Shown piece by piece: positions 1-58,235 of a DNA stretch of 58,235 nucleotides (positions are counted from its first letter, which is position 1; the number at the start of each line of letters is the position of its first letter). Origin of the DNA: Actinomycetota bacterium (lineage in GTDB: Bacteria; Actinomycetota; Actinomycetes; Nanopelagicales; Nanopelagicaceae); contig JAPLBA010000065.1 in assembly GCA_026393015.1 (NCBI GenBank), positions 1 to 58,235 on the forward strand, given 5' to 3'. The translations under genes were made by a program, and so were the position numbers. The notes under the pieces were generated by a model. The model ran no database searches. It saw only the letters and a list, made by a program, of their open reading frames with translations, and was not told the DNA's origin.

Positions 1-3
1 AAC

Positions 4-759
4 ATGACCTGGCCTTCTGCCCCACGACTCCCGCTCGATCGGGAACTCCTGGTCCACTTGCTGGAATCCTGCCTGCCTGGGGAAGCCATTGAGGTGGTGG
101 AAGAGACCGGATCGACCAACGCTGACTTGGTCAATCGCGTGAAATCCGGTCGAGCCGCCCTGTTGGTGGCCGAGGAGCAGAGCGCGGGTCGGGGGCGCCT
201 TGATCGGTCATGGAGTGCTCCCAAGGGCAGTGGATTGCTCTTCTCTCTCTACTGGCCGGCGCCGCTACTGATGGCGCCACTTCTCATGGGAGTGGCCGCG
301 GCTCATGCACTGCGCTCCACCACCACCATTCCAGTCGTGCTGAAGTGGCCGAATGACTTGATGGTGAGCGATCGAAAATTAGGCGGCATTCTGGCGAGTA
401 CCTCCGATGGCGGGGTGGTGATCGGTGTCGGAATAAATGTCTCTCTCACCGATGGCGAGAAGCCAGATGAACGAGCGACCTCGATCGTGATGGAGCGCGA
501 TGAATCACCTGCCAGAGAGTTGCTCATCGCTGAGATCGTGAAACTTTTTGCTGAGCTGACAACGCTTGAAGATTTAGAATTTCTGGAGCGTTACAAGACG
601 CACTCTTCGACAATTGGCTCGCGAGTACGCGCAGAAATGGTCAAGGGTGAGTCGATCGTGGGTACTGCGGTCGGAATTAATGCAACTGGCGCACTCATTA
701 TTAGCAATGATGCGGGAGATCACGTACTTACTGCTGGTGACGTTTTCCATCTCCGGTAA
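4..759 (+). CDS. birA: biotin--[acetyl-CoA-carboxylase] ligase
   Basis: 251-aa ORF with biotin-protein-ligase motifs GSTN, GRGRLDRSW and KWPND. It lies upstream of purK/purE, as in other actinomycetes. Confidence 0.85.
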   Translation: MTWPSAPRLPLDRELLVHLLESCLPGEAIEVVEETGSTNADLVNRVKSGRAALLVAEEQSAGRGRLDRSWSAPKGSGLLFSLYWPAPLLMAPLLMGVAAAHALRSTTTIPVVLKWPNDLMVSDRKLGGILASTSDGGVVIGVGINVSLTDGEKPDERATSIVMERDESPARELLIAEIVKLFAELTTLEDLEFLERYKTHSSTIGSRVRAEMVKGESIVGTAVGINATGALIISNDAGDHVLTAGDVFHLR

Positions 760-1222
760 AAACAAATTTGCCGTAACCCCAATACCGGAAGATAGTGCCA
801 AGCCCCACTCCAATGACATTTCCACTGATGTTGTCTGCGAGACCAGAGTCGAAATGAAAGATGTAACGAGAGACTCCCAACGTGCCAGCAGCAATCGCCA
901 CACCGATTGCATTGAGCGCTAAGAAGATGGTTATTTCTCTACTCACTGAGGAAGTCTTTCGATGGCTCCACGTAAGGAGTCGATTTCCGATAAATGCCAC
1001 TGCTGTGGAAATGACTCCAGCTAGGACTAGGCCAAGAACTGGCTTCGCGGCTAGTGGCGCCCGAGATGTATGTACGAGGAGGTTGAACACAACGAAATTC
1101 ACCACATAGGAAATGCTGCCGACCACGCCAAATTGGAGTAATTCCAGCGCTCGCTTTTTCAACACGAAGTGGAGCCTATCGCCCGTAGGCTGTGGGTATG
1201 ACTTCTCGTCGGAATGCACCAA
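728..1222 (-). CDS. GtrA-family membrane protein
   Basis: 164-aa ORF with four hydrophobic helices and a GtrA-like N-terminus (LLQFGVVGSISYVVNFVVFNLL). The start is uncertain: TTG 1222, GTG 1219 or GTG 1165. It overlaps the birA 3' end and the purK 5' end. Confidence 0.65.
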   Translation of the reverse strand: MVHSDEKSYPQPTGDRLHFVLKKRALELLQFGVVGSISYVVNFVVFNLLVHTSRAPLAAKPVLGLVLAGVISTAVAFIGNRLLTWSHRKTSSVSREITIFLALNAIGVAIAAGTLGVSRYIFHFDSGLADNISGNVIGVGLGTIFRYWGYGKFVFTGDGKRHQQ

Positions 1223-2340
1223 AGATCGTGGGCGTTATCGGTGGGGGGCAGCTCGCTCGGATGATGTCGGCGCCCGCCGGAGCCCTGGGAATCCACCTTC
1301 GACTGTTGGCGGAGTCAGCCCACGAATGCGCGAATCAAGTGATTCCCGATGTCGTCATTGGCGACTTCCGCGATTATGAAACTTTGCGCACATTTGTTGC
1401 TAGTTGCGATGTGGTCACCTTCGATCATGAGCATGTACCGAACGCACTTCTTCGCCGAGTTGCGAGTGAAGGGCTAGAAGAAAAGCTTCAGCCCGGACCG
1501 AATGCGCTTCAGTATGCTCAGGAGAAAGTGAAGATGCGCGAACTCGTAGCCGCCGAGTTCTCTCCGCGGTGGAGACAAGTTGCCCACATCGATGAAGCTC
1601 GCGATTTTGGCTTTCCTTGTATAGCGAAGTCTTTGATCGGCGGGTACGACGGTAAGGGCGTATGGCGGGTTGAGAATGAGCATGAACTTACAGAATTGCT
1701 GAAGCATGGCGGGTTACTTCTTGAAGAATTAGTTCCATTCGATGCAGAAATATCTGTGCTAGTAGCGCGCTCGCCCCATGGACAAGCAGCGGTCTGGGCG
1801 GTCACCGAGACAATTCAAGAGAACGGAATCTGCGTCCAAACGATTACGCCGGCACCACATCTATCTGAAGCGCTCGCAGGCAAGGCTCAAGCGATCGCGC
1901 TTTCGATCGCTGAACAAACTGGCGTGGTGGGTGTGATGGCAGTTGAAATGTTCCTAGTGGGCGAAGATCTTTTGGTGAACGAGCTCGCCATGCGTCCCCA
2001 TAATTCTGGCCATTGGAGTATCGAAGGGGCGATCACTTCGCAATTTGAACAACACCTGCGAGCAGTCTTGGACCTTCCGCTGGGAGCAACTGGAATGCGG
2101 GCTCCGCATGCGGTGATGGGAAATATCTTGGGCGGGGAAATGTCGGATCTGCATCGCGCCTACCTCCACCTCTTTGCGCGGGATCCTGGGCTCAAAGTCC
2201 ACCTCTATGGGAAAGAAGTGCGACTGGGTCGTAAAGTAGGGCACGTCACCGTGTTGGGTGAAGATGCCAATCGCCTGCGCGCGCGTGCGCTTCACGCAAC
2301 AGAATTCTTTGCCGGCAGAGCAGGAGAGCACGATGAGTAA
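1198..2340 (+). CDS. purK: N5-carboxyaminoimidazole ribonucleotide synthase
   Basis: ATP-grasp protein with N-terminal [13 protein letters not shown], directly followed by purE. The ORF opens at GTG 1192; the first ATG is at 1198. Confidence 0.9.
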
Positions 2341-2845
2341 ACCAAGTGTAGCAATCGTGATGGGCTCCGATTCGGATTGGCCTGTGATGGAAGCGGCAGC
2401 AAACATTCTCAAAGAATTGGGCATCGCTCATGACGTATCGGTGCTCTCTGCACATCGCATGCCAGAAGAAATGATGGCTTTTGGCAAGGGTGCAGTGAAT
2501 GCCGGATATCGAGTCATCATCGCCGGAGCAGGTGGGGCGGCGCATCTTCCTGGGATGCTGGCTTCCGTCACGACTCTTCCCGTTATTGGGGTTCCAGTCC
2601 CGCTGAAAGATTTAGATGGAATGGATTCGCTGCTCAGCATCGTGCAAATGCCGGGAGGGATTCCGGTCGCGACTGTAGGAATTGGTAATGCCAAGAATGC
2701 GGGTTTGTTGGCCGCCAGAATTTTGAGTATCGCTGATCCTGCCCTGGAAGCGACTCTTTCCAAATTTGCAGGCGATCTGCACGATGAGGCAGTTGCAAAA
2801 GGCGCCTCACTTAAAGCCAGGCGTGAAAATAAAACTGGTTTCTAA
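2333..2845 (+). CDS. purE: N5-carboxyaminoimidazole ribonucleotide mutase
   Basis: The track ORF 2258-2845 contains an internal ATG at 2333 ([19 protein letters not shown]...) that overlaps the purK stop. It also carries the typical Pur[12 protein letters not shown] motif. Confidence 0.92.
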
Positions 2846-3234
2846 CGTTTCTTCGCATATTCGATTGCTGGACAGCGGTCCATTGCCGTGAGCAAGCCAG
2901 CCGACTTCGCCTTTTGTACGGCAGACTCATCAATGACCCCCAGTTGCAGCCACACACCCTTGGCTCCAATATGAAGTGATTCTGCTACCAACTCCGCCAC
3001 CAGAGTTGAGTTCACAAATAAATCAACTACATCAACGGCGAATGGAATATCTGCAAGAGTCGCATAGCCCTGTTCGCCATGAACCAACGGTGCGGATGGG
3101 TGGACGGGGACGATTCTGTGTCCCTTCGACTGCAGAAGTGCAGCCACTCCGTAGGCTGCTCGATCGCTGTTATTACTTAAGCCAACAATCGCCCAAGTCT
3201 TCAGTGTGAGCATGCCGTCAATATCCGCTTGCAT
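2842..3234 (-). CDS. CoA-binding domain protein (YccU/YneT-like)
   Basis: 130 aa with [33 protein letters not shown], typical of the CoA_binding_2 family. It is the second gene of a minus-strand pair with ugd. Confidence 0.7.
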
Positions 3235-3236
3235 GC

Positions 3237-4547
3237 TTACTTCTTAGGCGTAAGCGTGGGTCTGCCGGGCGCGCGGTAGATAAATCCGGCATCACGCCAA
3301 GCGTTACCGTCGAGCGCGTTTCGTCCATCGATAATAACTTTGTTTGCGACCACCTTTGCAAAATCTGCAGGAGTAAGCGCTCGATACTCTTTCCACTCGG
3401 TGAGGTGCAGGATTAAGTGTGCATCTTGAGCACCAGCGAGCAGATCGTCGGTAAATTCCAAATCTGGGAATCGTTTCGCCGCCGGCGCCATGGCCTTAGG
3501 GTCGTTAACCACCACTCGAGCCCCGCGCTGCGAAATGCCGTAGGCGATATCTAAGGCAGGGGAGTCGCGCACATCGTCGCTATCAGGCTTGAAAGCTGCA
3601 CCGAGCACTAATACTTTCTTGTTCTTCAGGTCACCGTATTCTGCAGCCACGTCAATGATGCGGGATCGGGCGCGTAAATTGATGGAGTCAATGTCACGAA
3701 GGAACTCAAGCGCTTGATCGGCGCCCAGTTCTTCTGCCCGAGCCATGAACGCGCGAATATCTTTCGGGAGACAACCTCCGCCGAAACCAATTCCTGCCTG
3801 CAAAAAGCGATTCCCAATCCGTGGGTCATAACCGATCGCCTTGGCAAGTACCGTGACGTCGCCGCCTGCAGCATCGCAAATCTCGGCCATCGCATTGATG
3901 AAGGAGATTTTGGTTGCCAAGAATGAATTTGCGGCAACTTTCACAAGCTCTGCGGTGCGCAAGTCTGCACTGATCCACGGCACTTCATTTTTGAGAAGTG
4001 CAGCGTAAACATCGCGAAGTTGTTCCTCCGCGCGGGCAGATTGCACACCTACCACCAGGCGGTTTGGACGTAGCGTGTCTTCCACGGCAAAACCTTCACG
4101 CAAGAATTCTGGATTCCACGCCAATTCAACGTGAGGATTTATCTCTGCAAGGCGAGCAGAAAGTCCATCAGCAGTTCCCACAGGTACCGTGGATTTTCCG
4201 ACGATGAGCGAACCAGGTTTTGCGTGCTCCGCACTGCCTTCGAGGGCGGCGTTTACGTAAGTCAGGTCGGCCGCATTTCCATCTTTTCGCTGGGGGGTGC
4301 CGACGCAAATGAAATGGACGTCAGCTTGCGCGAGATCGGCAAAGTTGGTCGAAAAGCGCAGCTTCCCAGAGGCCACATGCTTGCGAAGCAAATCATCAAG
4401 CCCGGGCTCATAGAAGGGGAGCTCCCCCTGGGAGAGCAGGGTGATCTTCGTCGCATCTGTGTCTATGCCGATGACGTCAAAGCCCAATTCCGCCATACAT
4501 GCCCCGTGTGTAGCACCCAAGTAGCCCGTTCCAATAACTGAAAGCAT
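3237..4547 (-). CDS. ugd: UDP-glucose 6-dehydrogenase
   Basis: 436 aa with an N-terminal Rossmann motif (VIGTGYLGATHG) and the catalytic GFGGGCLPKD motif. Confidence 0.85.
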   Translation of the reverse strand: MLSVIGTGYLGATHGACMAELGFDVIGIDTDATKITLLSQGELPFYEPGLDDLLRKHVASGKLRFSTNFADLAQADVHFICVGTPQRKDGNAADLTYVNAALEGSAEHAKPGSLIVGKSTVPVGTADGLSARLAEINPHVELAWNPEFLREGFAVEDTLRPNRLVVGVQSARAEEQLRDVYAALLKNEVPWISADLRTAELVKVAANSFLATKISFINAMAEICDAAGGDVTVLAKAIGYDPRIGNRFLQAGIGFGGGCLPKDIRAFMARAEELGADQALEFLRDIDSINLRARSRIIDVAAEYGDLKNKKVLVLGAAFKPDSDDVRDSPALDIAYGISQRGARVVVNDPKAMAPAAKRFPDLEFTDDLLAGAQDAHLILHLTEWKEYRALTPADFAKVVANKVIIDGRNALDGNAWRDAGFIYRAPGRPTLTPKK

Positions 4548-4627
4548 GGGTTAAACCTACCGGCTCACCAGCCCCTTCAACGCGATTTGGGCTTTCGCCT
4601 GCTCGGGTTGGCGTTTAGCCTTACGTC

Positions 4628-5776
4628 ATGACCTTTGATCTCTATAGCCTCCCAGAAGAACTCAATGAACTCCGTTCACTTGCTCGCGCCGTTGCCGACA
4701 AGCACATTGCGCCCAACGCAGCAGAAGCCGATGAGAAGAGTGAGTTTCCGCAAGCTGCCTATGACGCGTTGGTTAAGGCCGATCTGCACGCACTGCATGT
4801 ACCTGAGGAATTTGGCGGAGCTGGCGCAGATGCTTTGGCTATCTGCATTGTTATCGAAGAGGTCGCCCGTGCTTGTGCATCTTCATCGCTTATTCCTGCA
4901 GTAAACAAACTCGGCTCTATGGCGATTTTGCTCAAGGGCACGCAGGAGCAGAAGCAGCGATGGCTTCCTCGCTTGGCTTCAGGCGAAGTGATGTGGTCGT
5001 ATGCGCTCTCTGAATCTGAAGCGGGAAGTGATACCGCTTCAATGAAGACCCGGGCCGTACGAGACGGTGATTCTTGGGTCCTCAATGGAGCTAAACGTTG
5101 GATTACCAATGCAGGTGTCAGCGAGCTCTATACCGTTTTTGCAAATTGCGATCCAGCTCAAGGCGGTAAAGGAGTGACGGCATTCCTGGTCGAGAAATCT
5201 GATCCAGGCGTTTCATTCGGTGCCCCAGAACGCAAGCTTGGCATTAAGGGCTCTCCTACTCGTGAGGTCTATTTGGATAATGTTCGAGTGGGCGATGATC
5301 GCATGATCGGCGAGATGGGCGAAGGCCTCAAGATCGCACTTGGCACACTTGATCACACACGTATCACTATTGCAGCGCAAGCGGTCGGAATTGCTCAGGG
5401 AGCAATTGATGCCGCTAAGGAGTACATCAAGGAACGAAGGCAATTCGGCAAAGCCATCGCTGAGTTCCAAGGAATTCAATTCATGATTGCCGATATGGCG
5501 ATGCAAGTGGAGGCTGCGCGCCAACTCACTTACCGCGCTGCTGCAGCGAGTGAGCGCAACGACCCGGATCTCACGTTCCTAGGTGCCGCATCAAAGTGCT
5601 TCGCTTCTGACGTCGCCATGCAGGTCACCACTGATGCAGTGCAACTTCTCGGAGGTTATGGCTACACGCGCGATTATCCATTGGAGCGCATGATGCGCGA
5701 TGCCAAGATCACCCAGATCTACGAAGGAACTAACCAAATTCAGCGAATGGTCATGGCACGTAAGGTACTTAGCTAA
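4628..5776 (+). CDS. acyl-CoA dehydrogenase
   Basis: 382 aa with ACAD signatures (ALSESEAGSD, QxxGGYGYTRDYPLERMMRDAKITQIYEGTNQIQR). Confidence 0.9.
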   Translation: MTFDLYSLPEELNELRSLARAVADKHIAPNAAEADEKSEFPQAAYDALVKADLHALHVPEEFGGAGADALAICIVIEEVARACASSSLIPAVNKLGSMAILLKGTQEQKQRWLPRLASGEVMWSYALSESEAGSDTASMKTRAVRDGDSWVLNGAKRWITNAGVSELYTVFANCDPAQGGKGVTAFLVEKSDPGVSFGAPERKLGIKGSPTREVYLDNVRVGDDRMIGEMGEGLKIALGTLDHTRITIAAQAVGIAQGAIDAAKEYIKERRQFGKAIAEFQGIQFMIADMAMQVEAARQLTYRAAAASERNDPDLTFLGAASKCFASDVAMQVTTDAVQLLGGYGYTRDYPLERMMRDAKITQIYEGTNQIQRMVMARKVLS

Positions 5777-5778
5777 AA

Positions 5779-7221
5779 CTATTTGCAGGACGTGTCGGTG
5801 CCCGTTCGCACATCAAACGGTGATGTTTCAGTCGGTGTTGGTATGGGCGCACTCTTTGGAGCGGTGAACTTAGCAATTGATTTGTACTCTGGCCCCAATG
5901 TCACAATGAACTTCTTGCCTAAATTCTTCTTTTCTACTGTGAGCGCGTTGGGGAGAGCGGCTTTGAGGGTTTGCAACGAATCCGCGTAAGTTGGATCGTA
6001 CGTAATGGTAGTCAACTTCACAGTTGTGAGTGCAGTAGATGGTGGCGCACCGTTGACAAAACCGGCCGCGGTGAGATCTTGTGATGCTTTTGCTGCAAGC
6101 CCATTAATCGAAGTTCCGTTCTGTACTTCAACGACAATGTTGGCAGGCGGCATAGTAAGTGCACCGCCCGTTGTTACAACTTTAGGGGCTGGGGCAACAG
6201 GGATGTCGTCCTTGATGCGTTGCCAAAGTTTTGGAGCAAGTTCCGGATCCCAAAGTACAGCGCCATAAACTCCGTCATTTGAGTAATTTTCGTTAGAAAA
6301 TGGAACTGTCAACATGTTGAGGTTAGAAGATGAGAGCGATTTCATTTGGGTGGCTAAAGTGACCAAATCATCTTTTTGCAAATCGGGATCAGTGGTGACC
6401 GTTGCAAGGCCGGCGTTAATTACGGTGAGTAATTTTACTGGGTTAAGTAGGGTTTCAGTGCTGGTAGTCGCCGAAATCATGGATGCGATGAACTTCTGCT
6501 GACGTTTCATGCGTCCGAGGTCTCCCATACCATCGAAATATCGGGCGCGAACGTATTTCAGGGCGGTAATTCCATCTAGATGATGTTTCCCTGCAGTGAG
6601 ATCAATATGGCTCTTTTTATCGTGGATGGCGGTGGTGGTACAGACGTCAACTCCACCCACCGCATCTACTAAATTTGCGAACCCAGCAAAGTTCACTTCG
6701 ACGTAGTGATCAATGCGTATCTGTGTCATGTTTTCAATAGTCGCGATGAGTAGTGGCGCACCACCTTGTCCAAAGGTTGCATTGATTTTTGAGTGGTGAG
6801 CACTGTGAACCACGCCCTTGCCATCGGTCCATTCGGGGACGTCAGCATAGGTATCTCGTGGAATCGAAATGATGGTGGCGTGATCACGGTTCTTGCTGAT
6901 GTGGATCAGAATCGCGGTATCAGAGCGCTTTCCCGCCGAGGTTGCCACGCTGCCCACTCGTAGGTCATGAAGTTGTTGTTTGGTCAACCCCTCGCGGGTA
7001 TCTGAGCCGACCAACAAGTAATTTACAGAAGAACCAGCTGAGCGATCGGGGCGAACTTTGATTCCCTTGAAAACTTCCTCCCGAGTAATAGAAGAAGTGA
7101 CGTGGTCGAAGGTAACCCACGAGACCAAGGAGAGCACCAAGACACCGATGGAAAGCGTGGCGGTGGCCGCCGAAAATCGCGAACGTCGGCGACGCTCTGG
7201 CATTTTCGGAGGGTTGACCAC
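5779..7221 (-). CDS. LCP (LytR-CpsA-Psr) family cell-wall glycopolymer ligase with a C-terminal LytR_C domain
   Basis: 480 aa with an N-terminal membrane anchor and an LCP core (YLLVGSDTR...RSDTAILIHI...SIPRDTY). The C-terminal segment (VEVQNGTSINGLAAKAS) is LytR_C-like. The start is GTG 7221 or ATG 7203. Confidence 0.85.
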   Translation of the reverse strand: MVNPPKMPERRRRSRFSAATATLSIGVLVLSLVSWVTFDHVTSSITREEVFKGIKVRPDRSAGSSVNYLLVGSDTREGLTKQQLHDLRVGSVATSAGKRSDTAILIHISKNRDHATIISIPRDTYADVPEWTDGKGVVHSAHHSKINATFGQGGAPLLIATIENMTQIRIDHYVEVNFAGFANLVDAVGGVDVCTTTAIHDKKSHIDLTAGKHHLDGITALKYVRARYFDGMGDLGRMKRQQKFIASMISATTSTETLLNPVKLLTVINAGLATVTTDPDLQKDDLVTLATQMKSLSSSNLNMLTVPFSNENYSNDGVYGAVLWDPELAPKLWQRIKDDIPVAPAPKVVTTGGALTMPPANIVVEVQNGTSINGLAAKASQDLTAAGFVNGAPPSTALTTVKLTTITYDPTYADSLQTLKAALPNALTVEKKNLGKKFIVTLGPEYKSIAKFTAPKSAPIPTPTETSPFDVRTGTDTSCK

Positions 7222-7258
7222 CCACTAAGCCTATAAGGGCGCTAACCTCAAAGACGCT

Positions 7259-8326
7259 ATGAACGAAAATATATATCTTCCTCAGCGTGCCGCAGGAGCC
7301 CCCGCAGGAGTCCCCATAGGAGTTTCTGTGGTGATGCCAGTGCGTAATGAAGAGCGCCATTTAGTGGCCGCGGTTGAGGCCGCACTTGCCCAGCTGGAAT
7401 CGCTCCCTGAGCTGAGTGCGCTCGAAGTTATTCTTTCTGTTGGCCCGTCAGAAGATCGCACTTTAGAAATCGCTGAGAAGTTTGCAGCCAAGGACCCACG
7501 GGTGAAAGTGGTTGTCAATCCGAGTGGCAAGACGCCGAGTGCATTAAACGCCGGAATTCGGGCTGCCTCTCACGCAGTTATTGTGCGCGTTGATGGTCAC
7601 GCCGAACTTCCGCCTGGATATATCGCACGCGCCATCGCAGTGATGGAGCGCACCGGGGCGGTAAATGTCGGTGGCGTGATGGCGGCTGAGGGTGTCACTT
7701 CGTTTGAGAAAAGTGTGGCTGCAGCTATGACAAGTCCTTTAGGTGTTGGGGCATCACGTTTTCACACGGGTGGTGAAGAAGGTTCCGTTGATACGGTTTA
7801 CCTTGGAGTATTTGATAAAGCGAAGCTCATCGAATCTGGTGGATATGACGAAAGATTTATTCGCGCGCAAGATTGGGAACTCAACCTTCGCCTTCGCGAA
7901 CGTGGAGGTGTTATTTGGTTTACGCCAGATCTTAAAGTTGCATACCGCCCACGTTCCACGCTACGCGCATTGGCCACTCAGTATTTTGAGTATGGGCGTT
8001 GGCGTCGCGTAGTGATTCGCAAAAATCACACTACTCTCAATCTGCGCTACCTCGCCCCGCCTATCGCATTGATGGGATCCCTCCTTGGTTTGCTTTCGGG
8101 ATTCTTCTACCCGTGGGCATTTGTGCTTCCTCTGGGATACCTGTCATTTCTGCTGTTGGCATCGTTTTTGATCGCCAGCAAGACAAAGGGGTTCTCGTCG
8201 CAACTCTGCCTTCCGATAGTCGTGGGAACTATGCAAATGGCCTGGGGTCTGGGATTTCTGACCTCGCCCCCCTCGTTAGTGCCACATGGCGCTCCGCCTT
8301 CGTGGGAGGATCATTCGCGTGAGTAG
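7259..8326 (+). CDS. family 2 glycosyltransferase with C-terminal membrane helices
   Basis: The N-terminus has the GT2 signature VSVVMPVRNEERHL and the C-terminus is hydrophobic. Confidence 0.8.
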   Translation: MNENIYLPQRAAGAPAGVPIGVSVVMPVRNEERHLVAAVEAALAQLESLPELSALEVILSVGPSEDRTLEIAEKFAAKDPRVKVVVNPSGKTPSALNAGIRAASHAVIVRVDGHAELPPGYIARAIAVMERTGAVNVGGVMAAEGVTSFEKSVAAAMTSPLGVGASRFHTGGEEGSVDTVYLGVFDKAKLIESGGYDERFIRAQDWELNLRLRERGGVIWFTPDLKVAYRPRSTLRALATQYFEYGRWRRVVIRKNHTTLNLRYLAPPIALMGSLLGLLSGFFYPWAFVLPLGYLSFLLLASFLIASKTKGFSSQLCLPIVVGTMQMAWGLGFLTSPPSLVPHGAPPSWEDHSRE

Positions 8327-9215
8327 TGATCCATCCCGCGCGGAGGCCTTGGTTTCAAAGATTCAGGTCTTTGAACCGCACAAGGCTTCGTTGCCCCCCA
8401 TGGGTCCATATCTGCGTGAATTCTGGCGACGACGAAGATTCGCCGTGGAGTTGGCTCGGTTCACGGATAAAGCAGAGCACCTTGACTCTCCCCTCGGCTC
8501 GGTCTGGCTCGTACTTAATCCACTCTTGTTGGCAATGATCTACTTTTTGCTGGTCACAATCATCGGAGGACGTGGAAGCGCCGGGTCGAGTCGCTTCGAT
8601 GTGCTGGCCCATATTCTGGTAGGCCTCTTCACGTGGTACTTCGCGCAGAACTGCATGACTTTCGGCGGTGCATCAGTCACTGCCGGCGGCAAACTCATTC
8701 TCAACCAAGCATTTCCGCGGGCGCTACTTCCACTTTCTTCCCTTATCGGGGCTTTCCAAAAATTCATCCCCACGCTCCCTGTGTACTTGATTATTTATTT
8801 GATAGGCGGAGCCCTCGACTCGAAGAGTAAACTGCCAGGATTGAACTGGCATCTACTTTGGATTCCCGTGATGGTGGCGTTAGTTGCGATCAGTGGTTTT
8901 GGTTTAGCGTTGCTCTTTGCAACCATGAATGTGTATTTCCGTGACACGTCCAAGTTGATGACTTATGGAGCTCGCATGTGGCTCTATTTAAGTCCTGTGC
9001 TGTGGATGCCAGACATGATTCACGGATGGCATCGGATTCTCATTTGGGCTAATCCACTCGGACCCATTCTGTCCATCACGAATACCGTCTGGATTAAGGG
9101 CGAAAATCCTTCTTGGACGCTTTGGCTTGGGGCTACCGGTTGGGCATTTGGACTTTTACTCATTGGCGGATATTTCTTCGTCTCGAGGGAGCGTGACTTT
9201 GCAGTACGCATCTAA
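8286..9215 (+). CDS. ABC-2 type polysaccharide/teichoic-acid export permease (TagG/RfbD-like)
   Basis: 309 aa and multi-pass, with the ABC-2 pattern (LGSVWLVLNPLL...). An alternative GTG start at 8319 overlaps the GT2 stop by 8 nt. Confidence 0.8.
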   Translation: MALRLRGRIIRVSSDPSRAEALVSKIQVFEPHKASLPPMGPYLREFWRRRRFAVELARFTDKAEHLDSPLGSVWLVLNPLLLAMIYFLLVTIIGGRGSAGSSRFDVLAHILVGLFTWYFAQNCMTFGGASVTAGGKLILNQAFPRALLPLSSLIGAFQKFIPTLPVYLIIYLIGGALDSKSKLPGLNWHLLWIPVMVALVAISGFGLALLFATMNVYFRDTSKLMTYGARMWLYLSPVLWMPDMIHGWHRILIWANPLGPILSITNTVWIKGENPSWTLWLGATGWAFGLLLIGGYFFVSRERDFAVRI

Positions 9216-9222
9216 ACCCGAG

Positions 9223-10002
9223 ATGCCCGAGGGTCTCGCTGTTCGCATCGAAGAACTTTCGTTGCGCTACAAAATCAATGTGGAATCGAAGATGACGTTG
9301 AAGAATGCCATCATGCGTGCGGGGCGTGGCGAGAAACGGCGAGTTCGTACTATCGAGGCCGTGAAGAATCTTTCATTAGATATTCCGCATGGCACTGTGA
9401 TGGGTGTTGTCGGCGCAAACGGCGCAGGAAAGTCAACCTTGATGCGAGCGATCGCTGGAATTTTGCCTCCTACCGAAGGCCGGATCATCGTAAACGGTAA
9501 AGTGAGCACTTTGCTTGCACTCGGTGTGGGCTTTAACGGAACCCTCTCTGGACGCGACAACATTATTTTGGGTGGTTTAGCCGCTGGTCTTGAGCGTGAA
9601 GAACTTGAAGCACGATTTGACGACATCGCAAGTTTCGCTGATCTTCCAAACGGTTTCATTGATATGCCTATGCGTACTTACTCTGCGGGTATGTATGGCC
9701 GATTAGCGTTTTCGGTTGCAGTCAATATGACGCCTGATATTTTGCTGATCGATGAGGCGCTGTCGACGGGTGATGCTGCATTTAAAGAGAAATCATTTGA
9801 GAAGATGCGCCAACTTTGTCTAGAGGCGCGAACCATTATCATTGTTTCTCACGCTCTCGGTACCCTTAATGAGTTGTGCAATAAGGCTCTTTGGATGCAC
9901 CAGGGGAACGCGTTGGCATTTGGCAACGCCACCAAGGTCACCGATCAATACCTGGAATTCCTCAACGTTGGGAAAGTGCCTTCAGCGTTAGAAGACTTCT
10001 AA
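9223..10002 (+). CDS. ABC polysaccharide/teichoic-acid export ATP-binding protein (TagH/RfbE-like)
   Basis: Walker A GANGAGKST, signature-like YSAGMYGRLAF and Walker B ILLIDEA. The track ORF opens at 9127; plausible starts are GTG 9193 or ATG 9223. Confidence 0.85.
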   Translation: MPEGLAVRIEELSLRYKINVESKMTLKNAIMRAGRGEKRRVRTIEAVKNLSLDIPHGTVMGVVGANGAGKSTLMRAIAGILPPTEGRIIVNGKVSTLLALGVGFNGTLSGRDNIILGGLAAGLEREELEARFDDIASFADLPNGFIDMPMRTYSAGMYGRLAFSVAVNMTPDILLIDEALSTGDAAFKEKSFEKMRQLCLEARTIIIVSHALGTLNELCNKALWMHQGNALAFGNATKVTDQYLEFLNVGKVPSALEDF

Positions 10003-11072
10003 TGAAGATCGATGTATCAATAATTTCTTCCGGTCACCATGTGGCTGATGCACGACTACATCGTCTCGCCGCTGCGCTCCACCGTTGCGGGATGTCTGTC
10101 GAAGTAATTGCCAGAGGTGAAACTTTTGAAGCACCCCCAGATGCTCGGTTCCGTGCGGCCTTTGGAAATACTGGAATGCTCTCGCGGATTATACGAGCGC
10201 TCACTCTTCCGTTTCTCACCCACGGAGCAGTGATCATTGCTATTGATCCCGATCTTTCGCTTTCATTACTGATTGCAGGAAACGTACGTCATAAGAAGGT
10301 GGTGTGTGATGTACATGAGGACTACGTCTCGCTGCTGCGAGATAGAGGTTGGGCCAAGGGACTAGTTGGATTAGTAGCCCGCAAGATTGCGCGTGATGCC
10401 ACCAAGATTGCTGCAGAAGCTGATCTCACGATAGTTGCGGACGAACACGTCCCGCCCCTTGATGCCAAGAATCGAATCGTGGTGCGAAACCTTCCAGATT
10501 TCACGATCATTCAACCCACAGTCTCCTTTGATGAAACTCCGCGAGCGGTGTACATCGGTGATGTGCGTAAATCTCGTGGTCTACATGCGATGCTCGCCGC
10601 GCTAGAAAGTGCGCCGCATTGGCGCCTCGACGTAGTCGGGCCGATCGCAGCTGCCGATCAGCTTTTTGTCGATGGATGGCTGGCCACTAGCCCAGCAAAG
10701 GAGCGTGTGCATTTCTTTGGACGTTGTGCGCCGATCGAGAGTTGGCGTATTGCCCGTGGCGCGTGGGTCGGATTATCGATTCTTGACGCCACTCCCGCTT
10801 TCCTCGAAGCCGTTCCGAGCAAGATTTATGAATATGCCGCTGCTGGACTCGCCATTATTTCTTCTCCCCTGCCTCGCGTGAGTGCGCTCCTTGAAGGCAA
10901 GGCCGCTTTCGCTACGACTGCCGGTGAGATTGCCGCTGCCTTGGAAGGGTGGAGTGCCCGCCCGCAGGAGTGGCAGAGCACGCGGGAAGCAAGCTCAAAA
11001 ATCGTGGAAAGTGGCGATCCTTACTCGCCCTTTGCGGAGCGTATCCGCGCCCTTCTCAGCCCCCGCAGGTAG
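10002..11072 (+). CDS. GT-B fold glycosyltransferase (GT4/GT1-like)
   Basis: ATG 10002 overlaps the ABC ATPase stop (TAATG). The C-terminal motif EAVPSKIYEYAAAGLAIISS is typical of the GT4/GT1 E-x7-E region. Confidence 0.7.
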   Translation: MKIDVSIISSGHHVADARLHRLAAALHRCGMSVEVIARGETFEAPPDARFRAAFGNTGMLSRIIRALTLPFLTHGAVIIAIDPDLSLSLLIAGNVRHKKVVCDVHEDYVSLLRDRGWAKGLVGLVARKIARDATKIAAEADLTIVADEHVPPLDAKNRIVVRNLPDFTIIQPTVSFDETPRAVYIGDVRKSRGLHAMLAALESAPHWRLDVVGPIAAADQLFVDGWLATSPAKERVHFFGRCAPIESWRIARGAWVGLSILDATPAFLEAVPSKIYEYAAAGLAIISSPLPRVSALLEGKAAFATTAGEIAAALEGWSARPQEWQSTREASSKIVESGDPYSPFAERIRALLSPRR

Positions 11073-11082
11073 GCTCACCTAC

Positions 11083-11700
11083 GTGACTGCCGCCCGAATT
11101 CACCCATCCGCTGACGTGGATTCTGATATCACCCTTGGCGAGGGGGTGGCGATCTGGCATCTAGCCCAGGTGCGCTCCGGAGCCATCCTGGGCGATAACT
11201 GCATTGTGGGGCGCGGGGCCTATGTGGGCCCGGGCGTCGAGATTGGCGCAAATTCCAAGATTCAAAACTATGCCTTGGTTTATGAACCGGCGCGCATAGG
11301 TGCTGGTGTCTTTATAGGACCAGCCGTGGTGCTTACCAATGATCACTTTCCGCGTGCGGTAAACCCTGACGGGACGTTGAAGAGTGGCCATGAGTGGGAA
11401 TTGGTCGGCGTGACCATCGAAGAGGGTGCTTCCATCGGAGCGCGCGCCGTCTGCGTTGCTCCTCTCACGATCGGCAAATGGGCGATGGTTGCGGCTGGCG
11501 CGACGGTAACTCGTGATGTTCCTGATTACGCACTCGTGGCAGGTGCGCCGGCGAAGAGAATTAAGTGGGTAGGGCGTGCAGGGGTTCCACTTGAATCTGC
11601 TGGTTCCCATCACTGGGTCTGCCCGCAGTCGGGCGAGAAGTATGAAGTACAGGGCGAACGATTGGTTCACTCTCAAGATCTGAAGCACGAGGAGAAGTAA
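11083..11700 (+). CDS. left-handed beta-helix (hexapeptide) sugar N-acetyltransferase, WbpD-like
   Basis: Hexapeptide repeats (IGANSKIQNYALVYEPARIGAGVFIGPAVVLTND). The likely start is GTG 11083, just after the GT4 stop; the track ORF opening at 10882 overlaps GT4. Confidence 0.75.
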   Translation: MTAARIHPSADVDSDITLGEGVAIWHLAQVRSGAILGDNCIVGRGAYVGPGVEIGANSKIQNYALVYEPARIGAGVFIGPAVVLTNDHFPRAVNPDGTLKSGHEWELVGVTIEEGASIGARAVCVAPLTIGKWAMVAAGATVTRDVPDYALVAGAPAKRIKWVGRAGVPLESAGSHHWVCPQSGEKYEVQGERLVHSQDLKHEEK

Positions 11701-12782
11701 TGATTCCAGCAGCGAAACCAATCATTGGCGATGACGAGCGCGCAGCCGTAGATCGCGTACTCCGCTCAGGCATGCTGGCACAAGGCCCAGAGGTTGCCGC
11801 CTTTGAAGCTGAGTTCTCTGCCCACGTGGGTGGACGTCACTGTGTGGCGATGAATTCCGGAACCTCCGCACTTCACCTCGGATTTATCGCTGCCGGGATC
11901 GAGCGTGGCGATGAAGTCATCGTTCCTTCGTTCTCCTTTGCTGCCACTGCCAACTCAGTTGTGTTGGCCGGGGGAGTGCCGGTATTTGCAGATATCGATC
12001 CCCAGACTTTCAACATTGATCCAGATCATGCGGAATCGCTCATCAATAAGAAGACCAAGGCGATCATGCCTGTGCACCTTTACGGTCATATCGCCGCGAT
12101 GGATCGCTTCGCAGAAATTTCTTCAAAGCACGGTGTTCAGATTATTGAAGATGCTGCACAAGGGCACCTGGCTTCGCTCAATGGGCGCAATGCTGGTGAA
12201 TTCGGCACAGTGGCATCCTTTTCGTTCTACCCCACTAAGAATATGACTGCTGGTGAAGGTGGCATGGTGGTGACCGAAGATGCAGAAATCGCGCGTACTC
12301 TCCGTTTGTTGCGAAATCAAGGGCAAGAGATTCGTTACCAGAATGAAATCATTGGCTTTAACACGCGCATGACAGACATTCATGCGGCTATCGGACGTGT
12401 ACAACTAGGCAAACTTCCCGGTTGGACAAAGACTCGGCAAGAAAATGCTGTGCACCTAGATGCCAATCTCAAAGGCGTCGTCACACCTTTCCTCGCACCT
12501 GGTACTACGCACTCATATCACCAGTACACGATTCGTATTCCTGGGGGCTCAGCCGAAAAGCGCGATGCGTTCATGGCTGGAATCACGGAACGCGGCGTGG
12601 GTTGTGGCGTTTACTACCCCACACCGATTCATCGTTTACCATCTTTTAAGATGGATCTCACGCTTCCGCAGACCGACCTTGTCGTTAAAGAATGCGTTTC
12701 ACTTCCAGTTCATCCATCACTTTCTAAGGCAGACCTCGACACGATTGTTTCAGTCGTGAACGAAGTTGCTGCGAGCCTGTAA
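11700..12782 (+). CDS. DegT/DnrJ/EryC1/StrS family sugar aminotransferase, WbpE-like
   Basis: 360 aa with an N-terminus (IPAAKPIIGDDERAAVDRVLRSGMLAQGPEV) and an SFYPTKNMT Lys motif typical of the family. The ATG shares 1 nt with the upstream stop. Confidence 0.85.
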   Translation: MIPAAKPIIGDDERAAVDRVLRSGMLAQGPEVAAFEAEFSAHVGGRHCVAMNSGTSALHLGFIAAGIERGDEVIVPSFSFAATANSVVLAGGVPVFADIDPQTFNIDPDHAESLINKKTKAIMPVHLYGHIAAMDRFAEISSKHGVQIIEDAAQGHLASLNGRNAGEFGTVASFSFYPTKNMTAGEGGMVVTEDAEIARTLRLLRNQGQEIRYQNEIIGFNTRMTDIHAAIGRVQLGKLPGWTKTRQENAVHLDANLKGVVTPFLAPGTTHSYHQYTIRIPGGSAEKRDAFMAGITERGVGCGVYYPTPIHRLPSFKMDLTLPQTDLVVKECVSLPVHPSLSKADLDTIVSVVNEVAASL

Positions 12783-12791
12783 GGAATTCGC

Positions 12792-13787
12792 ATGTGCCAA
12801 CCTAAATTGCGCGCCGGCCTTGTCGGGCTTGGAATGATGGGTCGTCATCATGCCCGCGTTCTTAGTTCACTCGACGGAGTCGAACTCGTTGCGGTCGTAG
12901 ACCCAGGTGGAGATGTGCACGGAGTGGCGCAAGGACGCGATGTGCTTAACACGGTCAGTGAACTCATCGAACGTGGTGTGGATTATGCGATGGTGGCGGC
13001 TCCTACGGCATTTCATGACGAGATCGGTCTCGAACTAGCTGCAGCCGGCATTCACGCCATGATCGAAAAGCCGCTCGCAGTGGACACGCCTTCGGCTAAG
13101 AAACTAGTAGAGGCTTTTAAGAACCTGGTGGGCGCGGTGGGTCACATTGAGCGTTACAACCCGGCGCTTCAGCAATTACGCACCCGACTTGAGGCTGGTG
13201 AGTTAGGCGATGTGTATCAAATCACCACGCGCCGACAAGGTCCTTTTCCAGCGCGCATTGCCGACGTGGGTGTGGTGAAAGATTTAGCAACGCACGATAT
13301 TGATCTCACTGCTTGGGTAGCGCGTTCGCCATTTATCTCTGTCTCGGCTCGTGTCGGTTATAAATCTGGCCGTGAGCATGAAGACTTGGTGGCGGCTGTG
13401 GGGCAACTTGCTGATGGCACGATCACAAATCATTTAGTGAATTGGCTTTCACCTTTTAAAGAACGTCTCACCGTGGTGACAGGAGAGCGTGGCGCCTTTG
13501 TGGCCGACACTCTCACTACCGATCTCACCTTCCATGCCAACGCTTCGGTGGCAACTGAGTGGGAAGCGGTCGCTGCCTTTCGTGGGGTAAGCGAAGGAGA
13601 CCTCATTCGTTATGCGTTCGCTAAACCCGAGCCCCTCCGAGTCGAACATGAAGCGTTCCGGGATGCGGTTCTCGGAATTTCGGGTGCCATTGAACGCATC
13701 GTCACCATGGAGCAGGGTTTAGCCACCGTTGCCGTTGCAGAAGCCATGATTGAAAGCGCCCGCGACGGACGAGTAATTCTCCTGTAG
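12792..13787 (+). CDS. Gfo/Idh/MocA family sugar oxidoreductase, WbpB-like
   Basis: N-terminal Rossmann motif LRAGLVGLGMMGRHHARVL and an EKP motif (MIEKPLA). Confidence 0.8.
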   Translation: MCQPKLRAGLVGLGMMGRHHARVLSSLDGVELVAVVDPGGDVHGVAQGRDVLNTVSELIERGVDYAMVAAPTAFHDEIGLELAAAGIHAMIEKPLAVDTPSAKKLVEAFKNLVGAVGHIERYNPALQQLRTRLEAGELGDVYQITTRRQGPFPARIADVGVVKDLATHDIDLTAWVARSPFISVSARVGYKSGREHEDLVAAVGQLADGTITNHLVNWLSPFKERLTVVTGERGAFVADTLTTDLTFHANASVATEWEAVAAFRGVSEGDLIRYAFAKPEPLRVEHEAFRDAVLGISGAIERIVTMEQGLATVAVAEAMIESARDGRVILL

Positions 13788-13821
13788 GAAGAAGCACGAT
13801 GAACAGAAGAGAGAAACTGAG

Positions 13822-15114
13822 ATGAAGATCGCTGTTGTTGCCCTCGGCAAGATTGGATTGCCTCTGGCTGTGCAATTTGCAGACAAGGGTCACGAAGTAA
13901 TTGGGTGCGATGTCAATACTCATGCAGTAGATCTCATCAATAAAGGAATCGAACCTTTCCCTGGCGAGGCCCATCTTGCCGAGAAGCTAGCAACCTTGGT
14001 GCCGTCAGGGAAATTGCGTGCAACTACTGACACCACTTCTGCAGTTGCTGAATGTGAAGCAGTCGTAGTGGTTGTTCCACTCTTTGTCGATAACGATGGC
14101 ATACCAGATTTCGGGTGGATGGATGCCGCGACCGAAGCGATCGCTAAAGGATTAAAGCCGGGCACTCTCGTCTCTTACGAAACTACATTGCCAGTCGGAA
14201 CTACGCGGACCCGCTTTGGTCCCATGATCGAGAAAATCTCTGGTTTGGTTCCCGGAAAAGATTTTCCCCTCGTATTCTCACCTGAACGAGTCCTTACTGG
14301 CCGCGTTTTTGCTGATCTACGTCGCTATCCAAAATTAGTCGGTGGTATCGATGTAGAAAGCGGAACGCGCGGCGTCGAATTTTATGAAGCAGTACTTGAT
14401 TTCGATATTCGCCAGGATCTACCACGTTCAAATGGTGTCTGGGATCTCGGGTCCGCTGAAGCCAGTGAGATGGCTAAACTTGCTGAGACTACATATCGCG
14501 ATGTAAATATCGGATTAGCGAATCAATTTGCCCGCTTTGCAGAAACGGCTGGTATCGATATTTATCAAGTGATCGAGGCATCTAACTCACAGCCTTTTAG
14601 TCATATTCACCAGCCGGGAATTGCAGTGGGTGGCCACTGCATTCCGATTTACCCACGCTTCTACCTTTGGAATGATCCGGCGGCCACTGTGGTGCGCGCT
14701 GCACGGGAGGCAAACGTTGGAATGCCGGTGCATGCTGTTTCGCTACTTTCCACTGATCTTGGTGATCTTAAGGGCAAGAAGGTTGCCGTACTTGGTATCT
14801 CGTATCGCGGGGGAGTCAAAGAGAGTGCCTTCTCTGGAGTTTTCCCCACAGTCGCTGAATTGACCCGCCTTGGTGCCATCGTGACTGTTCATGACCCGAT
14901 GTACACCGATGAAGAAATTATGAAACTCAAATTCAAGCCGCACCAATTAGGTAGTGAAGTTGATGGAGTTGTTACTCAGGCTGATCATGCTGAGTATCGA
15001 TCGCTATCAGCAAGAGATTTTCCTGGAGTGAGCGCAATCGTTGATGGGCGACGGATTTTTGATCAGTCGGCATTCCCCGGAGTTGCGTATCGCGTGATTG
15101 GTAAAGCTCAATAA
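13822..15114 (+). CDS. UDP-N-acetyl-hexosamine 6-dehydrogenase (WbpA/WecC-like nucleotide-sugar dehydrogenase)
   Basis: 430 aa with the N-terminal motif KIAVVALGKIGLPLAVQFA and the catalytic Cys motif GGHCIPIYP. Confidence 0.8.
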   Translation: MKIAVVALGKIGLPLAVQFADKGHEVIGCDVNTHAVDLINKGIEPFPGEAHLAEKLATLVPSGKLRATTDTTSAVAECEAVVVVVPLFVDNDGIPDFGWMDAATEAIAKGLKPGTLVSYETTLPVGTTRTRFGPMIEKISGLVPGKDFPLVFSPERVLTGRVFADLRRYPKLVGGIDVESGTRGVEFYEAVLDFDIRQDLPRSNGVWDLGSAEASEMAKLAETTYRDVNIGLANQFARFAETAGIDIYQVIEASNSQPFSHIHQPGIAVGGHCIPIYPRFYLWNDPAATVVRAAREANVGMPVHAVSLLSTDLGDLKGKKVAVLGISYRGGVKESAFSGVFPTVAELTRLGAIVTVHDPMYTDEEIMKLKFKPHQLGSEVDGVVTQADHAEYRSLSARDFPGVSAIVDGRRIFDQSAFPGVAYRVIGKAQ

Positions 15115-15116
15115 GT

Positions 15117-17204
15117 ATGTGCTCCTGGCGACGGGTGGTTTCCTCTGCTGCCCTCAGCGTTGCTCTGATGATGAGTGCACTCGCTCCCCTTGCTCTTGCT
15201 GATTCGGTGCCAAAAAATTTCTCCTTTACTGGCTCTGGTTTTGGCCATGGCGTTGGTATGAGCCAAGTGGGTGCCCGGGGAATGGCTCTTGAAGGAAAGA
15301 GTGCGGCGGAAATCATTCAACATTTCTACACAGGCGTAGACATTGCCCCCTTCCCCGATGCGTCTTCGCTTCGAGTGAATATCGGCCATTCGCTCACGAA
15401 GTTTTCTTTTCGAGTTGAAACGATTGTGGGTGAGACTGGCACTGCCTTTTCGCAATTGTGGGGGAGCGATCTCTCTGCTATTCCATCTATTGTTGAAACC
15501 CCTACTGCCCAAGTTGCTGCTGGCACACAAATCACGGCAACTCCTACGGAGAGCGGTACGGTGCTCACCTATGTGTTACCTGGCATTGCTGCCACCCCGC
15601 TTGCCCCTGCTTTAACATTTACTTTACGCTGGAGCGGCACACGATTCCTTGATGGTCCGGCAGGGTTGGTGAATACCAACAGCAATAAGTATCGCTACGG
15701 TCAGATTCACCTTACGACTATCAAGACAAAGGATGGCCCCCGTCTTGAAGTGACCAACGATGTTCGCTTACATGATGAGTATCTCAAGGGAATTGGCGAG
15801 ATGTCCTCTTCCTGGCCAGCGGCTGCTTTACAAGCGCAAGTAATCGCCATTCGCTCTTATGCGCTTAGCAAAAAAGGTGTGTTCCGCAGCGAATGCGATT
15901 GCGATATTTATGGCTCCACAAAGGATCTCGCTTTCGTTGGATATAGCAAAGAGATCGAAGCTGGGTGGGGGAGCAAGTGGGTAGATGCAGTCACCGCCAC
16001 CTCGACTGATGCCTTCTCTGGATTAACCGTGACGCTCAAGGGACGACCGGTAGCAACTTTCTTCTTTACTTCCTCGGGAGGACATACACAAGATGTCATT
16101 GACGTCTGGGGAAGCAACCTCACCTGGTTGCAGGCAGTACCTGATCCTTGGAGCCTGGATCTTTCGTTGAATCCGGGGTATGCCACGTGGACCAAGGTGA
16201 AGAGCCAAGTCGAAATGGCGAAAGCCTTTTTGCTTTCAGATGTGGCTTCGTACTCTTTTGATTCCAGGACGCGTGGCGGTGGAGTGAAGAGCGTGACTGC
16301 TACTTCGAGTATTGGGAAGCGGGCCACCCTCGCAGGTGAGATATTTCGATCACGCTTAGATTTACCCTCGACTTTTATAAGGCGTCCAGTGGTGTCGCTT
16401 AGTGCAGCGGATGACACATTACTTTCAATTATTGCAGGAAAGATAAGTTTTCCAACAGCAAAGAGCGCAGTATTGACCACTATTGACACCGAAACAGTTG
16501 AGGCAATGACCGCAGCGCCGTTTGCTTACCAGGTCAAAGCACCCATCTTTATCTCCTCTGGTTCTGAGTTAGATACCAGGATTACCACGGAATTAATTCG
16601 TCGCAAAATTAGTAAGGTATATGTGGTGGGTAGTGATTCACAATTCAGTATCAAGTATTTTCAAGACCTAAAGAAGCGCAAGATTACAGTCGTCCGTTTA
16701 GGCGGCGTGAATCGCTATGCGGTGGCCGAGTCGGTAGCCACAGTGATGAATGGCGCTCCGATAGTGGTGAGCAATCAAGATGCTTCAATTCTGATGCCGC
16801 TGGCGGGTGCGCTAGCCAGCGCGGGTAGGCCGCTGCTATGGACGGCCCCAGGAGTGTTGCCGCGGCAAACGGCTCGTGCACTCGCACGCTCCAAGGAGAC
16901 GCCCTCACTCATCGGGATTGCCGACCACTACGACGATGCTCTTTTAGCGCAGTTCACCCGTGAATTTGAAGATCTCCGTGCTCTTGATGAAGATGGTTTA
17001 GCTGCCACCGTAGAAGAACTTGCTAAATCTAACGGAAGGGTCGCGGCGATGACCGATGCAAACGCGGGAGCATTCGGTCTCTTCGCGCCTCAGATATCCC
17101 TCGGAGTACTTCGCGATTATCTTGATGCCCACCCGGCGACGGTGATTATTTATGGTATTCGCCTTAGCTCTGCGGATGTGACGCAAGTGCACGCACTTTC
17201 GTAG
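15117..17204 (+). CDS. secreted SpoIID/LytB-domain protein with C-terminal cell-wall-binding (CWB2-like) repeats
   Basis: Signal peptide (ALSVALMMSALAPLALA) and SpoIID signatures (GHGVGMSQVGARGMA, FFFTSSGGHTQD). The C-terminal ~250 aa shows CWB2-like segments (RLGGVNRYAVAESVA; APIFISSGSELD...VYVVGSDSQFS). Confidence 0.7.
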   Translation: MCSWRRVVSSAALSVALMMSALAPLALADSVPKNFSFTGSGFGHGVGMSQVGARGMALEGKSAAEIIQHFYTGVDIAPFPDASSLRVNIGHSLTKFSFRVETIVGETGTAFSQLWGSDLSAIPSIVETPTAQVAAGTQITATPTESGTVLTYVLPGIAATPLAPALTFTLRWSGTRFLDGPAGLVNTNSNKYRYGQIHLTTIKTKDGPRLEVTNDVRLHDEYLKGIGEMSSSWPAAALQAQVIAIRSYALSKKGVFRSECDCDIYGSTKDLAFVGYSKEIEAGWGSKWVDAVTATSTDAFSGLTVTLKGRPVATFFFTSSGGHTQDVIDVWGSNLTWLQAVPDPWSLDLSLNPGYATWTKVKSQVEMAKAFLLSDVASYSFDSRTRGGGVKSVTATSSIGKRATLAGEIFRSRLDLPSTFIRRPVVSLSAADDTLLSIIAGKISFPTAKSAVLTTIDTETVEAMTAAPFAYQVKAPIFISSGSELDTRITTELIRRKISKVYVVGSDSQFSIKYFQDLKKRKITVVRLGGVNRYAVAESVATVMNGAPIVVSNQDASILMPLAGALASAGRPLLWTAPGVLPRQTARALARSKETPSLIGIADHYDDALLAQFTREFEDLRALDEDGLAATVEELAKSNGRVAAMTDANAGAFGLFAPQISLGVLRDYLDAHPATVIIYGIRLSSADVTQVHALS

Positions 17205-17206
17205 TG

Positions 17207-18007
17207 CTATTGAAGCGTGACAGTAAGAGTGGCAACTTTCGCGGCATTTCTATTGCTGATGCCGTATCTATCCCACTCCGTCTGATTCCATCTGAGTTGG
17301 GTGACTCCTAACTCAGATGCGTGCGTCATAAACCAGAGCGCCACCCGGGTGCGCTGCCATGAGGTGATGGTAATGAAACGGCCAGAATGCTTTGCAGAGA
17401 TTTTGCCCCATTCTTTGCTCGCGCGCCCAATGACGTCGGCGGCGGGAGTGTGAATCTGGGTTCCGAATTTATGGAAACGACACGTGATGAGTGATGGATC
17501 GTTAAGGGCTTGGGTGAGTGCGAGTGCTCGCCCTTCCCATTTTTCGTAGGCACTTCCAGCAGCTGATCGCTGAACTTCTTGTGCAGCCTGCGAAAGGGAA
17601 AGTTTCTCCCAGCCAGGGATAGTTATTAGCGCACTGTAAAATCGACTAGTGGCTCTGGTCGGATCCAAAATGGATTCACGATCGCCCCATCCTTGGGAGG
17701 GGCGCTGCTGGAAGATTCCTAGTGAATCTCGATCGCCATAATTGAGGTTGCGTAATTTTGATTCTTGTTGTGCAGCGGTGAAAGCAACCGAGATAGCGCG
17801 TTCAGGGATACCGCGTCTATAGGCAACAGCTGCAATCGTGGCCGCATTCGCGCTCTGCTCAACATCAAGGGTGAACTCCTCGGCTTCGGTGGTGATGGTG
17901 CAGCCAGGGAGTACGAGCGCATCGTGTACGCGGGCATACCCCCACTTCCCAAGCAGGATAAGGAGCACCCCGGAAAGTACCAGGGCAATGAGTTTGCGCA
18001 CTTTCAA
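17207..18007 (-). CDS. conserved membrane-anchored hypothetical protein
   Basis: 266 aa with an N-terminal TM helix and an LGIFQQRPSQGWG motif that I recognise from actinobacterial hypotheticals. It is coupled to the dapD stop (TTGA overlap). Function unknown. Confidence 0.5.
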   Translation of the reverse strand: MKVRKLIALVLSGVLLILLGKWGYARVHDALVLPGCTITTEAEEFTLDVEQSANAATIAAVAYRRGIPERAISVAFTAAQQESKLRNLNYGDRDSLGIFQQRPSQGWGDRESILDPTRATSRFYSALITIPGWEKLSLSQAAQEVQRSAAGSAYEKWEGRALALTQALNDPSLITCRFHKFGTQIHTPAADVIGRASKEWGKISAKHSGRFITITSWQRTRVALWFMTHASELGVTQLRWNQTEWDRYGISNRNAAKVATLTVTLQ

Positions 18008-18966
18008 TCGTTGCTGTGCAGCACAGAGTTAAGACCGCTCCAATTTCCACTTCGTGGCATGGCCTCAAGCGAGCCATCTGTGGAGTTTCGACGGAAGAGC
18101 ATTCCATGAGCTCCCGAGAGCTCACGAGCTTTCACTATGTTGCCATCCGGCAAACGAATCTTCGAAGCGGCGGTGATGTACGCACCAGCTTCGACAATGC
18201 ATTCATCGCCCAAGGAAATTCCGATTCCGGCGTTGGCACCGATAAGTGAACCCTTGCCGACAGAGATAACTTCTTTCCCGCCGCCGCTCAGAGTTCCCAT
18301 AATTGAAGCGCCACCACCGATATCGCTGCCATCGCCGACCACTACGCCGGCAGAAATTCGGCCTTCCACCATGGATGCGCCGAGAGTGCCGGCATTGAAA
18401 TTCACAAAACCTTCATGCATTACCGTGGTACCGCTGGCCAGGTGTGCGCCGAGGCGAACCCGATCAGCATCTGCAATGCGGACTCCGCTTGGAATCACGT
18501 AATCAACCATGCGTGGGAATTTATCTACGCCATAAACGTGTACAGAACCCCGCGCCTTAAGCGTGATGCGCACTTCGTCGAAATCTTCTACGGCGCAGGG
18601 TCCGGCCGATGTCCACACAACGTTAGGTAGCAATCCGAAGAGTCCTTCGAGATTAATGGAGTGCGGCGTGACGAGGCGATGAGAGAGGAGGTGTAATCGT
18701 AAATAGACATCGGCAACATCACTCGGTGGCGCCTGTAGTTCGATATCACAGGTGACGATCTCGGTGCTGACGCGCCGGCCCTCATCGCGAGTGACCAATG
18801 GGGCTAAGTCGACTGGGAGGAGATCGCCCAGTGATGGTGCTGGGAAGAAGGCGTCGAGGATCTTCCCGCTGACGTGTCGGGTGATCAGGCCGGTGGCTCG
18901 CGCCCGCGAGGGGGTGCTAGATGTGCTGCTCATGTCCGATACCGTACCCGTGTGCTCGATCTTCAT
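18004..18966 (-). CDS. dapD: 2,3,4,5-tetrahydropyridine-2,6-dicarboxylate N-succinyltransferase
   Basis: 320 aa of the actinobacterial long DapD type, with hexapeptide repeats in the C-terminal half. It is divergent from dapE. An alternative ATG lies at 18933. Confidence 0.85.
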   Translation of the reverse strand: MKIEHTGTVSDMSSTSSTPSRARATGLITRHVSGKILDAFFPAPSLGDLLPVDLAPLVTRDEGRRVSTEIVTCDIELQAPPSDVADVYLRLHLLSHRLVTPHSINLEGLFGLLPNVVWTSAGPCAVEDFDEVRITLKARGSVHVYGVDKFPRMVDYVIPSGVRIADADRVRLGAHLASGTTVMHEGFVNFNAGTLGASMVEGRISAGVVVGDGSDIGGGASIMGTLSGGGKEVISVGKGSLIGANAGIGISLGDECIVEAGAYITAASKIRLPDGNIVKARELSGAHGMLFRRNSTDGSLEAMPRSGNWSGLNSVLHSND

Positions 18967-20007
18967 GCTGATTTAGCCGACCTCACGTCGGCGTTAATTG
19001 ATATTCCTAGCGTTTCCGGGGAGGAGGCGGAGCTGGCTGACGCCATCGAAGAGGCTCTGCGCCATCAAGCCCCCCACCTCACCATCATCCGAGATGGCAA
19101 TTCCATCATTGCCCGTACTGAACTCGGTCGCCCATCTCGTGTCGTGCTGGCTGGTCACATCGATACCGTTCCGATCGCAGACAACGTGCCTAGCACTGTA
19201 GATGGGGAGCGGCTTTACGGATGTGGCTCCACCGACATGAAGAGCGGTGTGGCGATCCAACTCCATCTTGCAGTCACACTCACAGATCCACGCGCTGATC
19301 TCACTTTCTTCTTTTATGAGTGTGAAGAAGTAGAGGCGGCCAGAAATGGTCTTGCGCGAATTGCGAAGAAATCACCAGAGCAGCTCACAGCCGACTTCGC
19401 GATTTTATTAGAACCCACCAACGGCCTAGTGGAAGGTGGTTGCCAGGGAACCATGCGAGTAGAAGTCACGGTGCGCGGAGTCCGCGCGCATTCAGCGCGC
19501 GCATGGCTGGGTGAAAATGCTATCCACGAAGCACACGAAATTCTCACTGCACTTGCCGGATATGAAGCTGAGCGCGTGATGGTTGATGGACTTGAATACC
19601 GTGAAGGATTGCAAGCGGTGGCTATCAAGGGTGGGGTTGCCGGCAACGTGATTCCTGACGAACTTATCTTGACAGTGAATTATCGATTTGCCCCGTCGAA
19701 GAGCGAATCCGATGCCGAAAGATTTCTCCGCCGTTTCTTTGATGGGTATGCATTGACCATTGTTGACCGCGCGCCAGGGGCTTTGCCAGGTCTCAATGTT
19801 CCTATAGCGCAGGATTTTATCGCCGCTGTTGGCGAACCTCCAGCGCCTAAATTTGGTTGGACAGATGTTGCTCGCTTTTCCGCACTTGGCATCCCGGCAG
19901 TGAATTTTGGTCCAGGAAACCCGGCACTTGCACATACGGAAGATGAGAACGTAGATATCGCGCTCATCTATGAAGGCGCTTCGACGCTCTTGAAGTGGCT
20001 TTCATGA
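18952..20007 (+). CDS. dapE: succinyl-diaminopimelate desuccinylase
   Basis: M20 peptidase motifs (LAGHIDTVP, GCGSTDMKSG). GTG 18952 (VLDLHADLADLTSALIDIPSVSGEE) is the most plausible start; the track ORF opens at 18874. Confidence 0.85.
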   Translation: MLDLHADLADLTSALIDIPSVSGEEAELADAIEEALRHQAPHLTIIRDGNSIIARTELGRPSRVVLAGHIDTVPIADNVPSTVDGERLYGCGSTDMKSGVAIQLHLAVTLTDPRADLTFFFYECEEVEAARNGLARIAKKSPEQLTADFAILLEPTNGLVEGGCQGTMRVEVTVRGVRAHSARAWLGENAIHEAHEILTALAGYEAERVMVDGLEYREGLQAVAIKGGVAGNVIPDELILTVNYRFAPSKSESDAERFLRRFFDGYALTIVDRAPGALPGLNVPIAQDFIAAVGEPPAPKFGWTDVARFSALGIPAVNFGPGNPALAHTEDENVDIALIYEGASTLLKWLS

Positions 20008-20555
20008 CCGAGTACAACGTCTGTGTCTATTGTTCTTCATCACTCGACATAGATCAGAAATATATTGATTTAGCTAGAGAAGTAGGGCTGGAGATTGCCA
20101 ATCGTGGCTGGGGGTTGGTCTCTGGAGGTGGGAATGTCTCAATGATGGGAGCGGTCGCGCAAGGCGCACGTGCCGGCGGTGGGCATACTCTTGGCATTAT
20201 TCCGAAAGCGCTCATAGAGCGTGAAGTGGGCGATCAAGACTCTGATGAATTGATCATTGTGGATGACATGCGCATTCGCAAAGGGTTAATGGAAACTCAT
20301 TCACAGGCATTCCTCGCGCTACCTGGCGGTATCGGAACGCTTGAAGAACTCTTTGAAATTTGGGTTGGAAGATATCTTTCCTTCCACTCGCAACCCGTCG
20401 TAGTACTTGATCCGTTTGACGATTTTGCATTCTTGCACCAACAAATTGATCATCTAGCAAAAAAAGGTTTTATCAAGTCAGGCCAACGAGAGATCATCAA
20501 ATGGACGAAGTCAGTGGATGAGGCACTTGATGCATGCGAAAGGAAGACCGACTGA
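20004..20555 (+). CDS. LOG family protein (TIGR00730; cytokinin riboside 5'-monophosphate phosphoribohydrolase-like)
   Basis: GGGNVSMMG and PGGIGTLEELFE motifs. ATG 20004 overlaps the dapE stop (ATGA). Confidence 0.85.
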   Translation: MTEYNVCVYCSSSLDIDQKYIDLAREVGLEIANRGWGLVSGGGNVSMMGAVAQGARAGGGHTLGIIPKALIEREVGDQDSDELIIVDDMRIRKGLMETHSQAFLALPGGIGTLEELFEIWVGRYLSFHSQPVVVLDPFDDFAFLHQQIDHLAKKGFIKSGQREIIKWTKSVDEALDACERKTD

Positions 20556-21136
20556 TGTGGGGATTAACAAGTGGCGAGTGGATTGTGGGCGCACTGCTGG
20601 TATTCGTTGCACTGCTCTGGGTATGCACTGCACCGCGCGCGCTGGGCTTTAAGGCGGCGCCGCAAATAACTCGTGAAATTGAGATCGTGATCGACATTGA
20701 TGCTCCACCTGCAAGAGTGTGGGATGCAATTGTCGATTGGGAGAGTCAGAGTGCATGGATGGCAATGACGCAAGTCTGGGTCGAACCGGGTGCACCTCGC
20801 GCAGGTGTGGGCGCCCGCATCGAAGCATTCACCGGTCTGCGGGCTCGAAAGGCTTCCGCAAGTGGGCTCCCACTCATCGGTTTTCTCGACACCATGACAG
20901 TGACTCGATGGGAGGCTCCCACCCGATGCGATGTATTGCATACTGGCAAAGTTGTGAAAGGAACCGGAACCTTCATCGTGGAACCGCGAGCTGGCGGCGC
21001 GCGCTTTCGTTGGAGTGAAGTAGTTGAAGTGCCGGGGGGTTACTTGGGGGCCGCTCTCTGGCCGATTGCCCGCGTGGGCTTGCACGGCAGCGTGAAATTC
21101 TCATTAAAGGCTTTGGCTCGATCCCTTCACAGTTGA
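20555..21136 (+). CDS. SRPBCC (polyketide cyclase/START-like) protein with an N-terminal TM helix
   Basis: IDAPPARVWDAIVDWESQSAWM is typical of SRPBCC. ATG 20555 overlaps the LOG stop (TGATG), with AGGAAG 8 nt upstream. Confidence 0.65.
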   Translation: MWGLTSGEWIVGALLVFVALLWVCTAPRALGFKAAPQITREIEIVIDIDAPPARVWDAIVDWESQSAWMAMTQVWVEPGAPRAGVGARIEAFTGLRARKASASGLPLIGFLDTMTVTRWEAPTRCDVLHTGKVVKGTGTFIVEPRAGGARFRWSEVVEVPGGYLGAALWPIARVGLHGSVKFSLKALARSLHS

Positions 21137-21172
21137 CCCATTCACGCTCTCAAGCCCGGTACCGTCAGAGGC

Positions 21173-21394
21173 GTGAATGAGCAAAATTCCCTGGGCCCGC
21201 TCCTTGGTGCCCCCGAATTGCTCGCTCGCCTGCCCCAGGAGGAGCAGATCTTGATCACCCTCCACTACATCAAAGGCCAGAGTGCGCAGGAGATCGCCAC
21301 ACTTCTCGGCGTCCCAGCTCGCTCTGTGGAGGTTATTTTGCGCCAGGGCAGGAGTAGGTTGCTCGGCTTTCTGGGGATCTCAGAGGGTTCCTGA
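21173..21394 (+). CDS. stand-alone sigma-70 region-4 (HTH) ORF, possibly a sigma-factor remnant
   Basis: The 73-aa ORF contains only a region 4.2-like HTH (LPQEEQILITLHYIKGQSAQEIATLLGVPARSVEVILRQGRSRL). No region-2 coding capacity exists upstream, because the SRPBCC gene ends at 21136. Confidence 0.45.
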   Translation: MNEQNSLGPLLGAPELLARLPQEEQILITLHYIKGQSAQEIATLLGVPARSVEVILRQGRSRLLGFLGISEGS

Positions 21395-21505
21395 AGCGCG
21401 GTGAACGCCTCGGACCTGCACCTATAAGCGTGGAAAAGAGCAGTTTTTGGTCTCCGGGCGCCTTCTCTGGGATACTTAATGCACGGAAAACCCCAACCCT
21501 AACTG

Positions 21506-21573
21506 GAACCCCAATTCGAACCCCAATTCGAACCCCAATTCGAACCCTAATTCGAACCCTAATTCGAACCCCA
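21506..21573. repeat. 12-bp tandem repeat x5.7 (gaaccccaattc / gaaccctaattc)
   Basis: Direct reading. A degenerate copy lies upstream (21488-21505). The array ends at the AAGGAG Shine-Dalgarno of the DUF3117 gene. Confidence 0.95.
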
Positions 21574-21584
21574 AGGAGTGACAT

Positions 21585-21764
21585 ATGGCCGCCATGAAGC
21601 CGCGGACTGGAAACGGTCCGATGGAAGTCACTAAAGAGGGTCGCGGTTTGGTGATGCGAGTTCCACTCGAAGGTGGCGGTCGTCTGGTCGTAGAGCTGAA
21701 TGGCGCAGAAGCCCAAGAATTAGGCGACGCTTTACTCGCAGCAGTTCTCCTCGTTAAGAAGTAG
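21585..21764 (+). CDS. DUF3117 family small protein (59 aa)
   Basis: Not in the supplied ORF track because it is under 60 aa. AAGGAG lies 6 nt upstream of ATG 21585. The translation MAAMKPRTGNGPMEVTKEGRGLVMRVPLEGGGRLVVELNGAEAQELGDALLAAVLLVKK matches the highly conserved actinobacterial DUF3117 pattern. TAG stop at 21762-21764. Confidence 0.85.
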   Translation: MAAMKPRTGNGPMEVTKEGRGLVMRVPLEGGGRLVVELNGAEAQELGDALLAAVLLVKK

Positions 21765-21767
21765 ACC

Positions 21768-23204
21768 ATGCCGCCACGGCTGGTCATTGGTGCATCGCGC
21801 ACCACCGAAATACGAATCCTTACCTTTCTTGCTGGCGACTCTCTCGATTCTCACTTCTCTTCCTACACTCTCGACCGTGACATCTCAGTTGACGTGCCTG
21901 ATTTCACTGGTGGGGCTGGTGAAGTTGGTGAAGTTTCCGCCACTTCAGCACAAGGTGTGCGCTCTCGATTAATTCTGGTGGGACTCGGATCGGCACAAGC
22001 TGCTGAGGTGCGCAAAGCCGGCGCAGCCGCAGGCCGTCGCGTGCGCGGCAAAGCGAGTGTTGTTTCTGTTCATATCGCGCTGACTCACGCAGGTGCGTTC
22101 CTTACCTCGCTTTCGTTAGCTACTTACGCATTTAATGATCTGAAGTCTCTCTCGGATGGCACTAAGCAATTAGAAACGATTGAAATCGATACAAAGGCAA
22201 AGTGGAGCAAGTTAGCTCATACTCAATCAATCATCGACGGTATTTTTCTGGCTAGAGATTTGGTGCATACTCCAGCCAATATTAAGAGTCCGGCGTGGAT
22301 GGCTGCGCAATCAGTGTTAGTTGCCACCGCGAATGGTTTAAAGAGTCGCGTTCGTGAAGAACGAGAACTTGAAAAGGAAGGCTTCGGAGGAATTCTCGCG
22401 GTCGGACAATCTTCACGCGATCGCGGTCCCCGATTCATTGAATTAAGTTATGCGCCCCGTGGGAGCGCTAAGTGGCCGCATGTTGTATTAATTGGTAAAG
22501 GAATTGTCTTCGATACCGGCGGAATATCACTGAAGCGTCCATACGACATCATGATTGCAATGAAGAGTGATATGGCTGGGGTGGCTGGCATCATCGGCAC
22601 GATGTCGACTCTCGGAATCACCAAACCCAGAGTGCGAGTTACTGCGCTCCTCGCATGTGCCGAGAACACCATCTCGGGCACCGCTCAACGTCCTTCCGAC
22701 GTCATCACGCACTTCGGTGGCACCACGGTCGAAGTCAAAGACACGGACGCCGAGGGAAGATTGGTCTTGGCAGATGCGCTCGCCTATGCCGCGGAGGTAT
22801 TAAAACCAGATGTGGTCATCGATATGGCAACACTGACCGCCGCCGCTACCTTGGGATTGGGTCGACAATATGCCGCGCTCTATTCCAATGATGATGAGCT
22901 CGCCCTTGAGCTAGAAACCGCAGGATTAGCTTCGGGGGATCGCGCCTGGCGGATGCCTCTTATCGAGGATTATCGTGAATCTTTGCGGAGTGATATCGCA
23001 GATCTCAGCAATATTTCATCAGGTGGAGTGGGGGCTGGTTCGATTACGGCTGCGCTCTTCCTCCAGCACTTTGTGGGTGACTATCGCTGGGCTCATCTAG
23101 ATATTGCAGGCAGTGGCCGGTCTGAAGTCGATGCCGGCGAAAACATCAAGGGCGGTACTGGCTACGGGGTTCGCCTCCTCACGGAATGGTTGGTTCGCCA
23201 ATGA
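21768..23204 (+). CDS. pepA: leucyl aminopeptidase (M17)
   Basis: 478 aa with M17 motifs (GKGIVFDTGGISLK, DTDAEGRLVLADAL). Confidence 0.85.
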   Translation: MPPRLVIGASRTTEIRILTFLAGDSLDSHFSSYTLDRDISVDVPDFTGGAGEVGEVSATSAQGVRSRLILVGLGSAQAAEVRKAGAAAGRRVRGKASVVSVHIALTHAGAFLTSLSLATYAFNDLKSLSDGTKQLETIEIDTKAKWSKLAHTQSIIDGIFLARDLVHTPANIKSPAWMAAQSVLVATANGLKSRVREERELEKEGFGGILAVGQSSRDRGPRFIELSYAPRGSAKWPHVVLIGKGIVFDTGGISLKRPYDIMIAMKSDMAGVAGIIGTMSTLGITKPRVRVTALLACAENTISGTAQRPSDVITHFGGTTVEVKDTDAEGRLVLADALAYAAEVLKPDVVIDMATLTAAATLGLGRQYAALYSNDDELALELETAGLASGDRAWRMPLIEDYRESLRSDIADLSNISSGGVGAGSITAALFLQHFVGDYRWAHLDIAGSGRSEVDAGENIKGGTGYGVRLLTEWLVRQ

Positions 23205-23818
23205 ATAGTGTTGATGCGTTCATCGAAAATTTCCGAAGTGAAGATGATGCTTTACCTGCTGCTCGAGCTCGCGCAGTAGAGGTGGGAAGTAATGAGCCCA
23301 CAGCTGCCGTGGGTGCACTATCGGCCTTCTTCGCGGAATTAATTGATGCTAGAAACGTGGTGGAAGCGCGCACTGGCGTAGGCCTTACAGCATTGTGGTT
23401 GCTACGCGGATTAGATAAAGATGCAGTGCTTACGAGCATCGATGCGGAAGCTGAGCACATTCGCCTGGCGCGTGAATCTCTTGCGGAGTACCCCACTTCG
23501 CAAATCCGGTTGATCTCTGGTGATCCACTTGAACTCCTAGGTAGGTTGACTGATGGCGCTTACGACATGGTTTGCCTGCGCCTTGATGCACGTGATCTTG
23601 CGGCTGCTATTGAGGAGTCTCATCGCCTGCTTCGGGCTGGTGGCATTCTCTTTATTTCTAATGCGTTGGGAGAAGGGAAAGTTCCTGATCCCGCACAGCG
23701 TGACGAAGTGACCATCGCAATACGTGAAGCCGGGCGCCACCTAAGAAGCGATGATCAGCGCTGGCGCACCACCCTTATCCCTGTAGGCGACGGTGTGCTG
23801 GTGGCCTTCCGTCTCTAA
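23201..23818 (+). CDS. class I SAM-dependent O-methyltransferase
   Basis: ATG 23201 overlaps the pepA stop (ATGA). The protein has a caffeoyl-CoA-OMT-like fold pattern (VEARTGVGLTALWLLRGL) and occupies the same position as the methyltransferase upstream of sigE/htrA in mycobacteria. Confidence 0.75.
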   Translation: MNSVDAFIENFRSEDDALPAARARAVEVGSNEPTAAVGALSAFFAELIDARNVVEARTGVGLTALWLLRGLDKDAVLTSIDAEAEHIRLARESLAEYPTSQIRLISGDPLELLGRLTDGAYDMVCLRLDARDLAAAIEESHRLLRAGGILFISNALGEGKVPDPAQRDEVTIAIREAGRHLRSDDQRWRTTLIPVGDGVLVAFRL

Positions 23819-23862
23819 TCTCTCCCTGATCCCCTCTAATCGTCCCTAATCCCGCCCAATAC
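23811..23862. repeat. degenerate ~10-11 bp repeat (cyctaatc core) x5
   Basis: gtctctaatc tctccctgatc ccctctaatc gtccctaatc ccgcccaata. The array starts on the methyltransferase stop codon. Confidence 0.6.
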
Positions 23863-23943
23863 TCAGAGAGTTTTCACATTTGATTCAGCAAGATCCAAGG
23901 TGAGTAAGTCATAATCAAGTCTGTTTGATAATCGAAAGAGGGA

Positions 23944-25164
23944 GTGATGAACCAAATGCCAGGTGAGGAGGTTCCGTGGTGGAGCCAACCTGCGCCCACG
24001 TCAATAACTCCGGCGACCATTACTCCGGCGACAACTCCGCTCTCTCCCGCAAGACCTCAACTTCCTATTATCCTCTTACTTAGCTTGACTCTGGTTGCTG
24101 GCGTACTCGGTGGAGGCATCGGATATTTTGTGGCTCACTACTCCGACGGTCGTTCCACGCCTGACGCGCGCGCGCAATTTGCAAACGCCGCTGATGGTCA
24201 AGCGTTAACAACTTCTACCGCGACGATTGAACGCGCTCCGGGATCAATTGCTGGGATTGCAGCGGGAGTGTTGCCGTCGGTAGTTTCTATTTCGACCACC
24301 TCGAGCGCTGGTTCCGGGACTGGTTCTGGATTTGTCATTCGCTCGGATGGATACATTCTCACGAATAATCACGTGGTTGCCGACGCCGCAGATGGTGCTG
24401 GAAAGATTGCTGTGCAATTTAATGGCGGGAAGAGTGTTGCGGCTGAAATCGTCGGGCGCGATGCCACATACGATTTGGCAGTTATTAAAGTAAATATGAA
24501 AAATCTCAAGGCACTGGTGCTCGGCGATAGCGATAAAGTCGTAGTAGGCGATTCGGTGATTGCAATCGGTTCACCACTCGGCCTCACCGGTACTGTAACC
24601 ACAGGTGTGGTGAGTGCGAAGGATCGTCCAGTAAGTGCAGGAGGAGGCTCGGACGCGCAGAATTCATTTATCAATGCCATTCAAACCGACGCTGCCATCA
24701 ATCCTGGAAATTCTGGTGGACCACTTGTAGACGTTACCGGTGCTGTTATTGGTATCAACTCGGCTATTGCGTCGATGAGTTCTTCGAGAGGGCAATCTGG
24801 TTCTATTGGCTTGGGTTTTGCAATTCCAATGAATCAGGCAAAGCGAACTGCGGAACAATTGATCGCTACCGGGAAATCATCGCATCCGATTTTGGGTGTC
24901 TCACTTGATCTGCAATTTGCTGGACCTGGCGCGCGTATTTCCACCGTGCCCGGCGCGGTGGTGACCAGTGGCCCAGCAGCTGAGGCGGGTCTACTCTCTG
25001 GTGATCTCATCTTGTCGATCGACGGACGCAATGTGGCAAATGCCGAGGAACTCATTGTGGCAATTCGCTCGCACGCTCCGGGAGATAAAGTAAAGATTTC
25101 GTACATCCGCGTGAAGAAAACCATCGATGTCACAGTTACACTGGTGGCTGCTCCAGCCAATTAA
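23944..25164 (+). CDS. htrA: HtrA/DegP-family S1C serine protease with a PDZ domain
   Basis: TM anchor, catalytic motifs (TNNHVV, D, GNSGGPLV) and a C-terminal PDZ (GLLSGDLILSIDG). The start is GTG 23944 or ATG 23947. Confidence 0.85.
   Translation: MMNQMPGEEVPWWSQPAPTSITPATITPATTPLSPARPQLPIILLLSLTLVAGVLGGGIGYFVAHYSDGRSTPDARAQFANAADGQALTTSTATIERAPGSIAGIAAGVLPSVVSISTTSSAGSGTGSGFVIRSDGYILTNNHVVADAADGAGKIAVQFNGGKSVAAEIVGRDATYDLAVIKVNMKNLKALVLGDSDKVVVGDSVIAIGSPLGLTGTVTTGVVSAKDRPVSAGGGSDAQNSFINAIQTDAAINPGNSGGPLVDVTGAVIGINSAIASMSSSRGQSGSIGLGFAIPMNQAKRTAEQLIATGKSSHPILGVSLDLQFAGPGARISTVPGAVVTSGPAAEAGLLSGDLILSIDGRNVANAEELIVAIRSHAPGDKVKISYIRVKKTIDVTVTLVAAPAN
24005..24040 (+). repeat. 15-bp tandem repeat x2.4 inside the htrA 5' end (encodes ITPATITPATTP)
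   Basis: taactccggcgacca / ttactccggcgacaa / ctccgc. Confidence 0.85.
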
Positions 25165-25170
25165 CGCGCC

Positions 25171-26145
25171 TTACACCTCGATGGTGCGCCCGAACTTACT
25201 GCCCTCTGCTCGTTGCATAAGTAGGCCAGCAAGTGCGGCATCCTGTATGCCAATTCCTACACTGTTGTAGATCCATAAGTCATCGCTTGAAGTACGACGA
25301 AAACCAGCATTTAACTTCTCCCCAAAACTAATCAGGGTTGTGGGGTCGAGTGTGCCTGCGGCGATCGCCTCCACCAGCGGACCAGCCTGTCGAATTGAAG
25401 TTTCTACATCATCTACTGCGATGGCGGCAGCGGCGTGCACCACATCTTGACCGTATTCGCATCGCCCAGGACCAAATGATCCAATGCTCACAAGTAGCTG
25501 AGTCTGAGCGAGCCAAGTTGCCTCTAAAAGTGGGGTGGTGGAATTGGTCGCTGTAATCACGACGTCGGCGCCTTCGACCGCCTCGCGTGCGCTTTTGGCG
25601 AGCGTGAATTCCAAGTGATGTGACTTCGCAAATTCAGCGAGGATGTGCGCACGTTCTGGATTTCTTGCAAAAGTACGAAATGTCGCCGATGGAAAGAGCT
25701 CGTGGAGAAACTCCATGTGCGAGATAATTTGTGGACCGCTTCCTATGAAAGCAATCGTTTTTGGCGCGGCTGCGGTGAAAGTCTCTACCGCGATGGCGCT
25801 GGCGGCTGCGGTTCGCATGAGAGTGACTGATTCACCGTCGATGATGGTGTGCAATTCACCGGTCTTCTCGTCTGAAACCAAAATAGTCGCATGGATAGCG
25901 GGTTTGCCGATCTCGGCGTTGGTCGGGTTGATACTCCCCATTTTGACTACCGCAGGTTGCCCTATGCCGGCGCGTGCGAGGTAGGCAAAGGCCACGCTTT
26001 CGTGATCTCCCGGAAGCAGGGCGCGGGGCGCGAGGAGCGCCTCACCGCGGTACATGGCAGCAAAGACCTCTCGTTGGGTCTGCAACACGTCCTCAAGGCT
26101 CACGAGCGCGTGTACGTCGGCGGCTGAGAGGAAGTGCAGAGCCAC
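25171..26145 (-). CDS. ornithine cyclodeaminase/mu-crystallin family protein
   Basis: OCD-family pattern (TIAFIGSGPQIISHMEFL Rossmann; MRTAAASAIAV). The ORF extends to 26379, but that extension overlaps tatB. GTG 26145 (VALHFLSAADV...) gives a typical ~325-aa length. Confidence 0.65.
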   Translation of the reverse strand: MALHFLSAADVHALVSLEDVLQTQREVFAAMYRGEALLAPRALLPGDHESVAFAYLARAGIGQPAVVKMGSINPTNAEIGKPAIHATILVSDEKTGELHTIIDGESVTLMRTAAASAIAVETFTAAAPKTIAFIGSGPQIISHMEFLHELFPSATFRTFARNPERAHILAEFAKSHHLEFTLAKSAREAVEGADVVITATNSTTPLLEATWLAQTQLLVSIGSFGPGRCEYGQDVVHAAAAIAVDDVETSIRQAGPLVEAIAAGTLDPTTLISFGEKLNAGFRRTSSDDLWIYNSVGIGIQDAALAGLLMQRAEGSKFGRTIEV

Positions 26146-26232
26146 GAGATCTCCTTCTTGAGTCGGGCGCAGCCAGTGGGGCAGGCAACGCTCAGATGCC
26201 CTAACCTTACCGATCGGGATTAGGCTGGTCAC

Positions 26233-26544
26233 ATGTTCGATATCGGCGGGGGAGAGCTCTTTGGGCTTGGAGTACTTGCCGTGTTGCTCTTTGGTCCAGA
26301 TCGACTCCCTAATATGGCGCGTGAGGCGGCATCCTTCTTGCGTAAGGTGCGTGAATTCACCTCGCAGACAACGGCCCAAATCAAAGATGAAACCGGCTCA
26401 GATTTGATTCGCGACATTGGTGAAGTAACCCGACAGATTCGTTCTCCACGGCGAGCAATCGTAGATTCGCTTCTTAACCCTGGTGATTCATCGAGTTCGA
26501 CTGTGCCAGTAACTAAGCCGCACTTTGATCCTGAAACTCCTTGA
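26233..26544 (+). CDS. tatB: Sec-independent (Tat) translocase subunit, TatA/B family
   Basis: N-terminus MFDIGGGELFGLGVLAVLLFGPDRLP. Its position between htrA and mrp matches mycobacteria. Confidence 0.75.
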   Translation: MFDIGGGELFGLGVLAVLLFGPDRLPNMAREAASFLRKVREFTSQTTAQIKDETGSDLIRDIGEVTRQIRSPRRAIVDSLLNPGDSSSSTVPVTKPHFDPETP

Positions 26545-26584
26545 CGATTAACCGAATGATTTTTAACAAAGAGAAAAGGCGATA

Positions 26585-27724
26585 ATGACAAACGAGTTAT
26601 ACGCAGATATCACGCGCGCTCTAAGCGGCGTCAGCGATCCGGAACTTCGCCGGCCTCTTACTGAGTTAGACATGGTCGAAAGCGTGGTGGTTGACGAAGC
26701 TGGGGTGGCAACCATTGGTATTCGTCTCACGATTGCCGGATGTCCCATGAAGGATCGACTTACGGCCGATGTGACTGCAGCGGTGGCGCCTCTTGCTGGA
26801 ATCTCTAAAGTCAATCTCACGTTCACTGTGATGAATGAAGAGCAACGGGGCAAAGTGAAATCTCTCTTGCGAGGCGGTGCTGCAGAGCGGTTCATTCCAT
26901 TCGCAGCGCCGGGTTCGCTCACCAAAGTGATTGGTATTGCCTCAGGTAAAGGTGGAGTTGGTAAGTCATCGCTCACGGCAAATCTCGCAGTGGCGATGGC
27001 GGAGCAGGGACAGCGCGTGGGCATCCTCGATGCTGACGTCTACGGTCACTCCATTCCGCGCATTCTTGGGCTGATGGGCCAACGCCCCACGGCGATCGAT
27101 CAAACCTTTATCCCACTTGAAGCATTCGGTGTGAAATGTGTGTCGATGGAAATGTTCAAGCCAGATCGTAAAGACCCGGTGGCCTATCGTGGGCCGCTCC
27201 TTCACCGAGTGCTCGAACAATTGCTGGCCGATGCATATTGGGGAGATTTGGATGTGCTCTTACTTGATTTACCCCCTGGAACGGGTGATCTGGCAATTTC
27301 CTTGGGTCAAATGATTCCAAATTCTGAGCTGATTGTGGTGACTACTCCGCAAATTGCGGCTGCCGAGGTTGCTGAGCGCGCAGGGCGTATTGGCCATCAA
27401 CTTAAGCAACGCATTAGCGGGGTCATTGAGAATATGTCATCATTCCCCTGCCCTCACTGCGGAGATCCGATTGATCTTTTCGGTACCGGAGGTGGCGAGG
27501 CGACCGCGACTGCACTCGCTCAGCTCACTGGTACTGATGTTCCTTTGATGGCAAAGATTCCTTTTGATGTGAAACTTCGCGAGGGCGGGGATAAGAGTCT
27601 GCCGTTGGTGCTCAGTGATCCTGATCGCCCCGCATCGCAGGCAATAGTGAAAGCGGCACGCGACATCGCCGGTAAGCCCAGAGGTTTGGTGGGGATGAGT
27701 TTAGGAATTTCCAGCAGTCGGTGA
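26585..27724 (+). CDS. mrp: Mrp/ApbC Fe-S cluster carrier ATPase with an N-terminal DUF59/MIP18 domain
   Basis: P-loop SGKGGVGKSS, a CPHCG motif and a DUF59-like N-terminus (DPELRRPLTELDMV). Confidence 0.9.
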   Translation: MTNELYADITRALSGVSDPELRRPLTELDMVESVVVDEAGVATIGIRLTIAGCPMKDRLTADVTAAVAPLAGISKVNLTFTVMNEEQRGKVKSLLRGGAAERFIPFAAPGSLTKVIGIASGKGGVGKSSLTANLAVAMAEQGQRVGILDADVYGHSIPRILGLMGQRPTAIDQTFIPLEAFGVKCVSMEMFKPDRKDPVAYRGPLLHRVLEQLLADAYWGDLDVLLLDLPPGTGDLAISLGQMIPNSELIVVTTPQIAAAEVAERAGRIGHQLKQRISGVIENMSSFPCPHCGDPIDLFGTGGGEATATALAQLTGTDVPLMAKIPFDVKLREGGDKSLPLVLSDPDRPASQAIVKAARDIAGKPRGLVGMSLGISSSR

Positions 27725-28204
27725 TTCCCTCTTCTTCATTTCATCTACCAGCTCTTCAAGTAGGTCACGAAGTTCACTTCGCACGAAGTCACGAGTGGCG
27801 ACTTCACCCAGCGCATTGCGAAGCGCAGCTACTTCTCGGGTGAGGTAATCGGTATCAGCCAAGTTACGCTCATCACGGCTACGATCCTCCGCTCCCTGAA
27901 TACGATCGCGATCTGCTTGGCGATTTTGTGCAAGCAAGATCAAAGGCGCAGCGTACGACGCCTGTAAGGAAAGAATGAGTGTGAGGAAGATGAAGGGGAA
28001 CTCATCGAAACGCAGGTTGTGTGGGGCAAGTGAATTCCACAGCACCCAGAATGCCACGACTGTTGTCATGTACACCAAGAAGCGGGCGGTTCCCATGAAG
28101 CGTGCAAAGCGTTCTGAGATCTGACCAAAAATTTCGGGATCGTAGGCCGGTCGAAGGGAACGACGTACTTCTACTGGTTGATCGAGCCGTTGTGAGCGAA
28201 CCAT
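27701..28204 (-). CDS. DUF1003 family membrane protein
   Basis: Typical DUF1003 core (FPFIFLTLILSLQASYAAPLILLAQNRQADRDR). ATG 28204 shares one nt with the upstream stop (TAATG); the ORF also opens further up at 28243. Confidence 0.75.
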   Translation of the reverse strand: MVRSQRLDQPVEVRRSLRPAYDPEIFGQISERFARFMGTARFLVYMTTVVAFWVLWNSLAPHNLRFDEFPFIFLTLILSLQASYAAPLILLAQNRQADRDRIQGAEDRSRDERNLADTDYLTREVAALRNALGEVATRDFVRSELRDLLEELVDEMKKRESPTAGNS

Positions 28205-29460
28205 TATTCGCCTCCGTTCGTGGTGCGTGGTTTGTTGCGCCAATCTTCTGGAAGTAAGTGATCGAGCACGTCGTCGACGCTGACGGCGCCCAGGAGACGA
28301 TCGTGCTCATCCACGATAGGCACGGCAACCATGTTGTAGGCCGCCAGGTAGGAAGTCACCTCATTGAGAGAAGCTTCGGGGGAGAGCGGTTCAATGTCGG
28401 TATCGACGACTGAACCCACGAGGGTCGCCGGTGGTTCGCGGAGTAGTCGTTGGAAATGGGCAATTCCAATGAATCGGCCTGTGGGGGTTTCAACGGGTGG
28501 GCGACAGACAAACACTTGCGATGCGAGTGCTGGAGAAATTTCTGCGCGTCGCAAAGTTGCTAAGGCTTCGGCCACAGTTGAATCTGCGGTGAGCACGATG
28601 GGCTCGGTGGTCATCATGCCGCCTGCAGAGTAATCCTCGTAGCGCATGAGTCGACGAACGTCCTCCGCATCTTCTGGCTCCATGAGGTCAAGGAGGAGTT
28701 CAGCCTTCTCGGTTCCCACTTCGCGAAGTAAATCGGCGGCGTCATCGGGATCCATCTCTCCGAGGACGTCGGCCGCGCGCTCCCCTTCGAGTTCAGCCAA
28801 GATGGCAACGCGATCCTCCTCGCCCATTTCTTCCAATACATCGGCAAGACGCTCATCTTCTAATCCGCGCGCAATTTCAACTCTGCGCTTTAGTGAGATG
28901 TCTTGCAAGAAAGTTGCTAAGTCTGCAGCGCGCATTGATGAAATGGTAGCGAGCAAATTCTCGACGCCCTGATCTTGCTCAGCGAGTGTGAGTCCAGATA
29001 CTTCGTTCCAATCAACGGTGAGAGTTGCGCCTCGCCGACGAAGGCCGTTTGGCTTTCGCATCACGTGTACGCGACTGACGAGCCAATCGCGAGTGAGTCC
29101 TTGCTCCATCGCTACGTCTTCAACGATGACGGCAGATGAATCTTCTAGCAACGTAACCGTACGATCGAGTAGCTCGCTAGTGACGAGTACTTCGCTTTGA
29201 CGTTGCTCAAAGCGGCGCATGTTAAGCAAGCCAGTGATGACAACTGCACCTGGATCTATCGAGGTAACTCGGGTGATTGGAATAAAGATTCGGCGACGTG
29301 GGGGTACTTCGGCGACTAATCCAAGTACCCGCGGTGCCTGATTTTCGGTGCGAAGGGTGGCCACGACATCTCGAACCTTGCCGACCTGGTCGCCATTGGG
29401 GTCATAGATCGCGGTGCCGGTGAGCCTGGCAATGTAGACGCGCGAACCGAGCGTGCTCAT
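28204..29460 (-). CDS. MgtE N-terminal-domain / tandem CBS protein lacking the MgtE membrane domain
   Basis: Acidic MgtE_N helices (LEDERLADVLEEMGEEDRVAILAELEGERAADVLGEMDPDDAADLL), then two CBS motifs and no hydrophobic segment. ATG 29460 has GAGGGGG 6 nt upstream; the track ORF opens at TTG 29481. Confidence 0.8.
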   Translation of the reverse strand: MSTLGSRVYIARLTGTAIYDPNGDQVGKVRDVVATLRTENQAPRVLGLVAEVPPRRRIFIPITRVTSIDPGAVVITGLLNMRRFEQRQSEVLVTSELLDRTVTLLEDSSAVIVEDVAMEQGLTRDWLVSRVHVMRKPNGLRRRGATLTVDWNEVSGLTLAEQDQGVENLLATISSMRAADLATFLQDISLKRRVEIARGLEDERLADVLEEMGEEDRVAILAELEGERAADVLGEMDPDDAADLLREVGTEKAELLLDLMEPEDAEDVRRLMRYEDYSAGGMMTTEPIVLTADSTVAEALATLRRAEISPALASQVFVCRPPVETPTGRFIGIAHFQRLLREPPATLVGSVVDTDIEPLSPEASLNEVTSYLAAYNMVAVPIVDEHDRLLGAVSVDDVLDHLLPEDWRNKPRTTNGGE

Positions 29461-29586
29461 GGCGGACCCCCTCGCGGTCAATCGATCAGGCGAACGAAAT
29501 AGTGGCTACTTTCATCAAGTGTGATGGGGTAATCGTAACCGCTCGTCGGGGGTGCGGTCTTCGCATATAGCAGGCTTGGGTTTACC

Positions 29587-29634
29587 GCCGCCTCAGTGGC
29601 CGCCTCAGTGGCCGATTCAGTGGCCGCCTCAGAT
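29587..29634. repeat. 12-bp tandem repeat x4 (gccgcctcagtg)
   Basis: Direct reading. It lies in the 346-bp gap upstream of the MgtE_N-CBS gene, inside a doubtful 70-aa ORF (29478-29690, minus strand). Confidence 0.95.
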
Positions 29635-29806
29635 AGGCCCAAGTGTTGAGTAATCAGTCGCTTCCTAGCCCCCGTGAGCGCTGAAGCCACACAGCTAAGC
29701 CGTCATCTGGCAATGCTCTTCGCTTGGCAGTGGGTCGCCCCAAAGGCGCTCTTATCCCTGGAATTTTGGTCCTGCTTGTAGGTAGCGCGTTTGCGGTAAC
29801 TCGCGA

Positions 29807-30277
29807 TTAATCGTTAATGCGAGCCCACGGCTTGAGAGCGGATTGGATATCTCTATTGGGAGTCCAGGAAGCTCCGCGGTGCGTCTTCCAGTAATTCTCT
29901 ATCTCCGTCATCTTCTTTTTTATGAGGGGATCAGGGGTAAAAGCGCTCGTGGTGGGCGCGCGCAAAATCCAGACCTTCCCGCGCTGATCCACGATGGTGG
30001 CGGTAGTTGCTAACCGTGAGATCGAATAATCAACCCCCTGAATTTCAGACCATGCAAGCTTTTTGTGTCCCACCGAATCGATAATGAATGACTCAGGTGT
30101 GCAGGTACATCCCCAGGCAGCTGACCAAAAGTAGAGGACGCCACCAACGACCACTCCAACAAGGACGCCAAGCATGCCGACCATAAGGAAGCCGATCACT
30201 GCAATCACTAGGCCGGCAAGTGCGAACACAAGACGCGCTCGCGGAACTATGCGGTATGTACGAATTTCTGATGCCAT
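29807..30277 (-). CDS. hypothetical membrane protein
   Basis: 156 aa with two adjacent hydrophobic helices followed by a soluble domain. No family recognised. Confidence 0.45.
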   Translation of the reverse strand: MASEIRTYRIVPRARLVFALAGLVIAVIGFLMVGMLGVLVGVVVGGVLYFWSAAWGCTCTPESFIIDSVGHKKLAWSEIQGVDYSISRLATTATIVDQRGKVWILRAPTTSAFTPDPLIKKKMTEIENYWKTHRGASWTPNRDIQSALKPWARIND

Positions 30278-30353
30278 GAGGGCATCTTGCCAGCAAGCGG
30301 GCAGGGAAGTGAGAGTATTGCCGAAGAGTTTGTAAGAAAGAGAGGGGGTTTAG

Positions 30354-31217
30354 GTGCGGATTGACTTGCACACACATAGCAATTCAAGTGATGGCACCGC
30401 CTCGCCTTCTGAATTGGTACATGCTGCCGTGGCGGCTCACCTAGATGTGATTGCCCTTACCGACCATGACACCTACGCCGGGTGGGAAGAGGCGGCTGGC
30501 GCACTCTCAGGGATTTCTGCTCCGTTAGCGTTGGTTCGAGGAGTCGAAATGTCTTGCCGCAGCCTCGAAGGCATTTCGCTACACATGCTGGGTCTGCTTG
30601 TTGACCCTGGCCATAAGGCTTTATCTGAGGCGCTTGAACAATCTCGCGATGATCGTATTCCGCGGATGAAAGCCATCATCAAAAAGATGCAAGATGAAGG
30701 TTTTGACATTTCATTTTCAGATGTCGAGGCCCAACTTTCAGATGGCGCAACATTGGGACGCCCGCATTTGGCCGATGCTCTCGTAGCCAAGGGGATCGTG
30801 CCTGATCGTGATGTAGCATTTCGAGATTTTCTTCATAATGATTCGCGTTTTTATGTGGGCCACTTCGCAAGTGATGCTCTCGATGGCGTCCGATTGATCA
30901 AATCAGCTGGTGGTGTGGCGATCTTTGCGCATCCCGGTGCAGCAAAACGCGGGAGCGTTGTGAGCCCAGAGTTCATCGCAGAACTCGCAGATGCCGGACT
31001 TGATGCTCTAGAGGTCGATCATCGGGATCACGATGAAAAGACGCGAAAGGATTTGCGCGCACTCGCTGCAGAGCTTGGTCTATTGACGACTGGATCAAGT
31101 GACTTTCACGGTACTGGGAAAATGAATGAACTTGGAGAAAACCTCACGTCGCCTCACGTATGGGATCAACTACACTCGAGAGCAAGTGGCACTCCTGTTA
31201 TTGGTAATCACTCGTGA
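30354..31217 (+). CDS. PHP-domain metal-dependent phosphoesterase (TrpH/YciV-like)
   Basis: N-terminal IDLHTHSNSSDGT and further His/Asp motifs (LTDHDT, FAHPG). Confidence 0.8.
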   Translation: MRIDLHTHSNSSDGTASPSELVHAAVAAHLDVIALTDHDTYAGWEEAAGALSGISAPLALVRGVEMSCRSLEGISLHMLGLLVDPGHKALSEALEQSRDDRIPRMKAIIKKMQDEGFDISFSDVEAQLSDGATLGRPHLADALVAKGIVPDRDVAFRDFLHNDSRFYVGHFASDALDGVRLIKSAGGVAIFAHPGAAKRGSVVSPEFIAELADAGLDALEVDHRDHDEKTRKDLRALAAELGLLTTGSSDFHGTGKMNELGENLTSPHVWDQLHSRASGTPVIGNHS

Positions 31218-32065
31218 CGAGTGCGGGGGAGAATGTGCAGCCAGAATTAGATGGGATGCCTGCACGGCTCTTTAGCGCTACCCCCACTCGGTTAGATATG
31301 TGGCTTTCATGTCCGAGAAAGTATCGAATGAATTATTTGGATTCACCAAAGTTGCCTAAAGGTCCGCCGCGGGCAGCTGCCACCATGGGCAATGCGGTGC
31401 ACAATGCCTTAAAAGATTGGTGGAAGTTGGAATCGGCCGCCCGTACGCCGGATTCAGGTGGCGCACTCGTCCGGGCAAATTGGCGCGATGATGGATTTAG
31501 AGATGATGAACAATCTCAAGGTGCGTTGGCGCGAGCTGTCGCGTGGGTGCAGGGATATCTCTCAAGGGTCAATCCAGAGTTTGAGCCTCGGGGGGTTGAA
31601 CGCACGGTTTCCTTCACCACTGATCATCTCTCGCTGCAAGGCAGGGTTGATCGGATTGATGAGCGCGGAGACGAATTGGTCATTGTGGATTACAAGACGG
31701 GACGTCACCCTTTAAACGAGGCTGAAGCAGCTTCGTCTCTTGCGCTGGCAATTTATGCCAGTGGCGCGGAGCGCACGCTTCGCAAAACCTGCGTACAAGT
31801 GGAACTTCATCATCTGCCGACAGGTGAAGTACAAGTTCATCGACACACTCCAGAGAGCCGAGCTCGTCACATTGCCAGAGCCGACCAGATCGGCATGGAA
31901 GCCGCCGCTGCGGAGCGGGAATTTAAGAAAAACCCAGAAGAATTAGATGTGATCTTTCCCCCGACCCCCTCTTCGCTCTGCGGATACTGCGACTTTGCGC
32001 AACACTGTGATGCTTTCACTGGAACGTCTGCACTGCCGTGGGCGGGAATTGATCTCACCGAATAA
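31214..32065 (+). CDS. PD-(D/E)XK (RecB/Cas4-like) nuclease family protein
   Basis: GRVDRID...IVDYKTG nuclease motif and a C-terminal Cys cluster (CGYCDFAQHC). GTGA overlap with the PHP gene. Confidence 0.7.
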   Translation: MTSAGENVQPELDGMPARLFSATPTRLDMWLSCPRKYRMNYLDSPKLPKGPPRAAATMGNAVHNALKDWWKLESAARTPDSGGALVRANWRDDGFRDDEQSQGALARAVAWVQGYLSRVNPEFEPRGVERTVSFTTDHLSLQGRVDRIDERGDELVIVDYKTGRHPLNEAEAASSLALAIYASGAERTLRKTCVQVELHHLPTGEVQVHRHTPESRARHIARADQIGMEAAAAEREFKKNPEELDVIFPPTPSSLCGYCDFAQHCDAFTGTSALPWAGIDLTE

Positions 32066-32076
32066 AGGAGGGGCGC

Positions 32077-32856
32077 ATGGATACCGATTTTGGTCTCTTT
32101 GGTCCCAATTCCATCACTTGGCGAGTACATGCAGATCCTTCGATGGCTGTGGCGGGCGTGCGTGCACTGCTTCAACAGGCGCTCCATCCGATTGCCATGG
32201 CCGGGGTCGCAGGTCACTCGAATTTTCGCGAGGATGCGTGGGGAAGGCTCAGTCGCACGGCTGAATATGTCGGCATCGTTACTTATGGGACCACTGCCGA
32301 TGCGAAAGTTGCCTCCAAGCGCGTGCGTGCGGTGCATAAGAAATTGAAGTTGGACGATCCCCATCTACTTCGTTGGGTTCATGTCAGCATGGTGGATTCA
32401 TTCCTCGATGTAGCAAAAAGATCGGGCATGGCTCTGAGTGATGCAGATGCCGATCGTTATCTCGCAGAGATGCAGGAGTTCGCTAGGCAAGTGGGAATCA
32501 CATCGGACATCCCAGCGAATCGAGTTGAGATCGCGCAATATTTGCAAGATATTTGTCCAGAACTTATCGCCAGCGATGATGCGCGTGAGGGCGCACGGTT
32601 CATCGCGATTCCACCAATGCCTGATTGGGTGAGGTTCGGTACGCCTGCGCAGGGCGCCTGGGCTGGGATGTCGCTCCTTGCGGCACAATCCATGCCTGCA
32701 TGGGCAAATAAGCTTTATGGATTTCCAGTGCTCCCTACAGTCATAACAGATACTGCGTTGCGCGCATTCCGATTAGCACTGATGGCTATTCCTGGAAGTG
32801 TGCGCGAAGGTCCACATGTGCGAGCTGCCAGGGAAAGAGTGAGCGGGGCCAGTTAG
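32077..32856 (+). CDS. DUF2236 (MpaB-like oxygenase) family protein
   Basis: N-terminus FGPNSITWRVHADPSMAVAGVRALLQQALHP, characteristic of DUF2236. Confidence 0.65.
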   Translation: MDTDFGLFGPNSITWRVHADPSMAVAGVRALLQQALHPIAMAGVAGHSNFREDAWGRLSRTAEYVGIVTYGTTADAKVASKRVRAVHKKLKLDDPHLLRWVHVSMVDSFLDVAKRSGMALSDADADRYLAEMQEFARQVGITSDIPANRVEIAQYLQDICPELIASDDAREGARFIAIPPMPDWVRFGTPAQGAWAGMSLLAAQSMPAWANKLYGFPVLPTVITDTALRAFRLALMAIPGSVREGPHVRAARERVSGAS

Positions 32857-32859
32857 AAG

Positions 32860-34260
32860 TTACTCTCCGGCAGAGCTACGAGTGCGCTTGCGCTCGCGAT
32901 CCTTGCGCGGAGCTGGTGCACTTGGTGCAGATACCTTCACGTGCTCTGGCTTCTTAGGCGAATTCTTACGATCGTTTCCGCGACCATCTGGCGCCTTGGG
33001 CGCACGCTTGGGTTTGAGATCGATATCTTCAATCTCTTCTGCCGCAAGCCCAGCTTTCGCACGTTGCGCGCGAGGGAGTACGCCAGTGATTGCCGGATCA
33101 ATATTGAGATCTAGAAAGAGCCACTCAGAGGAGGAGTAAGTCTCTTTAGGATCTGCCATATCGAGTTTGAGAGCAGTGTTGATCATGTTCCAACGCGCTA
33201 GTTCATCCCAGTCGACAAAGGTGATAGCGATTCCACCAGCACCAGCACGACCGGTCCGACCGATGCGATGCAAGTAAACCTTCTCGTCATCGGGGCATTG
33301 GTAATTAATGACGTGAGTAACGCCTTCGACGTCGATACCTCGCGCAGCGACATCGGTGGCTACCAAAATATCTATCTTTCCATTTCGGAAGGCTCGAAGC
33401 GCTTGTTCGCGAGCGCCTTGACCAAGATCGCCATGCACCGCACCGGAGGCAAAGCCACGATCGGCTAACTCGTCTGAGACTTTGGCAGCAGTGCGCTTGG
33501 TGCGACAGAAGACCACGGTTGCTCCGCGACCTTCTGCCTGCAGAATGCGCGCAAGCATTTCGATCTTGTCCATCGCGTGTGCGCGATATGCAAATTGTTC
33601 TACACCTTCAACTGTGGAGCCGCCTTCTTCAGCTACTCGAATGTGTGTGGGTTGATCCATAAATTTGCGGGCAAGAGTGATGATCTCGCCGGGCATGGTT
33701 GCGGAGAAGAGCATCGTTTGGCGCGCTTCTGGAATGAGGCGAAGGATTGCTTCAATATCTGGCAAGAAGCCAAGATCAAGCATTTCGTCAGCTTCGTCGA
33801 GAACCAGAATCCGCACTTCATTTAATTTGAGATGTCCCTGGCGGGCAAGATCGAGAAGGCGACCAGGAGTTCCGACGACTACATCGATGCCTTTGTTGAG
33901 AGCATCGAGTTGTGGTTCAAAGGCCCGACCACCGTAGAGCGCAAGGACGCGGATGTCTCTGATGCGGCCGGCAACCAGGAGGTCTTCAGCGACCTGGACG
34001 CAGAGTTCGCGCGTGGGCACCACCACTAGGGCCTGTGCTTTGCCAGAGGATCCTTCGCGCTTGGAGAGCACTCGATCAATGATGGGAATACCAAATCCGA
34101 GGGTCTTACCGGTACCTGTCTTCGCCTGGCCGATGAGGTCATTGCCGCTTAATGCCAGCGGGAGGACCATCTCTTGGATAGCAAACGGGGCGGTGATGCC
34201 GATGGGCGCAAGCGCCTCAATGGTCTCAGGGCGCACGCCTAGTTCAATAAACGACGCCAC
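32860..34260 (-). CDS. DEAD-box ATP-dependent RNA helicase
   Basis: Motifs AKTGTGKT, DEAD, SAT and HRIGRTGRAG, plus a basic C-terminal tail. Confidence 0.9.
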   Translation of the reverse strand: MASFIELGVRPETIEALAPIGITAPFAIQEMVLPLALSGNDLIGQAKTGTGKTLGFGIPIIDRVLSKREGSSGKAQALVVVPTRELCVQVAEDLLVAGRIRDIRVLALYGGRAFEPQLDALNKGIDVVVGTPGRLLDLARQGHLKLNEVRILVLDEADEMLDLGFLPDIEAILRLIPEARQTMLFSATMPGEIITLARKFMDQPTHIRVAEEGGSTVEGVEQFAYRAHAMDKIEMLARILQAEGRGATVVFCRTKRTAAKVSDELADRGFASGAVHGDLGQGAREQALRAFRNGKIDILVATDVAARGIDVEGVTHVINYQCPDDEKVYLHRIGRTGRAGAGGIAITFVDWDELARWNMINTALKLDMADPKETYSSSEWLFLDLNIDPAITGVLPRAQRAKAGLAAEEIEDIDLKPKRAPKAPDGRGNDRKNSPKKPEHVKVSAPSAPAPRKDRERKRTRSSAGE

Positions 34261-34314
34261 CAGACTCCTTTCAAGGTTTGGCTCATCGTAGCCTTCTTTG
34301 GCAGAGTTCCTTCC

Positions 34315-34971
34315 GTGAGTACTTCTCTTGAGGCTAATGCCCCGACTCTTGACCGCCGGATCGTGGAATTGAGCGCGGCTGTTGCTTATGGCGAATTAGC
34401 CGGATTCTTTCGAATGAGCAGTGATGCTCAACTTGCTCCCTCGATTAGTGACTCAGCCAGTTTGGCCCGTTTGGCCAATATTGAGTTCAACCATTACTTC
34501 GTGCTGGCTGATTTCTTGGCGCGGCACGGTGTTGATGTAGAGCACGAGATGGGCAAATTCGTGCCCGCTTTTGAAGCCTTCCACGAACGGACTATGCCCG
34601 CTGACTGGTTTGAATGTTTAGTAAAGGCATATGTGGGAGATTCTATTGCGGTGGATTTCTACCGTGAGATCGCCGGTTCACTAGATCCGGAATTGCAGCA
34701 GATCATTTTGCAAGTTGCTAACTCTGATGAACATATGGACTTTCTTATCACCACATTGGGCGCAGCGATTTTTGATGATCCTAAATTAGCCGGACGACTT
34801 GCACTCTGGGCTCGTCGCTTGGTGGGGGAGGCGATAGCACAAGCACAGGCGCTCGCGGTAGAGCATCAAGGACTCTTTGAATTATTTGCCACCATGGATA
34901 TCACGCGAGTCTTTAAGAAACTTACTGAGCATCACACGCATCGCATGCAACGCCTCGGTCTTGCCCCTTAA
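34315..34971 (+). CDS. ferritin-like-fold hypothetical protein
   Basis: 218 aa, helical, in a conserved position next to the DEAD helicase and DUF3107 in actinomycetes. The family call is tentative. Confidence 0.45.
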   Translation: MSTSLEANAPTLDRRIVELSAAVAYGELAGFFRMSSDAQLAPSISDSASLARLANIEFNHYFVLADFLARHGVDVEHEMGKFVPAFEAFHERTMPADWFECLVKAYVGDSIAVDFYREIAGSLDPELQQIILQVANSDEHMDFLITTLGAAIFDDPKLAGRLALWARRLVGEAIAQAQALAVEHQGLFELFATMDITRVFKKLTEHHTHRMQRLGLAP

Positions 34972-35192
34972 CTGGCAGCAAAGCCCACTTTTCTTTCATT
35001 AGGAATACCTAGTTCAACATATGCGAGCTTTTCAATGGGGACCATCACAATGCGCCCTTTATCGTCAGCAAGTTTTAAGGTGCCGCCGTCTTTCAAAGCA
35101 GCGGCCACAATCTTTTCGATTTCTGCTCCCGATTGACTGCTCTCAAGCAGGATTTCTCGATTGGTCTGTGAGACACCGATCTTTACTTCCAT
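34968..35192 (-). CDS. DUF3107 family protein
   Basis: 74 aa with an MEVKIGVSQTNREI...VMVPIEKLAYVELG pattern typical of actinobacterial DUF3107. Confidence 0.75.
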   Translation of the reverse strand: MEVKIGVSQTNREILLESSQSGAEIEKIVAAALKDGGTLKLADDKGRIVMVPIEKLAYVELGIPNERKVGFAAS

Positions 35193-35230
35193 GGCACTTC
35201 TCCTTTGTCGCTTCCGCAGTCAGCCGACTC

Positions 35231-35875
35231 TCAGCCTAGTGCGCCCGGTTCTATGGGGAAACTCGAAATTCCTCGCCACTGCAACTGGGCAACAAACTCT
35301 GCAGCCTTTTCTAGTGGAAGGCGGCCATCGCGATTGAGCCAATAGCGAGCAGTCACTTGCGCCGTTCCGATCAGGCCCACGCCGAGCATCATTGCAGATT
35401 CTTCCGGAAGACCAGTATCAACGGCGATCACCGCGCTTACCGCACGCGCGCATTCATAGGTCATGCGATTGAGACGTTCTTGCACTTGTGGTTCGGCAAG
35501 TGCGTCGCTTTCAAAGAGCAATCGGAAAGCTTCGCTCTCGCTATCAATAAAGCGGAAGTAAGCCTCGGTGGTGGCGTGCACGCGATCCACGTTCTCTTTT
35601 TTCGACGCGATAGCTTTCTGCACTTCGTAAACTAATGAATCGATATGTAAGTCGAGCACGGCCAGGTAGAGATCTAATTTGCTGGGGAAGTGCTGGTAGA
35701 GGACGGGCTTGGTTACACCTGCGCGCTCAGCAATGTCATCCATGCCCGCCGTGTGATAACCGGAGGTACTGAAGATTTCCAGGGCGGCGGTGAGGAGTTG
35801 GGCACGCCGCTCATCGCGGGGCAGGCGAGTCATGGATTGATCGTACTGGGAGTTCGCGCCCCTGGCCGAGGCCAC
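35231..35875 (-). CDS. TetR family transcriptional regulator
   Basis: N-terminal HTH (RRAQLLTAALEIFSTSGYHTAGMDDIAERAGVTKPVLYQHF). An alternative ATG lies at 35833. Confidence 0.85.
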   Translation of the reverse strand: MASARGANSQYDQSMTRLPRDERRAQLLTAALEIFSTSGYHTAGMDDIAERAGVTKPVLYQHFPSKLDLYLAVLDLHIDSLVYEVQKAIASKKENVDRVHATTEAYFRFIDSESEAFRLLFESDALAEPQVQERLNRMTYECARAVSAVIAVDTGLPEESAMMLGVGLIGTAQVTARYWLNRDGRLPLEKAAEFVAQLQWRGISSFPIEPGALG

Positions 35876-35984
35876 CTCTGAGGCTCAGCCATGACAGGAT
35901 CGCGCTTGGATTGGCGGGAATAGATCAACCTTTGGCAGGGTTAGACATAGAGCGTTTCGCTTTTAGGTCGATCAAGGAGCAGAT

Positions 35985-37172
35985 GTGACGAGCACCCTTC
36001 CACCACTGGTGGTCCCAGCCGAGGTGCTGACGGTTGATGAGGTCCGCCGCTATAGCCGCCACTTGATCATTCCTGATGTCGGTATGACCGGCCAGAAGCG
36101 CCTCAAGAATGCCAAAGTTCTCTGTGTGGGAGCCGGCGGTCTGGGCTCTCCTGCCCTCATGTATCTCGCGGCTGCTGGAGTGGGCACATTAGGAATCGTA
36201 GAATTCGATACGGTTGATGAATCAAACTTGCAGCGACAAATTATCCACGGGCAGAGCGATATCGGAAAGAGCAAGGCCGAGAGCGCTCGCAACAGTGTGA
36301 AAGAAATTAACCCTTACGTAAATGTCATCATTCATGAAACGCGAATTGATAATTCCAACGTAATGGAGATTTTTTCGCAGTACGACTTGATTGTTGATGG
36401 TACAGACAATTTCGCTACACGTTATCTGGTTAACGATGCATGCGTGCTTCTTAACAAGCCATACGTGTGGGGCTCTATCTATCGCTTCGATGGACAAGCG
36501 AGCGTTTTCTGGAGTGAGTACGGCCCCTGCTATCGCTGCCTCTATCCAGAGCCACCACCACCCGGCATGGTGCCTAGCTGTGCTGAAGGCGGCGTGCTTG
36601 GTGTGCTCTGCGCCAGCATCGGTTCTATTCAAGTGACTGAGGCCATCAAAGTGATCACTGGTATCGGTGAGCCGCTAGTGGGTCGACTGATGGTTTATGA
36701 CGCACTCGAGATGAGTTACCGCGCAATTAAGGTTCGTAAAGATCCAGATTGCCCGATCTGCAGCAAGAATCCTCAGCAGACTGATTTACTCGAAGATTAT
36801 GAAGCATTTTGTGGTGCGCTCTCGGAAGGAGCGAGTGCTGCTGTCGTAGATTCCACCATTTCGGTGAACGACTTGAAGGGCCGAATGGATCGCGGCGAGG
36901 ACTTCATGCTCATCGATGTGCGGGAGATTAACGAGTGGGAGATCGTCAAGATCCCTGGTGCGACTCTCATTCCCAAGCAGGAGTTCCTCGATGGCTCCAT
37001 CTTGGAGAAGTTGCCGCACGATAAGCAGATCATCTTGCATTGCAAGAGCGGTGCCCGAAGCGCTGAGTGCTTGGCAATCATCAAGAACGCTGGCTTCAAA
37101 GATGCAGTGCATGTGGGTGGCGGTGTGCTCGCCTGGGTGCACTCCATTGATCCATCCCTGCCTATTTACTAG
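35985..37172 (+). CDS. moeZ: adenylyltransferase/sulfurtransferase MoeZ (ThiF/MoeB domain + rhodanese)
   Basis: GAGGLGSP nucleotide motif, CxxC pairs, and a C-terminal rhodanese domain with HCKSGARS. Confidence 0.85.
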   Translation: MTSTLPPLVVPAEVLTVDEVRRYSRHLIIPDVGMTGQKRLKNAKVLCVGAGGLGSPALMYLAAAGVGTLGIVEFDTVDESNLQRQIIHGQSDIGKSKAESARNSVKEINPYVNVIIHETRIDNSNVMEIFSQYDLIVDGTDNFATRYLVNDACVLLNKPYVWGSIYRFDGQASVFWSEYGPCYRCLYPEPPPPGMVPSCAEGGVLGVLCASIGSIQVTEAIKVITGIGEPLVGRLMVYDALEMSYRAIKVRKDPDCPICSKNPQQTDLLEDYEAFCGALSEGASAAVVDSTISVNDLKGRMDRGEDFMLIDVREINEWEIVKIPGATLIPKQEFLDGSILEKLPHDKQIILHCKSGARSAECLAIIKNAGFKDAVHVGGGVLAWVHSIDPSLPIY

Positions 37173-37225
37173 GTGTCGAGCGTTTAACTTCTGCATTAGC
37201 CGGCTTTCTCTGGCACCATATTGGC

Positions 37226-37426
37226 ATGTCTGAAACTACAGAAGGACCCACAAAAGTAACTCTGATTCCTGATGGTCCCTTAATGGTGACCGGGGAAGTG
37301 GAAATCTGCGATAACGACGGAAACGTCCTGCGCACCGCATCCAAGATTTCGCTCTGCCGTTGCGGTCACTCCGAGATCAAGCCATATTGCGACGGGTCAC
37401 ATAAGCGAAATAACTTTAAGTCTTAA
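37226..37426 (+). CDS. CDGSH iron-sulfur domain protein
   Basis: 66 aa containing the CRCGHSEIKPYCDGSH motif. Confidence 0.8.
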   Translation: MSETTEGPTKVTLIPDGPLMVTGEVEICDNDGNVLRTASKISLCRCGHSEIKPYCDGSHKRNNFKS

Positions 37427-38358
37427 GCGCGAGCTCTTCCGTACACAGTCACGGCAGCAGGTAGCGAACGAAGCTTCAGTTCTTTGCTACGTCCGAGTGG
37501 TTCTCCATCGAGTTGAATCGGTAAAGCGCGATCGGCGCGCAAGGTGATGTGTGACAAGTCGTGACGCTGTACGGAAGCGCGTGGAGTGAGCCCCATTGAT
37601 AACGCGATGGTTGCGGGGATAAGACGGGCAAGTCGAATATCTCGCAGACCCATGAGATCAAGACCCGTAGCAAAACTTGCACGGGGAGTGGGATGGATGG
37701 CTTGATTTCCCTTGTAGGTGTAAGGATCTGTATTGGCTACGAGTGCCAACCCAAGTCGGAGTGACTCTTCCACGTAAAGAAGTGGCGCATGTTCTTCAAC
37801 GATTAATGTACGAGATACCTCTCGACTAGTAGCTCGCCAATAAAGTGAAGCTGACGATCGATTTCCGCGTTGGCGCTCACGGTCCACGCGTTCCACAACG
37901 GCACCATCGAAACCAATGCCTGCACAAAATGTAAAGATGCGTTCTTCAAGGCCGAGAGGACTCTCCCAGGAGGCTAACCCCAACGATATTTCAGTGCGGT
38001 TACTCCGTTTGATTGACTCTAGTAATTGATGTGTTGCTTCCACAGGATCGTTGCGAAACCCAAGTGCTCTGGCGAAAACGTTTGTGCTACCGGTGGGGAT
38101 GATCCCCAGCGCAGCTCCGCGCGATTTGCCGGTACTGAAATCGATCAGGCCGTTGCAGACTTCATTAACAGTGCCATCTCCGCCGCACGCGATCACTAAA
38201 TCGGCATCGAGCGAGGCGGCTAATGCCACACCGTGTCCACGCGCATCGGTCTCCACCACTTCGAGGTCGAGTTCGGAGCGCAGGGCTCGTTCCACCACGC
38301 GTTGGGTAGCGCTGCTGGCTCCCGTAGATTGGGGGTTGATCACTAGTAGCGCGCGCAT
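37423..38358 (-). CDS. diacylglycerol/lipid kinase family protein
   Basis: DAGK catalytic-domain motif VIACGGDGTVNEV. Confidence 0.8.
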   Translation of the reverse strand: MRALLVINPQSTGASSATQRVVERALRSELDLEVVETDARGHGVALAASLDADLVIACGGDGTVNEVCNGLIDFSTGKSRGAALGIIPTGSTNVFARALGFRNDPVEATHQLLESIKRSNRTEISLGLASWESPLGLEERIFTFCAGIGFDGAVVERVDRERQRGNRSSASLYWRATSREVSRTLIVEEHAPLLYVEESLRLGLALVANTDPYTYKGNQAIHPTPRASFATGLDLMGLRDIRLARLIPATIALSMGLTPRASVQRHDLSHITLRADRALPIQLDGEPLGRSKELKLRSLPAAVTVYGRARA

Positions 38359-38388
38359 AAATACAGGCTAGCCTTTTCCTGTGACCCC

Positions 38389-38470
38389 CAGCGAATCATC
38401 GAGCGAATCAACCAGCGAATCATCGAGTGAATCAACCAGCGAATCATCGAGTGAATCAACCAGCGAATCG
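38389..38470. repeat. 24-bp tandem repeat x3.4 (cagcgaatcatcgagygaatcaac)
   Basis: Direct reading. It lies between the divergent lipid kinase (start 38358) and the membrane-protein ATG at 38477. Confidence 0.95.
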
Positions 38471-38476
38471 GCCAGA

Positions 38477-38848
38477 ATGCGCCCGCCGGCCTCGATTCTG
38501 CCCCGGTGGACGGCTGCGCTCCTCGGCGTCGAAATACTTGCTCTGCTCGTGTTGGCTCTCTCCTTCACCTACTTCTTGCTTACGGGGTCACCCCGTCATC
38601 TTGCGGCAGCGATTTTTGAGATCGCGCTCTTCCTAGCCGGTGCTGTGGGACTGCTATTTGCGACCAAGGGAATGCGAGAAGGTCGTCACTTTGGAAGGTC
38701 ACCCTCGATCGTGGCAAATATCATCGCGCTGCCAGTCGCATATTCACAGGGACAAGCGGGCAATTATTGGATCGCGATTCCGCTCGCATTAATTGCACTT
38801 GCAGTTATCTATGGAGTCTCCAGGACTCTTCGTGGGGAAAGTAAGTAA
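38477..38848 (+). CDS. small multi-pass membrane protein (hypothetical)
   Basis: 123 aa from ATG 38477 with four hydrophobic helices. An in-frame GTG at 38381 would add a (SESSSESTSE)n N-terminus encoded by the repeat. Confidence 0.5.
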   Translation: MRPPASILPRWTAALLGVEILALLVLALSFTYFLLTGSPRHLAAAIFEIALFLAGAVGLLFATKGMREGRHFGRSPSIVANIIALPVAYSQGQAGNYWIAIPLALIALAVIYGVSRTLRGESK

Positions 38849-38853
38849 GAGTC

Positions 38854-39318
38854 ATGAGTGAGTGGAGTGATGGGCTCACTGGTTTAGATACGGCCCCATT
38901 TTTTCGAGAACACGTCACTTCCTTGCTCTCTAGAAGGTCAGCGCAATTTCAACCCATTCTCTATGGCGTGAGCGAAGTGGTGGGTTTTCAGAAGCTGGTG
39001 GACGAGCGCTCGCTCTCATTTGGAGACGCATTACTCGTAAGTATTTCCCATCAGGCACAATTACTTGTGCGTTCCGGAGATCGAGTGGGCAGGCTCGGGA
39101 GAGACCACTTCGGATATGCGTTGTTAGCCGCTAGCCAAGTGGAAGCTTCGGCGTGTGAGGAGCGGTTACGCGCTTCTTTGACTCACCACGTCTTTGATTC
39201 TGAAGAGTTTGAATTACTGCTTGCATTTACCTGGATTGGCGATAGCACAAGAAAGCTTGCTGAAATCGAATACGACGTAGATGTAGCGCTCTCACTGCAG
39301 CACATCACGTCTGACTAA
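38854..39318 (+). CDS. stand-alone degenerate GGDEF-domain protein (A-site GRDHF, I-site RxxD retained)
   Basis: DGLTGL start of a GGDEF domain. The expected GG(D/E)EF is GRDHF, and RSGD sits exactly 5 residues upstream, the canonical I-site spacing. Confidence 0.6.
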   Translation: MSEWSDGLTGLDTAPFFREHVTSLLSRRSAQFQPILYGVSEVVGFQKLVDERSLSFGDALLVSISHQAQLLVRSGDRVGRLGRDHFGYALLAASQVEASACEERLRASLTHHVFDSEEFELLLAFTWIGDSTRKLAEIEYDVDVALSLQHITSD

Positions 39319-39321
39319 GGC

Positions 39322-39792
39322 TTACTGAGAAAAACTCTCTAATTCCTCGCCATCGAGGCGAAATACTGTCCAATCTGACATTGGCCTAGCACCGACGCTC
39401 TTGTAGAACTCGATGGCTGGTGCGTTCCAATCGAGTACCCACCATTCAAGGCGGGCATATCCGCGTGCGACACAACGGGCAGCTAACGTCTTGAGGAGCG
39501 CCTTGCCCACGCCTTGCCCACGACGTTCGGGCTTGACGTAAAGATCCTCCAGATAGATGCCGTGTTGACCCCGCCATGTTGAGTAATTGATGTACCAGAC
39601 CGCAAAGCCGATTACCTCAGTACCGTCGACGGCCACATCTCCGAAGAGGTAAGGCGTCTCGGCGAAGAGTGCGACTTCCAAGTCCGCATGAGTGGAGAGG
39701 ACGCTCTCCGGGCTCTTCTCATAAATGGCCAGATCAATGATGAGCTGATGGATGGCTGGCACGTCTAAAGGTTCCGCAGGGCGAATATGCAT
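39322..39792 (-). CDS. GNAT family N-acetyltransferase
   Basis: 156 aa with the acetyl-CoA motif RRGQGVGKALL. Confidence 0.85.
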   Translation of the reverse strand: MHIRPAEPLDVPAIHQLIIDLAIYEKSPESVLSTHADLEVALFAETPYLFGDVAVDGTEVIGFAVWYINYSTWRGQHGIYLEDLYVKPERRGQGVGKALLKTLAARCVARGYARLEWWVLDWNAPAIEFYKSVGARPMSDWTVFRLDGEELESFSQ

Positions 39793-39879
39793 TCACTGAG
39801 TGTATTCATTCAACCGGTTTTTTTGGTGGGCGGTGGATGGCTGGCGGTGAGCGGGGTCGCTCGCATCCACCATCTGGGG

Positions 39880-40830
39880 ATGGAAAACGCTGAGTTGTTG
39901 GGCGAGCTCGCTCCGTTGATGGCTGATGCCACGATTGAGGAGATCTGGATCAATTCCCCTACCCGCATTTATGTGGCACGCGCCGGGCGAGCAGAACTTA
40001 CTCCGCTGGTGATGTCTACCCAACGGGTAACCGAATTGGTGGAGCGGCTCTTACTTCACTCGCATAGACGAGTCGATCTCACACATCCTTTTGTTGATGC
40101 CACCTTGCCCGACGGAAGCCGTCTCCACGTAGCCATACCAACCGTGACTGCCAAGCATTGGGCGATAAATATTCGTAAACATCTCGTGAAGGCGCACTCA
40201 CTGGCTGATTTAGAAAAGCGTGGCGTAATTTCACCTGATCAAACAGCGCAATTATTGAGTTTGATTATAGAAGGGAAATCAATCTTGGTCAGTGGGGGAA
40301 CTCATACCGGTAAAACTACGATGCTCAACGCTTTACTCTCTGAAAGCCCACCTGACAATCGTGTGATCACTATTGAAGAGGTATTCGAATTAGATCCTGA
40401 CGTGCGTGACTTGGTCGCACTTCAAACGCGAGAGGCGACACATGGAGGAGAAGGCGCTATTGATCTCCGTCGATTGGTCAAAGAAGCGCTGCGTATGCGT
40501 CCCTCTCGAATTGTGGTGGGCGAAGTTCGAGGTGCTGAAGCACTCGATCTCTTAATCGCATTAAACGCCGGAATACCGGGAGCTGCAAGTATTCATGCGA
40601 ACTCAGCCGAAGAGGCAATTGAGAAGTTGAGATTACTCCCGTTGCTCGCTGGTGAGAACCTCCCACTTAATTTTATCAACTCACTTATTGGGAGAGTGAT
40701 TGATGCAGTTGTTCATTTAGAGATTGATGCGGAGAGTGGCGACCGATTTGTATCAGAAATTATGAGTATCGACTGGCGTGATGGCTCAATGCAGTATTCG
40801 CATCGCCGCCGTAGGCCGCAGGTGTCATGA
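39880..40830 (+). CDS. TadA/CpaF-type secretion ATPase (short form)
   Basis: Walker A GGTHTGKTT, Asp/His boxes and an EIWINSP N-domain. ATG 39880 is the likely start; the track ORF opens at 39787 and overlaps the GNAT start. Confidence 0.8.
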   Translation: MENAELLGELAPLMADATIEEIWINSPTRIYVARAGRAELTPLVMSTQRVTELVERLLLHSHRRVDLTHPFVDATLPDGSRLHVAIPTVTAKHWAINIRKHLVKAHSLADLEKRGVISPDQTAQLLSLIIEGKSILVSGGTHTGKTTMLNALLSESPPDNRVITIEEVFELDPDVRDLVALQTREATHGGEGAIDLRRLVKEALRMRPSRIVVGEVRGAEALDLLIALNAGIPGAASIHANSAEEAIEKLRLLPLLAGENLPLNFINSLIGRVIDAVVHLEIDAESGDRFVSEIMSIDWRDGSMQYSHRRRRPQVS

Positions 40831-41393
40831 TGAAGAGTTCCATGATTCACGAGAGTGCGAAAGTAATTCCAGAACGTGAATGGCCAGCAACTTTTGAGTA
40901 CCTCGCGTCCAACTTACGAAGTGGCATGCCCATTCCACAAGCGCTCTCGGCGCTGGCTGAACGCGGGAGTGATGAGATGAAGGCCATCTTTCGAAACGTG
41001 CGGCGTGATCTTGCGCTGGGTATGCCCCTCGAGGCGGCAATCTACTTACTGAAGACGAGTCACCATGGTGATCGGCTTCGGCATATCTTGCTCCTCGGCC
41101 GCGAAGTGGGGGTAGATCATCTCCCCGAGCTTCTCCTCATTTCGGCGCGCTTTATTCGCCGCGACATTGAGGTGAAGGAGGAAGTGAAGGTTCGACAAGG
41201 CTGGGTACGAAATGGTGCTCGACTGGGGCTGGTTGCGCCGTGGGCGATCTTGCTCTTACTCATGACGAGAGCAAGCACTCGAGCGGCGATGTTTACCACC
41301 GCTGGTGGGGCGGTGATCGCTTCTGGGGCAGGGGCATGCGTCGTTGCGGCGTGGTGGATGAAGCGTGCCTCGCAGATTCCTGGGATCAACTGA
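40827..41393 (+). CDS. TadB-like type II secretion system F-domain protein
   Basis: ATGA overlap with the ATPase. T2SSF-like segment (LRSGMPIPQALSALAERGSDEM...GMPLEAAI) and C-terminal TM helices. Confidence 0.6.
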   Translation: MMKSSMIHESAKVIPEREWPATFEYLASNLRSGMPIPQALSALAERGSDEMKAIFRNVRRDLALGMPLEAAIYLLKTSHHGDRLRHILLLGREVGVDHLPELLLISARFIRRDIEVKEEVKVRQGWVRNGARLGLVAPWAILLLLMTRASTRAAMFTTAGGAVIASGAGACVVAAWWMKRASQIPGIN

Positions 41394-42211
41394 TGTCTCT
41401 TCTCCTGGCCGTTGTCCTACTGGTGACTGGACTTACGATGAACGCAACTAATCGCCACGATACAGAGAAGTGGATGATGCAGTCGCTTGCCCCTTTTATC
41501 CGTGAAGTGGATCCTTTCCTATTAGATTCCACACCAGTTGATCAGGCACATTTACGATCTGCTGGGATCATCACTCTTGAAGAGCAGCGCACACATTTCA
41601 AGACTCGAAGGCAGACAATAGGAATCGGTGCGGTTATAGGCGCGTTAATTTCGCTAGCAGCCAATAGCGCACTACTGACGATCATCTTTTCAACCCTCAT
41701 GGCTGCAGGATTTGCACTTATCGCAGACAAATGGCGATTACGCCGACGAGAAAAACGTTTCCAAATGGAGCTTCGGCAGGACTTTCCAGATGTAGTCGAG
41801 CAGATAGCGCTCTCGGCGGTGGCTGGCGAAAGCATTTTCTTTGCCCTTCGTCGAGTGGCGCTCGATTCTTCAACCCTCTCGCGTTCTCTCTCGGATGTGG
41901 TGCACAAAGTAGAGCGTGGGGAGGCGCTCATGGAGGTGCTTACTCATTGGGCGCATTGGTATCGGATTCCTGGTGGAGATCGCCTGGTGGACGCGCTCTT
42001 GATCTCGCAGGTACAGGGTTCACCGCTAGCGCCGCTCTTGCTTAATCACGCGCATGAGGTTCGCGAGGAGAGTCGGCGCGCGCTACTAGAAGCTTGTGGG
42101 AAGAGTGAAATTGCGATGGCGATTCCGGTGGTCTTCTTGATCTTGCCGGTGACAGTGCTCTTCGCGCTCTACCCAAGTTTGGCGCAACTCAACTTGATGG
42201 CCTTCGGATGA
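41393..42211 (+). CDS. TadC-like type II secretion system F-domain protein
   Basis: ATG 41393 shares one nucleotide with the TadB-like stop (TGATG). T2SSF-like segment (FPDVVEQIALSAVAGESIFFAL...) and terminal TM helices. Confidence 0.6.
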   Translation: MSLLLAVVLLVTGLTMNATNRHDTEKWMMQSLAPFIREVDPFLLDSTPVDQAHLRSAGIITLEEQRTHFKTRRQTIGIGAVIGALISLAANSALLTIIFSTLMAAGFALIADKWRLRRREKRFQMELRQDFPDVVEQIALSAVAGESIFFALRRVALDSSTLSRSLSDVVHKVERGEALMEVLTHWAHWYRIPGGDRLVDALLISQVQGSPLAPLLLNHAHEVREESRRALLEACGKSEIAMAIPVVFLILPVTVLFALYPSLAQLNLMAFG

Positions 42212-42241
42212 ACCACCCCCCTACAAATATAGGAGATAGCC

Positions 42242-42451
42242 ATGGAAACGATCTATCAGAATGTCTTTGGATGCATGTTTTGGATCCGCCGGAGAGTGGT
42301 GGAGCCGATGAAGAATTCTCGAGGTGATGTGCCCGGTTGGGTACTCGTGGTTTTGATGACCGCTGGATTAGTGACGGTGCTCTGGGCAGTGGCAGGACCA
42401 CGACTCTCGGCAATGCTCTCTAGGTCACTTGATGCGGTCTCCTCTCAATAA
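42242..42451 (+). CDS. putative Flp/pseudopilin-like small membrane protein
   Basis: A short basic leader, then G followed by one long hydrophobic helix (SRG/DVPGWVLVVLMTAGLVTVLWAVAG). It sits directly after tadC. There is no canonical G/xxxxEY motif. The start could be the internal ATG (MKNSRG...). Confidence 0.35.
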   Translation: METIYQNVFGCMFWIRRRVVEPMKNSRGDVPGWVLVVLMTAGLVTVLWAVAGPRLSAMLSRSLDAVSSQ

Positions 42452-42494
42452 GTCGGTACCGCATAAGTCGGCACCGCACAAGTCGGTACCACGC
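42450..42494. repeat. 15-bp tandem repeat x3 (aagtcggtaccgcat)
   Basis: Direct reading. It begins inside the stop codon of the pilin-like ORF and ends 12 nt before the TadE-like ATG at 42507. Confidence 0.95.
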
Positions 42495-42506
42495 AGAATT
42501 CGGCAC

Positions 42507-42851
42507 ATGCTCGTTGAAGAACGAGGAAATGTCGAGTCCTTCTTAGTACTTGTGCCGCTCACCTTGCTCTTTCTTGGCGTACTGACGTTGCTTCTCTTCC
42601 TGCAAATTCGCATCAGCGCTCTGGGGGTGGCCATGACGTTGGCGCGCGAAGTTTCCCTCTCAACTCACTATGAAGAGAACGAACGTGCCGCGCGTTCCAA
42701 ATTGCAGCAAGTGGGTGTGATGGAACCAATCAACATTAGTTTTGAAAAAGGAGTTTCAGTCGGATTGCAGACGGTCGTGGTGATTATCAAGGGCCGTACG
42801 GCTGTGGGGATTCCAATCTCTCTCGAAGTGAGCGTGGCGGTGGAGCATTAG
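42507..42851 (+). CDS. TadE-like pseudopilin
   Basis: MLVEERG/NVESFLVLVPLTLLFLGVL resembles the TadE N-terminal motif. An in-frame ATG at 42432 would add a repeat-encoded leader (KSVPHKSAPHKSVPRR). Confidence 0.5.
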   Translation: MLVEERGNVESFLVLVPLTLLFLGVLTLLLFLQIRISALGVAMTLAREVSLSTHYEENERAARSKLQQVGVMEPINISFEKGVSVGLQTVVVIIKGRTAVGIPISLEVSVAVEH

Positions 42852-42853
42852 GC

Positions 42854-43237
42854 CTAAACGCACTCCCGGCATGTTCCGATAATTTCCAATCGATGTTCCA
42901 TTTCGCTAAAGCCTTCGCTTGCACCCAGTCGTTCGGCGAGCGCTTCAGCTTCCGGTGCTTGGAATTCCACGCTCTTGCCACACTTGCGGCAGAGCAAGTG
43001 GTGATGGTGGTGTGATCCGCAGAGCCGAAAGCGTGATTCGCCATCGTTATCAATGAATACATCAAGATCACCATCGTTTACTAAGTCGCTTAAGGCGCGG
43101 TAGATCGTGGAGAGACCGACTTTGGAGTCCTCCATCTCTGAATAGAGCTCTTTTGCGCTGATGAATTCTTTTCGAGTTTTCAGAAAATCAATAATTGCTC
43201 TGCGCTGTCGGGTGTTTCTCTTGGTGGGTGCGCTCAT
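42854..43237 (-). CDS. zur: Fur-family metalloregulator, probably Zur
   Basis: Winged-helix N-terminus, a His cluster HHHHH, and CxxC ... CxxC motifs. It lies immediately downstream of a ZIP transporter gene. Confidence 0.75.
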   Translation of the reverse strand: MSAPTKRNTRQRRAIIDFLKTRKEFISAKELYSEMEDSKVGLSTIYRALSDLVNDGDLDVFIDNDGESRFRLCGSHHHHHLLCRKCGKSVEFQAPEAEALAERLGASEGFSEMEHRLEIIGTCRECV

Positions 43238-43239
43238 GA

Positions 43240-44010
43240 TTAGGCCGAAGATCCAAGCGAAACAATTCCAAACATGATCGCTACGCCGATCAACGTTGCT
43301 AACAGAGTCCAGCGCGAGGGGTGATTGCTATGCGCTTCTGGAAGTACGTGTGAGGTACTGAGATAGACCAAGAATCCAGCAAAGAGCGCCAGATAAATAC
43401 CTAAGAGCGGTTCGCTCAAAGTGAGGTATGTACCAATGGTGGCACCAAGCAAACGAGCGACACCGTCAAGTGCTAAGAGTGCGATGGCTTTCGTACGCCA
43501 CCGTCCGCTTCGGATCAACAACATGACAGTGTTGAGTCCATCGGTGAACGCGTGCGAAATGACCGCGATAGCCACTGCAAAGCCAACAGGGTTACTTACT
43601 TGGAAAGCCAGGCCCACGCCGACGCCATCGAGGAATACGTGGATCACCATCGCGCCTGCGCCCACGAGACCCGTGCTCAGATGAGTATGTGAGTGATCGT
43701 CGCCGTAATCAGAGTCGGCCGGCTCATGGCTTCCGAAAAAACGTTCCATCATGTGGAGCGCGAGAAATCCGACCACAAAGGCGACCATAGGGGTTGGAAT
43801 GCCGGCTAGGTGATGAGTATTGAGCTGGAGAACTTCGGGGATCAGGTCGAATGCGACGAGCCCCAAGAGAAGCCCGGCGGAGAGTCCGAGGAGTAGGTGC
43901 ATGCGATCTCGGGAACGGAGTGCGAGAAAGCCACCCAGAGCCGTTGCGAGTACTGTGATCAGCGTTATCAAGATGGCCATGAGAGCGAGGCTATTGATAA
44001 CGGGAATCAT
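43240..44010 (-). CDS. ZIP family metal (zinc) transporter
   Basis: Multi-pass protein with a His-rich loop (HEPADSDYGDDHSHTH) and a ZIP signature (HAFTDGLN). ATG 44010 is preferred, because the longer ORF to 44136 overlaps the opposite-strand gene. Confidence 0.8.
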   Translation of the reverse strand: MIPVINSLALMAILITLITVLATALGGFLALRSRDRMHLLLGLSAGLLLGLVAFDLIPEVLQLNTHHLAGIPTPMVAFVVGFLALHMMERFFGSHEPADSDYGDDHSHTHLSTGLVGAGAMVIHVFLDGVGVGLAFQVSNPVGFAVAIAVISHAFTDGLNTVMLLIRSGRWRTKAIALLALDGVARLLGATIGTYLTLSEPLLGIYLALFAGFLVYLSTSHVLPEAHSNHPSRWTLLATLIGVAIMFGIVSLGSSA

Positions 44011-44014
44011 TGTC
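43996..44014. promoter_or_regulatory. Fur/Zur-box-like sequence overlapping the ZIP start codon
   Basis: GATAACGGGAATCATTGTC matches the classical Fur box GATAATGATAATCATTATC at 15/19 positions. Its right part, GGGAATCATTGTCA, resembles the actinobacterial Zur half-site GAAAATCATTTTCA (11/14). Dyad symmetry is only moderate. Confidence 0.35.
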
Positions 44015-44067
44015 AATAAGCCGTGAAAGAAAAATAAAGCCGAGAAAAAGAGGGAGGAGCAGGGACG

Positions 44068-44403
44068 ATGTTCGCCATTGCTCGTTTTACTACCACTTCG
44101 ATTTCGCCGTGGGGCGAGAGCGAGCTCTTTGAGCACGCCCGTCGAGCCGTGGAGTTACTCGCTGGCCGTCCTGGTTATCTGAGCGGACGTTTCGGGGTGG
44201 CCACCGATCAGGATTTCGATCGAGCCAGCGGAAGCACCCCCAATTCGGTCTACGCCCTGGTGACCGAGTGGGAGAACGTGGGCTCATATCGACGTGCGCT
44301 CTCCGGGTTTGAGATCAAAATGGAGGTTGTGCCACTCCTCTCTCGCGCGCTCGATGAGCCAGGGGGCTTTGAGGAAATCGCTCTCACTGCAGATTCCGAG
44401 TAA
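44068..44403 (+). CDS. antibiotic-biosynthesis-monooxygenase (ABM)-like small protein
   Basis: 111 aa with a dimeric alpha/beta-barrel-like pattern ([17 protein letters not shown]). Tentative. Confidence 0.45.
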
Positions 44404-44470
44404 AATCTTCCAGAAGCGCCTTGCGAAATCTCGTGCGCCGCCGACAACCAGCCGGATGGAGATCACGCTC

Positions 44471-45847
44471 ATGGCAGATCGTCTAGAAACTATCGTCAGC
44501 CTTTCGAAGCGACGTGGATTTGTTTACCCCTCGTCAGAGATCTACGGAGGCCTTCGCGCCTCCTGGGATTACGGCCCCTTGGGTATCGAATTAAAGAACA
44601 ACGTGAAGCGTCAGTGGTGGAAGTCGATGATCACCCAACGCGAAGATGTTGTGGGATTGGATTCCTGCGTCATCCTTGCGAGGGAAGTCTGGGAAGCCTC
44701 CGGTCACGTCGCTACGTTCTCTGATCCACTCACCGAGTGTATTTCGTGCCATAAGCGTTATCGCGCCGATCACTTGGAAGAAGCGTACGAAGCTAAACAT
44801 AAGAAGCCAGCTGCATCGCTCGCCGAAATCAATTGCCCCAACTGTGGCACTAAAGGTCAATTCACTGATCCACGCCAATTCTCTGGTCTCTTAAAAACCT
44901 ATTTGGGGCCGGTAGAAGATGAGAGCGGTCTTGCTTACTTGCGTCCAGAAACTGCCCAAGGAATCTTTATTAACTTCGGAAATGTATCGACCACCTCGCG
45001 CAAGAAGCCACCGTTTGGTATTGGTCAGATCGGAAAGTCATTTCGTAATGAAATCACTCCTGGAAACTTCATCTTCCGCACCCGTGAATTTGAACAAATG
45101 GAGATGGAATTCTTTGTGGTGCCCGGCACTGATGAAGAGTGGCATCAAATTTGGATCGATACTCGCCTTGCTTGGTACAAGGACCTCGGAGTCAATCCGG
45201 ATCGATTGCGCATCTTCGATCATCCAAAAGAGAAGCTCTCGCACTACTCCAAGCGCACAGCTGACATTGAATACAAGTTTGAATTCGCCGGCACCGACTG
45301 GGGCGAGCTTGAAGGTATTGCTAACCGTACAGATTTCGATTTGAAGGCACACTCTGCGGCATCCGGCCAAGATCTCTCTTGGTTTGATCAGGAATCTGGT
45401 GAGCGTTGGGTGCCTTATGTCATCGAACCTGCAGCGGGTGTGGATCGTTGCGCACTTACCTTCTTGCTCGATGCTTATGCTGAAGATGAAGCGCCAAACT
45501 CAAAGGGTGGGGTCGACAAGCGTGTTGTCCTACGCCTTGATCATCGTCTCGCTCCAGTAAAGGTCGCAGTACTTCCACTCAGTCGTAATGCAGATCTTTC
45601 TCCCAAGGCGCGAGATCTTGCTGCTGCGCTTCGCAAGAATTGGAATGTGGAATTTGATGATGCTGGTGCCATCGGACGTCGCTATCGTCGACAAGACGAG
45701 ATCGGTACTCCGTTTTGTATCACGATCGACTTTGAGACGCTGGACGATCAAGCGGTCACCATTCGCGAACGCGACACCATGGCGCAAGAACGTATCTCCC
45801 TCGATCAGGTGGAGCAATGGTTAGCCCCCAAACTTCTCGGTTGCTAA
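44471..45847 (+). CDS. glyQS: glycine--tRNA ligase (alpha2 type)
   Basis: [28 protein letters not shown]-terminus and class II motifs. The track ORF opens at 44294, but the extension overlaps the ABM gene. Confidence 0.9.
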
Positions 45848-46962
45848 TCGGGCAGACCGAGATTTCGCCGCCAGTAGTTTTGGCGCCGATGGCGGGCATC
45901 ACCAACGCTGCATTTCGCACGCTCTGTCGCGAGCAAGGTGCTGGCCTTTTTGTCTCCGAAATGGTGACGGCTCGAGCGCTTGTAGAGCGTCATCCAGAGA
46001 CGCTGCGCATGATTAAACCAGCACCGGGGGAGACTCCTCGAAGTGTGCAGCTTTATGCAGTCGCTCCAGAGCCGTTGCGCGATGCCGTTCTCATGCTCTG
46101 CAGTGAAGGGTTAGTTGACCATATCGACCTGAATTTTGGTTGCCCAGTGCCTAAGGTGACTCGCAAAGGTGGTGGATCAGCTCTTCCTTATAAGCGTCGA
46201 CTCTTCAGTGCGATTGTGAGCGCAGCCGTTGATGCAGCTCAACCATTTGATATTCCTGTCACCGTCAAAATGCGCAAGGGCATAGACGATGATCACCTCA
46301 CCTTCTTGGAAGCTGGACGTATCGCGGCCGATGCGGGCGTGCATTGGGTATCGCTACACGGTCGTACTGCGGCGCAAATGTATGGCGGTAAAGCGGATTG
46401 GAACGCCATCGCAGCGCTCGTGGCTGAATTGCAGCCGTACGGGACGCCCGTGCTAGGTAACGGTGATATTTGGAGCGCTCAGGATGCGCTGCGCATGATG
46501 GAGGAGACCGGATGTGCTGGAGTTGTTGTCGGTCGTGGATGCTTAGGTAGGCCATGGCTCTTCGCCGAACTCGCGGCTGCATTTGCCGGGCGCCCCATTC
46601 CGGAAGCGCCGAAATTAGCAGAGGTCGGTGGAGTCATGTTGCGCCATGCCCACCTCCTGGCTTCTTACTTTGAAGATGAATTACGTGGATGCCGTGATTT
46701 TCGCAAGCATGTGGCCTGGTACCTCAAAGGTTTCTCGGTGAAGAATCATTTGCGCGTGGGTCTGGCAGAAGTCTCGACCTTGGCGGAAATGGCCACCATG
46801 ATCGATGAATTGGAAGGTGATCAAGATTTCCCCACTGCAATAGCGACGGGTCCACGTGGGCGTACCACCACCACGCGCGCTGTAAGCCTTCCGGAGAATT
46901 GGTTACTCGATCGCGATGCCATGCCGTTTATCTCGGCAGATGAGGCGATCTCCGGTGGCTAG
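45817..46962 (+). CDS. dus: tRNA-dihydrouridine synthase
   Basis: [15 protein letters not shown] and [11 protein letters not shown] motifs. An alternative TTG start lies at 45841. Confidence 0.85.
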
Positions 46963-48202
46963 CACTAATTATTTTGGTAAATACCTTAGCGCTGATACCG
47001 AACGTTATCTAGCAGAACCCGCAAAACGTCCAGGCCGTAGTGAATTCGCCCGTGATCGTGCGCGCATTTTGCACTCAGCTGCGCTTCGCCGATTAGCTGC
47101 GAAGACGCAAGTAGAAGTTCCTTGGGAGAGCGACTTTGCGCGTACTCGACTCTCACATTCACTCGAATGCGGACAGGTAGGGCGTGAATTAGGTGCCGCA
47201 CTCGGTGCCGACCCAGATCTGGTGGAGAGCGCCTGCCTAGCGCACGATCTTGGACACCCACCCTTTGGTCATAACGGTGAAGTGGCTCTTGAAGAGGCTG
47301 CTGCTGATTGCGGGGGGTTTGAAGGCAACGCGCAGAGTTTTCGCATTCTCACGCGTCTTGAAGCCAAGAGTGTAGATAAAAGTGGAGCGTCCATCGGACT
47401 TAATCTTTCGAGGGCCACACTCGATGGTGCATCGAAGTACCCATGGACACGTGAGACAAACTCTCAGAAGTTTGGCGTCTATGAGGACGATCGCCCTATT
47501 TTCGATTGGATGCGTGCTGGAAGAAGTGGTGCGGAGAGTTCGATCGAAGCGCAAATTATGGATTGGTCGGATGATGTTGCATATTCCATCCACGATTTAG
47601 AAGATGCGCTCGTAGCCGAACGCTTTCCACTAGCTGCACTTTCCGATAAAAGTGAGCAACAAGCGGTTGCGAAGGTCGCACTTGAGTCCTACGCCACTGA
47701 TTCAAACGAAAATGAGTTGCAAGCTGCTTTTGGTCGCCTAGTTTCGTTGCCTTATTGGCTATCAACTTTCTCGGGTACACACCGCGATCACGCTGCGCTC
47801 AAAGATCTCACTAGTCAACTCATTGGACGCTTTGCGTTAGCTGCTGAACGTGAGACGCGCGCCAAGTGGGGGAGTGGATCACTTATTCGCTTCGGTGCAT
47901 CGCTAGAAGTACCACGCGAAGAGCGAATTGAAGTTGCTGTCCTGAAAGCCATCGCGGCGCACTACGTGATGCGCAGCAATGTGGCTCAGGCTCGCTATTC
48001 CGAGCAGCGAATTTTGATTCATGAACTCGTTGAGGCGCTATGGCGCGGCGGTCCCGGCGCATTAGAGCCCACCTTTCATGTGAGCTGGGATGGCGCGACG
48101 AGCGATGCAGAGCGTCGCCGCGTGGTCATCGATCAAGTTGCTTCGCTCACCGATGTCGGAGCGCGCCTCCTTCATGGCAGACTCACCGGCAGGGGTGAGT
48201 AG
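46940..48202 (+). CDS. dgt: dGTP triphosphohydrolase-like HD-domain protein
   Basis: HD motif LAHDLGHPPFGH. The start is ambiguous: ATG 46916, ATG 46940 or GTG 46955. Confidence 0.85.
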   Translation: MRRSPVASTNYFGKYLSADTERYLAEPAKRPGRSEFARDRARILHSAALRRLAAKTQVEVPWESDFARTRLSHSLECGQVGRELGAALGADPDLVESACLAHDLGHPPFGHNGEVALEEAAADCGGFEGNAQSFRILTRLEAKSVDKSGASIGLNLSRATLDGASKYPWTRETNSQKFGVYEDDRPIFDWMRAGRSGAESSIEAQIMDWSDDVAYSIHDLEDALVAERFPLAALSDKSEQQAVAKVALESYATDSNENELQAAFGRLVSLPYWLSTFSGTHRDHAALKDLTSQLIGRFALAAERETRAKWGSGSLIRFGASLEVPREERIEVAVLKAIAAHYVMRSNVAQARYSEQRILIHELVEALWRGGPGALEPTFHVSWDGATSDAERRRVVIDQVASLTDVGARLLHGRLTGRGE

Positions 48203-48204
48203 AG

Positions 48205-50103
48205 ATGGCCGGACGTATCCGTGATGAAGATGTCGCTTACGTACGCGAGCATGCTCCCATTGATGAAATTGTGGGCGACTATGTGCAGCTCAAGAATGCC
48301 GGTGGCGGGCAGAAGAAAGGGCTTTGCCCTTTTCACGATGAAAAGTCACCGTCATTTCATGTAACCCCATCTCGTGGTTTCTTTCACTGCTTCGGGTGCC
48401 AGACTGGCGGTGACGTCATCTCGTTCGTCATGAAGATTGAACACCTCGCATTCTCTGAAACGGTTGAGAGGTTAGCGCAGCGCATTGGATTTGAACTGCG
48501 CTATGAAGAGGGTGATCGTCCGAGTGGAACAACCGGCGGGCAACGTACTCGGCTGATTGAGGCGCATAGACATGCGGCTGCGTTTTACCAAGAAGCGCTC
48601 AACGCAGCAGGTCCTGCTCAAGTCGGTCGAGCTTTCTTATCGGAGCGCGGGTTCGATCAACAAACGTCATTAACTTTCATGGTGGGTTATTCTCCCGATG
48701 AATGGGATGCGCTCACTAAGTTCCTCAAAGGTAAAGGGTTTACCAATGAAGAACTCATCAATGGTGGATTAGCGAAGGAAGGTCAGCGCGGACTCATCGA
48801 TCGTTTTCGCAATCGCCTGATGTGGCCGATTAAAGATATCTCCGGAGACATTGTGGGATTCGGTGCTCGCAAACTATCTTCAGATGAAAGTGATACGGGG
48901 CCTAAATACCTCAACAGCCCCGAGACTCCTATTTATAAAAAGAATCAAGTTCTCTATGGTCTTGATATGGCGAAGAAAGAGATCGCCAAAACTCGCCAGG
49001 CGGTTGTCGTAGAGGGGTATACCGACGTGATGGCGGCCCATGTCGCTGGAGTCACTACTGCGGTGGCTACTTGTGGTACTGCCTTTGGTGAAGAACATAT
49101 TCGCACCCTTCGGCGCCTCTTAATGGACGACGATGCCTTCCGTGGTGAAGTGATCTTTACCTTTGACGGTGACGCTGCAGGTCAAAAGGCGGCCCTACGC
49201 GCATTCACTGAAGATCAGAAGTTCGTCACGCAAACTTTTGTGGCTATCGAGAAGGAAGGGTTAGACCCTTGCGAATTGCGCCAGAAGCGCGGAGATGCCG
49301 CGGTACGCGAACTTATCGCGAATCGGATTCCGCTCTTTGAATTCGCTATTCGATCAACGCTTTCTAACTACAATCTCACTGCTGCTGAGGGTCGAGTGGA
49401 GGCGCTGAAAGTCGCCGCGCCACTAGTAGCGCAGATCCGAGATCGCTCGCTCCGCCCTGAGTACACACGTTCACTTGCTGGGTGGCTTGGTATGGAAATC
49501 GAGAGTGTGCGTGCTGCAGTTGCTACCAGCGTTCCTAAAGTGGGCCGGAAGTATGCCAGCGACCCGGCCCCAAGTGATGCTTCCCTGGAGAATCCAGCAC
49601 CAAAGCGCTTGCAACGCCCAGATCCAGGCGATCCGGTGGCATCCCTCGAGCGCGAAGTTGTAAAGACGATCTTGCAAACCCCGCAGAACTCTCCGAGCTG
49701 GCGCGATCTTGAAGCCAGTGACTTCTTCCACGAAATTTATCGAGCACTTTTTATACGTTTGCATCAGGTTGAAGGCGCGGAAGATCTCACTGCAACAGTC
49801 GAAGCAATCAGAGGGGCCGGTGATGACGATTCTATTGAGATCGCTTCGCTGGCGACCGAGTTGGCCGTAGAGCCGATGCGCACTTCAGATACCTCGGGTA
49901 CGCGATACGGTGAGAGTTTAAGTTATCGACTGAGAGAAGTTGGCGTCTCTCGTCGAATCGAAGAGCAGAAGTCAGAACTACAACGAGTAAATCCGTTAGA
50001 AGAAGCAGGTCGCTACCAACAACTCTTTACTGATCTCGTCCAAATGGAAGCGGTACGTCGGCAACTTCGCGACATAGCATTAGGTGAGGTCAACCGTGGC
50101 TAA
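48205..50103 (+). CDS. dnaG: DNA primase
   Basis: Zinc finger CPFHDEKSPSFHVTPSRGFFHCFGC and TOPRIM motif VVVEGYTDVM. Confidence 0.92.
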   Translation: MAGRIRDEDVAYVREHAPIDEIVGDYVQLKNAGGGQKKGLCPFHDEKSPSFHVTPSRGFFHCFGCQTGGDVISFVMKIEHLAFSETVERLAQRIGFELRYEEGDRPSGTTGGQRTRLIEAHRHAAAFYQEALNAAGPAQVGRAFLSERGFDQQTSLTFMVGYSPDEWDALTKFLKGKGFTNEELINGGLAKEGQRGLIDRFRNRLMWPIKDISGDIVGFGARKLSSDESDTGPKYLNSPETPIYKKNQVLYGLDMAKKEIAKTRQAVVVEGYTDVMAAHVAGVTTAVATCGTAFGEEHIRTLRRLLMDDDAFRGEVIFTFDGDAAGQKAALRAFTEDQKFVTQTFVAIEKEGLDPCELRQKRGDAAVRELIANRIPLFEFAIRSTLSNYNLTAAEGRVEALKVAAPLVAQIRDRSLRPEYTRSLAGWLGMEIESVRAAVATSVPKVGRKYASDPAPSDASLENPAPKRLQRPDPGDPVASLEREVVKTILQTPQNSPSWRDLEASDFFHEIYRALFIRLHQVEGAEDLTATVEAIRGAGDDDSIEIASLATELAVEPMRTSDTSGTRYGESLSYRLREVGVSRRIEEQKSELQRVNPLEEAGRYQQLFTDLVQMEAVRRQLRDIALGEVNRG

Positions 50104-50155
50104 GAAAGTAGAGCAAAGTCGGTTACTTGCCGAAGTCTTCGGAATTAAAGTTAAA

Positions 50156-50614
50156 ATGGATTCCCTGCTACTTGAAGAGCGTGAAATTCCTTGGAGTGAG
50201 ATTGATGATCTCACTGTTGATGAGGAGGGAATTGCCGCACTGCTTTCAACCGGTGAACGTTGCCAATACTCCTTCGGCACGGCGACGATACGGGACCGAA
50301 GAAGAGTTGCCCAAGCGCTACGCGAGCGAGTGATGGCCTCCATACTTATTTCGGTCACTGGCCCCGAGGAAACTCTGGTCGCCCTCAGGCGAGATGCCAG
50401 GGGTGAGGTATTTACCCGAATATCAGTGGCTGGAGAGATCTCCGAGGCTGGTCGACGCGGTGCCGAGGCGCTTGCTCTTCGACTGGCTGAGAGCGCGGGC
50501 GTGATCGATGCGCCGCTTCGATGGTCTGCCGCTCCGGGGTCTGCCACTCCGGGGTCTGCCACTCCGGGGTCTGCCTCTCCGGAGAGTTTCAGTGCAACCC
50601 CCACGCTGGGGTAG
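50156..50614 (+). CDS. hypothetical protein with a repeat-encoded (PGSAT)n C-terminus
   Basis: The ORF runs between dnaG and tRNA-Asn with no recognisable family. The start is uncertain (GTG 50084/50096 or ATG 50156). Confidence 0.35.
   Translation: MDSLLLEEREIPWSEIDDLTVDEEGIAALLSTGERCQYSFGTATIRDRRRVAQALRERVMASILISVTGPEETLVALRRDARGEVFTRISVAGEISEAGRRGAEALALRLAESAGVIDAPLRWSAAPGSATPGSATPGSASPESFSATPTLG
50524..50583. repeat. 15-bp tandem repeat x4 (gtctgccactccggg)
   Basis: Direct reading. It lies in the last ~30 codons of the hypothetical ORF, 45 bp upstream of tRNA-Asn. Confidence 0.95.
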
Positions 50615-50628
50615 GCTTCTAAGGACCT

Positions 50629-50704
50629 TCCCGTGTAGCTCAATTGGCAGAGCAGCCGGCTGTTAACCGGCAGGTTCTTGGTTCGAGTCCAAGCGCGGGA
50701 GCCA
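50629..50704 (+). tRNA. tRNA-Asn (anticodon GTT), CCA encoded
   Basis: Manual cloverleaf of 76 nt. Acceptor TCCCGTG/CGCGGGA, D stem GCTC/GAGC, anticodon stem GCCGG/CCGGC with loop CTGTTAA, T stem CTTGG/CCAAG with loop TTCGAGT, discriminator G, then CCA. Confidence 0.93.
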
Positions 50705-50821
50705 ATTTTTCAGGCGTCAGCCCAGATTCTTCAGGCGTAGGGCTCAACTTGTGAGTTTTCGCAGAGCCTGGGGTGAGATCCCTGGCGAAAGCCCCACCCC
50801 CACCTCGGGAGCCCTTACGGT

Positions 50822-50839
50822 GTACTCAGTACTGAGTAC
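50822..50839. promoter_or_regulatory. perfect 18-bp palindrome GTACTCAGTACTGAGTAC
   Basis: The sequence equals its own reverse complement. It lies 78 bp upstream of the response-regulator ATG and overlaps the first unit of the 14-bp array. Confidence 0.6.
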
Positions 50840-50888
50840 CCGAGACTAAGTACCCGAGACTAAGTACCCGAGATTAAGTACTCGAGAA
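50833..50888. repeat. 14-bp tandem repeat x4 (taagtacccgagac)
   Basis: tgagtacccgagac / taagtacccgagac / taagtacccgagat / taagtactcgagaa. The array ends 28 nt before ATG 50917, and a GAAGGAGG Shine-Dalgarno lies in between. Confidence 0.95.
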
Positions 50889-50916
50889 ACTATCGGGGGA
50901 GCAGAAGGAGGATGAC

Positions 50917-51642
50917 ATGGCTGCAGTGAGTGCGACCGCACCGCTCATACTCGTGGTCGATGATGAAGATGGGGTGGCAGATCTGCTGGTCGATGCCCTC
51001 ACTCTCGGCGGCTACCGCGCACGTCGCGCACGCGATGGGCAAGAGGCGCTCCGCCTGCTACGCGAAATTGCTCCCGATGTCATCTTGCTAGATGTCAATA
51101 TGCCCGGGCTTAATGGATTTGAAGTCTTGGAACGCATTCGTGCCAAGGGAGATGACACTCCGGTGCTCTTCCTCACTGCTCGACACGAGCGCGAAGATAC
51201 CACTCGTGGATTTGTGCTTGGCGCCGATGATTACATCACCAAGCCATTTGGTCTTGAAGAATTGCTCTTGCGAGTGAAGGCCATCTTGCGTCGCACACGC
51301 AAAGAAGAGCCAGAACCAGAGGTATTGCGAAGTGGCAATCTGGAACTCCACTCAGAGAGCCACGAAGTACGGCAAGCAGGCGAGATCGTTACCCTCTCGC
51401 CGACTGAATTTCGCCTCCTTGAGTATTTGATGCTCAATCAGAAGCGCGTGCTCACTAAAGCCCAACTCTTACGAGCTGTCTGGGATATCGATTTCGAAGC
51501 TGAAACTAGCGTGGTTGACACTTATATCTCTTATCTCCGTAAGAAGCTAGATCCGCAAGGTTTGGGACTTATCCGAACTGTTCGCGGAGTTGGCTTCCAG
51601 TTGCGAGAGGTAGAAGCTGCCGCTGAAAAAGGCGCCCAGTGA
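50917..51642 (+). CDS. OmpR-family response regulator
   Basis: Receiver motifs (LVVDDE, LLDVNMPGLNG, K at ITKPF) and a winged-helix output domain (LSPTEFRLLEYLM...VDTYISYLRKKL). Confidence 0.9.
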   Translation: MAAVSATAPLILVVDDEDGVADLLVDALTLGGYRARRARDGQEALRLLREIAPDVILLDVNMPGLNGFEVLERIRAKGDDTPVLFLTARHEREDTTRGFVLGADDYITKPFGLEELLLRVKAILRRTRKEEPEPEVLRSGNLELHSESHEVRQAGEIVTLSPTEFRLLEYLMLNQKRVLTKAQLLRAVWDIDFEAETSVVDTYISYLRKKLDPQGLGLIRTVRGVGFQLREVEAAAEKGAQ

Positions 51643-51662
51643 CCACCAGTGACCACCAGTGA
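51637..51662. repeat. 10-bp unit x2.6 (cagtgaccac) at the RR/HK junction
   Basis: CAGTGA occurs three times. The first provides the RR stop (TGA 51640-51642) and the third provides the HK start (GTG 51659). Confidence 0.85.
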
Positions 51663-53044
51663 AATTACGAACTCGATTAACTTTGATCTCATCGATATTC
51701 ATCGCGCTAGCATCAATTTTTATTGGCGCATTTAGCGTGACAGCAACAAGGCAGAGTTCGCTCACTCAGATCGATAACACCCTCACACAAGTTCTCAATG
51801 CCAGCGATGGTGGCGCTCGCAGCGCTCAGGGATCAGTTGTAGCGCGAGCAGATGATCTCAATGTAGCGATCGCGCTCGGCTTGGTTTTGCCTGATCAATC
51901 GATCACGGTGGTTCGCCGAGCAGGAGACATTTCTAACCCATATGAATTCCCCGCCTTGAGCAAGGGCGAAATTCTAGATGCGGGCAGGAAATTCACTAAT
52001 GTGGATGGAAAAGTGTCCTATCGAATTCGGTCGCGATCCTTAGGAGACGGTGTTGCCCTCATGGCAGCAGCGCCATTGATCTCCCTCAACAGCGATCTTC
52101 GTCAATTAGTTATTAAGACAATCTTGGGCGCACTCTTCGTGATTTTACTTTCGGCTTCACTTGTCTGGTTTAGTACCCGCCGAGCTCTACGCACGGTTGA
52201 TGCCATGATCGATAGCGCATCGGCTATTGCCGATGGCGAACTCGATCGTAAAGTGCCTGAAGCGCAGTCAGGAACTGAACTTGGTCGTCTCGCGTCGGCG
52301 CTCAATGTCATGATCGCTTCCTTGAGGTCCTCCCTTCGCGCTAAAGATGAATCTGAGCAAGGAATGCGTCGATTCCTGGGTGATGCCTCGCATGAGTTAC
52401 GCACCCCTCTTACTGTCATTAAAGGGTATGGCGAGATACTGAAAGACGCGGAAAACCTCGATCCCCTTCAACGCTCACGCGCTATCGATCGACTCAACGC
52501 CGAGAGCGCCCGGATGGATACTTTAATCTCAGATTTACTCCGCCTCTCAAGGCTCGATCAGCATCCTGTCATCTCTGCTGAATTGGTAGATCTCTCTTCG
52601 GTCACTTCTGATTTCGCGCGAGACTTACAAGACCAAGAAGGAAGCAGAAATGTGGAACTTCAGATTGAAGAAGATGTCATCGTCCGTGGTGATGAATCCT
52701 TGCTCCGCCAAGTCCTGGCAAACATCATGGGAAATATCCGTCGCCACACTCCTGCAGATTCACCGGTTCGGGTTCGCCTTTCATTAGATGGCGAGAATGG
52801 CTCCTCGATGGCTCACTTGGTTGTCGATGACGCTGGTCCCGGAATTTCTCCAGAGCAGCGCGAAATAGCCCTAGCTCGATTTGGACGCTTAGATGAGTCG
52901 CGCTCTCGCCAAGGTGGAGGCTTCGGTTTGGGCTTGAGTATCGTGGCTCAGGTGGTCTCGTTACATAAGGGCGAATTGAAACTTGGAGCCTCCCCACTTG
53001 GTGGATTGAGATTAGAGATTTTGATCACAGGGGTCACCTCATGA
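51659..53044 (+). CDS. sensor histidine kinase (2 TM, HAMP, HisKA, HATPase_c)
   Basis: H-box SHELRTPLT, an N-box, and G-boxes DDAGPGI / GGFGLGLSIV. Confidence 0.88.
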   Translation: MKLRTRLTLISSIFIALASIFIGAFSVTATRQSSLTQIDNTLTQVLNASDGGARSAQGSVVARADDLNVAIALGLVLPDQSITVVRRAGDISNPYEFPALSKGEILDAGRKFTNVDGKVSYRIRSRSLGDGVALMAAAPLISLNSDLRQLVIKTILGALFVILLSASLVWFSTRRALRTVDAMIDSASAIADGELDRKVPEAQSGTELGRLASALNVMIASLRSSLRAKDESEQGMRRFLGDASHELRTPLTVIKGYGEILKDAENLDPLQRSRAIDRLNAESARMDTLISDLLRLSRLDQHPVISAELVDLSSVTSDFARDLQDQEGSRNVELQIEEDVIVRGDESLLRQVLANIMGNIRRHTPADSPVRVRLSLDGENGSSMAHLVVDDAGPGISPEQREIALARFGRLDESRSRQGGGFGLGLSIVAQVVSLHKGELKLGASPLGGLRLEILITGVTS

Positions 53045-53919
53045 TGATTAAACGCGCACGAGCGAGTGCACTACTGGTAATTCCGCTACTCATATTACTC
53101 GCCGTACCAACCGATGCTTTGGCTTTCGATACCGCTTCACCGAACCCCAAAGTTACTTGGAGTTCTATCAACACCTCGCCACAGAGTTGGATTCGTGGAG
53201 TGCCTAATTTCCTCTTTGAATGTGTGGCTAACGGATCGAGTGCGGTGCTCACCATGAAAGATGGCGCGCAATGGCGTGAGGTCACGCGGGCATCTGCGCT
53301 GCTAGATAAGAAGCTTTGTACTGACTCTGCAAACCCCTATGTTCTCAAGTATCAATTTGCGATTCAGTCGCCATCGCGTGGGGCGGGCAATTTCCCTGGT
53401 ACTCGAGCAGGCCTAGTGATTTTCCGGATACAAAGCGGTGGGGCTACTCGGATGTCTTCAGCAGCCCTTTACTCAAGCCGCGAAGAAGCTGATTCAGATG
53501 AAATGGATGGCCATGCGCTAGAGAGCGACGATTCCTCGCCTGCTAAACCTGCTGCGATGAATCCGATGCCGAATGCGCAGCCAAGCCAGCCAAGCCAGGC
53601 AAGTAGCGCCTTGACCTCAACGACTGCGAGTTCTTCCACTACCCAGCCGCAGAGCAAGAACATCTTGAAGTCATTTCCGTCTTGCAAATTCAACGGAGTA
53701 GCTCTCTCTGGTCGAGCCAAAGTTGTCTCTGCTGGCGGACAAATTAAAGTTCGTGTGGTCCCTGGAGTTTCCGACTTCGGAGTGCGCACTGCTGATCGTG
53801 CTACCGGTAAGTGTGGCGATTGGCGCTTCGTGAGCACGCAACCTGATTTCACCGTCGAAATTGTTGATTCTGGAGAAGATTTCACTATCTCTTTCAGTAT
53901 GCGCCCCGGTCCTAGATAG
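53041..53919 (+). CDS. secreted two-domain hypothetical protein
   Basis: ATGA overlap with the kinase stop. Signal peptide (ALLVIPLLILLAVPTDALA/FD), then two Cys-pair-containing domains separated by an acidic and Ser/Thr/Gln-rich linker. No family recognised. Confidence 0.5.
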   Translation: MMIKRARASALLVIPLLILLAVPTDALAFDTASPNPKVTWSSINTSPQSWIRGVPNFLFECVANGSSAVLTMKDGAQWREVTRASALLDKKLCTDSANPYVLKYQFAIQSPSRGAGNFPGTRAGLVIFRIQSGGATRMSSAALYSSREEADSDEMDGHALESDDSSPAKPAAMNPMPNAQPSQPSQASSALTSTTASSSTTQPQSKNILKSFPSCKFNGVALSGRAKVVSAGGQIKVRVVPGVSDFGVRTADRATGKCGDWRFVSTQPDFTVEIVDSGEDFTISFSMRPGPR

Positions 53920-53939
53920 TTGCCCATTACGCTACGAAG

Positions 53940-55091
53940 GTGGTTCCACTTCCGATAGCGCTGATGGTGGCACGTGCCATCTCGTTGCTGAGTCGCATCT
54001 TGCGCCAAGGAGAGGGAGCTACTCTCTCTGGCAAGGTGTTGCTCGCACTACGTCCTCGCGCGATTAGCGAATTAACACGAGGTCGCCGGGTTGTTTTAGT
54101 CAGCGGAACGAATGGTAAGACCTCAACATCGTCGATGCTCGCAGCCATGCTCGGCGAGAAGTTTTTAGTCGGCGGTAATCGAACCGGGGCAAACCTCAAC
54201 ACTGGAATTGCCGCATCGCTTGCAAGCACAAAAAAATGTACTCTCCTGATCTTCGAGGTCGATGAGCTCTATCTCCCATCGATGATGGAAGCGACAGCCC
54301 CGGAGTTGGTACTACTTCTTAATTTGAGTCGAGATCAATTACATCGCACACAAGAAGTACGCATTGTCGCTCGAAAATGGCTTGAAGCTTTCGCTGCGTT
54401 CCCCGATACGCCGGTGGTTATCGACGCTAGTGACCCATTCTTAGTCTCGGTAGTTCGAGATCACGGTCCCGTCACGCGAATGGGATTTGGAAAGAGGCCA
54501 CATCTTGATGCAGCAAGTTGCCCCACTTGTGGTGCCATGCTCGATTGGAGTGGGGCGCAATTTGCTTGCCAGAAATGTGGTTTGGGCAACTTTGCTGCAG
54601 AAGTAGAGCTCGGAGAGATGTCTGCAGTGGAACGCAATCATGCACTTGCCGGTTATGTGGCTCAGTATTTTGGGGTGCAGGATCTCGCCAAATTTTCACC
54701 ACGTGATCGCATTTCGACTCTGCTTTTGGGCGGCATCGAAATCGCCCTCCGGTTGGTCAAGAATCCATCAAGTTGGCAAGAGGGGCTGAGCTCACTCACA
54801 GATGAACCCATTATTTTGGTGGTGAACGCTCGCGGCGTTGATGGTCTCGATACTTCCTGGCTCTGGGATGTAGATTTCACGCCTTTGAAGGGACGTTATG
54901 TCGTGATTACCGGGGATCGGAAGCTTGACGCGGCATATCGAGTTCATGTTGATGGCATCGGATACTCACTTGTTGATTCGCTGCAGGGTGCGGCAATGCA
55001 GATTCAGCGAGATGGGTTCACTCGTGCACAAGCGCTCACCTCATATACCGCATTTATTGATGCCACTACCCGCGTAAAGGGTAAGCGATGA
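53940..55091 (+). CDS. murT: lipid II isoglutaminyl synthase, Mur-ligase-like subunit
   Basis: P-loop VSGTNGKTST, Cys4 ribbon CPTCG...CQKCG, and a DUF1727-like C-terminus, followed by gatD. The start is GTG 53940 or ATG 53964. Confidence 0.85.
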   Translation: MVPLPIALMVARAISLLSRILRQGEGATLSGKVLLALRPRAISELTRGRRVVLVSGTNGKTSTSSMLAAMLGEKFLVGGNRTGANLNTGIAASLASTKKCTLLIFEVDELYLPSMMEATAPELVLLLNLSRDQLHRTQEVRIVARKWLEAFAAFPDTPVVIDASDPFLVSVVRDHGPVTRMGFGKRPHLDAASCPTCGAMLDWSGAQFACQKCGLGNFAAEVELGEMSAVERNHALAGYVAQYFGVQDLAKFSPRDRISTLLLGGIEIALRLVKNPSSWQEGLSSLTDEPIILVVNARGVDGLDTSWLWDVDFTPLKGRYVVITGDRKLDAAYRVHVDGIGYSLVDSLQGAAMQIQRDGFTRAQALTSYTAFIDATTRVKGKR

Positions 55092-55828
55092 TGAGTGCGT
55101 TGCAGATTGTGGTCATTCACCCCGAGCTACTTGGGACCTATGGAGACATTGGGAATGCGCGCATTTTGGCGCACCGGGCACGAATGCGCGGAATACCTGC
55201 GGAGATTATTTTCACCCCACATAATCAACCCTTACCTACCATGGGTGATATTTACTTATTAGGTGGCGGCGAGGATCGTGCGCAAATCGCTAGCGTTGAG
55301 GCGCTGCGATCTTCGCTGGGCGTGTTGGGCGGTGCACTCGATCGCGGCGCGCAACTCTTTGCAGTCTGTGCTGGCTTACAAATTCTTGGCGAATCTTTCC
55401 CAGGAGTGAATGGAGAAATTATCGCTGGTCTTGGAATGGTCCCGATTGTTTCGCTACCTGGAAGTGATCGCATCGTGGGCGAGGTACTTGTGAAATCTGA
55501 TCTCTTTACCGAGCCGCTGACGGGTTTTGAAAACCATCGTGGGCGTACGGACCTGGGTGGCCTGAGGCCACTCGGCCGAGTTCTCGTAGGAGGGGGAAAT
55601 GGTGGGGCGGCGATTGCGATCAATGAACGAGTCGATGGCTTCATAGCAGGCACCATCTTGGCGACCTATCTCCATGGCCCCGCCCTCGCGCGAAACCCCG
55701 TTCTCGCCGACCACTTGCTCTCCGAGGTAGTGGGCGCCCTAACGAAAGTGCCACAAGGTGAAGAGATTGCCGAACTCCTCGCGTTCGAACGGCGAAGGGC
55801 GCTGAGCGCTGCTAATTTTGGCAAATAA
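55088..55828 (+). CDS. gatD: lipid II isoglutaminyl synthase, glutaminase subunit (CobQ/GatD-like)
   Basis: ATGA overlap with murT. It has the type-1 amidotransferase nucleophile motif (FAVCAGLQILG) and a C-terminal His (YLHGP). Confidence 0.85.
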   Translation: MMSALQIVVIHPELLGTYGDIGNARILAHRARMRGIPAEIIFTPHNQPLPTMGDIYLLGGGEDRAQIASVEALRSSLGVLGGALDRGAQLFAVCAGLQILGESFPGVNGEIIAGLGMVPIVSLPGSDRIVGEVLVKSDLFTEPLTGFENHRGRTDLGGLRPLGRVLVGGGNGGAAIAINERVDGFIAGTILATYLHGPALARNPVLADHLLSEVVGALTKVPQGEEIAELLAFERRRALSAANFGK

Positions 55829-55918
55829 TCCAGATCTCTCGCAGAATTCTCACAGGCAGCTTTTGCATAATAATTTTAATATTTGAGTGAACTAGCAGAT
55901 GTAGTGAAGGAGCAATCA

Positions 55919-57349
55919 GTGAGCGCAGAAAAGCTAGTGGAGTCGGACTCTTTGATGAGTCCACCGAGCGGCTTTCGCCGAATATTTAGCAGAGGCGCAG
56001 GTAACGGCGCCAAGGTCGGCGCGGGATTTCTGGTGGGGGCTCTGCTCGTGGGCGGGGGCGCATTTGCCGCCAACACGATTTCTTCTTCGGATTCCATTAA
56101 TGCCTGTGTGAATAACACCACTCGAGTCATCACTATTGCGCCGACGAGTGGCAAGTGCCCCACGGGTACTCGCGCGCTCACGTGGAATATTGCTGGACCG
56201 CAAGGCCCAGTAGGCCCAGTGGGCCCTGCAGGTGCTGCGGGCGCAAACGGCGCACCGGGTCCAGCTGGTTCAGCTGGTCTAGCTGGAGCAACAGGTGCGC
56301 AAGGTTCGGCAGGAGTGGCAGGGAATTCGGGAAGTGCAGGGAGTGCGGGAAGTGCAGGGAGTGCGGGAAGTACGGGAAGTACCAGCAACTCGAACACTTC
56401 ATTCAGCGTGACCTCGATTGCAAATGCTCTCCTGCCTTCGGTGGTCAGTATTGCAATCACTACTCGGACGGGTAGTGTGGCCGGATCTGGTTCCATCATT
56501 AAGTCGAGTGCAACTTCCACATTTATTTTGACGAATAACCACGTTATTTCAGGCGCTACAAAGGTCACCGTCGAGTTAGAAGATGGCACCGAACTTGAGG
56601 GCCAAATTGTTGGCTTTGATGTTGCCTACGATCTTGCGGTTGTGATGGTCAATCAAGGGAATCTGCCCGTGGCAAACTTCGGGGATTCTTCAAAGGTTGT
56701 TATTGGTGAGCCGGTAGTAGCAATCGGATCTCCACTTGGTTTATCCGGAACAGTCACGAGCGGCATCATCTCCTCACTCGATCGTCCGGTCACTACCGGA
56801 GGTACGGGATCGGAGACGTACATCAACGCCTTACAAACTGATGCCGCGGTGAATCCAGGAAATTCAGGTGGTCCGTTGGTTAACGCCCAGAGCCTGATCA
56901 TTGGCGTAAATAGCGCAATCGCTTCATTGGGTAGCGCTACTTCCTCCACCGGAAGTATTGGGTTGGGTTTTGCAATTCCGATCAATCAAGCCAAACGGAT
57001 TTCAAACGAAATAATTGCAACTGCAAAGATCGTGGGAACAAAGGTCACTTTGGCGGGAGTATCAACCCGGCCCCTTCTTGGGGTCTCCTTCGATACAAGT
57101 TACGCGGGGTCTGGCGCGAAGATCTACGCGTTGACGGCTGGCGGTGGGGCGGAGGTGGCCGGCATTCCAGCCAACAGTGTGATTAAGGCGATCGATGGGA
57201 AGAGCACGAAAGATAACATCGAGGCGATCGTGCGCATTCGCTCGTATGACCCAGGTGCCAGCATCAAAGTCACCGTTGACCTGCCAAACTCTGGTGGCAG
57301 CCGGACCTTTACTGTCACGCTCGGATCGGCTCCGTCTAATAGCGCCTAG
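55919..57349 (+). CDS. membrane-anchored HtrA-family S1C protease with a collagen-like G-X-Y stalk and a PDZ domain
   Basis: AAGGAG lies 6 nt upstream of GTG 55919; the track ORF opens at TTG 55883. Order of elements: TM helix, Cys-x16-Cys module, 21 G-X-Y triplets, protease motifs (TNNHVI, GNSGGPLV), PDZ (AGIPANSVIKAIDG). Confidence 0.8.
   Translation: MSAEKLVESDSLMSPPSGFRRIFSRGAGNGAKVGAGFLVGALLVGGGAFAANTISSSDSINACVNNTTRVITIAPTSGKCPTGTRALTWNIAGPQGPVGPVGPAGAAGANGAPGPAGSAGLAGATGAQGSAGVAGNSGSAGSAGSAGSAGSTGSTSNSNTSFSVTSIANALLPSVVSIAITTRTGSVAGSGSIIKSSATSTFILTNNHVISGATKVTVELEDGTELEGQIVGFDVAYDLAVVMVNQGNLPVANFGDSSKVVIGEPVVAIGSPLGLSGTVTSGIISSLDRPVTTGGTGSETYINALQTDAAVNPGNSGGPLVNAQSLIIGVNSAIASLGSATSSTGSIGLGFAIPINQAKRISNEIIATAKIVGTKVTLAGVSTRPLLGVSFDTSYAGSGAKIYALTAGGGAEVAGIPANSVIKAIDGKSTKDNIEAIVRIRSYDPGASIKVTVDLPNSGGSRTFTVTLGSAPSNSA
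56195..56383 (+). repeat. collagen-like region: 21 uninterrupted G-X-Y codon triplets, with a near-perfect 9/18-bp DNA repeat at 56321-56382
   Basis: GPQ GPV GPV GPA GAA GAN GAP GPA GSA GLA GAT GAQ GSA GVA GNS GSA GSA GSA GSA GST GST. The DNA unit gggaagtgcagggagtgc is repeated exactly. Confidence 0.9.
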
Positions 57350-57378
57350 GTCGCCTAGGTCGTCTAGGTCGTCTAGGT
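57343..57378. repeat. 9-bp tandem repeat x4 (cgyctaggt), each carrying an in-frame TAG
   Basis: The first unit contains the protease stop codon (TAG 57347-57349). Confidence 0.95.
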
Positions 57379-57442
57379 TATTTGGGTTATTGGGTTATTG
57401 GGTGATTGGGTTATTGGGTTATTGGGTTATTGGGTTATTGGG
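57379..57442. repeat. 8-bp tandem repeat x8 (ttattggg)
   Basis: It directly abuts the 9-bp array. The last unit contains the stop codon (TAA, minus strand, 57435-57437) of the convergent DUF1638 gene. Confidence 0.95.
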
Positions 57443-58112
57443 TAGCGCGCAGTAGTAGCGCCAACTGACGTTCCAGGCCGATAGTTCCGACCACTTCGAT
57501 TTCTAGTGGCAGGCCAATTGCCTCCGCTCCTTGAATCGCAAGTGCGCGAAGTTCGTCAGTGGGCTGTTGGGCGAGCCAAAGCACGCGGCGGTAGTGGGCA
57601 AAGTAATCCGGGCGCAGTTCAGGGTAGCGGTCTAAGCCAAGTTCTACGATCACTGATCGGTAAAACGAACGTACGAGATAATCGGTGAGGTAGTAGGTGC
57701 CGGGTTCTTCTTCCATGATTTCGGAAATGCGCTCTGGAGATGCAAAGACGTCGTAGCAATGAGCGCCAGCGAGCCGAGGAATATTGAACTCCTCAACGAC
57801 TCCGTCAAGCGCACCGTAAGTACCACAATCTGCGTACGCGATTGCCACACGCTTATGTGCGGAAATAACATCGGGGAGTAATCCGCGTACTGTGCCGGCA
57901 ATCTTCTCTGGGTGATTATGTAGGAGCGGGGGGAGCGGGTAGATCTTCAGTGACCATCCGCGCCGTTCACTTATTTCCGATATTTCCGTAGCGAGCGCAC
58001 CGCAGGCCACCACTGCCCACTCCTTCACGCTGCTCTCCATACGAGCGCTGCTCTCCATACGAGCGCTGCTCTCCATACGAGCGCTGCTCTCCATACGAGC
58101 GCTGCTCTCCAT
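57435..58112 (-). CDS. DUF1638-like protein with a reiterated (MESSAR)n N-terminus
   Basis: Core pattern VVACGAL...PPLLHNHPEKI...IAYADCGTYGALD...RLAGAHCYDVF resembles DUF1638. Five in-frame ATGs are supplied by an 18-bp repeat, so the true start is undetermined. Confidence 0.6.
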   Translation of the reverse strand: MESSARMESSARMESSARMESSARMESSVKEWAVVACGALATEISEISERRGWSLKIYPLPPLLHNHPEKIAGTVRGLLPDVISAHKRVAIAYADCGTYGALDGVVEEFNIPRLAGAHCYDVFASPERISEIMEEEPGTYYLTDYLVRSFYRSVIVELGLDRYPELRPDYFAHYRRVLWLAQQPTDELRALAIQGAEAIGLPLEIEVVGTIGLERQLALLLRATQ

Positions 58113-58118
58113 ACGCGC
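58029..58118. repeat. 18-bp tandem repeat x5 (minus-strand unit GCTCGTATGGAGAGCAGC)
   Basis: Direct reading. Each unit contains an ATG and a GGAGAG element. Confidence 0.95.
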
Positions 58119-58127
58119 GTCGCGCTC

Positions 58128-58235
58128 TTACTTCGCTGGGAAAGCGAGGCGATCCACGAACTTGTCGTTGAAATCGCTTCGATCGGAGAGTTCAACATAA
58201 TCGATTTCTTCGAGCAGGGCTAGTGCTCCCTTGCG
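58128..58235 (-). CDS. 3' end of an unidentified gene (partial, runs off the window)
   Basis: Open minus-strand frame ...RKGALALLEEIDYVELSDRSDFNDKFVDRLAFPAK, with TAA at 58128-58130, 15 nt upstream of the first ATG of the DUF1638 gene. Confidence 0.4.
   Translation of the reverse strand, partial: RKGALALLEEIDYVELSDRSDFNDKFVDRLAFPAK

Follow-up and report, generated by a model that had tools for sequence, protein, structure and literature searches.

The window, a stretch of 58,235 nucleotides from an uncultured freshwater Actinomycetota clade, has a GC content of 53% and is 95% coding, with an intergenic share of 4.6%. A total of thirteen short tandem arrays had been reported in a preliminary description of this DNA, and all of them were recovered by TRF with coordinates that are off by a few bases at most. 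Unit lengths range from 8 to 24 nt and the copies are directly adjacent, head-to-tail. The match levels given by TRF are 67-100%, variant units are present in most of the arrays and partial units are found at the array ends. The arrays are listed below together with one proto-array.

A1, 21495..21574, no strand assigned: 12-nt unit AACCC(C/T)AATTCG, 6.7 copies, in a 190-bp spacer (TRF, sequence)
A2, 23813..23853, no strand assigned: degenerate 10/20-nt C-rich array (TRF, sequence)
A3, 24006..24039, plus strand: 15-nt unit, 2.5 copies, in frame, at about codons 21-32 of an HtrA-like protease gene (23944-25164) (TRF)
A4, 29587..29632, no strand assigned: 12-nt unit, 3.8 copies, in a 346-bp spacer (TRF)
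A5, 38388..38469, plus strand: 24-nt unit with a 12-nt sub-period, 3.4 copies (TRF, sequence)
A6, 42448..42490, plus strand: 15-nt unit, 2.9 copies (TRF, sequence)
A7, 50523..50582, plus strand: 15-nt unit, 4 copies, in frame in gene 50084-50614 (plus strand), 11-30 codons upstream of its stop (TRF)
Proto-array, 50705..50746, no strand assigned: about two degenerate copies of a 21-nt unit (ATT(T/C)TTCAGGCG...), directly after tRNA-Asn (sequence)
A8, 50831..50887, no strand assigned: 14-nt unit, 4.1 copies, in the spacer between tRNA-Asn and an OmpR-type response regulator gene (50917-51642) (TRF)
A9, 51636..51662, plus strand: 10-nt unit CCAGTGACCA, 2.7 copies, at the response-regulator/histidine-kinase junction (TRF, sequence)
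A10, 56318..56380, plus strand: 9/18-nt coding repeat in a second HtrA-like protease gene (55883-57349) (TRF, Pfam)
A11, 57343..57378, no strand assigned: 9-nt unit, 4 copies (TRF, sequence)
A12, 57376..57443, no strand assigned: 8-nt unit GGGTTATT, 8.4 copies, filling a convergent spacer (TRF, sequence)
A13, 58028..58119, minus strand: 18-nt unit, 5.1 copies, minus-strand unit GAGAGCAGCGCTCGTATG (TRF, sequence)

Eleven merged arrays reach a TRF score of at least 50, compared to a mean of 0.22 and a maximum of 2 in 100 dinucleotide-preserving shuffles of the window. The repeat load is 1.19% of the window, and within 21.4-58.2 kb the arrays account for 16% of the intergenic DNA. The absence of arrays from positions 1-21000, noted earlier by eye, holds at a TRF score of at least 50; the six weak two-copy matches found there (scores 31-45) are at chance level as the shuffles give 7.7 matches per shuffle at a score of at least 30. 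At the density of the remaining window about 6.4 arrays would be expected in this region (P about 0.002 for zero), and a uniform mutational model accounts only partly for the array-free 1-21 kb through the shorter spacers there.

Twelve of the thirteen arrays are located in spacers or no more than 90 nt from a gene end, where permutation within the window expects 3.0 (none of 20,000 permutations reached 12; P<5e-5), and eight touch intergenic DNA against 1.1 expected. The reported position of the arrays on gene boundaries is therefore well founded. The only exception is A10, which lies at about codon 145 of 488 in its HtrA-type protease. All seven coding arrays have a period divisible by 3, compared to five of fifteen non-coding arrays, which is the chance level (Fisher P=0.005), so that copy changes cannot switch the reading frame at any array. 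Six units hold the real stop or start codon of the adjoining gene, and several arrays are duplicated stop/start junctions.

In the following, relatives of the window are designated by L numbers. A1 ends 10 nt before the ATG of a DUF3117 gene (21585-21764, plus strand; PF11314) and adjoins its GGAG; L083 and L084 hold 3.5 copies of a variant unit (AACCCCCACCGG) at this locus and L081 holds none. The first unit of A2 includes the TAA stop (23816-23818) of an O-methyltransferase gene and the remainder lies in the 3' spacer. A2 has equal length in L083, L084 and L104-L108 and is absent from L081, being the sole array without copy-number variation. A3 is upstream of a hydrophobic segment of the protease; its locus is 36 bp longer in L083 (80 against 44 nt), two additional 15-nt units making up 30 bp of this gain, and 6 bp longer in L084. 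A4 is placed 5' of the conserved leader of a PRC/MgtE_N/CBS gene (28204-29460, minus strand), L083 having about 1.8 copies and L084 5.8; a 70-aa ORF over this array was rejected as a conserved gene, since it is interrupted by a stop in L081 and frameshifted in L083. A5 may form either codons 3-30 of ORF 38381-38848, encoding (SESSSEST)n, or a 5' leader if the ATG at 38477 starts the gene. In A6, the TAA stop (42449-42451) that falls in the first unit belongs to a pilin-like 69-aa gene in a Tad pilus operon. The array lies either in the N-terminal leader of the small ORF that follows in this operon (42429/42504-42851) or in the spacer ahead of it; this ORF has no Pfam match and is TadE-like by eye only. 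Both A5 and A6 are reduced to one copy in L002.

A7 encodes a (PGSAT)n C-terminal tail, and its locus has one copy in all eight relatives. The plus-strand ORF at A7 is the real gene since the minus-strand ORF has a stop in L090 and L092; codon-usage scoring did not decide the strand of ORF 50084-50643. The 21-nt unit next to tRNA-Asn is expanded in relatives only, with 2.5 copies in L002 and L089, 3.6 in L087 and L088 and at least 3.5 in L098, while A7 and A12 are expanded in the window only; many of the arrays are specific to a lineage in this way. The ATG of the response regulator gene lies 29 nt past the end of A8, and the copies of this array range from zero to at least four in relatives, including contigs that encode an identical regulator protein. 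In A9, the first unit holds the TGA stop of the regulator (51640-51642) and the last holds the GTG start of the kinase (51659); the array is a duplicated GTGA stop/start overlap. Its alleles have 1.7, 2.7, 3.7, 4.7 and at least 4.7 copies and differ by 10-nt copies, giving a stop-to-start gap of 6, 16, 26 or 36 nt. All nine relatives have at least 1.7 copies at this junction, and L095, which is 99.8% identical to the window, has one copy more.

A10 lies inside a collagen-like GXY region (PF01391 Collagen, E=6e-9, residues 105-163 of protein 55883-57349) with an in-frame 9-nt periodicity encoding Gly-X-Y, and the orthologous segment measures 46-73 nt in relatives. The protease gene ends within the first unit of A11 with a TAG stop (57347-57349), the rest of the array being in the spacer between convergent genes, and about 1.5 copies are found in L002. 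The last full unit of A12 includes the TAA stop (57435-57437, minus strand) of a DUF1638 gene, and this array is reduced to 3-19 nt in seven relatives. The unit of A13 consists of the intercistronic spacer and the ATG of the DUF1638 gene (57435-58112, minus strand). The five ATGs of A13 are in frame, GGAGAG stands ahead of each, and the array would encode (MESSAR)n. This locus has one copy in L002 and L087-L089 and four to six copies of a diverged unit in L090-L092, with GTG in place of ATG; two separated lineages have an expanded DUF1638 start.

In comparison with relatives of 78-99.8% identity to the window, twelve of the thirteen arrays differ in copy number at orthologous positions, and the arrays are thus true VNTRs. 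The flanks align at 78-100% identity and the alignments break exactly at the arrays. A perfect 11-nt match of 2.2 copies at 39499-39522 was rejected as a VNTR, being of equal length in L002 and coding for GQGVGK, a motif of a GNAT acetyltransferase (Pfam label). Relatives carry additional arrays at other gene boundaries, as expected from the recurring process that had been suggested, such as one in L081, where an ATGA stop/start overlap that is single in the window has been duplicated as a 13-nt unit. The metagenome scan yielded nine loci. Many arrays are absent (one copy) in 90%-identical relatives, a pattern that tolerated duplications arising and being lost would explain better than switches kept in place. 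A DUF3117 leader with an array was found in two species-level lineages, and arrays at one locus in several species could mean upkeep by selection rather than slip-prone loci. Short imperfect direct repeats are already present in the unexpanded alleles (AGCGAATC at A5 with a spacing of 12 nt, TCGGxAC at A6 with a spacing of 15 nt, GG..GG at A7 and CCAGTGA at A9); these repeats and the partial end units are expected from slippage.

Contigs from several sequencing runs that are 99.9-100% identical to the window span five arrays (A2, A3, A4, A6 and A10) and have identical copy numbers at 23813, 24006, 29587, 42448 and 56318. Since near-identical contigs from different runs have identical arrays, the mutation rates of the arrays are VNTR-like and not switch-like. 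The arrays had been described as slippage-prone, probably copy-variable loci that could tune translation in the manner of contingency loci; the variation in copy number is borne out, whereas the contingency analogy is not supported, given the coding periods in multiples of three and the invariance of clonal contigs. Contigs ending inside A1, A5 and A8 were considered as within-sample heterogeneity and this was rejected. These Logan contigs are otherwise 99.7-100% identical to the window and all break at one base, and the breaks therefore reflect repeats longer than the assembly k-mer.

The longest word common to any two units is 7 nt, compared to 7.3 nt in shuffled units, and no dispersed copies were found for any unit, in agreement with the initial view that the units are unrelated and form no dispersed REP/MIRU-type family. 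The 6-bp palindromes pointed out in several units proved to be no more frequent than expected, being present in four consensus units against 2.5 expected (P=0.23). REP/BIME/ERIC-type palindromic elements were therefore rejected, and so were CRISPR arrays as the units are directly adjacent without unique spacers. An Rfam search of the whole window gave tRNA-Asn only, with no match at the conserved leader beside A4. Scans for sigma-70 promoters and terminators around A1, A8 and A11-A13 gave nothing informative and no promoter overlapping an array.

The window has 1.9 arrays per 10 kb, with 1.5 at loci of the same species group and 2.2 at sister-species loci. In Nanopelagicaceae-like loci around the same dnaG gene, 0.20 arrays per 10 kb were found in 1.08 Mb, and a 50-kb sample of E. 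coli gave 0.2. Array density is thus a clade property, and it is about 10-fold above that of the sister family in this genome-streamlined planktonic bacterium. The sample comprises about 60 kb of genome viewed in several lineages.

We consider it likely that the arrays are ordinary VNTRs that arise by slippage or microhomology duplication, are unusually frequent in this clade and are filtered by purifying selection. Segments of 8-24 nt would be duplicated in tandem, locus by locus, through replication slippage or microhomology-mediated duplication, and this would happen unusually often in this uncultured, genome-streamlined freshwater Actinomycetota clade. The duplications probably arise genome-wide and, with about 95% of the genome coding, would persist only where no protein is damaged. 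Such places would be the scarce spacers, stop or start codons at which the gene is kept intact by the first or last copy, and disordered N- and C-terminal tails, the latter only for periods divisible by 3. The coding periods in multiples of three and the boundary placement are signs of such a selection filter. Afterwards the arrays would expand, contract, homogenise and decay, so that related strains would differ in copy number, unit variant or presence. Judging from the positions of the arrays, plausible side effects are a longer 5' leader at A1, A4 and A8, a stop-to-start gap of a translationally coupled junction that would grow in 10-nt steps at A9, several tandem in-frame start codons at A13 and longer low-complexity terminal peptides at A3, A5 and A7.

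It is possible, albeit unlikely, that the arrays are instead adaptive tuning loci in which copy changes adjust initiation, coupling, leader length or terminal peptides and produce heritable, reversible expression variants. The arrays lie exactly on Shine-Dalgarno sequences, start codons and stop codons; A9 adds 10 nt per copy between the regulator stop and the kinase start, with 1.7 to 4.7 copies among close strains, A13 multiplies a GGAGAG and ATG module in two separate lineages, and arrays recur in the DUF3117 leader of two species-level lineages. A precedent exists in the promoter tandem repeats of M. tuberculosis, whose copy-number variation was reported as phase-variable (PMC12817950). 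Purifying selection alone, however, is expected to yield the same boundary enrichment in a 95% coding genome, the reading frame cannot toggle, the units are 8-24 nt long and clonal contigs from several samples are invariant. Furthermore, the genes concerned are mostly housekeeping genes that work without arrays, as most arrays are single-copy in 90%-identical relatives, and the scans located no promoter relative to A1, A8 and A11-A13. A bolder form of this idea, to which we attach a small probability, holds that a replication or repair peculiarity of a clade allied to Nanopelagicales drives a Borg-like, genome-wide birth and death of repeats that is used adaptively, where heritable, reversible expression dials would be provided by the 10-nt steps of A9, the variable leaders and the multiplied Shine-Dalgarno and ATG module of the DUF1638 gene, in a bacterium with very few regulators.

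Expansion of A1, A2, A10 and A12 through G3/C3 tracts, with a G-quadruplex or i-motif stalling replication, is very unlikely. Five G-quadruplex-type patterns (loops of up to 9 nt) were found in the window and four of them are these arrays, but any short unit with GGG or CCC makes the pattern by construction once it is repeated, and the motifs were accordingly rejected as a signal. A G3/C3 tract is present in four of the seven short-period units against about 2.3 expected by a rough estimate, which is not significant, and the remaining nine arrays are without such a motif. Direct repeats are typical of OmpR/PhoB-type sites, and A8, consisting of direct repeats in the regulator's own upstream region, could be read as a putative operator of the OmpR-type regulator, the arrays being iterated regulator binding sites. 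This is highly improbable since A8 is absent or single-copy in L002, L089 and L090-L092 despite the same regulator gene, its period is 14 nt and not 10-11 nt, and the units at the other loci are unrelated. An assembly or sequencing artefact has a negligible probability. Assemblers do struggle with the arrays, as seen from the short-read Logan contigs that end inside A1, A5 and A8, yet the k-mer length explains these breaks, array length does not exceed 92 nt and is below read length, A2, A3, A4, A6 and A10 are reproduced base for base by Logan contigs of several runs, and arrays occur at the same loci in independent assemblies from different lakes and projects.

Interpreted as ordinary VNTRs, the arrays resemble the bacterial VNTR or minisatellite-like repeats used for MLVA typing (reviewed in Zhou, Aertsen and Michiels 2014, as cited in PMC9426551). 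The likeness extends to head-to-tail units of about 8-24 nt, locus-specific sequence, copy-number polymorphism between strains, a slippage-type origin and a bias towards intergenic DNA and protein ends that tolerate repeats. Here, the units exceed chance and copy number varies at orthologous loci with conserved flanks; what differs is the density, about 10-fold above the sister family, in 95% coding plankton. Tandem repeats with a unique unit per locus are also abundant in the Borg extrachromosomal elements of Methanoperedens, where the periods of ORF repeats are all divisible by 3 and those of intergenic repeats in only about one third, partial repeats flank the arrays, populations are polymorphic in copy number and contigs terminate at arrays (PMC9879509). 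The Borg repeats are perfect and A-rich, occur on giant archaeal linear elements with about half inside ORFs and have an average load of 0.62% (PMC9879509). The arrays in the window share the unique units, the coding but not intergenic periods in multiples of three, the flanking partial units, the variable copy number, the contig ends and the low-complexity peptides encoded by coding arrays, and their load is of the same order. In contrast to the Borg units, which lack SNPs, the units here are imperfect and lie on a bacterial chromosome, almost all at gene edges. The window itself was rejected as a Borg as it is a bacterial chromosome segment with DnaG, tRNA and housekeeping genes.

The units of MIRUs, 40-100 bp long and related to one another, form a dispersed family. 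Supply et al. reportedly described MIRUs in the senX3-regX3 intercistronic region in 1997. Mycobacterial MIRU-VNTRs belong to the same phylum and are likewise intercistronic operon repeats, including one at a two-component-system junction, with stop and start codons inside the repeat. A6, A9, A13 and the 13-nt junction array of L081 correspond to them in position only, whereas each locus here has its own 8-24-nt unit derived from local sequence, and the common words at shuffle level and lack of dispersed copies show that the units form no dispersed family. The mycobacterial promoter and leader repeats are alike in their varying copy number (PMC12817950). Contingency loci also have hypermutable repeats near translation signals, but their units are 1-7 nt and not 8-24 nt, frame switching is impossible here and surface or restriction genes do not predominate among the genes concerned. 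No switching was seen within a clonal population, the five spanned loci being identical at 99.9-100% identity and A9 differing only at about 99.8%. We found no paper in the literature describing these arrays in freshwater Actinobacteria.

Genome-streamlined plankton is usually described as nearly repeat-free with minimal spacers. In this clade, which adjoins the most abundant freshwater bacteria, about 1% of the sequence is in fast-evolving tandem repeats, and where the window bears arrays, they account for about one sixth of the spacer DNA. These figures suggest that mutation pressure can prevail over selection for compactness. If the excess is genome-wide, a comparison of repair and replication genes with Nanopelagicaceae could show what sets the rate of tandem duplication in bacteria. 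The alleles form natural series, such as 6, 16, 26 and 36 nt between coupled genes, that are usable for tests of translational coupling, and the arrays provide ready strain markers for lake populations. They are also a known cause of contig breaks and miscalled gene starts in MAGs of this group; at A6, gene callers place the start of the downstream gene after the array.

All thirteen tandem arrays listed along the window (A1-A13, between 21495 and 58119) were recovered by TRF with coordinates agreeing within a few bases, and eleven merged arrays reached a TRF score of at least 50, compared with 0.22 (maximum of 2) in 100 dinucleotide-preserving shuffles. The sequence that units have in common does not exceed that of shuffled units, and no unit occurs in dispersed copies. 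Twelve of the thirteen arrays are intergenic or lie within 90 nt of a gene end (3.0 expected), a number reached in none of 20,000 permutations, and eight touch intergenic DNA where 1.1 would be expected by permutation. The sole non-boundary array is A10 (56318-56380), a collagen-type GXY coding repeat within an HtrA-like protease. The preliminary description of mutually unrelated arrays gathered at gene boundaries is correct and stands well above chance. Its remark on six-base palindromes did not hold up, as four units contain a palindromic hexamer against 2.5 expected (P=0.23), which is no enrichment.

The 5' part of the window had been described as free of arrays, and none with a score of at least 50 was found in 1-21.4 kb, where the density elsewhere in the window predicts about 6.4 (P ~0.002). 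This gap can only in part be attributed to spacers that are shorter and less numerous there (intergenic DNA totals 663 bp, compared with 1,992 bp over the remainder of the window) and to a stretch at ~10-15.1 kb that does not align to L083 or L084, two relatives' loci otherwise 91-97% identical to the window. This stretch (~10000-15100) contains polysaccharide and glycosyl genes and no tandem arrays, and looks like a strain-variable cell-envelope island.

The window is bacterial DNA encoding DnaG primase, GlyRS-type and housekeeping enzymes, a Tad pilus operon, an OmpR/HK two-component pair and one tRNA-Asn, with a GC content of 53% and an intergenic share of 4.6% under our gene model. A DnaG scan using one genome per species gave two close relatives, L001 (an uncultured actinobacterium MAG from Lake Erken, ~91-95% DNA identity to the window) and L002 (Actinomycetes MAG ELA343, ~90%), while all other matches were Nanopelagicaceae, Planktophila or Nanopelagicus at ~60-64% amino-acid identity. 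Further loci were obtained from exact-protein look-ups and a metagenome scan, comprising same-species contigs of 99.5-100% identity (L095, L097, L099-L101, L104-L119), loci of 90-97% identity (L083, L084, L086-L089, L096, L098, L102) and two sister species at ~76-82% identity (L081/L082/L085 and L090-L092). The relatives recovered indicate that the source is an uncultured, genome-compact clade of freshwater Actinomycetota allied to Nanopelagicales; our sample covers ~60 kb of genome across several lineages.

High array density is a property of this clade. The window contains 1.89 arrays per 10 kb with a repeat load of 1.19%, loci of the same-species group 1.50 (0.75%) and sister-species loci 2.22 (1.22%); 78 Nanopelagicaceae-like loci around dnaG (1.08 Mb) contain 0.20 (0.09%), and 50 kb of E. 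coli K-12 contain 0.2, that is, one array. The relatives' arrays likewise occur at gene boundaries, often other ones than in the window, and 20 of 21 non-redundant clade loci, counted by eye, are at boundaries. In one sister species (L090 12837-12927; L092 6169-6220), arrays of 15 nt (4.3 copies) and 17 nt (3.1 copies) sit between the GATase_3 gene and the second protease gene, with no array at the equivalent position in the window (55829-55882).

Comparison of the arrays with the gene model gave five classes: duplicated gene junctions, arrays that start at a stop codon and then fill the 3' spacer, leader or upstream arrays, in-frame arrays in terminal tails, and an internal collagen-like repeat. 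Copies were counted after orthologous segments had been pulled out by their flanking anchors.

Tandem arrays, with copies in the window and in relatives
A1, 21495-21574: leader/upstream, ending at the SD of a DUF3117 gene; 6.7 copies; 3.5 of a variant unit in L083/L084, none in L081
A2, 23813-23853: stop codon and 3' spacer; degenerate; invariant in relatives
A3, 24006-24039: in-frame, HtrA N-terminus; 2.5 copies; L083 longer by 36 bp (80 vs 44 nt; 30 bp being two additional 15-nt units), L084 by 6 bp
A4, 29587-29632: leader/upstream; 3.8 copies; 1.8 in L083, 5.8 in L084
A5, 38388-38469: in-frame, N-terminus or leader; 3.4 copies; one in L002
A6, 42448-42490: junction, from the TAA stop of a pilin-like gene toward the next small Tad-operon ORF; 2.9 copies; one in L002
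A7, 50523-50582: in-frame, (PGSAT)n C-terminal tail; 4.0 copies; one in 8 of 8 relatives
A8, 50831-50887: leader/upstream; 4.1 copies; 0 to at least 4 in relatives
A9, 51636-51662: junction, repeating CCAGTGACCA, regulator TGA stop in the first unit and kinase GTG start in the last; 2.7 copies; 1.7, 3.7, 4.7 and at least 4.7 in relatives
A10, 56318-56380: internal collagen-like repeat; 73 nt; 46-73 nt in relatives
A11, 57343-57378: stop codon and 3' spacer; 4 copies; almost absent elsewhere
A12, 57376-57443: stop codon and 3' spacer; 8.4 copies; almost absent elsewhere
A13, 58028-58119: junction, repeating a 15-nt intercistronic spacer plus the ATG of a DUF1638 gene; 5.1 copies; one in four 90%-identical relatives, and 4-6 copies of a diverged unit bearing GTG in the 78-82%-identical species
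L081 8379-8416 (sister species): junction of M20 peptidase and LDcluster4 genes, 13-nt unit TCATGAGTAAATG; 2.9 copies
50705-50746, with L087 3944-4019 and the 5' part of L098: leader/upstream, 21-nt unit from the first base after tRNA-Asn; ~2 copies, degenerate, in the window; 2.5 to at least 3.6 in relatives

Six of the thirteen units include a stop or start codon that a neighbouring gene actually uses. In A9 the placement of the stop in the first unit and the start in the last means that a GTGA overlap has been multiplied, and A13 provides five in-frame ATGs with GGAGAG ahead of each one. The small ORF after A6 has no Pfam match and a TadE-like N-terminal sequence by eye only. The junction carrying the L081 array is a single ATGA stop/start overlap in the window (20004-20007) and in L083; this array represents a second, independent duplication of a coupled junction. 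The plus-strand ORF containing A7 is the real gene because the minus-strand ORF has a stop in L090/L092. With the 21-nt array besides A8, the tRNA-regulator spacer holds two independent variable arrays.

Alignments of the relatives to the window are interrupted exactly at the arrays, and the copy-number differences at orthologous sites confirm the earlier proposal of variable, slippage-prone loci. At A2, A3, A4, A6 and A10, contigs from several sequencing runs that are 99.9-100% identical to the window do not differ from it; A9 is one unit longer in L095 (99.8% identity). Many short-read contigs end within A1, A5 and A8, always at an identical base, a pattern that indicates repeats exceeding the assembly k-mer in length rather than heterogeneity. 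Public contigs L104-L119 end systematically in these three arrays and gene callers disagree on start codons beside arrays, so that MAG annotations of the clade are likely to be fragmented or mis-started there.

Short imperfect direct repeats are present at the right spacing in unexpanded alleles, arrays end in partial units (TRF), and units within an array, as in A1 and A13, are closer to each other than orthologous units are between species. The last observation indicates ongoing expansion and contraction, and together they argue that slippage or microhomology-mediated tandem duplication generates the arrays. A selective filter on the duplications shows in the period, which is divisible by three in seven of seven coding arrays in the clade against five of fifteen non-coding ones (Fisher P=0.005), and in the restriction of in-frame arrays to protein termini. 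Duplication across a stop or start codon would keep one intact gene end and would be the cheapest kind where spacers are nearly absent. Tandem duplication and this filter explain the boundary pattern without a function, and we consider slippage-type duplication filtered by selection the probable explanation of the arrays.

The main rival, adaptive tuning by copy number, appears unlikely to us, and a functional, contingency-like role is speculative. In its favour, arrays return at the same three loci in separate lineages, the 10-nt steps of A9 would shift the kinase start away from the regulator stop and from the sole SD-like sequence, and promoter tandem repeats in M. tuberculosis are reported to be phase-variable (PMC12817950). 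Unlike contingency loci, however, the arrays show no frame switching, no clonal variation and units of at least 8 nt. They also have no common unit, unlike MIRU/REP families, and resemble MIRUs only in occupying operon junctions and in enclosing the stop and start codons.

The loci are VNTRs by definition; their density is unusual for a streamlined genome, and they include a group of duplicated stop/start junctions. In style they come closest to the tandem repeats of Borg elements (PMC9879509), which share with the window arrays an own unit at each locus, flanking partial repeats, starts in ORF ends, copy variation in populations and contig breaks at arrays. As in the clade, repeats in ORFs are divisible by three, and only 14-38% of intergenic Borg repeats are (PMC9879509), and the repeat load is of the same order (0.62% in Borg genomes, PMC9879509, against 1.19% in the window and 0.75-1.22% in clade loci), but Borg repeats are perfect, A-rich and located on archaeal extrachromosomal elements (PMC9879509). 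In lake Planctomycetota, one noted source of structural variants is intergenic tandem repeats (PMC9426551); our literature search found no report of this sort for freshwater Actinobacteria.

Several further features were observed at single loci. One copy of the A1 unit (AACCCCAATTCG, at most one mismatch) lies isolated at 44236-44247 in the 157-bp spacer upstream of a glycyl-tRNA synthetase-like gene; about 0.26 such matches are expected by chance by our own estimate, and it is probably a coincidence. A ~110-nt leader (29461-29575, minus strand) directly 5' of a PRC/SH3/MgtE_N/CBS gene (28204-29460, minus strand) hardly differs between species that share just 76-80% identity in coding DNA. It has no Rfam match, and in its predicted fold ACCCCC pairs with GGGGGU of the Shine-Dalgarno region, 8 nt ahead of the ATG, making it a candidate SD-sequestering cis-regulatory RNA for which the sequences are too few to show covariation. 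No gene is called at L084 12234-13662, where the window and L083 encode an HtrA-like protease, and ~770 bp (window 25028-25796) are absent from the L084 alignment; the strain may have a deletion or a pseudogene here. Finally, the HtrA-type serine protease at 55883-57349 carries a collagen-like GXY region (Pfam Collagen, residues 105-163) whose length differs among relatives, and this is an unusual domain combination.

Follow-up and report, generated by a model that had tools for sequence, protein, structure and literature searches.

A collagen-like G-X-Y run between a two-cysteine module and a PepD/HtrA-type protease in acI-type actinobacteria

Background

The basic unit of HtrA proteases is a trimer formed by their protease domains. 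The gene described here encodes a protease of this type with a long collagen-like repeat between its export signal and its protease domain. This raises the question of whether the repeat could form a triple-helical stalk on the protease trimer and, if so, what would hold the far end of the stalk. The DNA analyzed, called the window below, was a stretch of 58,235 nucleotides from a member of the Nanopelagicaceae (contig JAPLBA010000065.1). An earlier note on the same DNA had suggested that the stalk could both trimerise the protease and keep it a fixed distance away from the membrane.

Gene structure and genomic context

The features of the gene and the related genes of the window were as follows.

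23944-25164, + strand: paralogous ordinary HtrA with a TM anchor and no cassette (46% identity over protease and PDZ)
53940-55828, + strand: upstream genes murT (53940-55091) and gatD (55088-55828), identified by Pfam MurT_C/Mur_ligase_M and GATase_3
55919-57349, + strand: whole gene, 476-residue precursor of the HtrA/PepD-type protease with predicted collagen-like stalk, GTG start and TAG stop (open reading frame list and translation)
55919-56011, + strand: positively charged N-region (residues 1-31) of the export signal; contains the motif F-R-R-I-F-S-R (translation)
56012-56068, + strand: hydrophobic segment KVGAGFLVGALLVGGG, residues 32-50, ending A-F-A; cleavable Sec signal peptide (favoured) or signal anchor
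56090-56194, + strand: two-Cys beta-module DSINACVNNTTRVITIAPTSGKCPTGTRALTWNIA, residues 58-92, with C63 (56105-56107), C80 (56156-56158) and W89 (56183-56185)
56195-56266, + strand: first eight triplets, GPQ GPV GPV GPA GAA GAN GAP GPA, adjoining the module and holding all six Pro of the stalk
56267-56383, + strand: last 13 triplets, on the protease side, Ser/Ala-rich, with no Pro and no charged residue, containing the 18-bp x2 repeat
56384-56407, + strand: Ser/Asn-rich linker SNSNTSFS, residues 156-163, from the last triplet to the first protease helix (AF2 model and translation)
56408-57022, + strand: S1C (HtrA/PepD-type) protease domain with H208 (56540-56542), D238 (56630-56632) and S316 (56864-56866)
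57023-57058, + strand: small beta-hairpin in the AF2 model, a 12-residue insertion AKIVGTKVTLAG separating the protease from the PDZ (a gap in PepD and the paralogue)
57059-57334, + strand: divergent PDZ domain, residues 381-472 (alignment with the PepD PDZ, AF2 match to 2Z9I)

The GTG start at 55919 is preceded by AAGGAG (55907-55912) at a distance of 6 nt, and at the equivalent position homologue P0003 starts with ATG. The frame was intact, and the domain matches placed module, stalk, S1C protease and PDZ in the order that the earlier note had read from the letters alone. Scanning for promoters and terminators revealed nothing above chance. Antisense open reading frames across the repeat were dismissed as by-products of composition.

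The gene order murT-gatD-protease-DUF1638 was common to the window and to two related loci (L001 and L002). The same order was seen in a Nanopelagicaceae MAG (L082), with an extra CopD/CtaG gene and others interposed. When genome loci were recovered with the protease as the query, 77 of the 80 were ordinary HtrA paralogues without the cassette, and the cassette was carried by L001, L002 and L003.

Protease and PDZ domains

Pfam Trypsin_2 matched the protease domain with 103.6 bits, and H208, D238 and S316 were invariant in 46 sequences. The domain was modelled by AF2 with pLDDT mostly above 90. In a PDB sequence search the best match was PepD (1Y8T/2Z9I; 45% identity, E 1e-57), with an alignment running through residue 472, and Foldseek aligned the AF2 model with 2Z9I at a TM-score of 0.91 over residues 163-472. 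As judged from sequence and model, the PDZ domain is real despite a Pfam PDZ_6 score of 17.2 bits, which lies under the cut-off of 27; it was modelled at pLDDT above 90 and matched 2Z9I. The strands of the hairpin inserted before it were predicted at residues 370-372 and 375-378.

The window protein has two of the features that define HtrA/DegP proteases (MEROPS S1C), namely a chymotrypsin-fold protease domain with a His-Asp-Ser triad and a C-terminal PDZ. Its best NCBIfam matches were TIGR02037 (227.5 bits, cut-off 416) and SerProtHtrAMycob (189 bits, cut-off 800). Neither cut-off was reached, and the protein belongs to the superfamily but outside the named equivalogs (HtrA, DegP, DegQ, DegS and mycobacterial HtrA). 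Taken by its homology and modelled fold, the gene product is an exported PepD/HtrA-type serine protease with an intact catalytic triad, and homology to PepD and HtrA predicts a trimeric head.

The paralogue resembles the window protein over the protease/PDZ part, as had been noticed earlier, and scored 271.7 bits against the NCBIfam model of mycobacterial HtrA, under the same cut-off of 800. Its Pro/Thr-rich stretch had been taken for a linker at the position of the stalk. This turned out to be mistaken, because the stretch lies N-terminal to the paralogue's own TM helix.

The two-Cys module and its distribution

The export signal and the protease are separated by a cassette, which comprises a module of about 35 residues, predicted to be three-stranded and carrying two invariant Cys, and directly after it the G-X-Y run. 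C63, C80 and W89 were invariant across the protease family, which bears out the two-Cys module that had been recognized in the window, and in the module alignment (A1) the residues A, C, C, W and G were invariant. AF2 predicted three strands; the pLDDT was about 75 when the whole protein was modelled and 82, a confident fold, when the module was modelled by itself.

No match to the module was found in Pfam, NCBIfam or the PDB. Foldseek and HMM comparison with the PDB gave nothing significant, the best being MbtH-like three-stranded sheets (E 1.6). Tblastn against phage genomes gave chance-level matches only (E at least 3), so that an origin from phage tail fibres is unsupported. Literature searches found no published description of the module. 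The sole paper found that pairs 'collagen-like' with 'Nanopelagicales' is about phage proteins.

With the A1 profile, 1,172 protein clusters matched the module (E <= 1e-3), and the 150 best representatives were inspected, 149 of them as non-family matches. The module was present in 145 of these 149 and the protease motif GNSGG in none. Nearly all of the 149 were short non-protease proteins with the module after a signal peptide, and a G-X-Y run of 2-34 triplets followed directly on all but a few of the modules. The protease family was represented among the 150 only by P0111 (full length) and two fragments (P0122 and P0123). When seven cassette proteins with longer runs were scanned, all matched Pfam Collagen, six of them above the cut-off. 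One cassette protein, WP_220504341.1, is named 'collagen-like protein [Microbispora sp.]'. In many cassette proteins, P0258 and P0127 among them, the cassette stands after an N-terminal segment resembling a cleavable signal peptide.

The module recurs inside the chain of multi-module beta-propeller proteins (P0121, P0124, P0175 and P0202). Because these internal modules carry only 2-4 triplets, the first triplets could belong to the module's own fold. A profile of 43 residues from non-protease modules (A3) gave nine short matches in a word-indexed protein search, whose prefilter is unsuited to a profile of this length. The C-terminal head of cassette protein P0146 had no match in the PDB.

The window protein shows the pattern of the cassette, C-x(15-17)-C...W-[NS]-x-x-G after an N-terminal signal with G-X-Y next in phase. 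These comparisons show module and G-X-Y run to be a cassette common to more than 1,000 clusters of mostly non-protease, apparently secreted proteins, and make the module a candidate new folding or registration domain for collagen.

The G-X-Y run

Counting gave 21 uninterrupted triplets (residues 93-155, nt 56195-56383), exactly as in the earlier note. Pfam Collagen (PF01391) matched the run with 35.9 bits against a cut-off of 27.2. Given 15% Gly in the protein, the chance of 21 Gly in phase is about 6e-18. The GPxGPxG of the first triplets was the best-conserved part of the run, both in the protease family and in other cassette proteins. Family-wide, 34-39% of triplets had Pro at X and 18-24% had Gln at Y, where Ala and Thr were frequent too. 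Bacterial collagen-like sequences show this pattern of Pro at X with Gln, Ala and Thr at Y. Bacteria have no prolyl hydroxylation, and bacterial collagens without hydroxyproline obtain their stability from Pro and charge pairs, with Pro expected at X and charged or polar residues at Y. The 63-residue run of the window holds no charged residue. Its distal half had been described as Ser/Ala-rich, without charge pairs and with little Pro; the first two points held, while Pro is absent altogether from the last 13 triplets.

The exact 18-bp x2 DNA repeat at 56329-56364 was seen directly, and TRF extended it to 18 bp x3.0 at 56318-56371. Compared with L001 and L002, all indels were multiples of 9 bp, and the last 13 triplets were the site of the largest indel against L001 and of most of the sequence missing in L002. 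These alignments show that the run apparently reached 21 triplets in the window lineage by slippage of 9-bp and 18-bp units, in line with the variable stalk length that had been expected. In the AF2 monomer, residues 93-159 had a pLDDT below 50, a value that is uninformative here, because a monomer model says nothing about a helix made of three chains.

Conservation in the protease family

The module, W-N-x-x, the G-X-Y run and the protease came in this order in each of the 119 full-length homologues examined (50-92% identity; Nanopelagicaceae/acI relatives). The number of triplets ranged from 3 to 21, the window protein having the longest run, with Gly in phase throughout; the earlier note had named orthologues with a broken phase as grounds for refuting the stalk, and none of the homologues broke it. 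The family mode was 4-5 triplets and most members had 4-7, too few for a triple helix to stand on its own; the clade of the window (78-92% identity) had 10-21. A stalk of about 18 nm, as calculated earlier, thus applies to the window lineage only. At 50% protein identity the phase was kept although the runs differed in sequence and had no evident internal repetition, and the Gly codons varied.

By these alignments, the collagen-stalked architecture is a trait of the whole acI-type actinobacterial protease family, whose members are auto-annotated only as 'PepD' or 'trypsin-like peptidase'. Our literature searches found no paper describing a collagen-like HtrA architecture. The earlier suggestion of an undescribed architecture agrees with this, except that the layout is that of a whole family and not unique to the gene.

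Export signal

The hydrophobic segment of the window protein consists of 19 uncharged residues with GGG-A-F-A at its C-terminal end. In the family alignment, F37, G40, A48 and A50 were invariant, and G45 and G47 were at least 90% conserved. The conservation of this segment upstream of the two-Cys module is unusually high for a signal peptide. A-x-A was found 4-22 residues upstream of the first Cys in all 120 family members, so that what had been read as a TM anchor may instead be a signal peptide that is cleaved off. The N-termini of the acI orthologues (24-27 residues with hydrophobic cores of about 15 residues, e.g. MKSTVAK-MGASFLAGALIVGGG-AYA/A) look like cleaved Sec signal peptides. The TM helix of the earlier note was therefore recovered as a hydrophobic segment at residues 32-50, but with an invariant GG(G)-A-x-A end that leaves its role as an anchor in doubt. 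The fixed distance from the membrane was not supported, since it requires an uncleaved anchor while this ending and the acI N-termini resemble cleaved Sec signals.

Two other readings of the N-terminus were rejected. A lipobox, [LVI][ASTVI][GAS]C, should stand directly at the end of the hydrophobic region of the signal peptide; the I-N-A-C of the window protein lies 12 polar residues past the hydrophobic core, inside a predicted beta-strand. A Tat signal should show a conserved S/T-R-R-x-F-L-K beside the hydrophobic region. The R-R-I-F-S-R of the window protein lies 11 residues before the core and is unconserved outside the window's clade, where R-R-x-F is replaced by R-Q in P0006 and absent in the acI orthologues.

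Proposed structure and alternatives

Taken as a whole, the data are best explained by an exported HtrA protease with the cassette, whose G-X-Y run forms a triple-helical stalk on the trimer; we put the probability of this at roughly 0.55. The three chains of the HtrA trimer would wind their runs into the stalk, with the triple helix likeliest at the Pro-rich triplets adjoining the module, and the (GSA)n-like part beside the protease may serve as a flexible hinge. The resulting molecule would have a tip module, a stalk and a trimeric head, a BclA/collectin-like layout with a protease as the head. The stalk would set the reach of the protease from whatever holds its N-terminal end. This would be the membrane if the signal is uncleaved; if it is cleaved, which we slightly favour, the two-Cys module would bind the holder, which could be a partner or a component of the wall. 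By homology to PepD and HtrA, the enzyme would act in extracytoplasmic protein quality control or envelope proteolysis. More speculatively, and with considerable doubt, the module could be an unrecognized autonomous domain for trimerising, nucleating or anchoring the triple helices of bacterial collagens. The acI-type proteases would then be 'collectin-like' enzymes, in which a disulfide-capped triple-helical stalk of evolvable length determines how far out in the envelope the HtrA trimer is presented.

The stalk might instead be a flexible disordered tether without any triple helix, its periodicity arising from 9-bp slippage and a Pro-Gly segment of the module fold. The last 13 triplets are (GSA)n-like and have neither Pro nor charge, the DNA contains 9-bp and 18-bp repeats, and slippage in 9-bp units keeps the Gly phase automatically. 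A family mode of just 4-5 triplets, the cassette proteins that have 2-4 triplets even at internal positions, and the pLDDT below 50 for the stalk in the AF2 monomer are likewise what a tether would give. However, slippage would not account for a phase that persists at 50% identity between differing runs with varied Gly codons and no evident repetition, nor would a slippage-born linker be predicted to have a collagen-like bias, with Pro mostly at X and Gln, Thr and Ala at Y. Furthermore, G-X-Y directly follows nearly all modules in 145 unrelated cassette proteins, with up to 34 uninterrupted triplets, and the run of the window exceeds the Pfam Collagen cut-off. We therefore consider a mere tether rather unlikely. 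It is highly improbable that an assembly or annotation artefact produced the long run, or that the gene is decaying: a short exact DNA repeat does lie within the run, but the array is only 54 bp and fits inside one sequencing read, the reading frame is unbroken between the Shine-Dalgarno site with its start codon and the stop codon, neither the catalytic triad nor the core varies, and independent assemblies have 10-17 triplets at the same place.

A triple-helical stalk is also compatible with an uncleaved signal anchor, in which case the product would be a type-II membrane protein whose protease trimer sits about 18 nm out from the membrane, inside the wall or past it. We rate this at somewhat below even odds. 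It would fit a 19-residue uncharged segment after a positively charged N-region, and the conservation of F37, G40, G45 and G47 in this segment resembles that of a functional helix, small-xxx-small spacing included. It would also fit the membrane anchoring predicted for the mycobacterial relatives HtrA and PepD. On the other side stand the GG(G)-A-x-A of all 120 members, a helix breaker followed by residues that obey the -3/-1 rule, the resemblance of the acI N-termini to cleaved Sec signals, and the occurrence of the cassette in many other proteins after a cleavable-looking signal peptide (P0258 and P0127). In addition, the spacer would be only 3-6 nm in most orthologues.

Significance

If the triple helix of the favoured reading is real, the window protein would be a natural enzyme on a bacterial collagen stalk, with a length tuned by simple repeat slippage, and a new way of positioning a protease would be added to HtrA biology. 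The family includes Nanopelagicaceae and Planktophila-type (acI) genomes, and acI-type bacteria are among the most abundant freshwater bacteria. Recombinant collagen work currently has a few trimerisation domains to rely on, the Scl2 V domain and foldon among them, and the two-Cys module, as a candidate folding or registration domain, would be relevant to it. Should the run be no more than a flexible tether, what is left is a widespread unannotated N-terminal module with a lineage-specific expansion of the linker.

Comparison with known systems

M. tuberculosis PepD (Rv0983, 1Y8T/2Z9I) is like the window protein in its protease and single PDZ, its triad and its N-terminal export segment. Unlike the window protein, PepD, HtrA (Rv1223) and the paralogue of the window have neither the two-Cys module nor G-X-Y between anchor and protease, and the 12-residue hairpin before the PDZ is extra in comparison with PepD.

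The same cassette, h-x-[AG]-C-[VY]...C...W-[NS]-x-x-G-P-x-G, is found in two-Cys and G-X-Y proteins such as WP_220504341.1 (Microbispora sp.) and HEY3907328.1 (Streptosporangiaceae MAG). As in the window protein, it stands after an N-terminal hydrophobic signal and G-X-Y comes directly next. In contrast, the C-terminal part of these proteins consists of small unannotated globular domains or NHL-like beta-propellers and contains no protease.

In BclA of Bacillus anthracis, an N-terminal attachment domain is followed by a collagen-like region, whose triplet number depends on the strain, and by a C-terminal domain that trimerises (PMC10470788). The window protein is similar in domain layout and in the variation of triplet number, which was 10-21 in its clade at 78-92% identity. 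Likeness to Streptococcus Scl1/Scl2 was seen in weak matches of the NCBIfam Scl and Lcl models to the run. The head of the window protein is an enzyme, an HtrA protease with PDZ, whereas BclA and Scl have a C1q-like or adhesin domain. The two-Cys module, which matched no family or PDB entry, has no relation to the N-terminal domain of BclA or the V domain of Scl. The protein has neither an LPXTG motif nor an exosporium context, and its triple helix is a prediction.

Collectins, ficolins, C1q, SR-A/MARCO, collagen XIII/XVII and ColQ-tailed acetylcholinesterase combine an N-terminal Cys segment or TM anchor with a collagen stalk that distances a trimeric globular or enzymatic head. The window protein would share this design principle with the eukaryotic collagen-stalked proteins, to which it has no sequence relationship, and differs from them in carrying enzyme and stalk on one polypeptide.

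The protease gene and its G-X-Y run

Since an AAGGAG sequence lies six bases before a GTG codon and the homologue P0003 begins with ATG at the equivalent residue, the gene of the focal protein was taken as 55919-57349. The features of the gene were as follows.

55907-55912, plus strand: AAGGAG, six bases before the start codon
55919-57349, plus strand: protease gene, GTG start, 476 aa
56195-56383, plus strand: G-X-Y run of 21 uninterrupted triplets, residues 93-155
56318-56371: 18-bp tandem array, 3.0 copies (TRF)
56329-56364: exact 18-bp duplication, seen directly in the sequence

The triplets are, in order, GPQ GPV GPV GPA GAA GAN GAP GPA GSA GLA GAT GAQ GSA GVA GNS GSA GSA GSA GSA GST GST. 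This run scored 35.9 bits against Pfam Collagen (cut-off 27.2), and at the 15% Gly of the protein the probability of 21 in-phase glycines by chance is about 6e-18. The strict 21-triplet periodicity and the exact 18-bp repeat, both proposed in an earlier note, were confirmed by this score, by direct reading and by TRF. The last 13 triplets contained neither proline nor any charged residue, in agreement with the description there of a distal half rich in Ser/Ala, with little Pro and no charge pairs.

Protease and PDZ domains

Trypsin_2 was matched at 103.6 bits (Pfam), and H208, D238 and S316 were invariant in an alignment of 46 sequences. The PDZ domain was barely detected by Pfam (17.2 bits vs a cut-off of 27). 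Because residues 163-472 aligned to M. tuberculosis PepD (1Y8T/2Z9I) with an E of 1e-57, and the AF2 model of this part (pLDDT mostly >90) superposed on 2Z9I with a TM of 0.91 and 45% identity, the predicted PDZ domain was accepted as real despite its weak score. The protease and PDZ part is intact, and the suggestion of a full S1C protease followed by a PDZ domain is upheld by the invariant triad, the PepD alignment and the superposition. Between the two domains, a 12-residue insertion (AKIVGTKVTLAG, 57023-57058) was modelled as a beta-hairpin; it was found in only part of the protease family and is missing in M. tuberculosis PepD and in the paralogue.

23944-25164, plus strand: paralogue, second HtrA-type gene

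The paralogue was 46% identical to the focal protein over the protease and PDZ part, in line with the shared motifs noticed earlier. The Pro/Thr linker that had been placed at its stalk position was misassigned, as this stretch precedes the paralogue's own TM helix. In the paralogue, a cytoplasmic N-terminus rich in Pro/Thr leads into a TM helix of 25 residues, and the PDZ domain is canonical (PDZ_2, 56 bits); its closest NCBIfam model was mycobacterial HtrA at 271.7 bits, below the cut-off.

Conservation of the family and its locus

When the focal protein was searched against protein databases, 120 homologues were listed, 119 of them full-length with 50-92% identity. All 119 had a hydrophobic N-terminal segment, C-x(15-17)-C...W-N-x-x, a G-X-Y run and the protease in the same order. 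The Gly phase was unbroken inside every run and the number of triplets varied from 3 to 21, with a mode of 4-5; the longest run was that of the window, and relatives at 78-92% identity had 10-17 triplets. In the stalk DNA alignment of the window with two relatives (loci L001 and L002), all indels were multiples of 9 bp (9, 9 and 27 bp vs L001), the biggest of them in the Ser/Ala-rich part adjoining the protease. The variable stalk length suggested earlier was therefore found, and the orthologue alignment proposed as a check gave a constant phase with varying triplet number. Among 59 distinct family runs, Pro occupied X in 34% of triplets, while Y was Ala in 29%, Thr in 19% and Gln in 18%. Such X/Y asymmetry is the pattern of bacterial collagen-like sequences, so the composition is collagen-like, and it is unpredicted by a linker born purely of slippage. 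Members came from 'Candidatus Nanopelagicaceae' MAGs and the complete 1.55-Mb genome CP015606.1, and were named only 'putative serine protease PepD', 'S1-C subfamily serine protease' or 'trypsin-like peptidase domain-containing protein'.

53940-55828: murT-gatD
57435-58112, minus strand: DUF1638 ORF, nominal extent

The window, L001 and L002 had one gene order in common: murT-gatD directly upstream of the protease, then a DUF1638 gene in convergent orientation. The same order was seen in L082, a Nanopelagicaceae MAG, with a CopD/CtaG gene between murT-gatD and the protease and other genes interposed. In CP015606.1 the upstream gene was dnaG, and murT-gatD was missing beside the protease in relative L003. 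As the order recurred in L001, L002 and L082, the focal gene is an orthologue at a conserved position.

Tandem arrays were also seen elsewhere. Between the convergent genes for the protease and DUF1638, the spacer is filled by two back-to-back arrays (57343-57443): CGCCTAGGT x4, which holds the TAG stop of the protease and three further in-frame TAGs, and GGTTATTG x8.4. An 18-bp array of 5.1 copies (58028-58119) is translated as 'MESSAR' x4 where the DUF1638 ORF nominally begins; the true start of this ORF is probably downstream of the array. Others, of period 10-24 bp and 2-7 copies, lay for the most part in intergenic spacers or at the ends of genes, and their density is unusual for a compact genome.

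21495-21574: short tandem array
23813-23853: short tandem array
29587-29632: short tandem array
38388-38469: short tandem array
42448-42490: short tandem array
50523-50582: short tandem array
50629-50701: tRNA gene, sole Rfam match in the window
50831-50887: short tandem array
51636-51662: short tandem array

The two-Cys module and G-X-Y run in other proteins

A 45-column profile (A1) covering the two-Cys module and two triplets was searched against 1.84 billion representative proteins and matched 1,172 at E <= 1e-3. Among the best 150 of these, only P0111 and two N-terminal fragments belonged to the protease family; the rest were mostly proteins of 100-320 residues whose module lay at positions 10-120. 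The pattern was present in 145 of the 149 non-family matches inspected, and the GNSGG protease motif in none (0/149). In all but a few inspected modules, a run of 2-34 triplets started exactly three residues past the Trp. Six of seven scanned members with longer runs exceeded the Pfam Collagen cut-off, P0133 being just under it (26.9 vs 27.2 bits). Named members included 'collagen-like protein [Microbispora sp. H13382]' (WP_220504341.1) and a hypothetical protein of a Streptosporangiaceae MAG. Large actinobacterial NHL-like beta-propeller proteins (P0121, P0124, P0175 and P0202) carried the cassette internally; one chain held two or three copies of the module, every copy being followed by 2-4 triplets and lying ahead of a propeller block.

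No match to the module was found among Pfam or NCBIfam models, in a profile search of PDB sequences or by tblastn against phage genomes. Modelled alone by AF2, it formed a three-stranded sheet (pLDDT 82), for which Foldseek gave nothing significant in the PDB (best E 1.6). Since the cassette is widespread and has no public model, the focal protein is best described as a PepD-type protease bearing an uncatalogued N-terminal cassette of two-Cys module plus collagen-like run.

Both HtrA proteases and collagen-like proteins of bacteria are well known. For the architecture, which the earlier note did not know to be described, precomputed Pfam annotations already placed PF01391 and PF13365 on the longest-stalk members. 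No curated family was found for the combination or for the module. Likewise, no paper on either was found in the literature searched, although such absence is no proof. It is surprising that a protease keeps a collagen-type stalk throughout an abundant lineage of bacteria, and that an unannotated module is tied to G-X-Y runs in >1,000 protein clusters.

Export signal and alternative explanations

The hydrophobic segment earlier called a TM helix is present; its nature as an anchor is in doubt, and it may instead be a signal peptide. A-x-A occurred 4-22 residues ahead of the first Cys in 120/120 family members, and in the members read it closes the hydrophobic core, usually after GG(G); A48 and A50 were invariant, and G45 and G47 at least 90% conserved. 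In acI orthologues the entire N-terminus spanned 24-27 residues, about 15 of them in the core, for example MKSTVAK-MGASFLAGALIVGGG-AYA|A and MHSRVK-IAAAFVAGTLVAGGS-AIA|A, and a short N-terminus of this kind with A-x-A is the classical form of Sec signal peptides that are cleaved. Segments resembling cleavable signal peptides were also found in the cassette proteins P0258 and P0127. Against cleavage, F37 and G40 were invariant too, and the Gly spacing resembled a helix-packing motif. Cleavage is somewhat favoured, and the version of the earlier note, an uncleaved type-II anchor with the stalk as membrane spacer, which hinges on this point, is possible at rather lower odds. With cleavage, the stalk would be no measure of membrane distance and the two-Cys module would be the free tip of the molecule. 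A lipobox reading of I-N-A-C before the first Cys was rejected, as it lies 12 polar residues beyond the hydrophobic core and within a predicted strand. A Tat-like S-G-F-R-R-I-F-S-R (55967-55987, residues 17-23) was common to the homologues P0001, P0003 and P0007; R-R-I-F was rejected as a conserved motif, being R-Q in P0006 and missing in acI orthologues.

The run might also be a disordered tether without triple helix, as the (GSA)n tail of the window stalk, the short runs of most orthologues and the internal cassettes of 2-4 triplets would allow. This is the less likely reading, however, given that phase is kept at 50% protein identity in runs of differing sequence, that X and Y differ in composition and that cassette relatives reach 34 triplets. 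An artefactual long run or a pseudogene was rejected as highly improbable because the frame is intact, the catalytic core invariant and runs of 10-17 triplets recur in independent assemblies.

Proposed working and comparison with known systems

For the PepD-type protease with its cassette, we propose that the head trimerises, as is established for the HtrA family, and that three G-X-Y runs wind into a parallel triple helix, most plausibly in the Pro-rich triplets adjoining the module. These (GPxGPxG) were the best-conserved triplets in every cassette protein, a hint that registration or nucleation of the helix starts N-terminally, at the module. The two invariant Cys of the module may pair as a disulfide, intrachain or interchain, and the last 13 triplets of the window may be marginally helical or serve as a hinge. 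With the rise of 0.29 nm per residue given in the earlier note, which agrees with common knowledge, a run of 21 triplets would span about 18 nm, and one of 4-7 triplets, as is usual in the family, about 3.5-6 nm. Homology to PepD/HtrA predicts a role in protein quality control outside the cytoplasm or in envelope proteolysis. MurT-GatD act in peptidoglycan amidation, and this neighbourhood fits an envelope role, without being proof of one.

In BclA, an N-terminal attachment domain is followed by a collagen-like region, whose triplet number is strain-specific, and by a head that trimerises (PMC10470788). The focal molecule would share this layout of N-terminal domain, collagen-like region and trimerising head, and by analogy that of collectins, except that its head is a protease.
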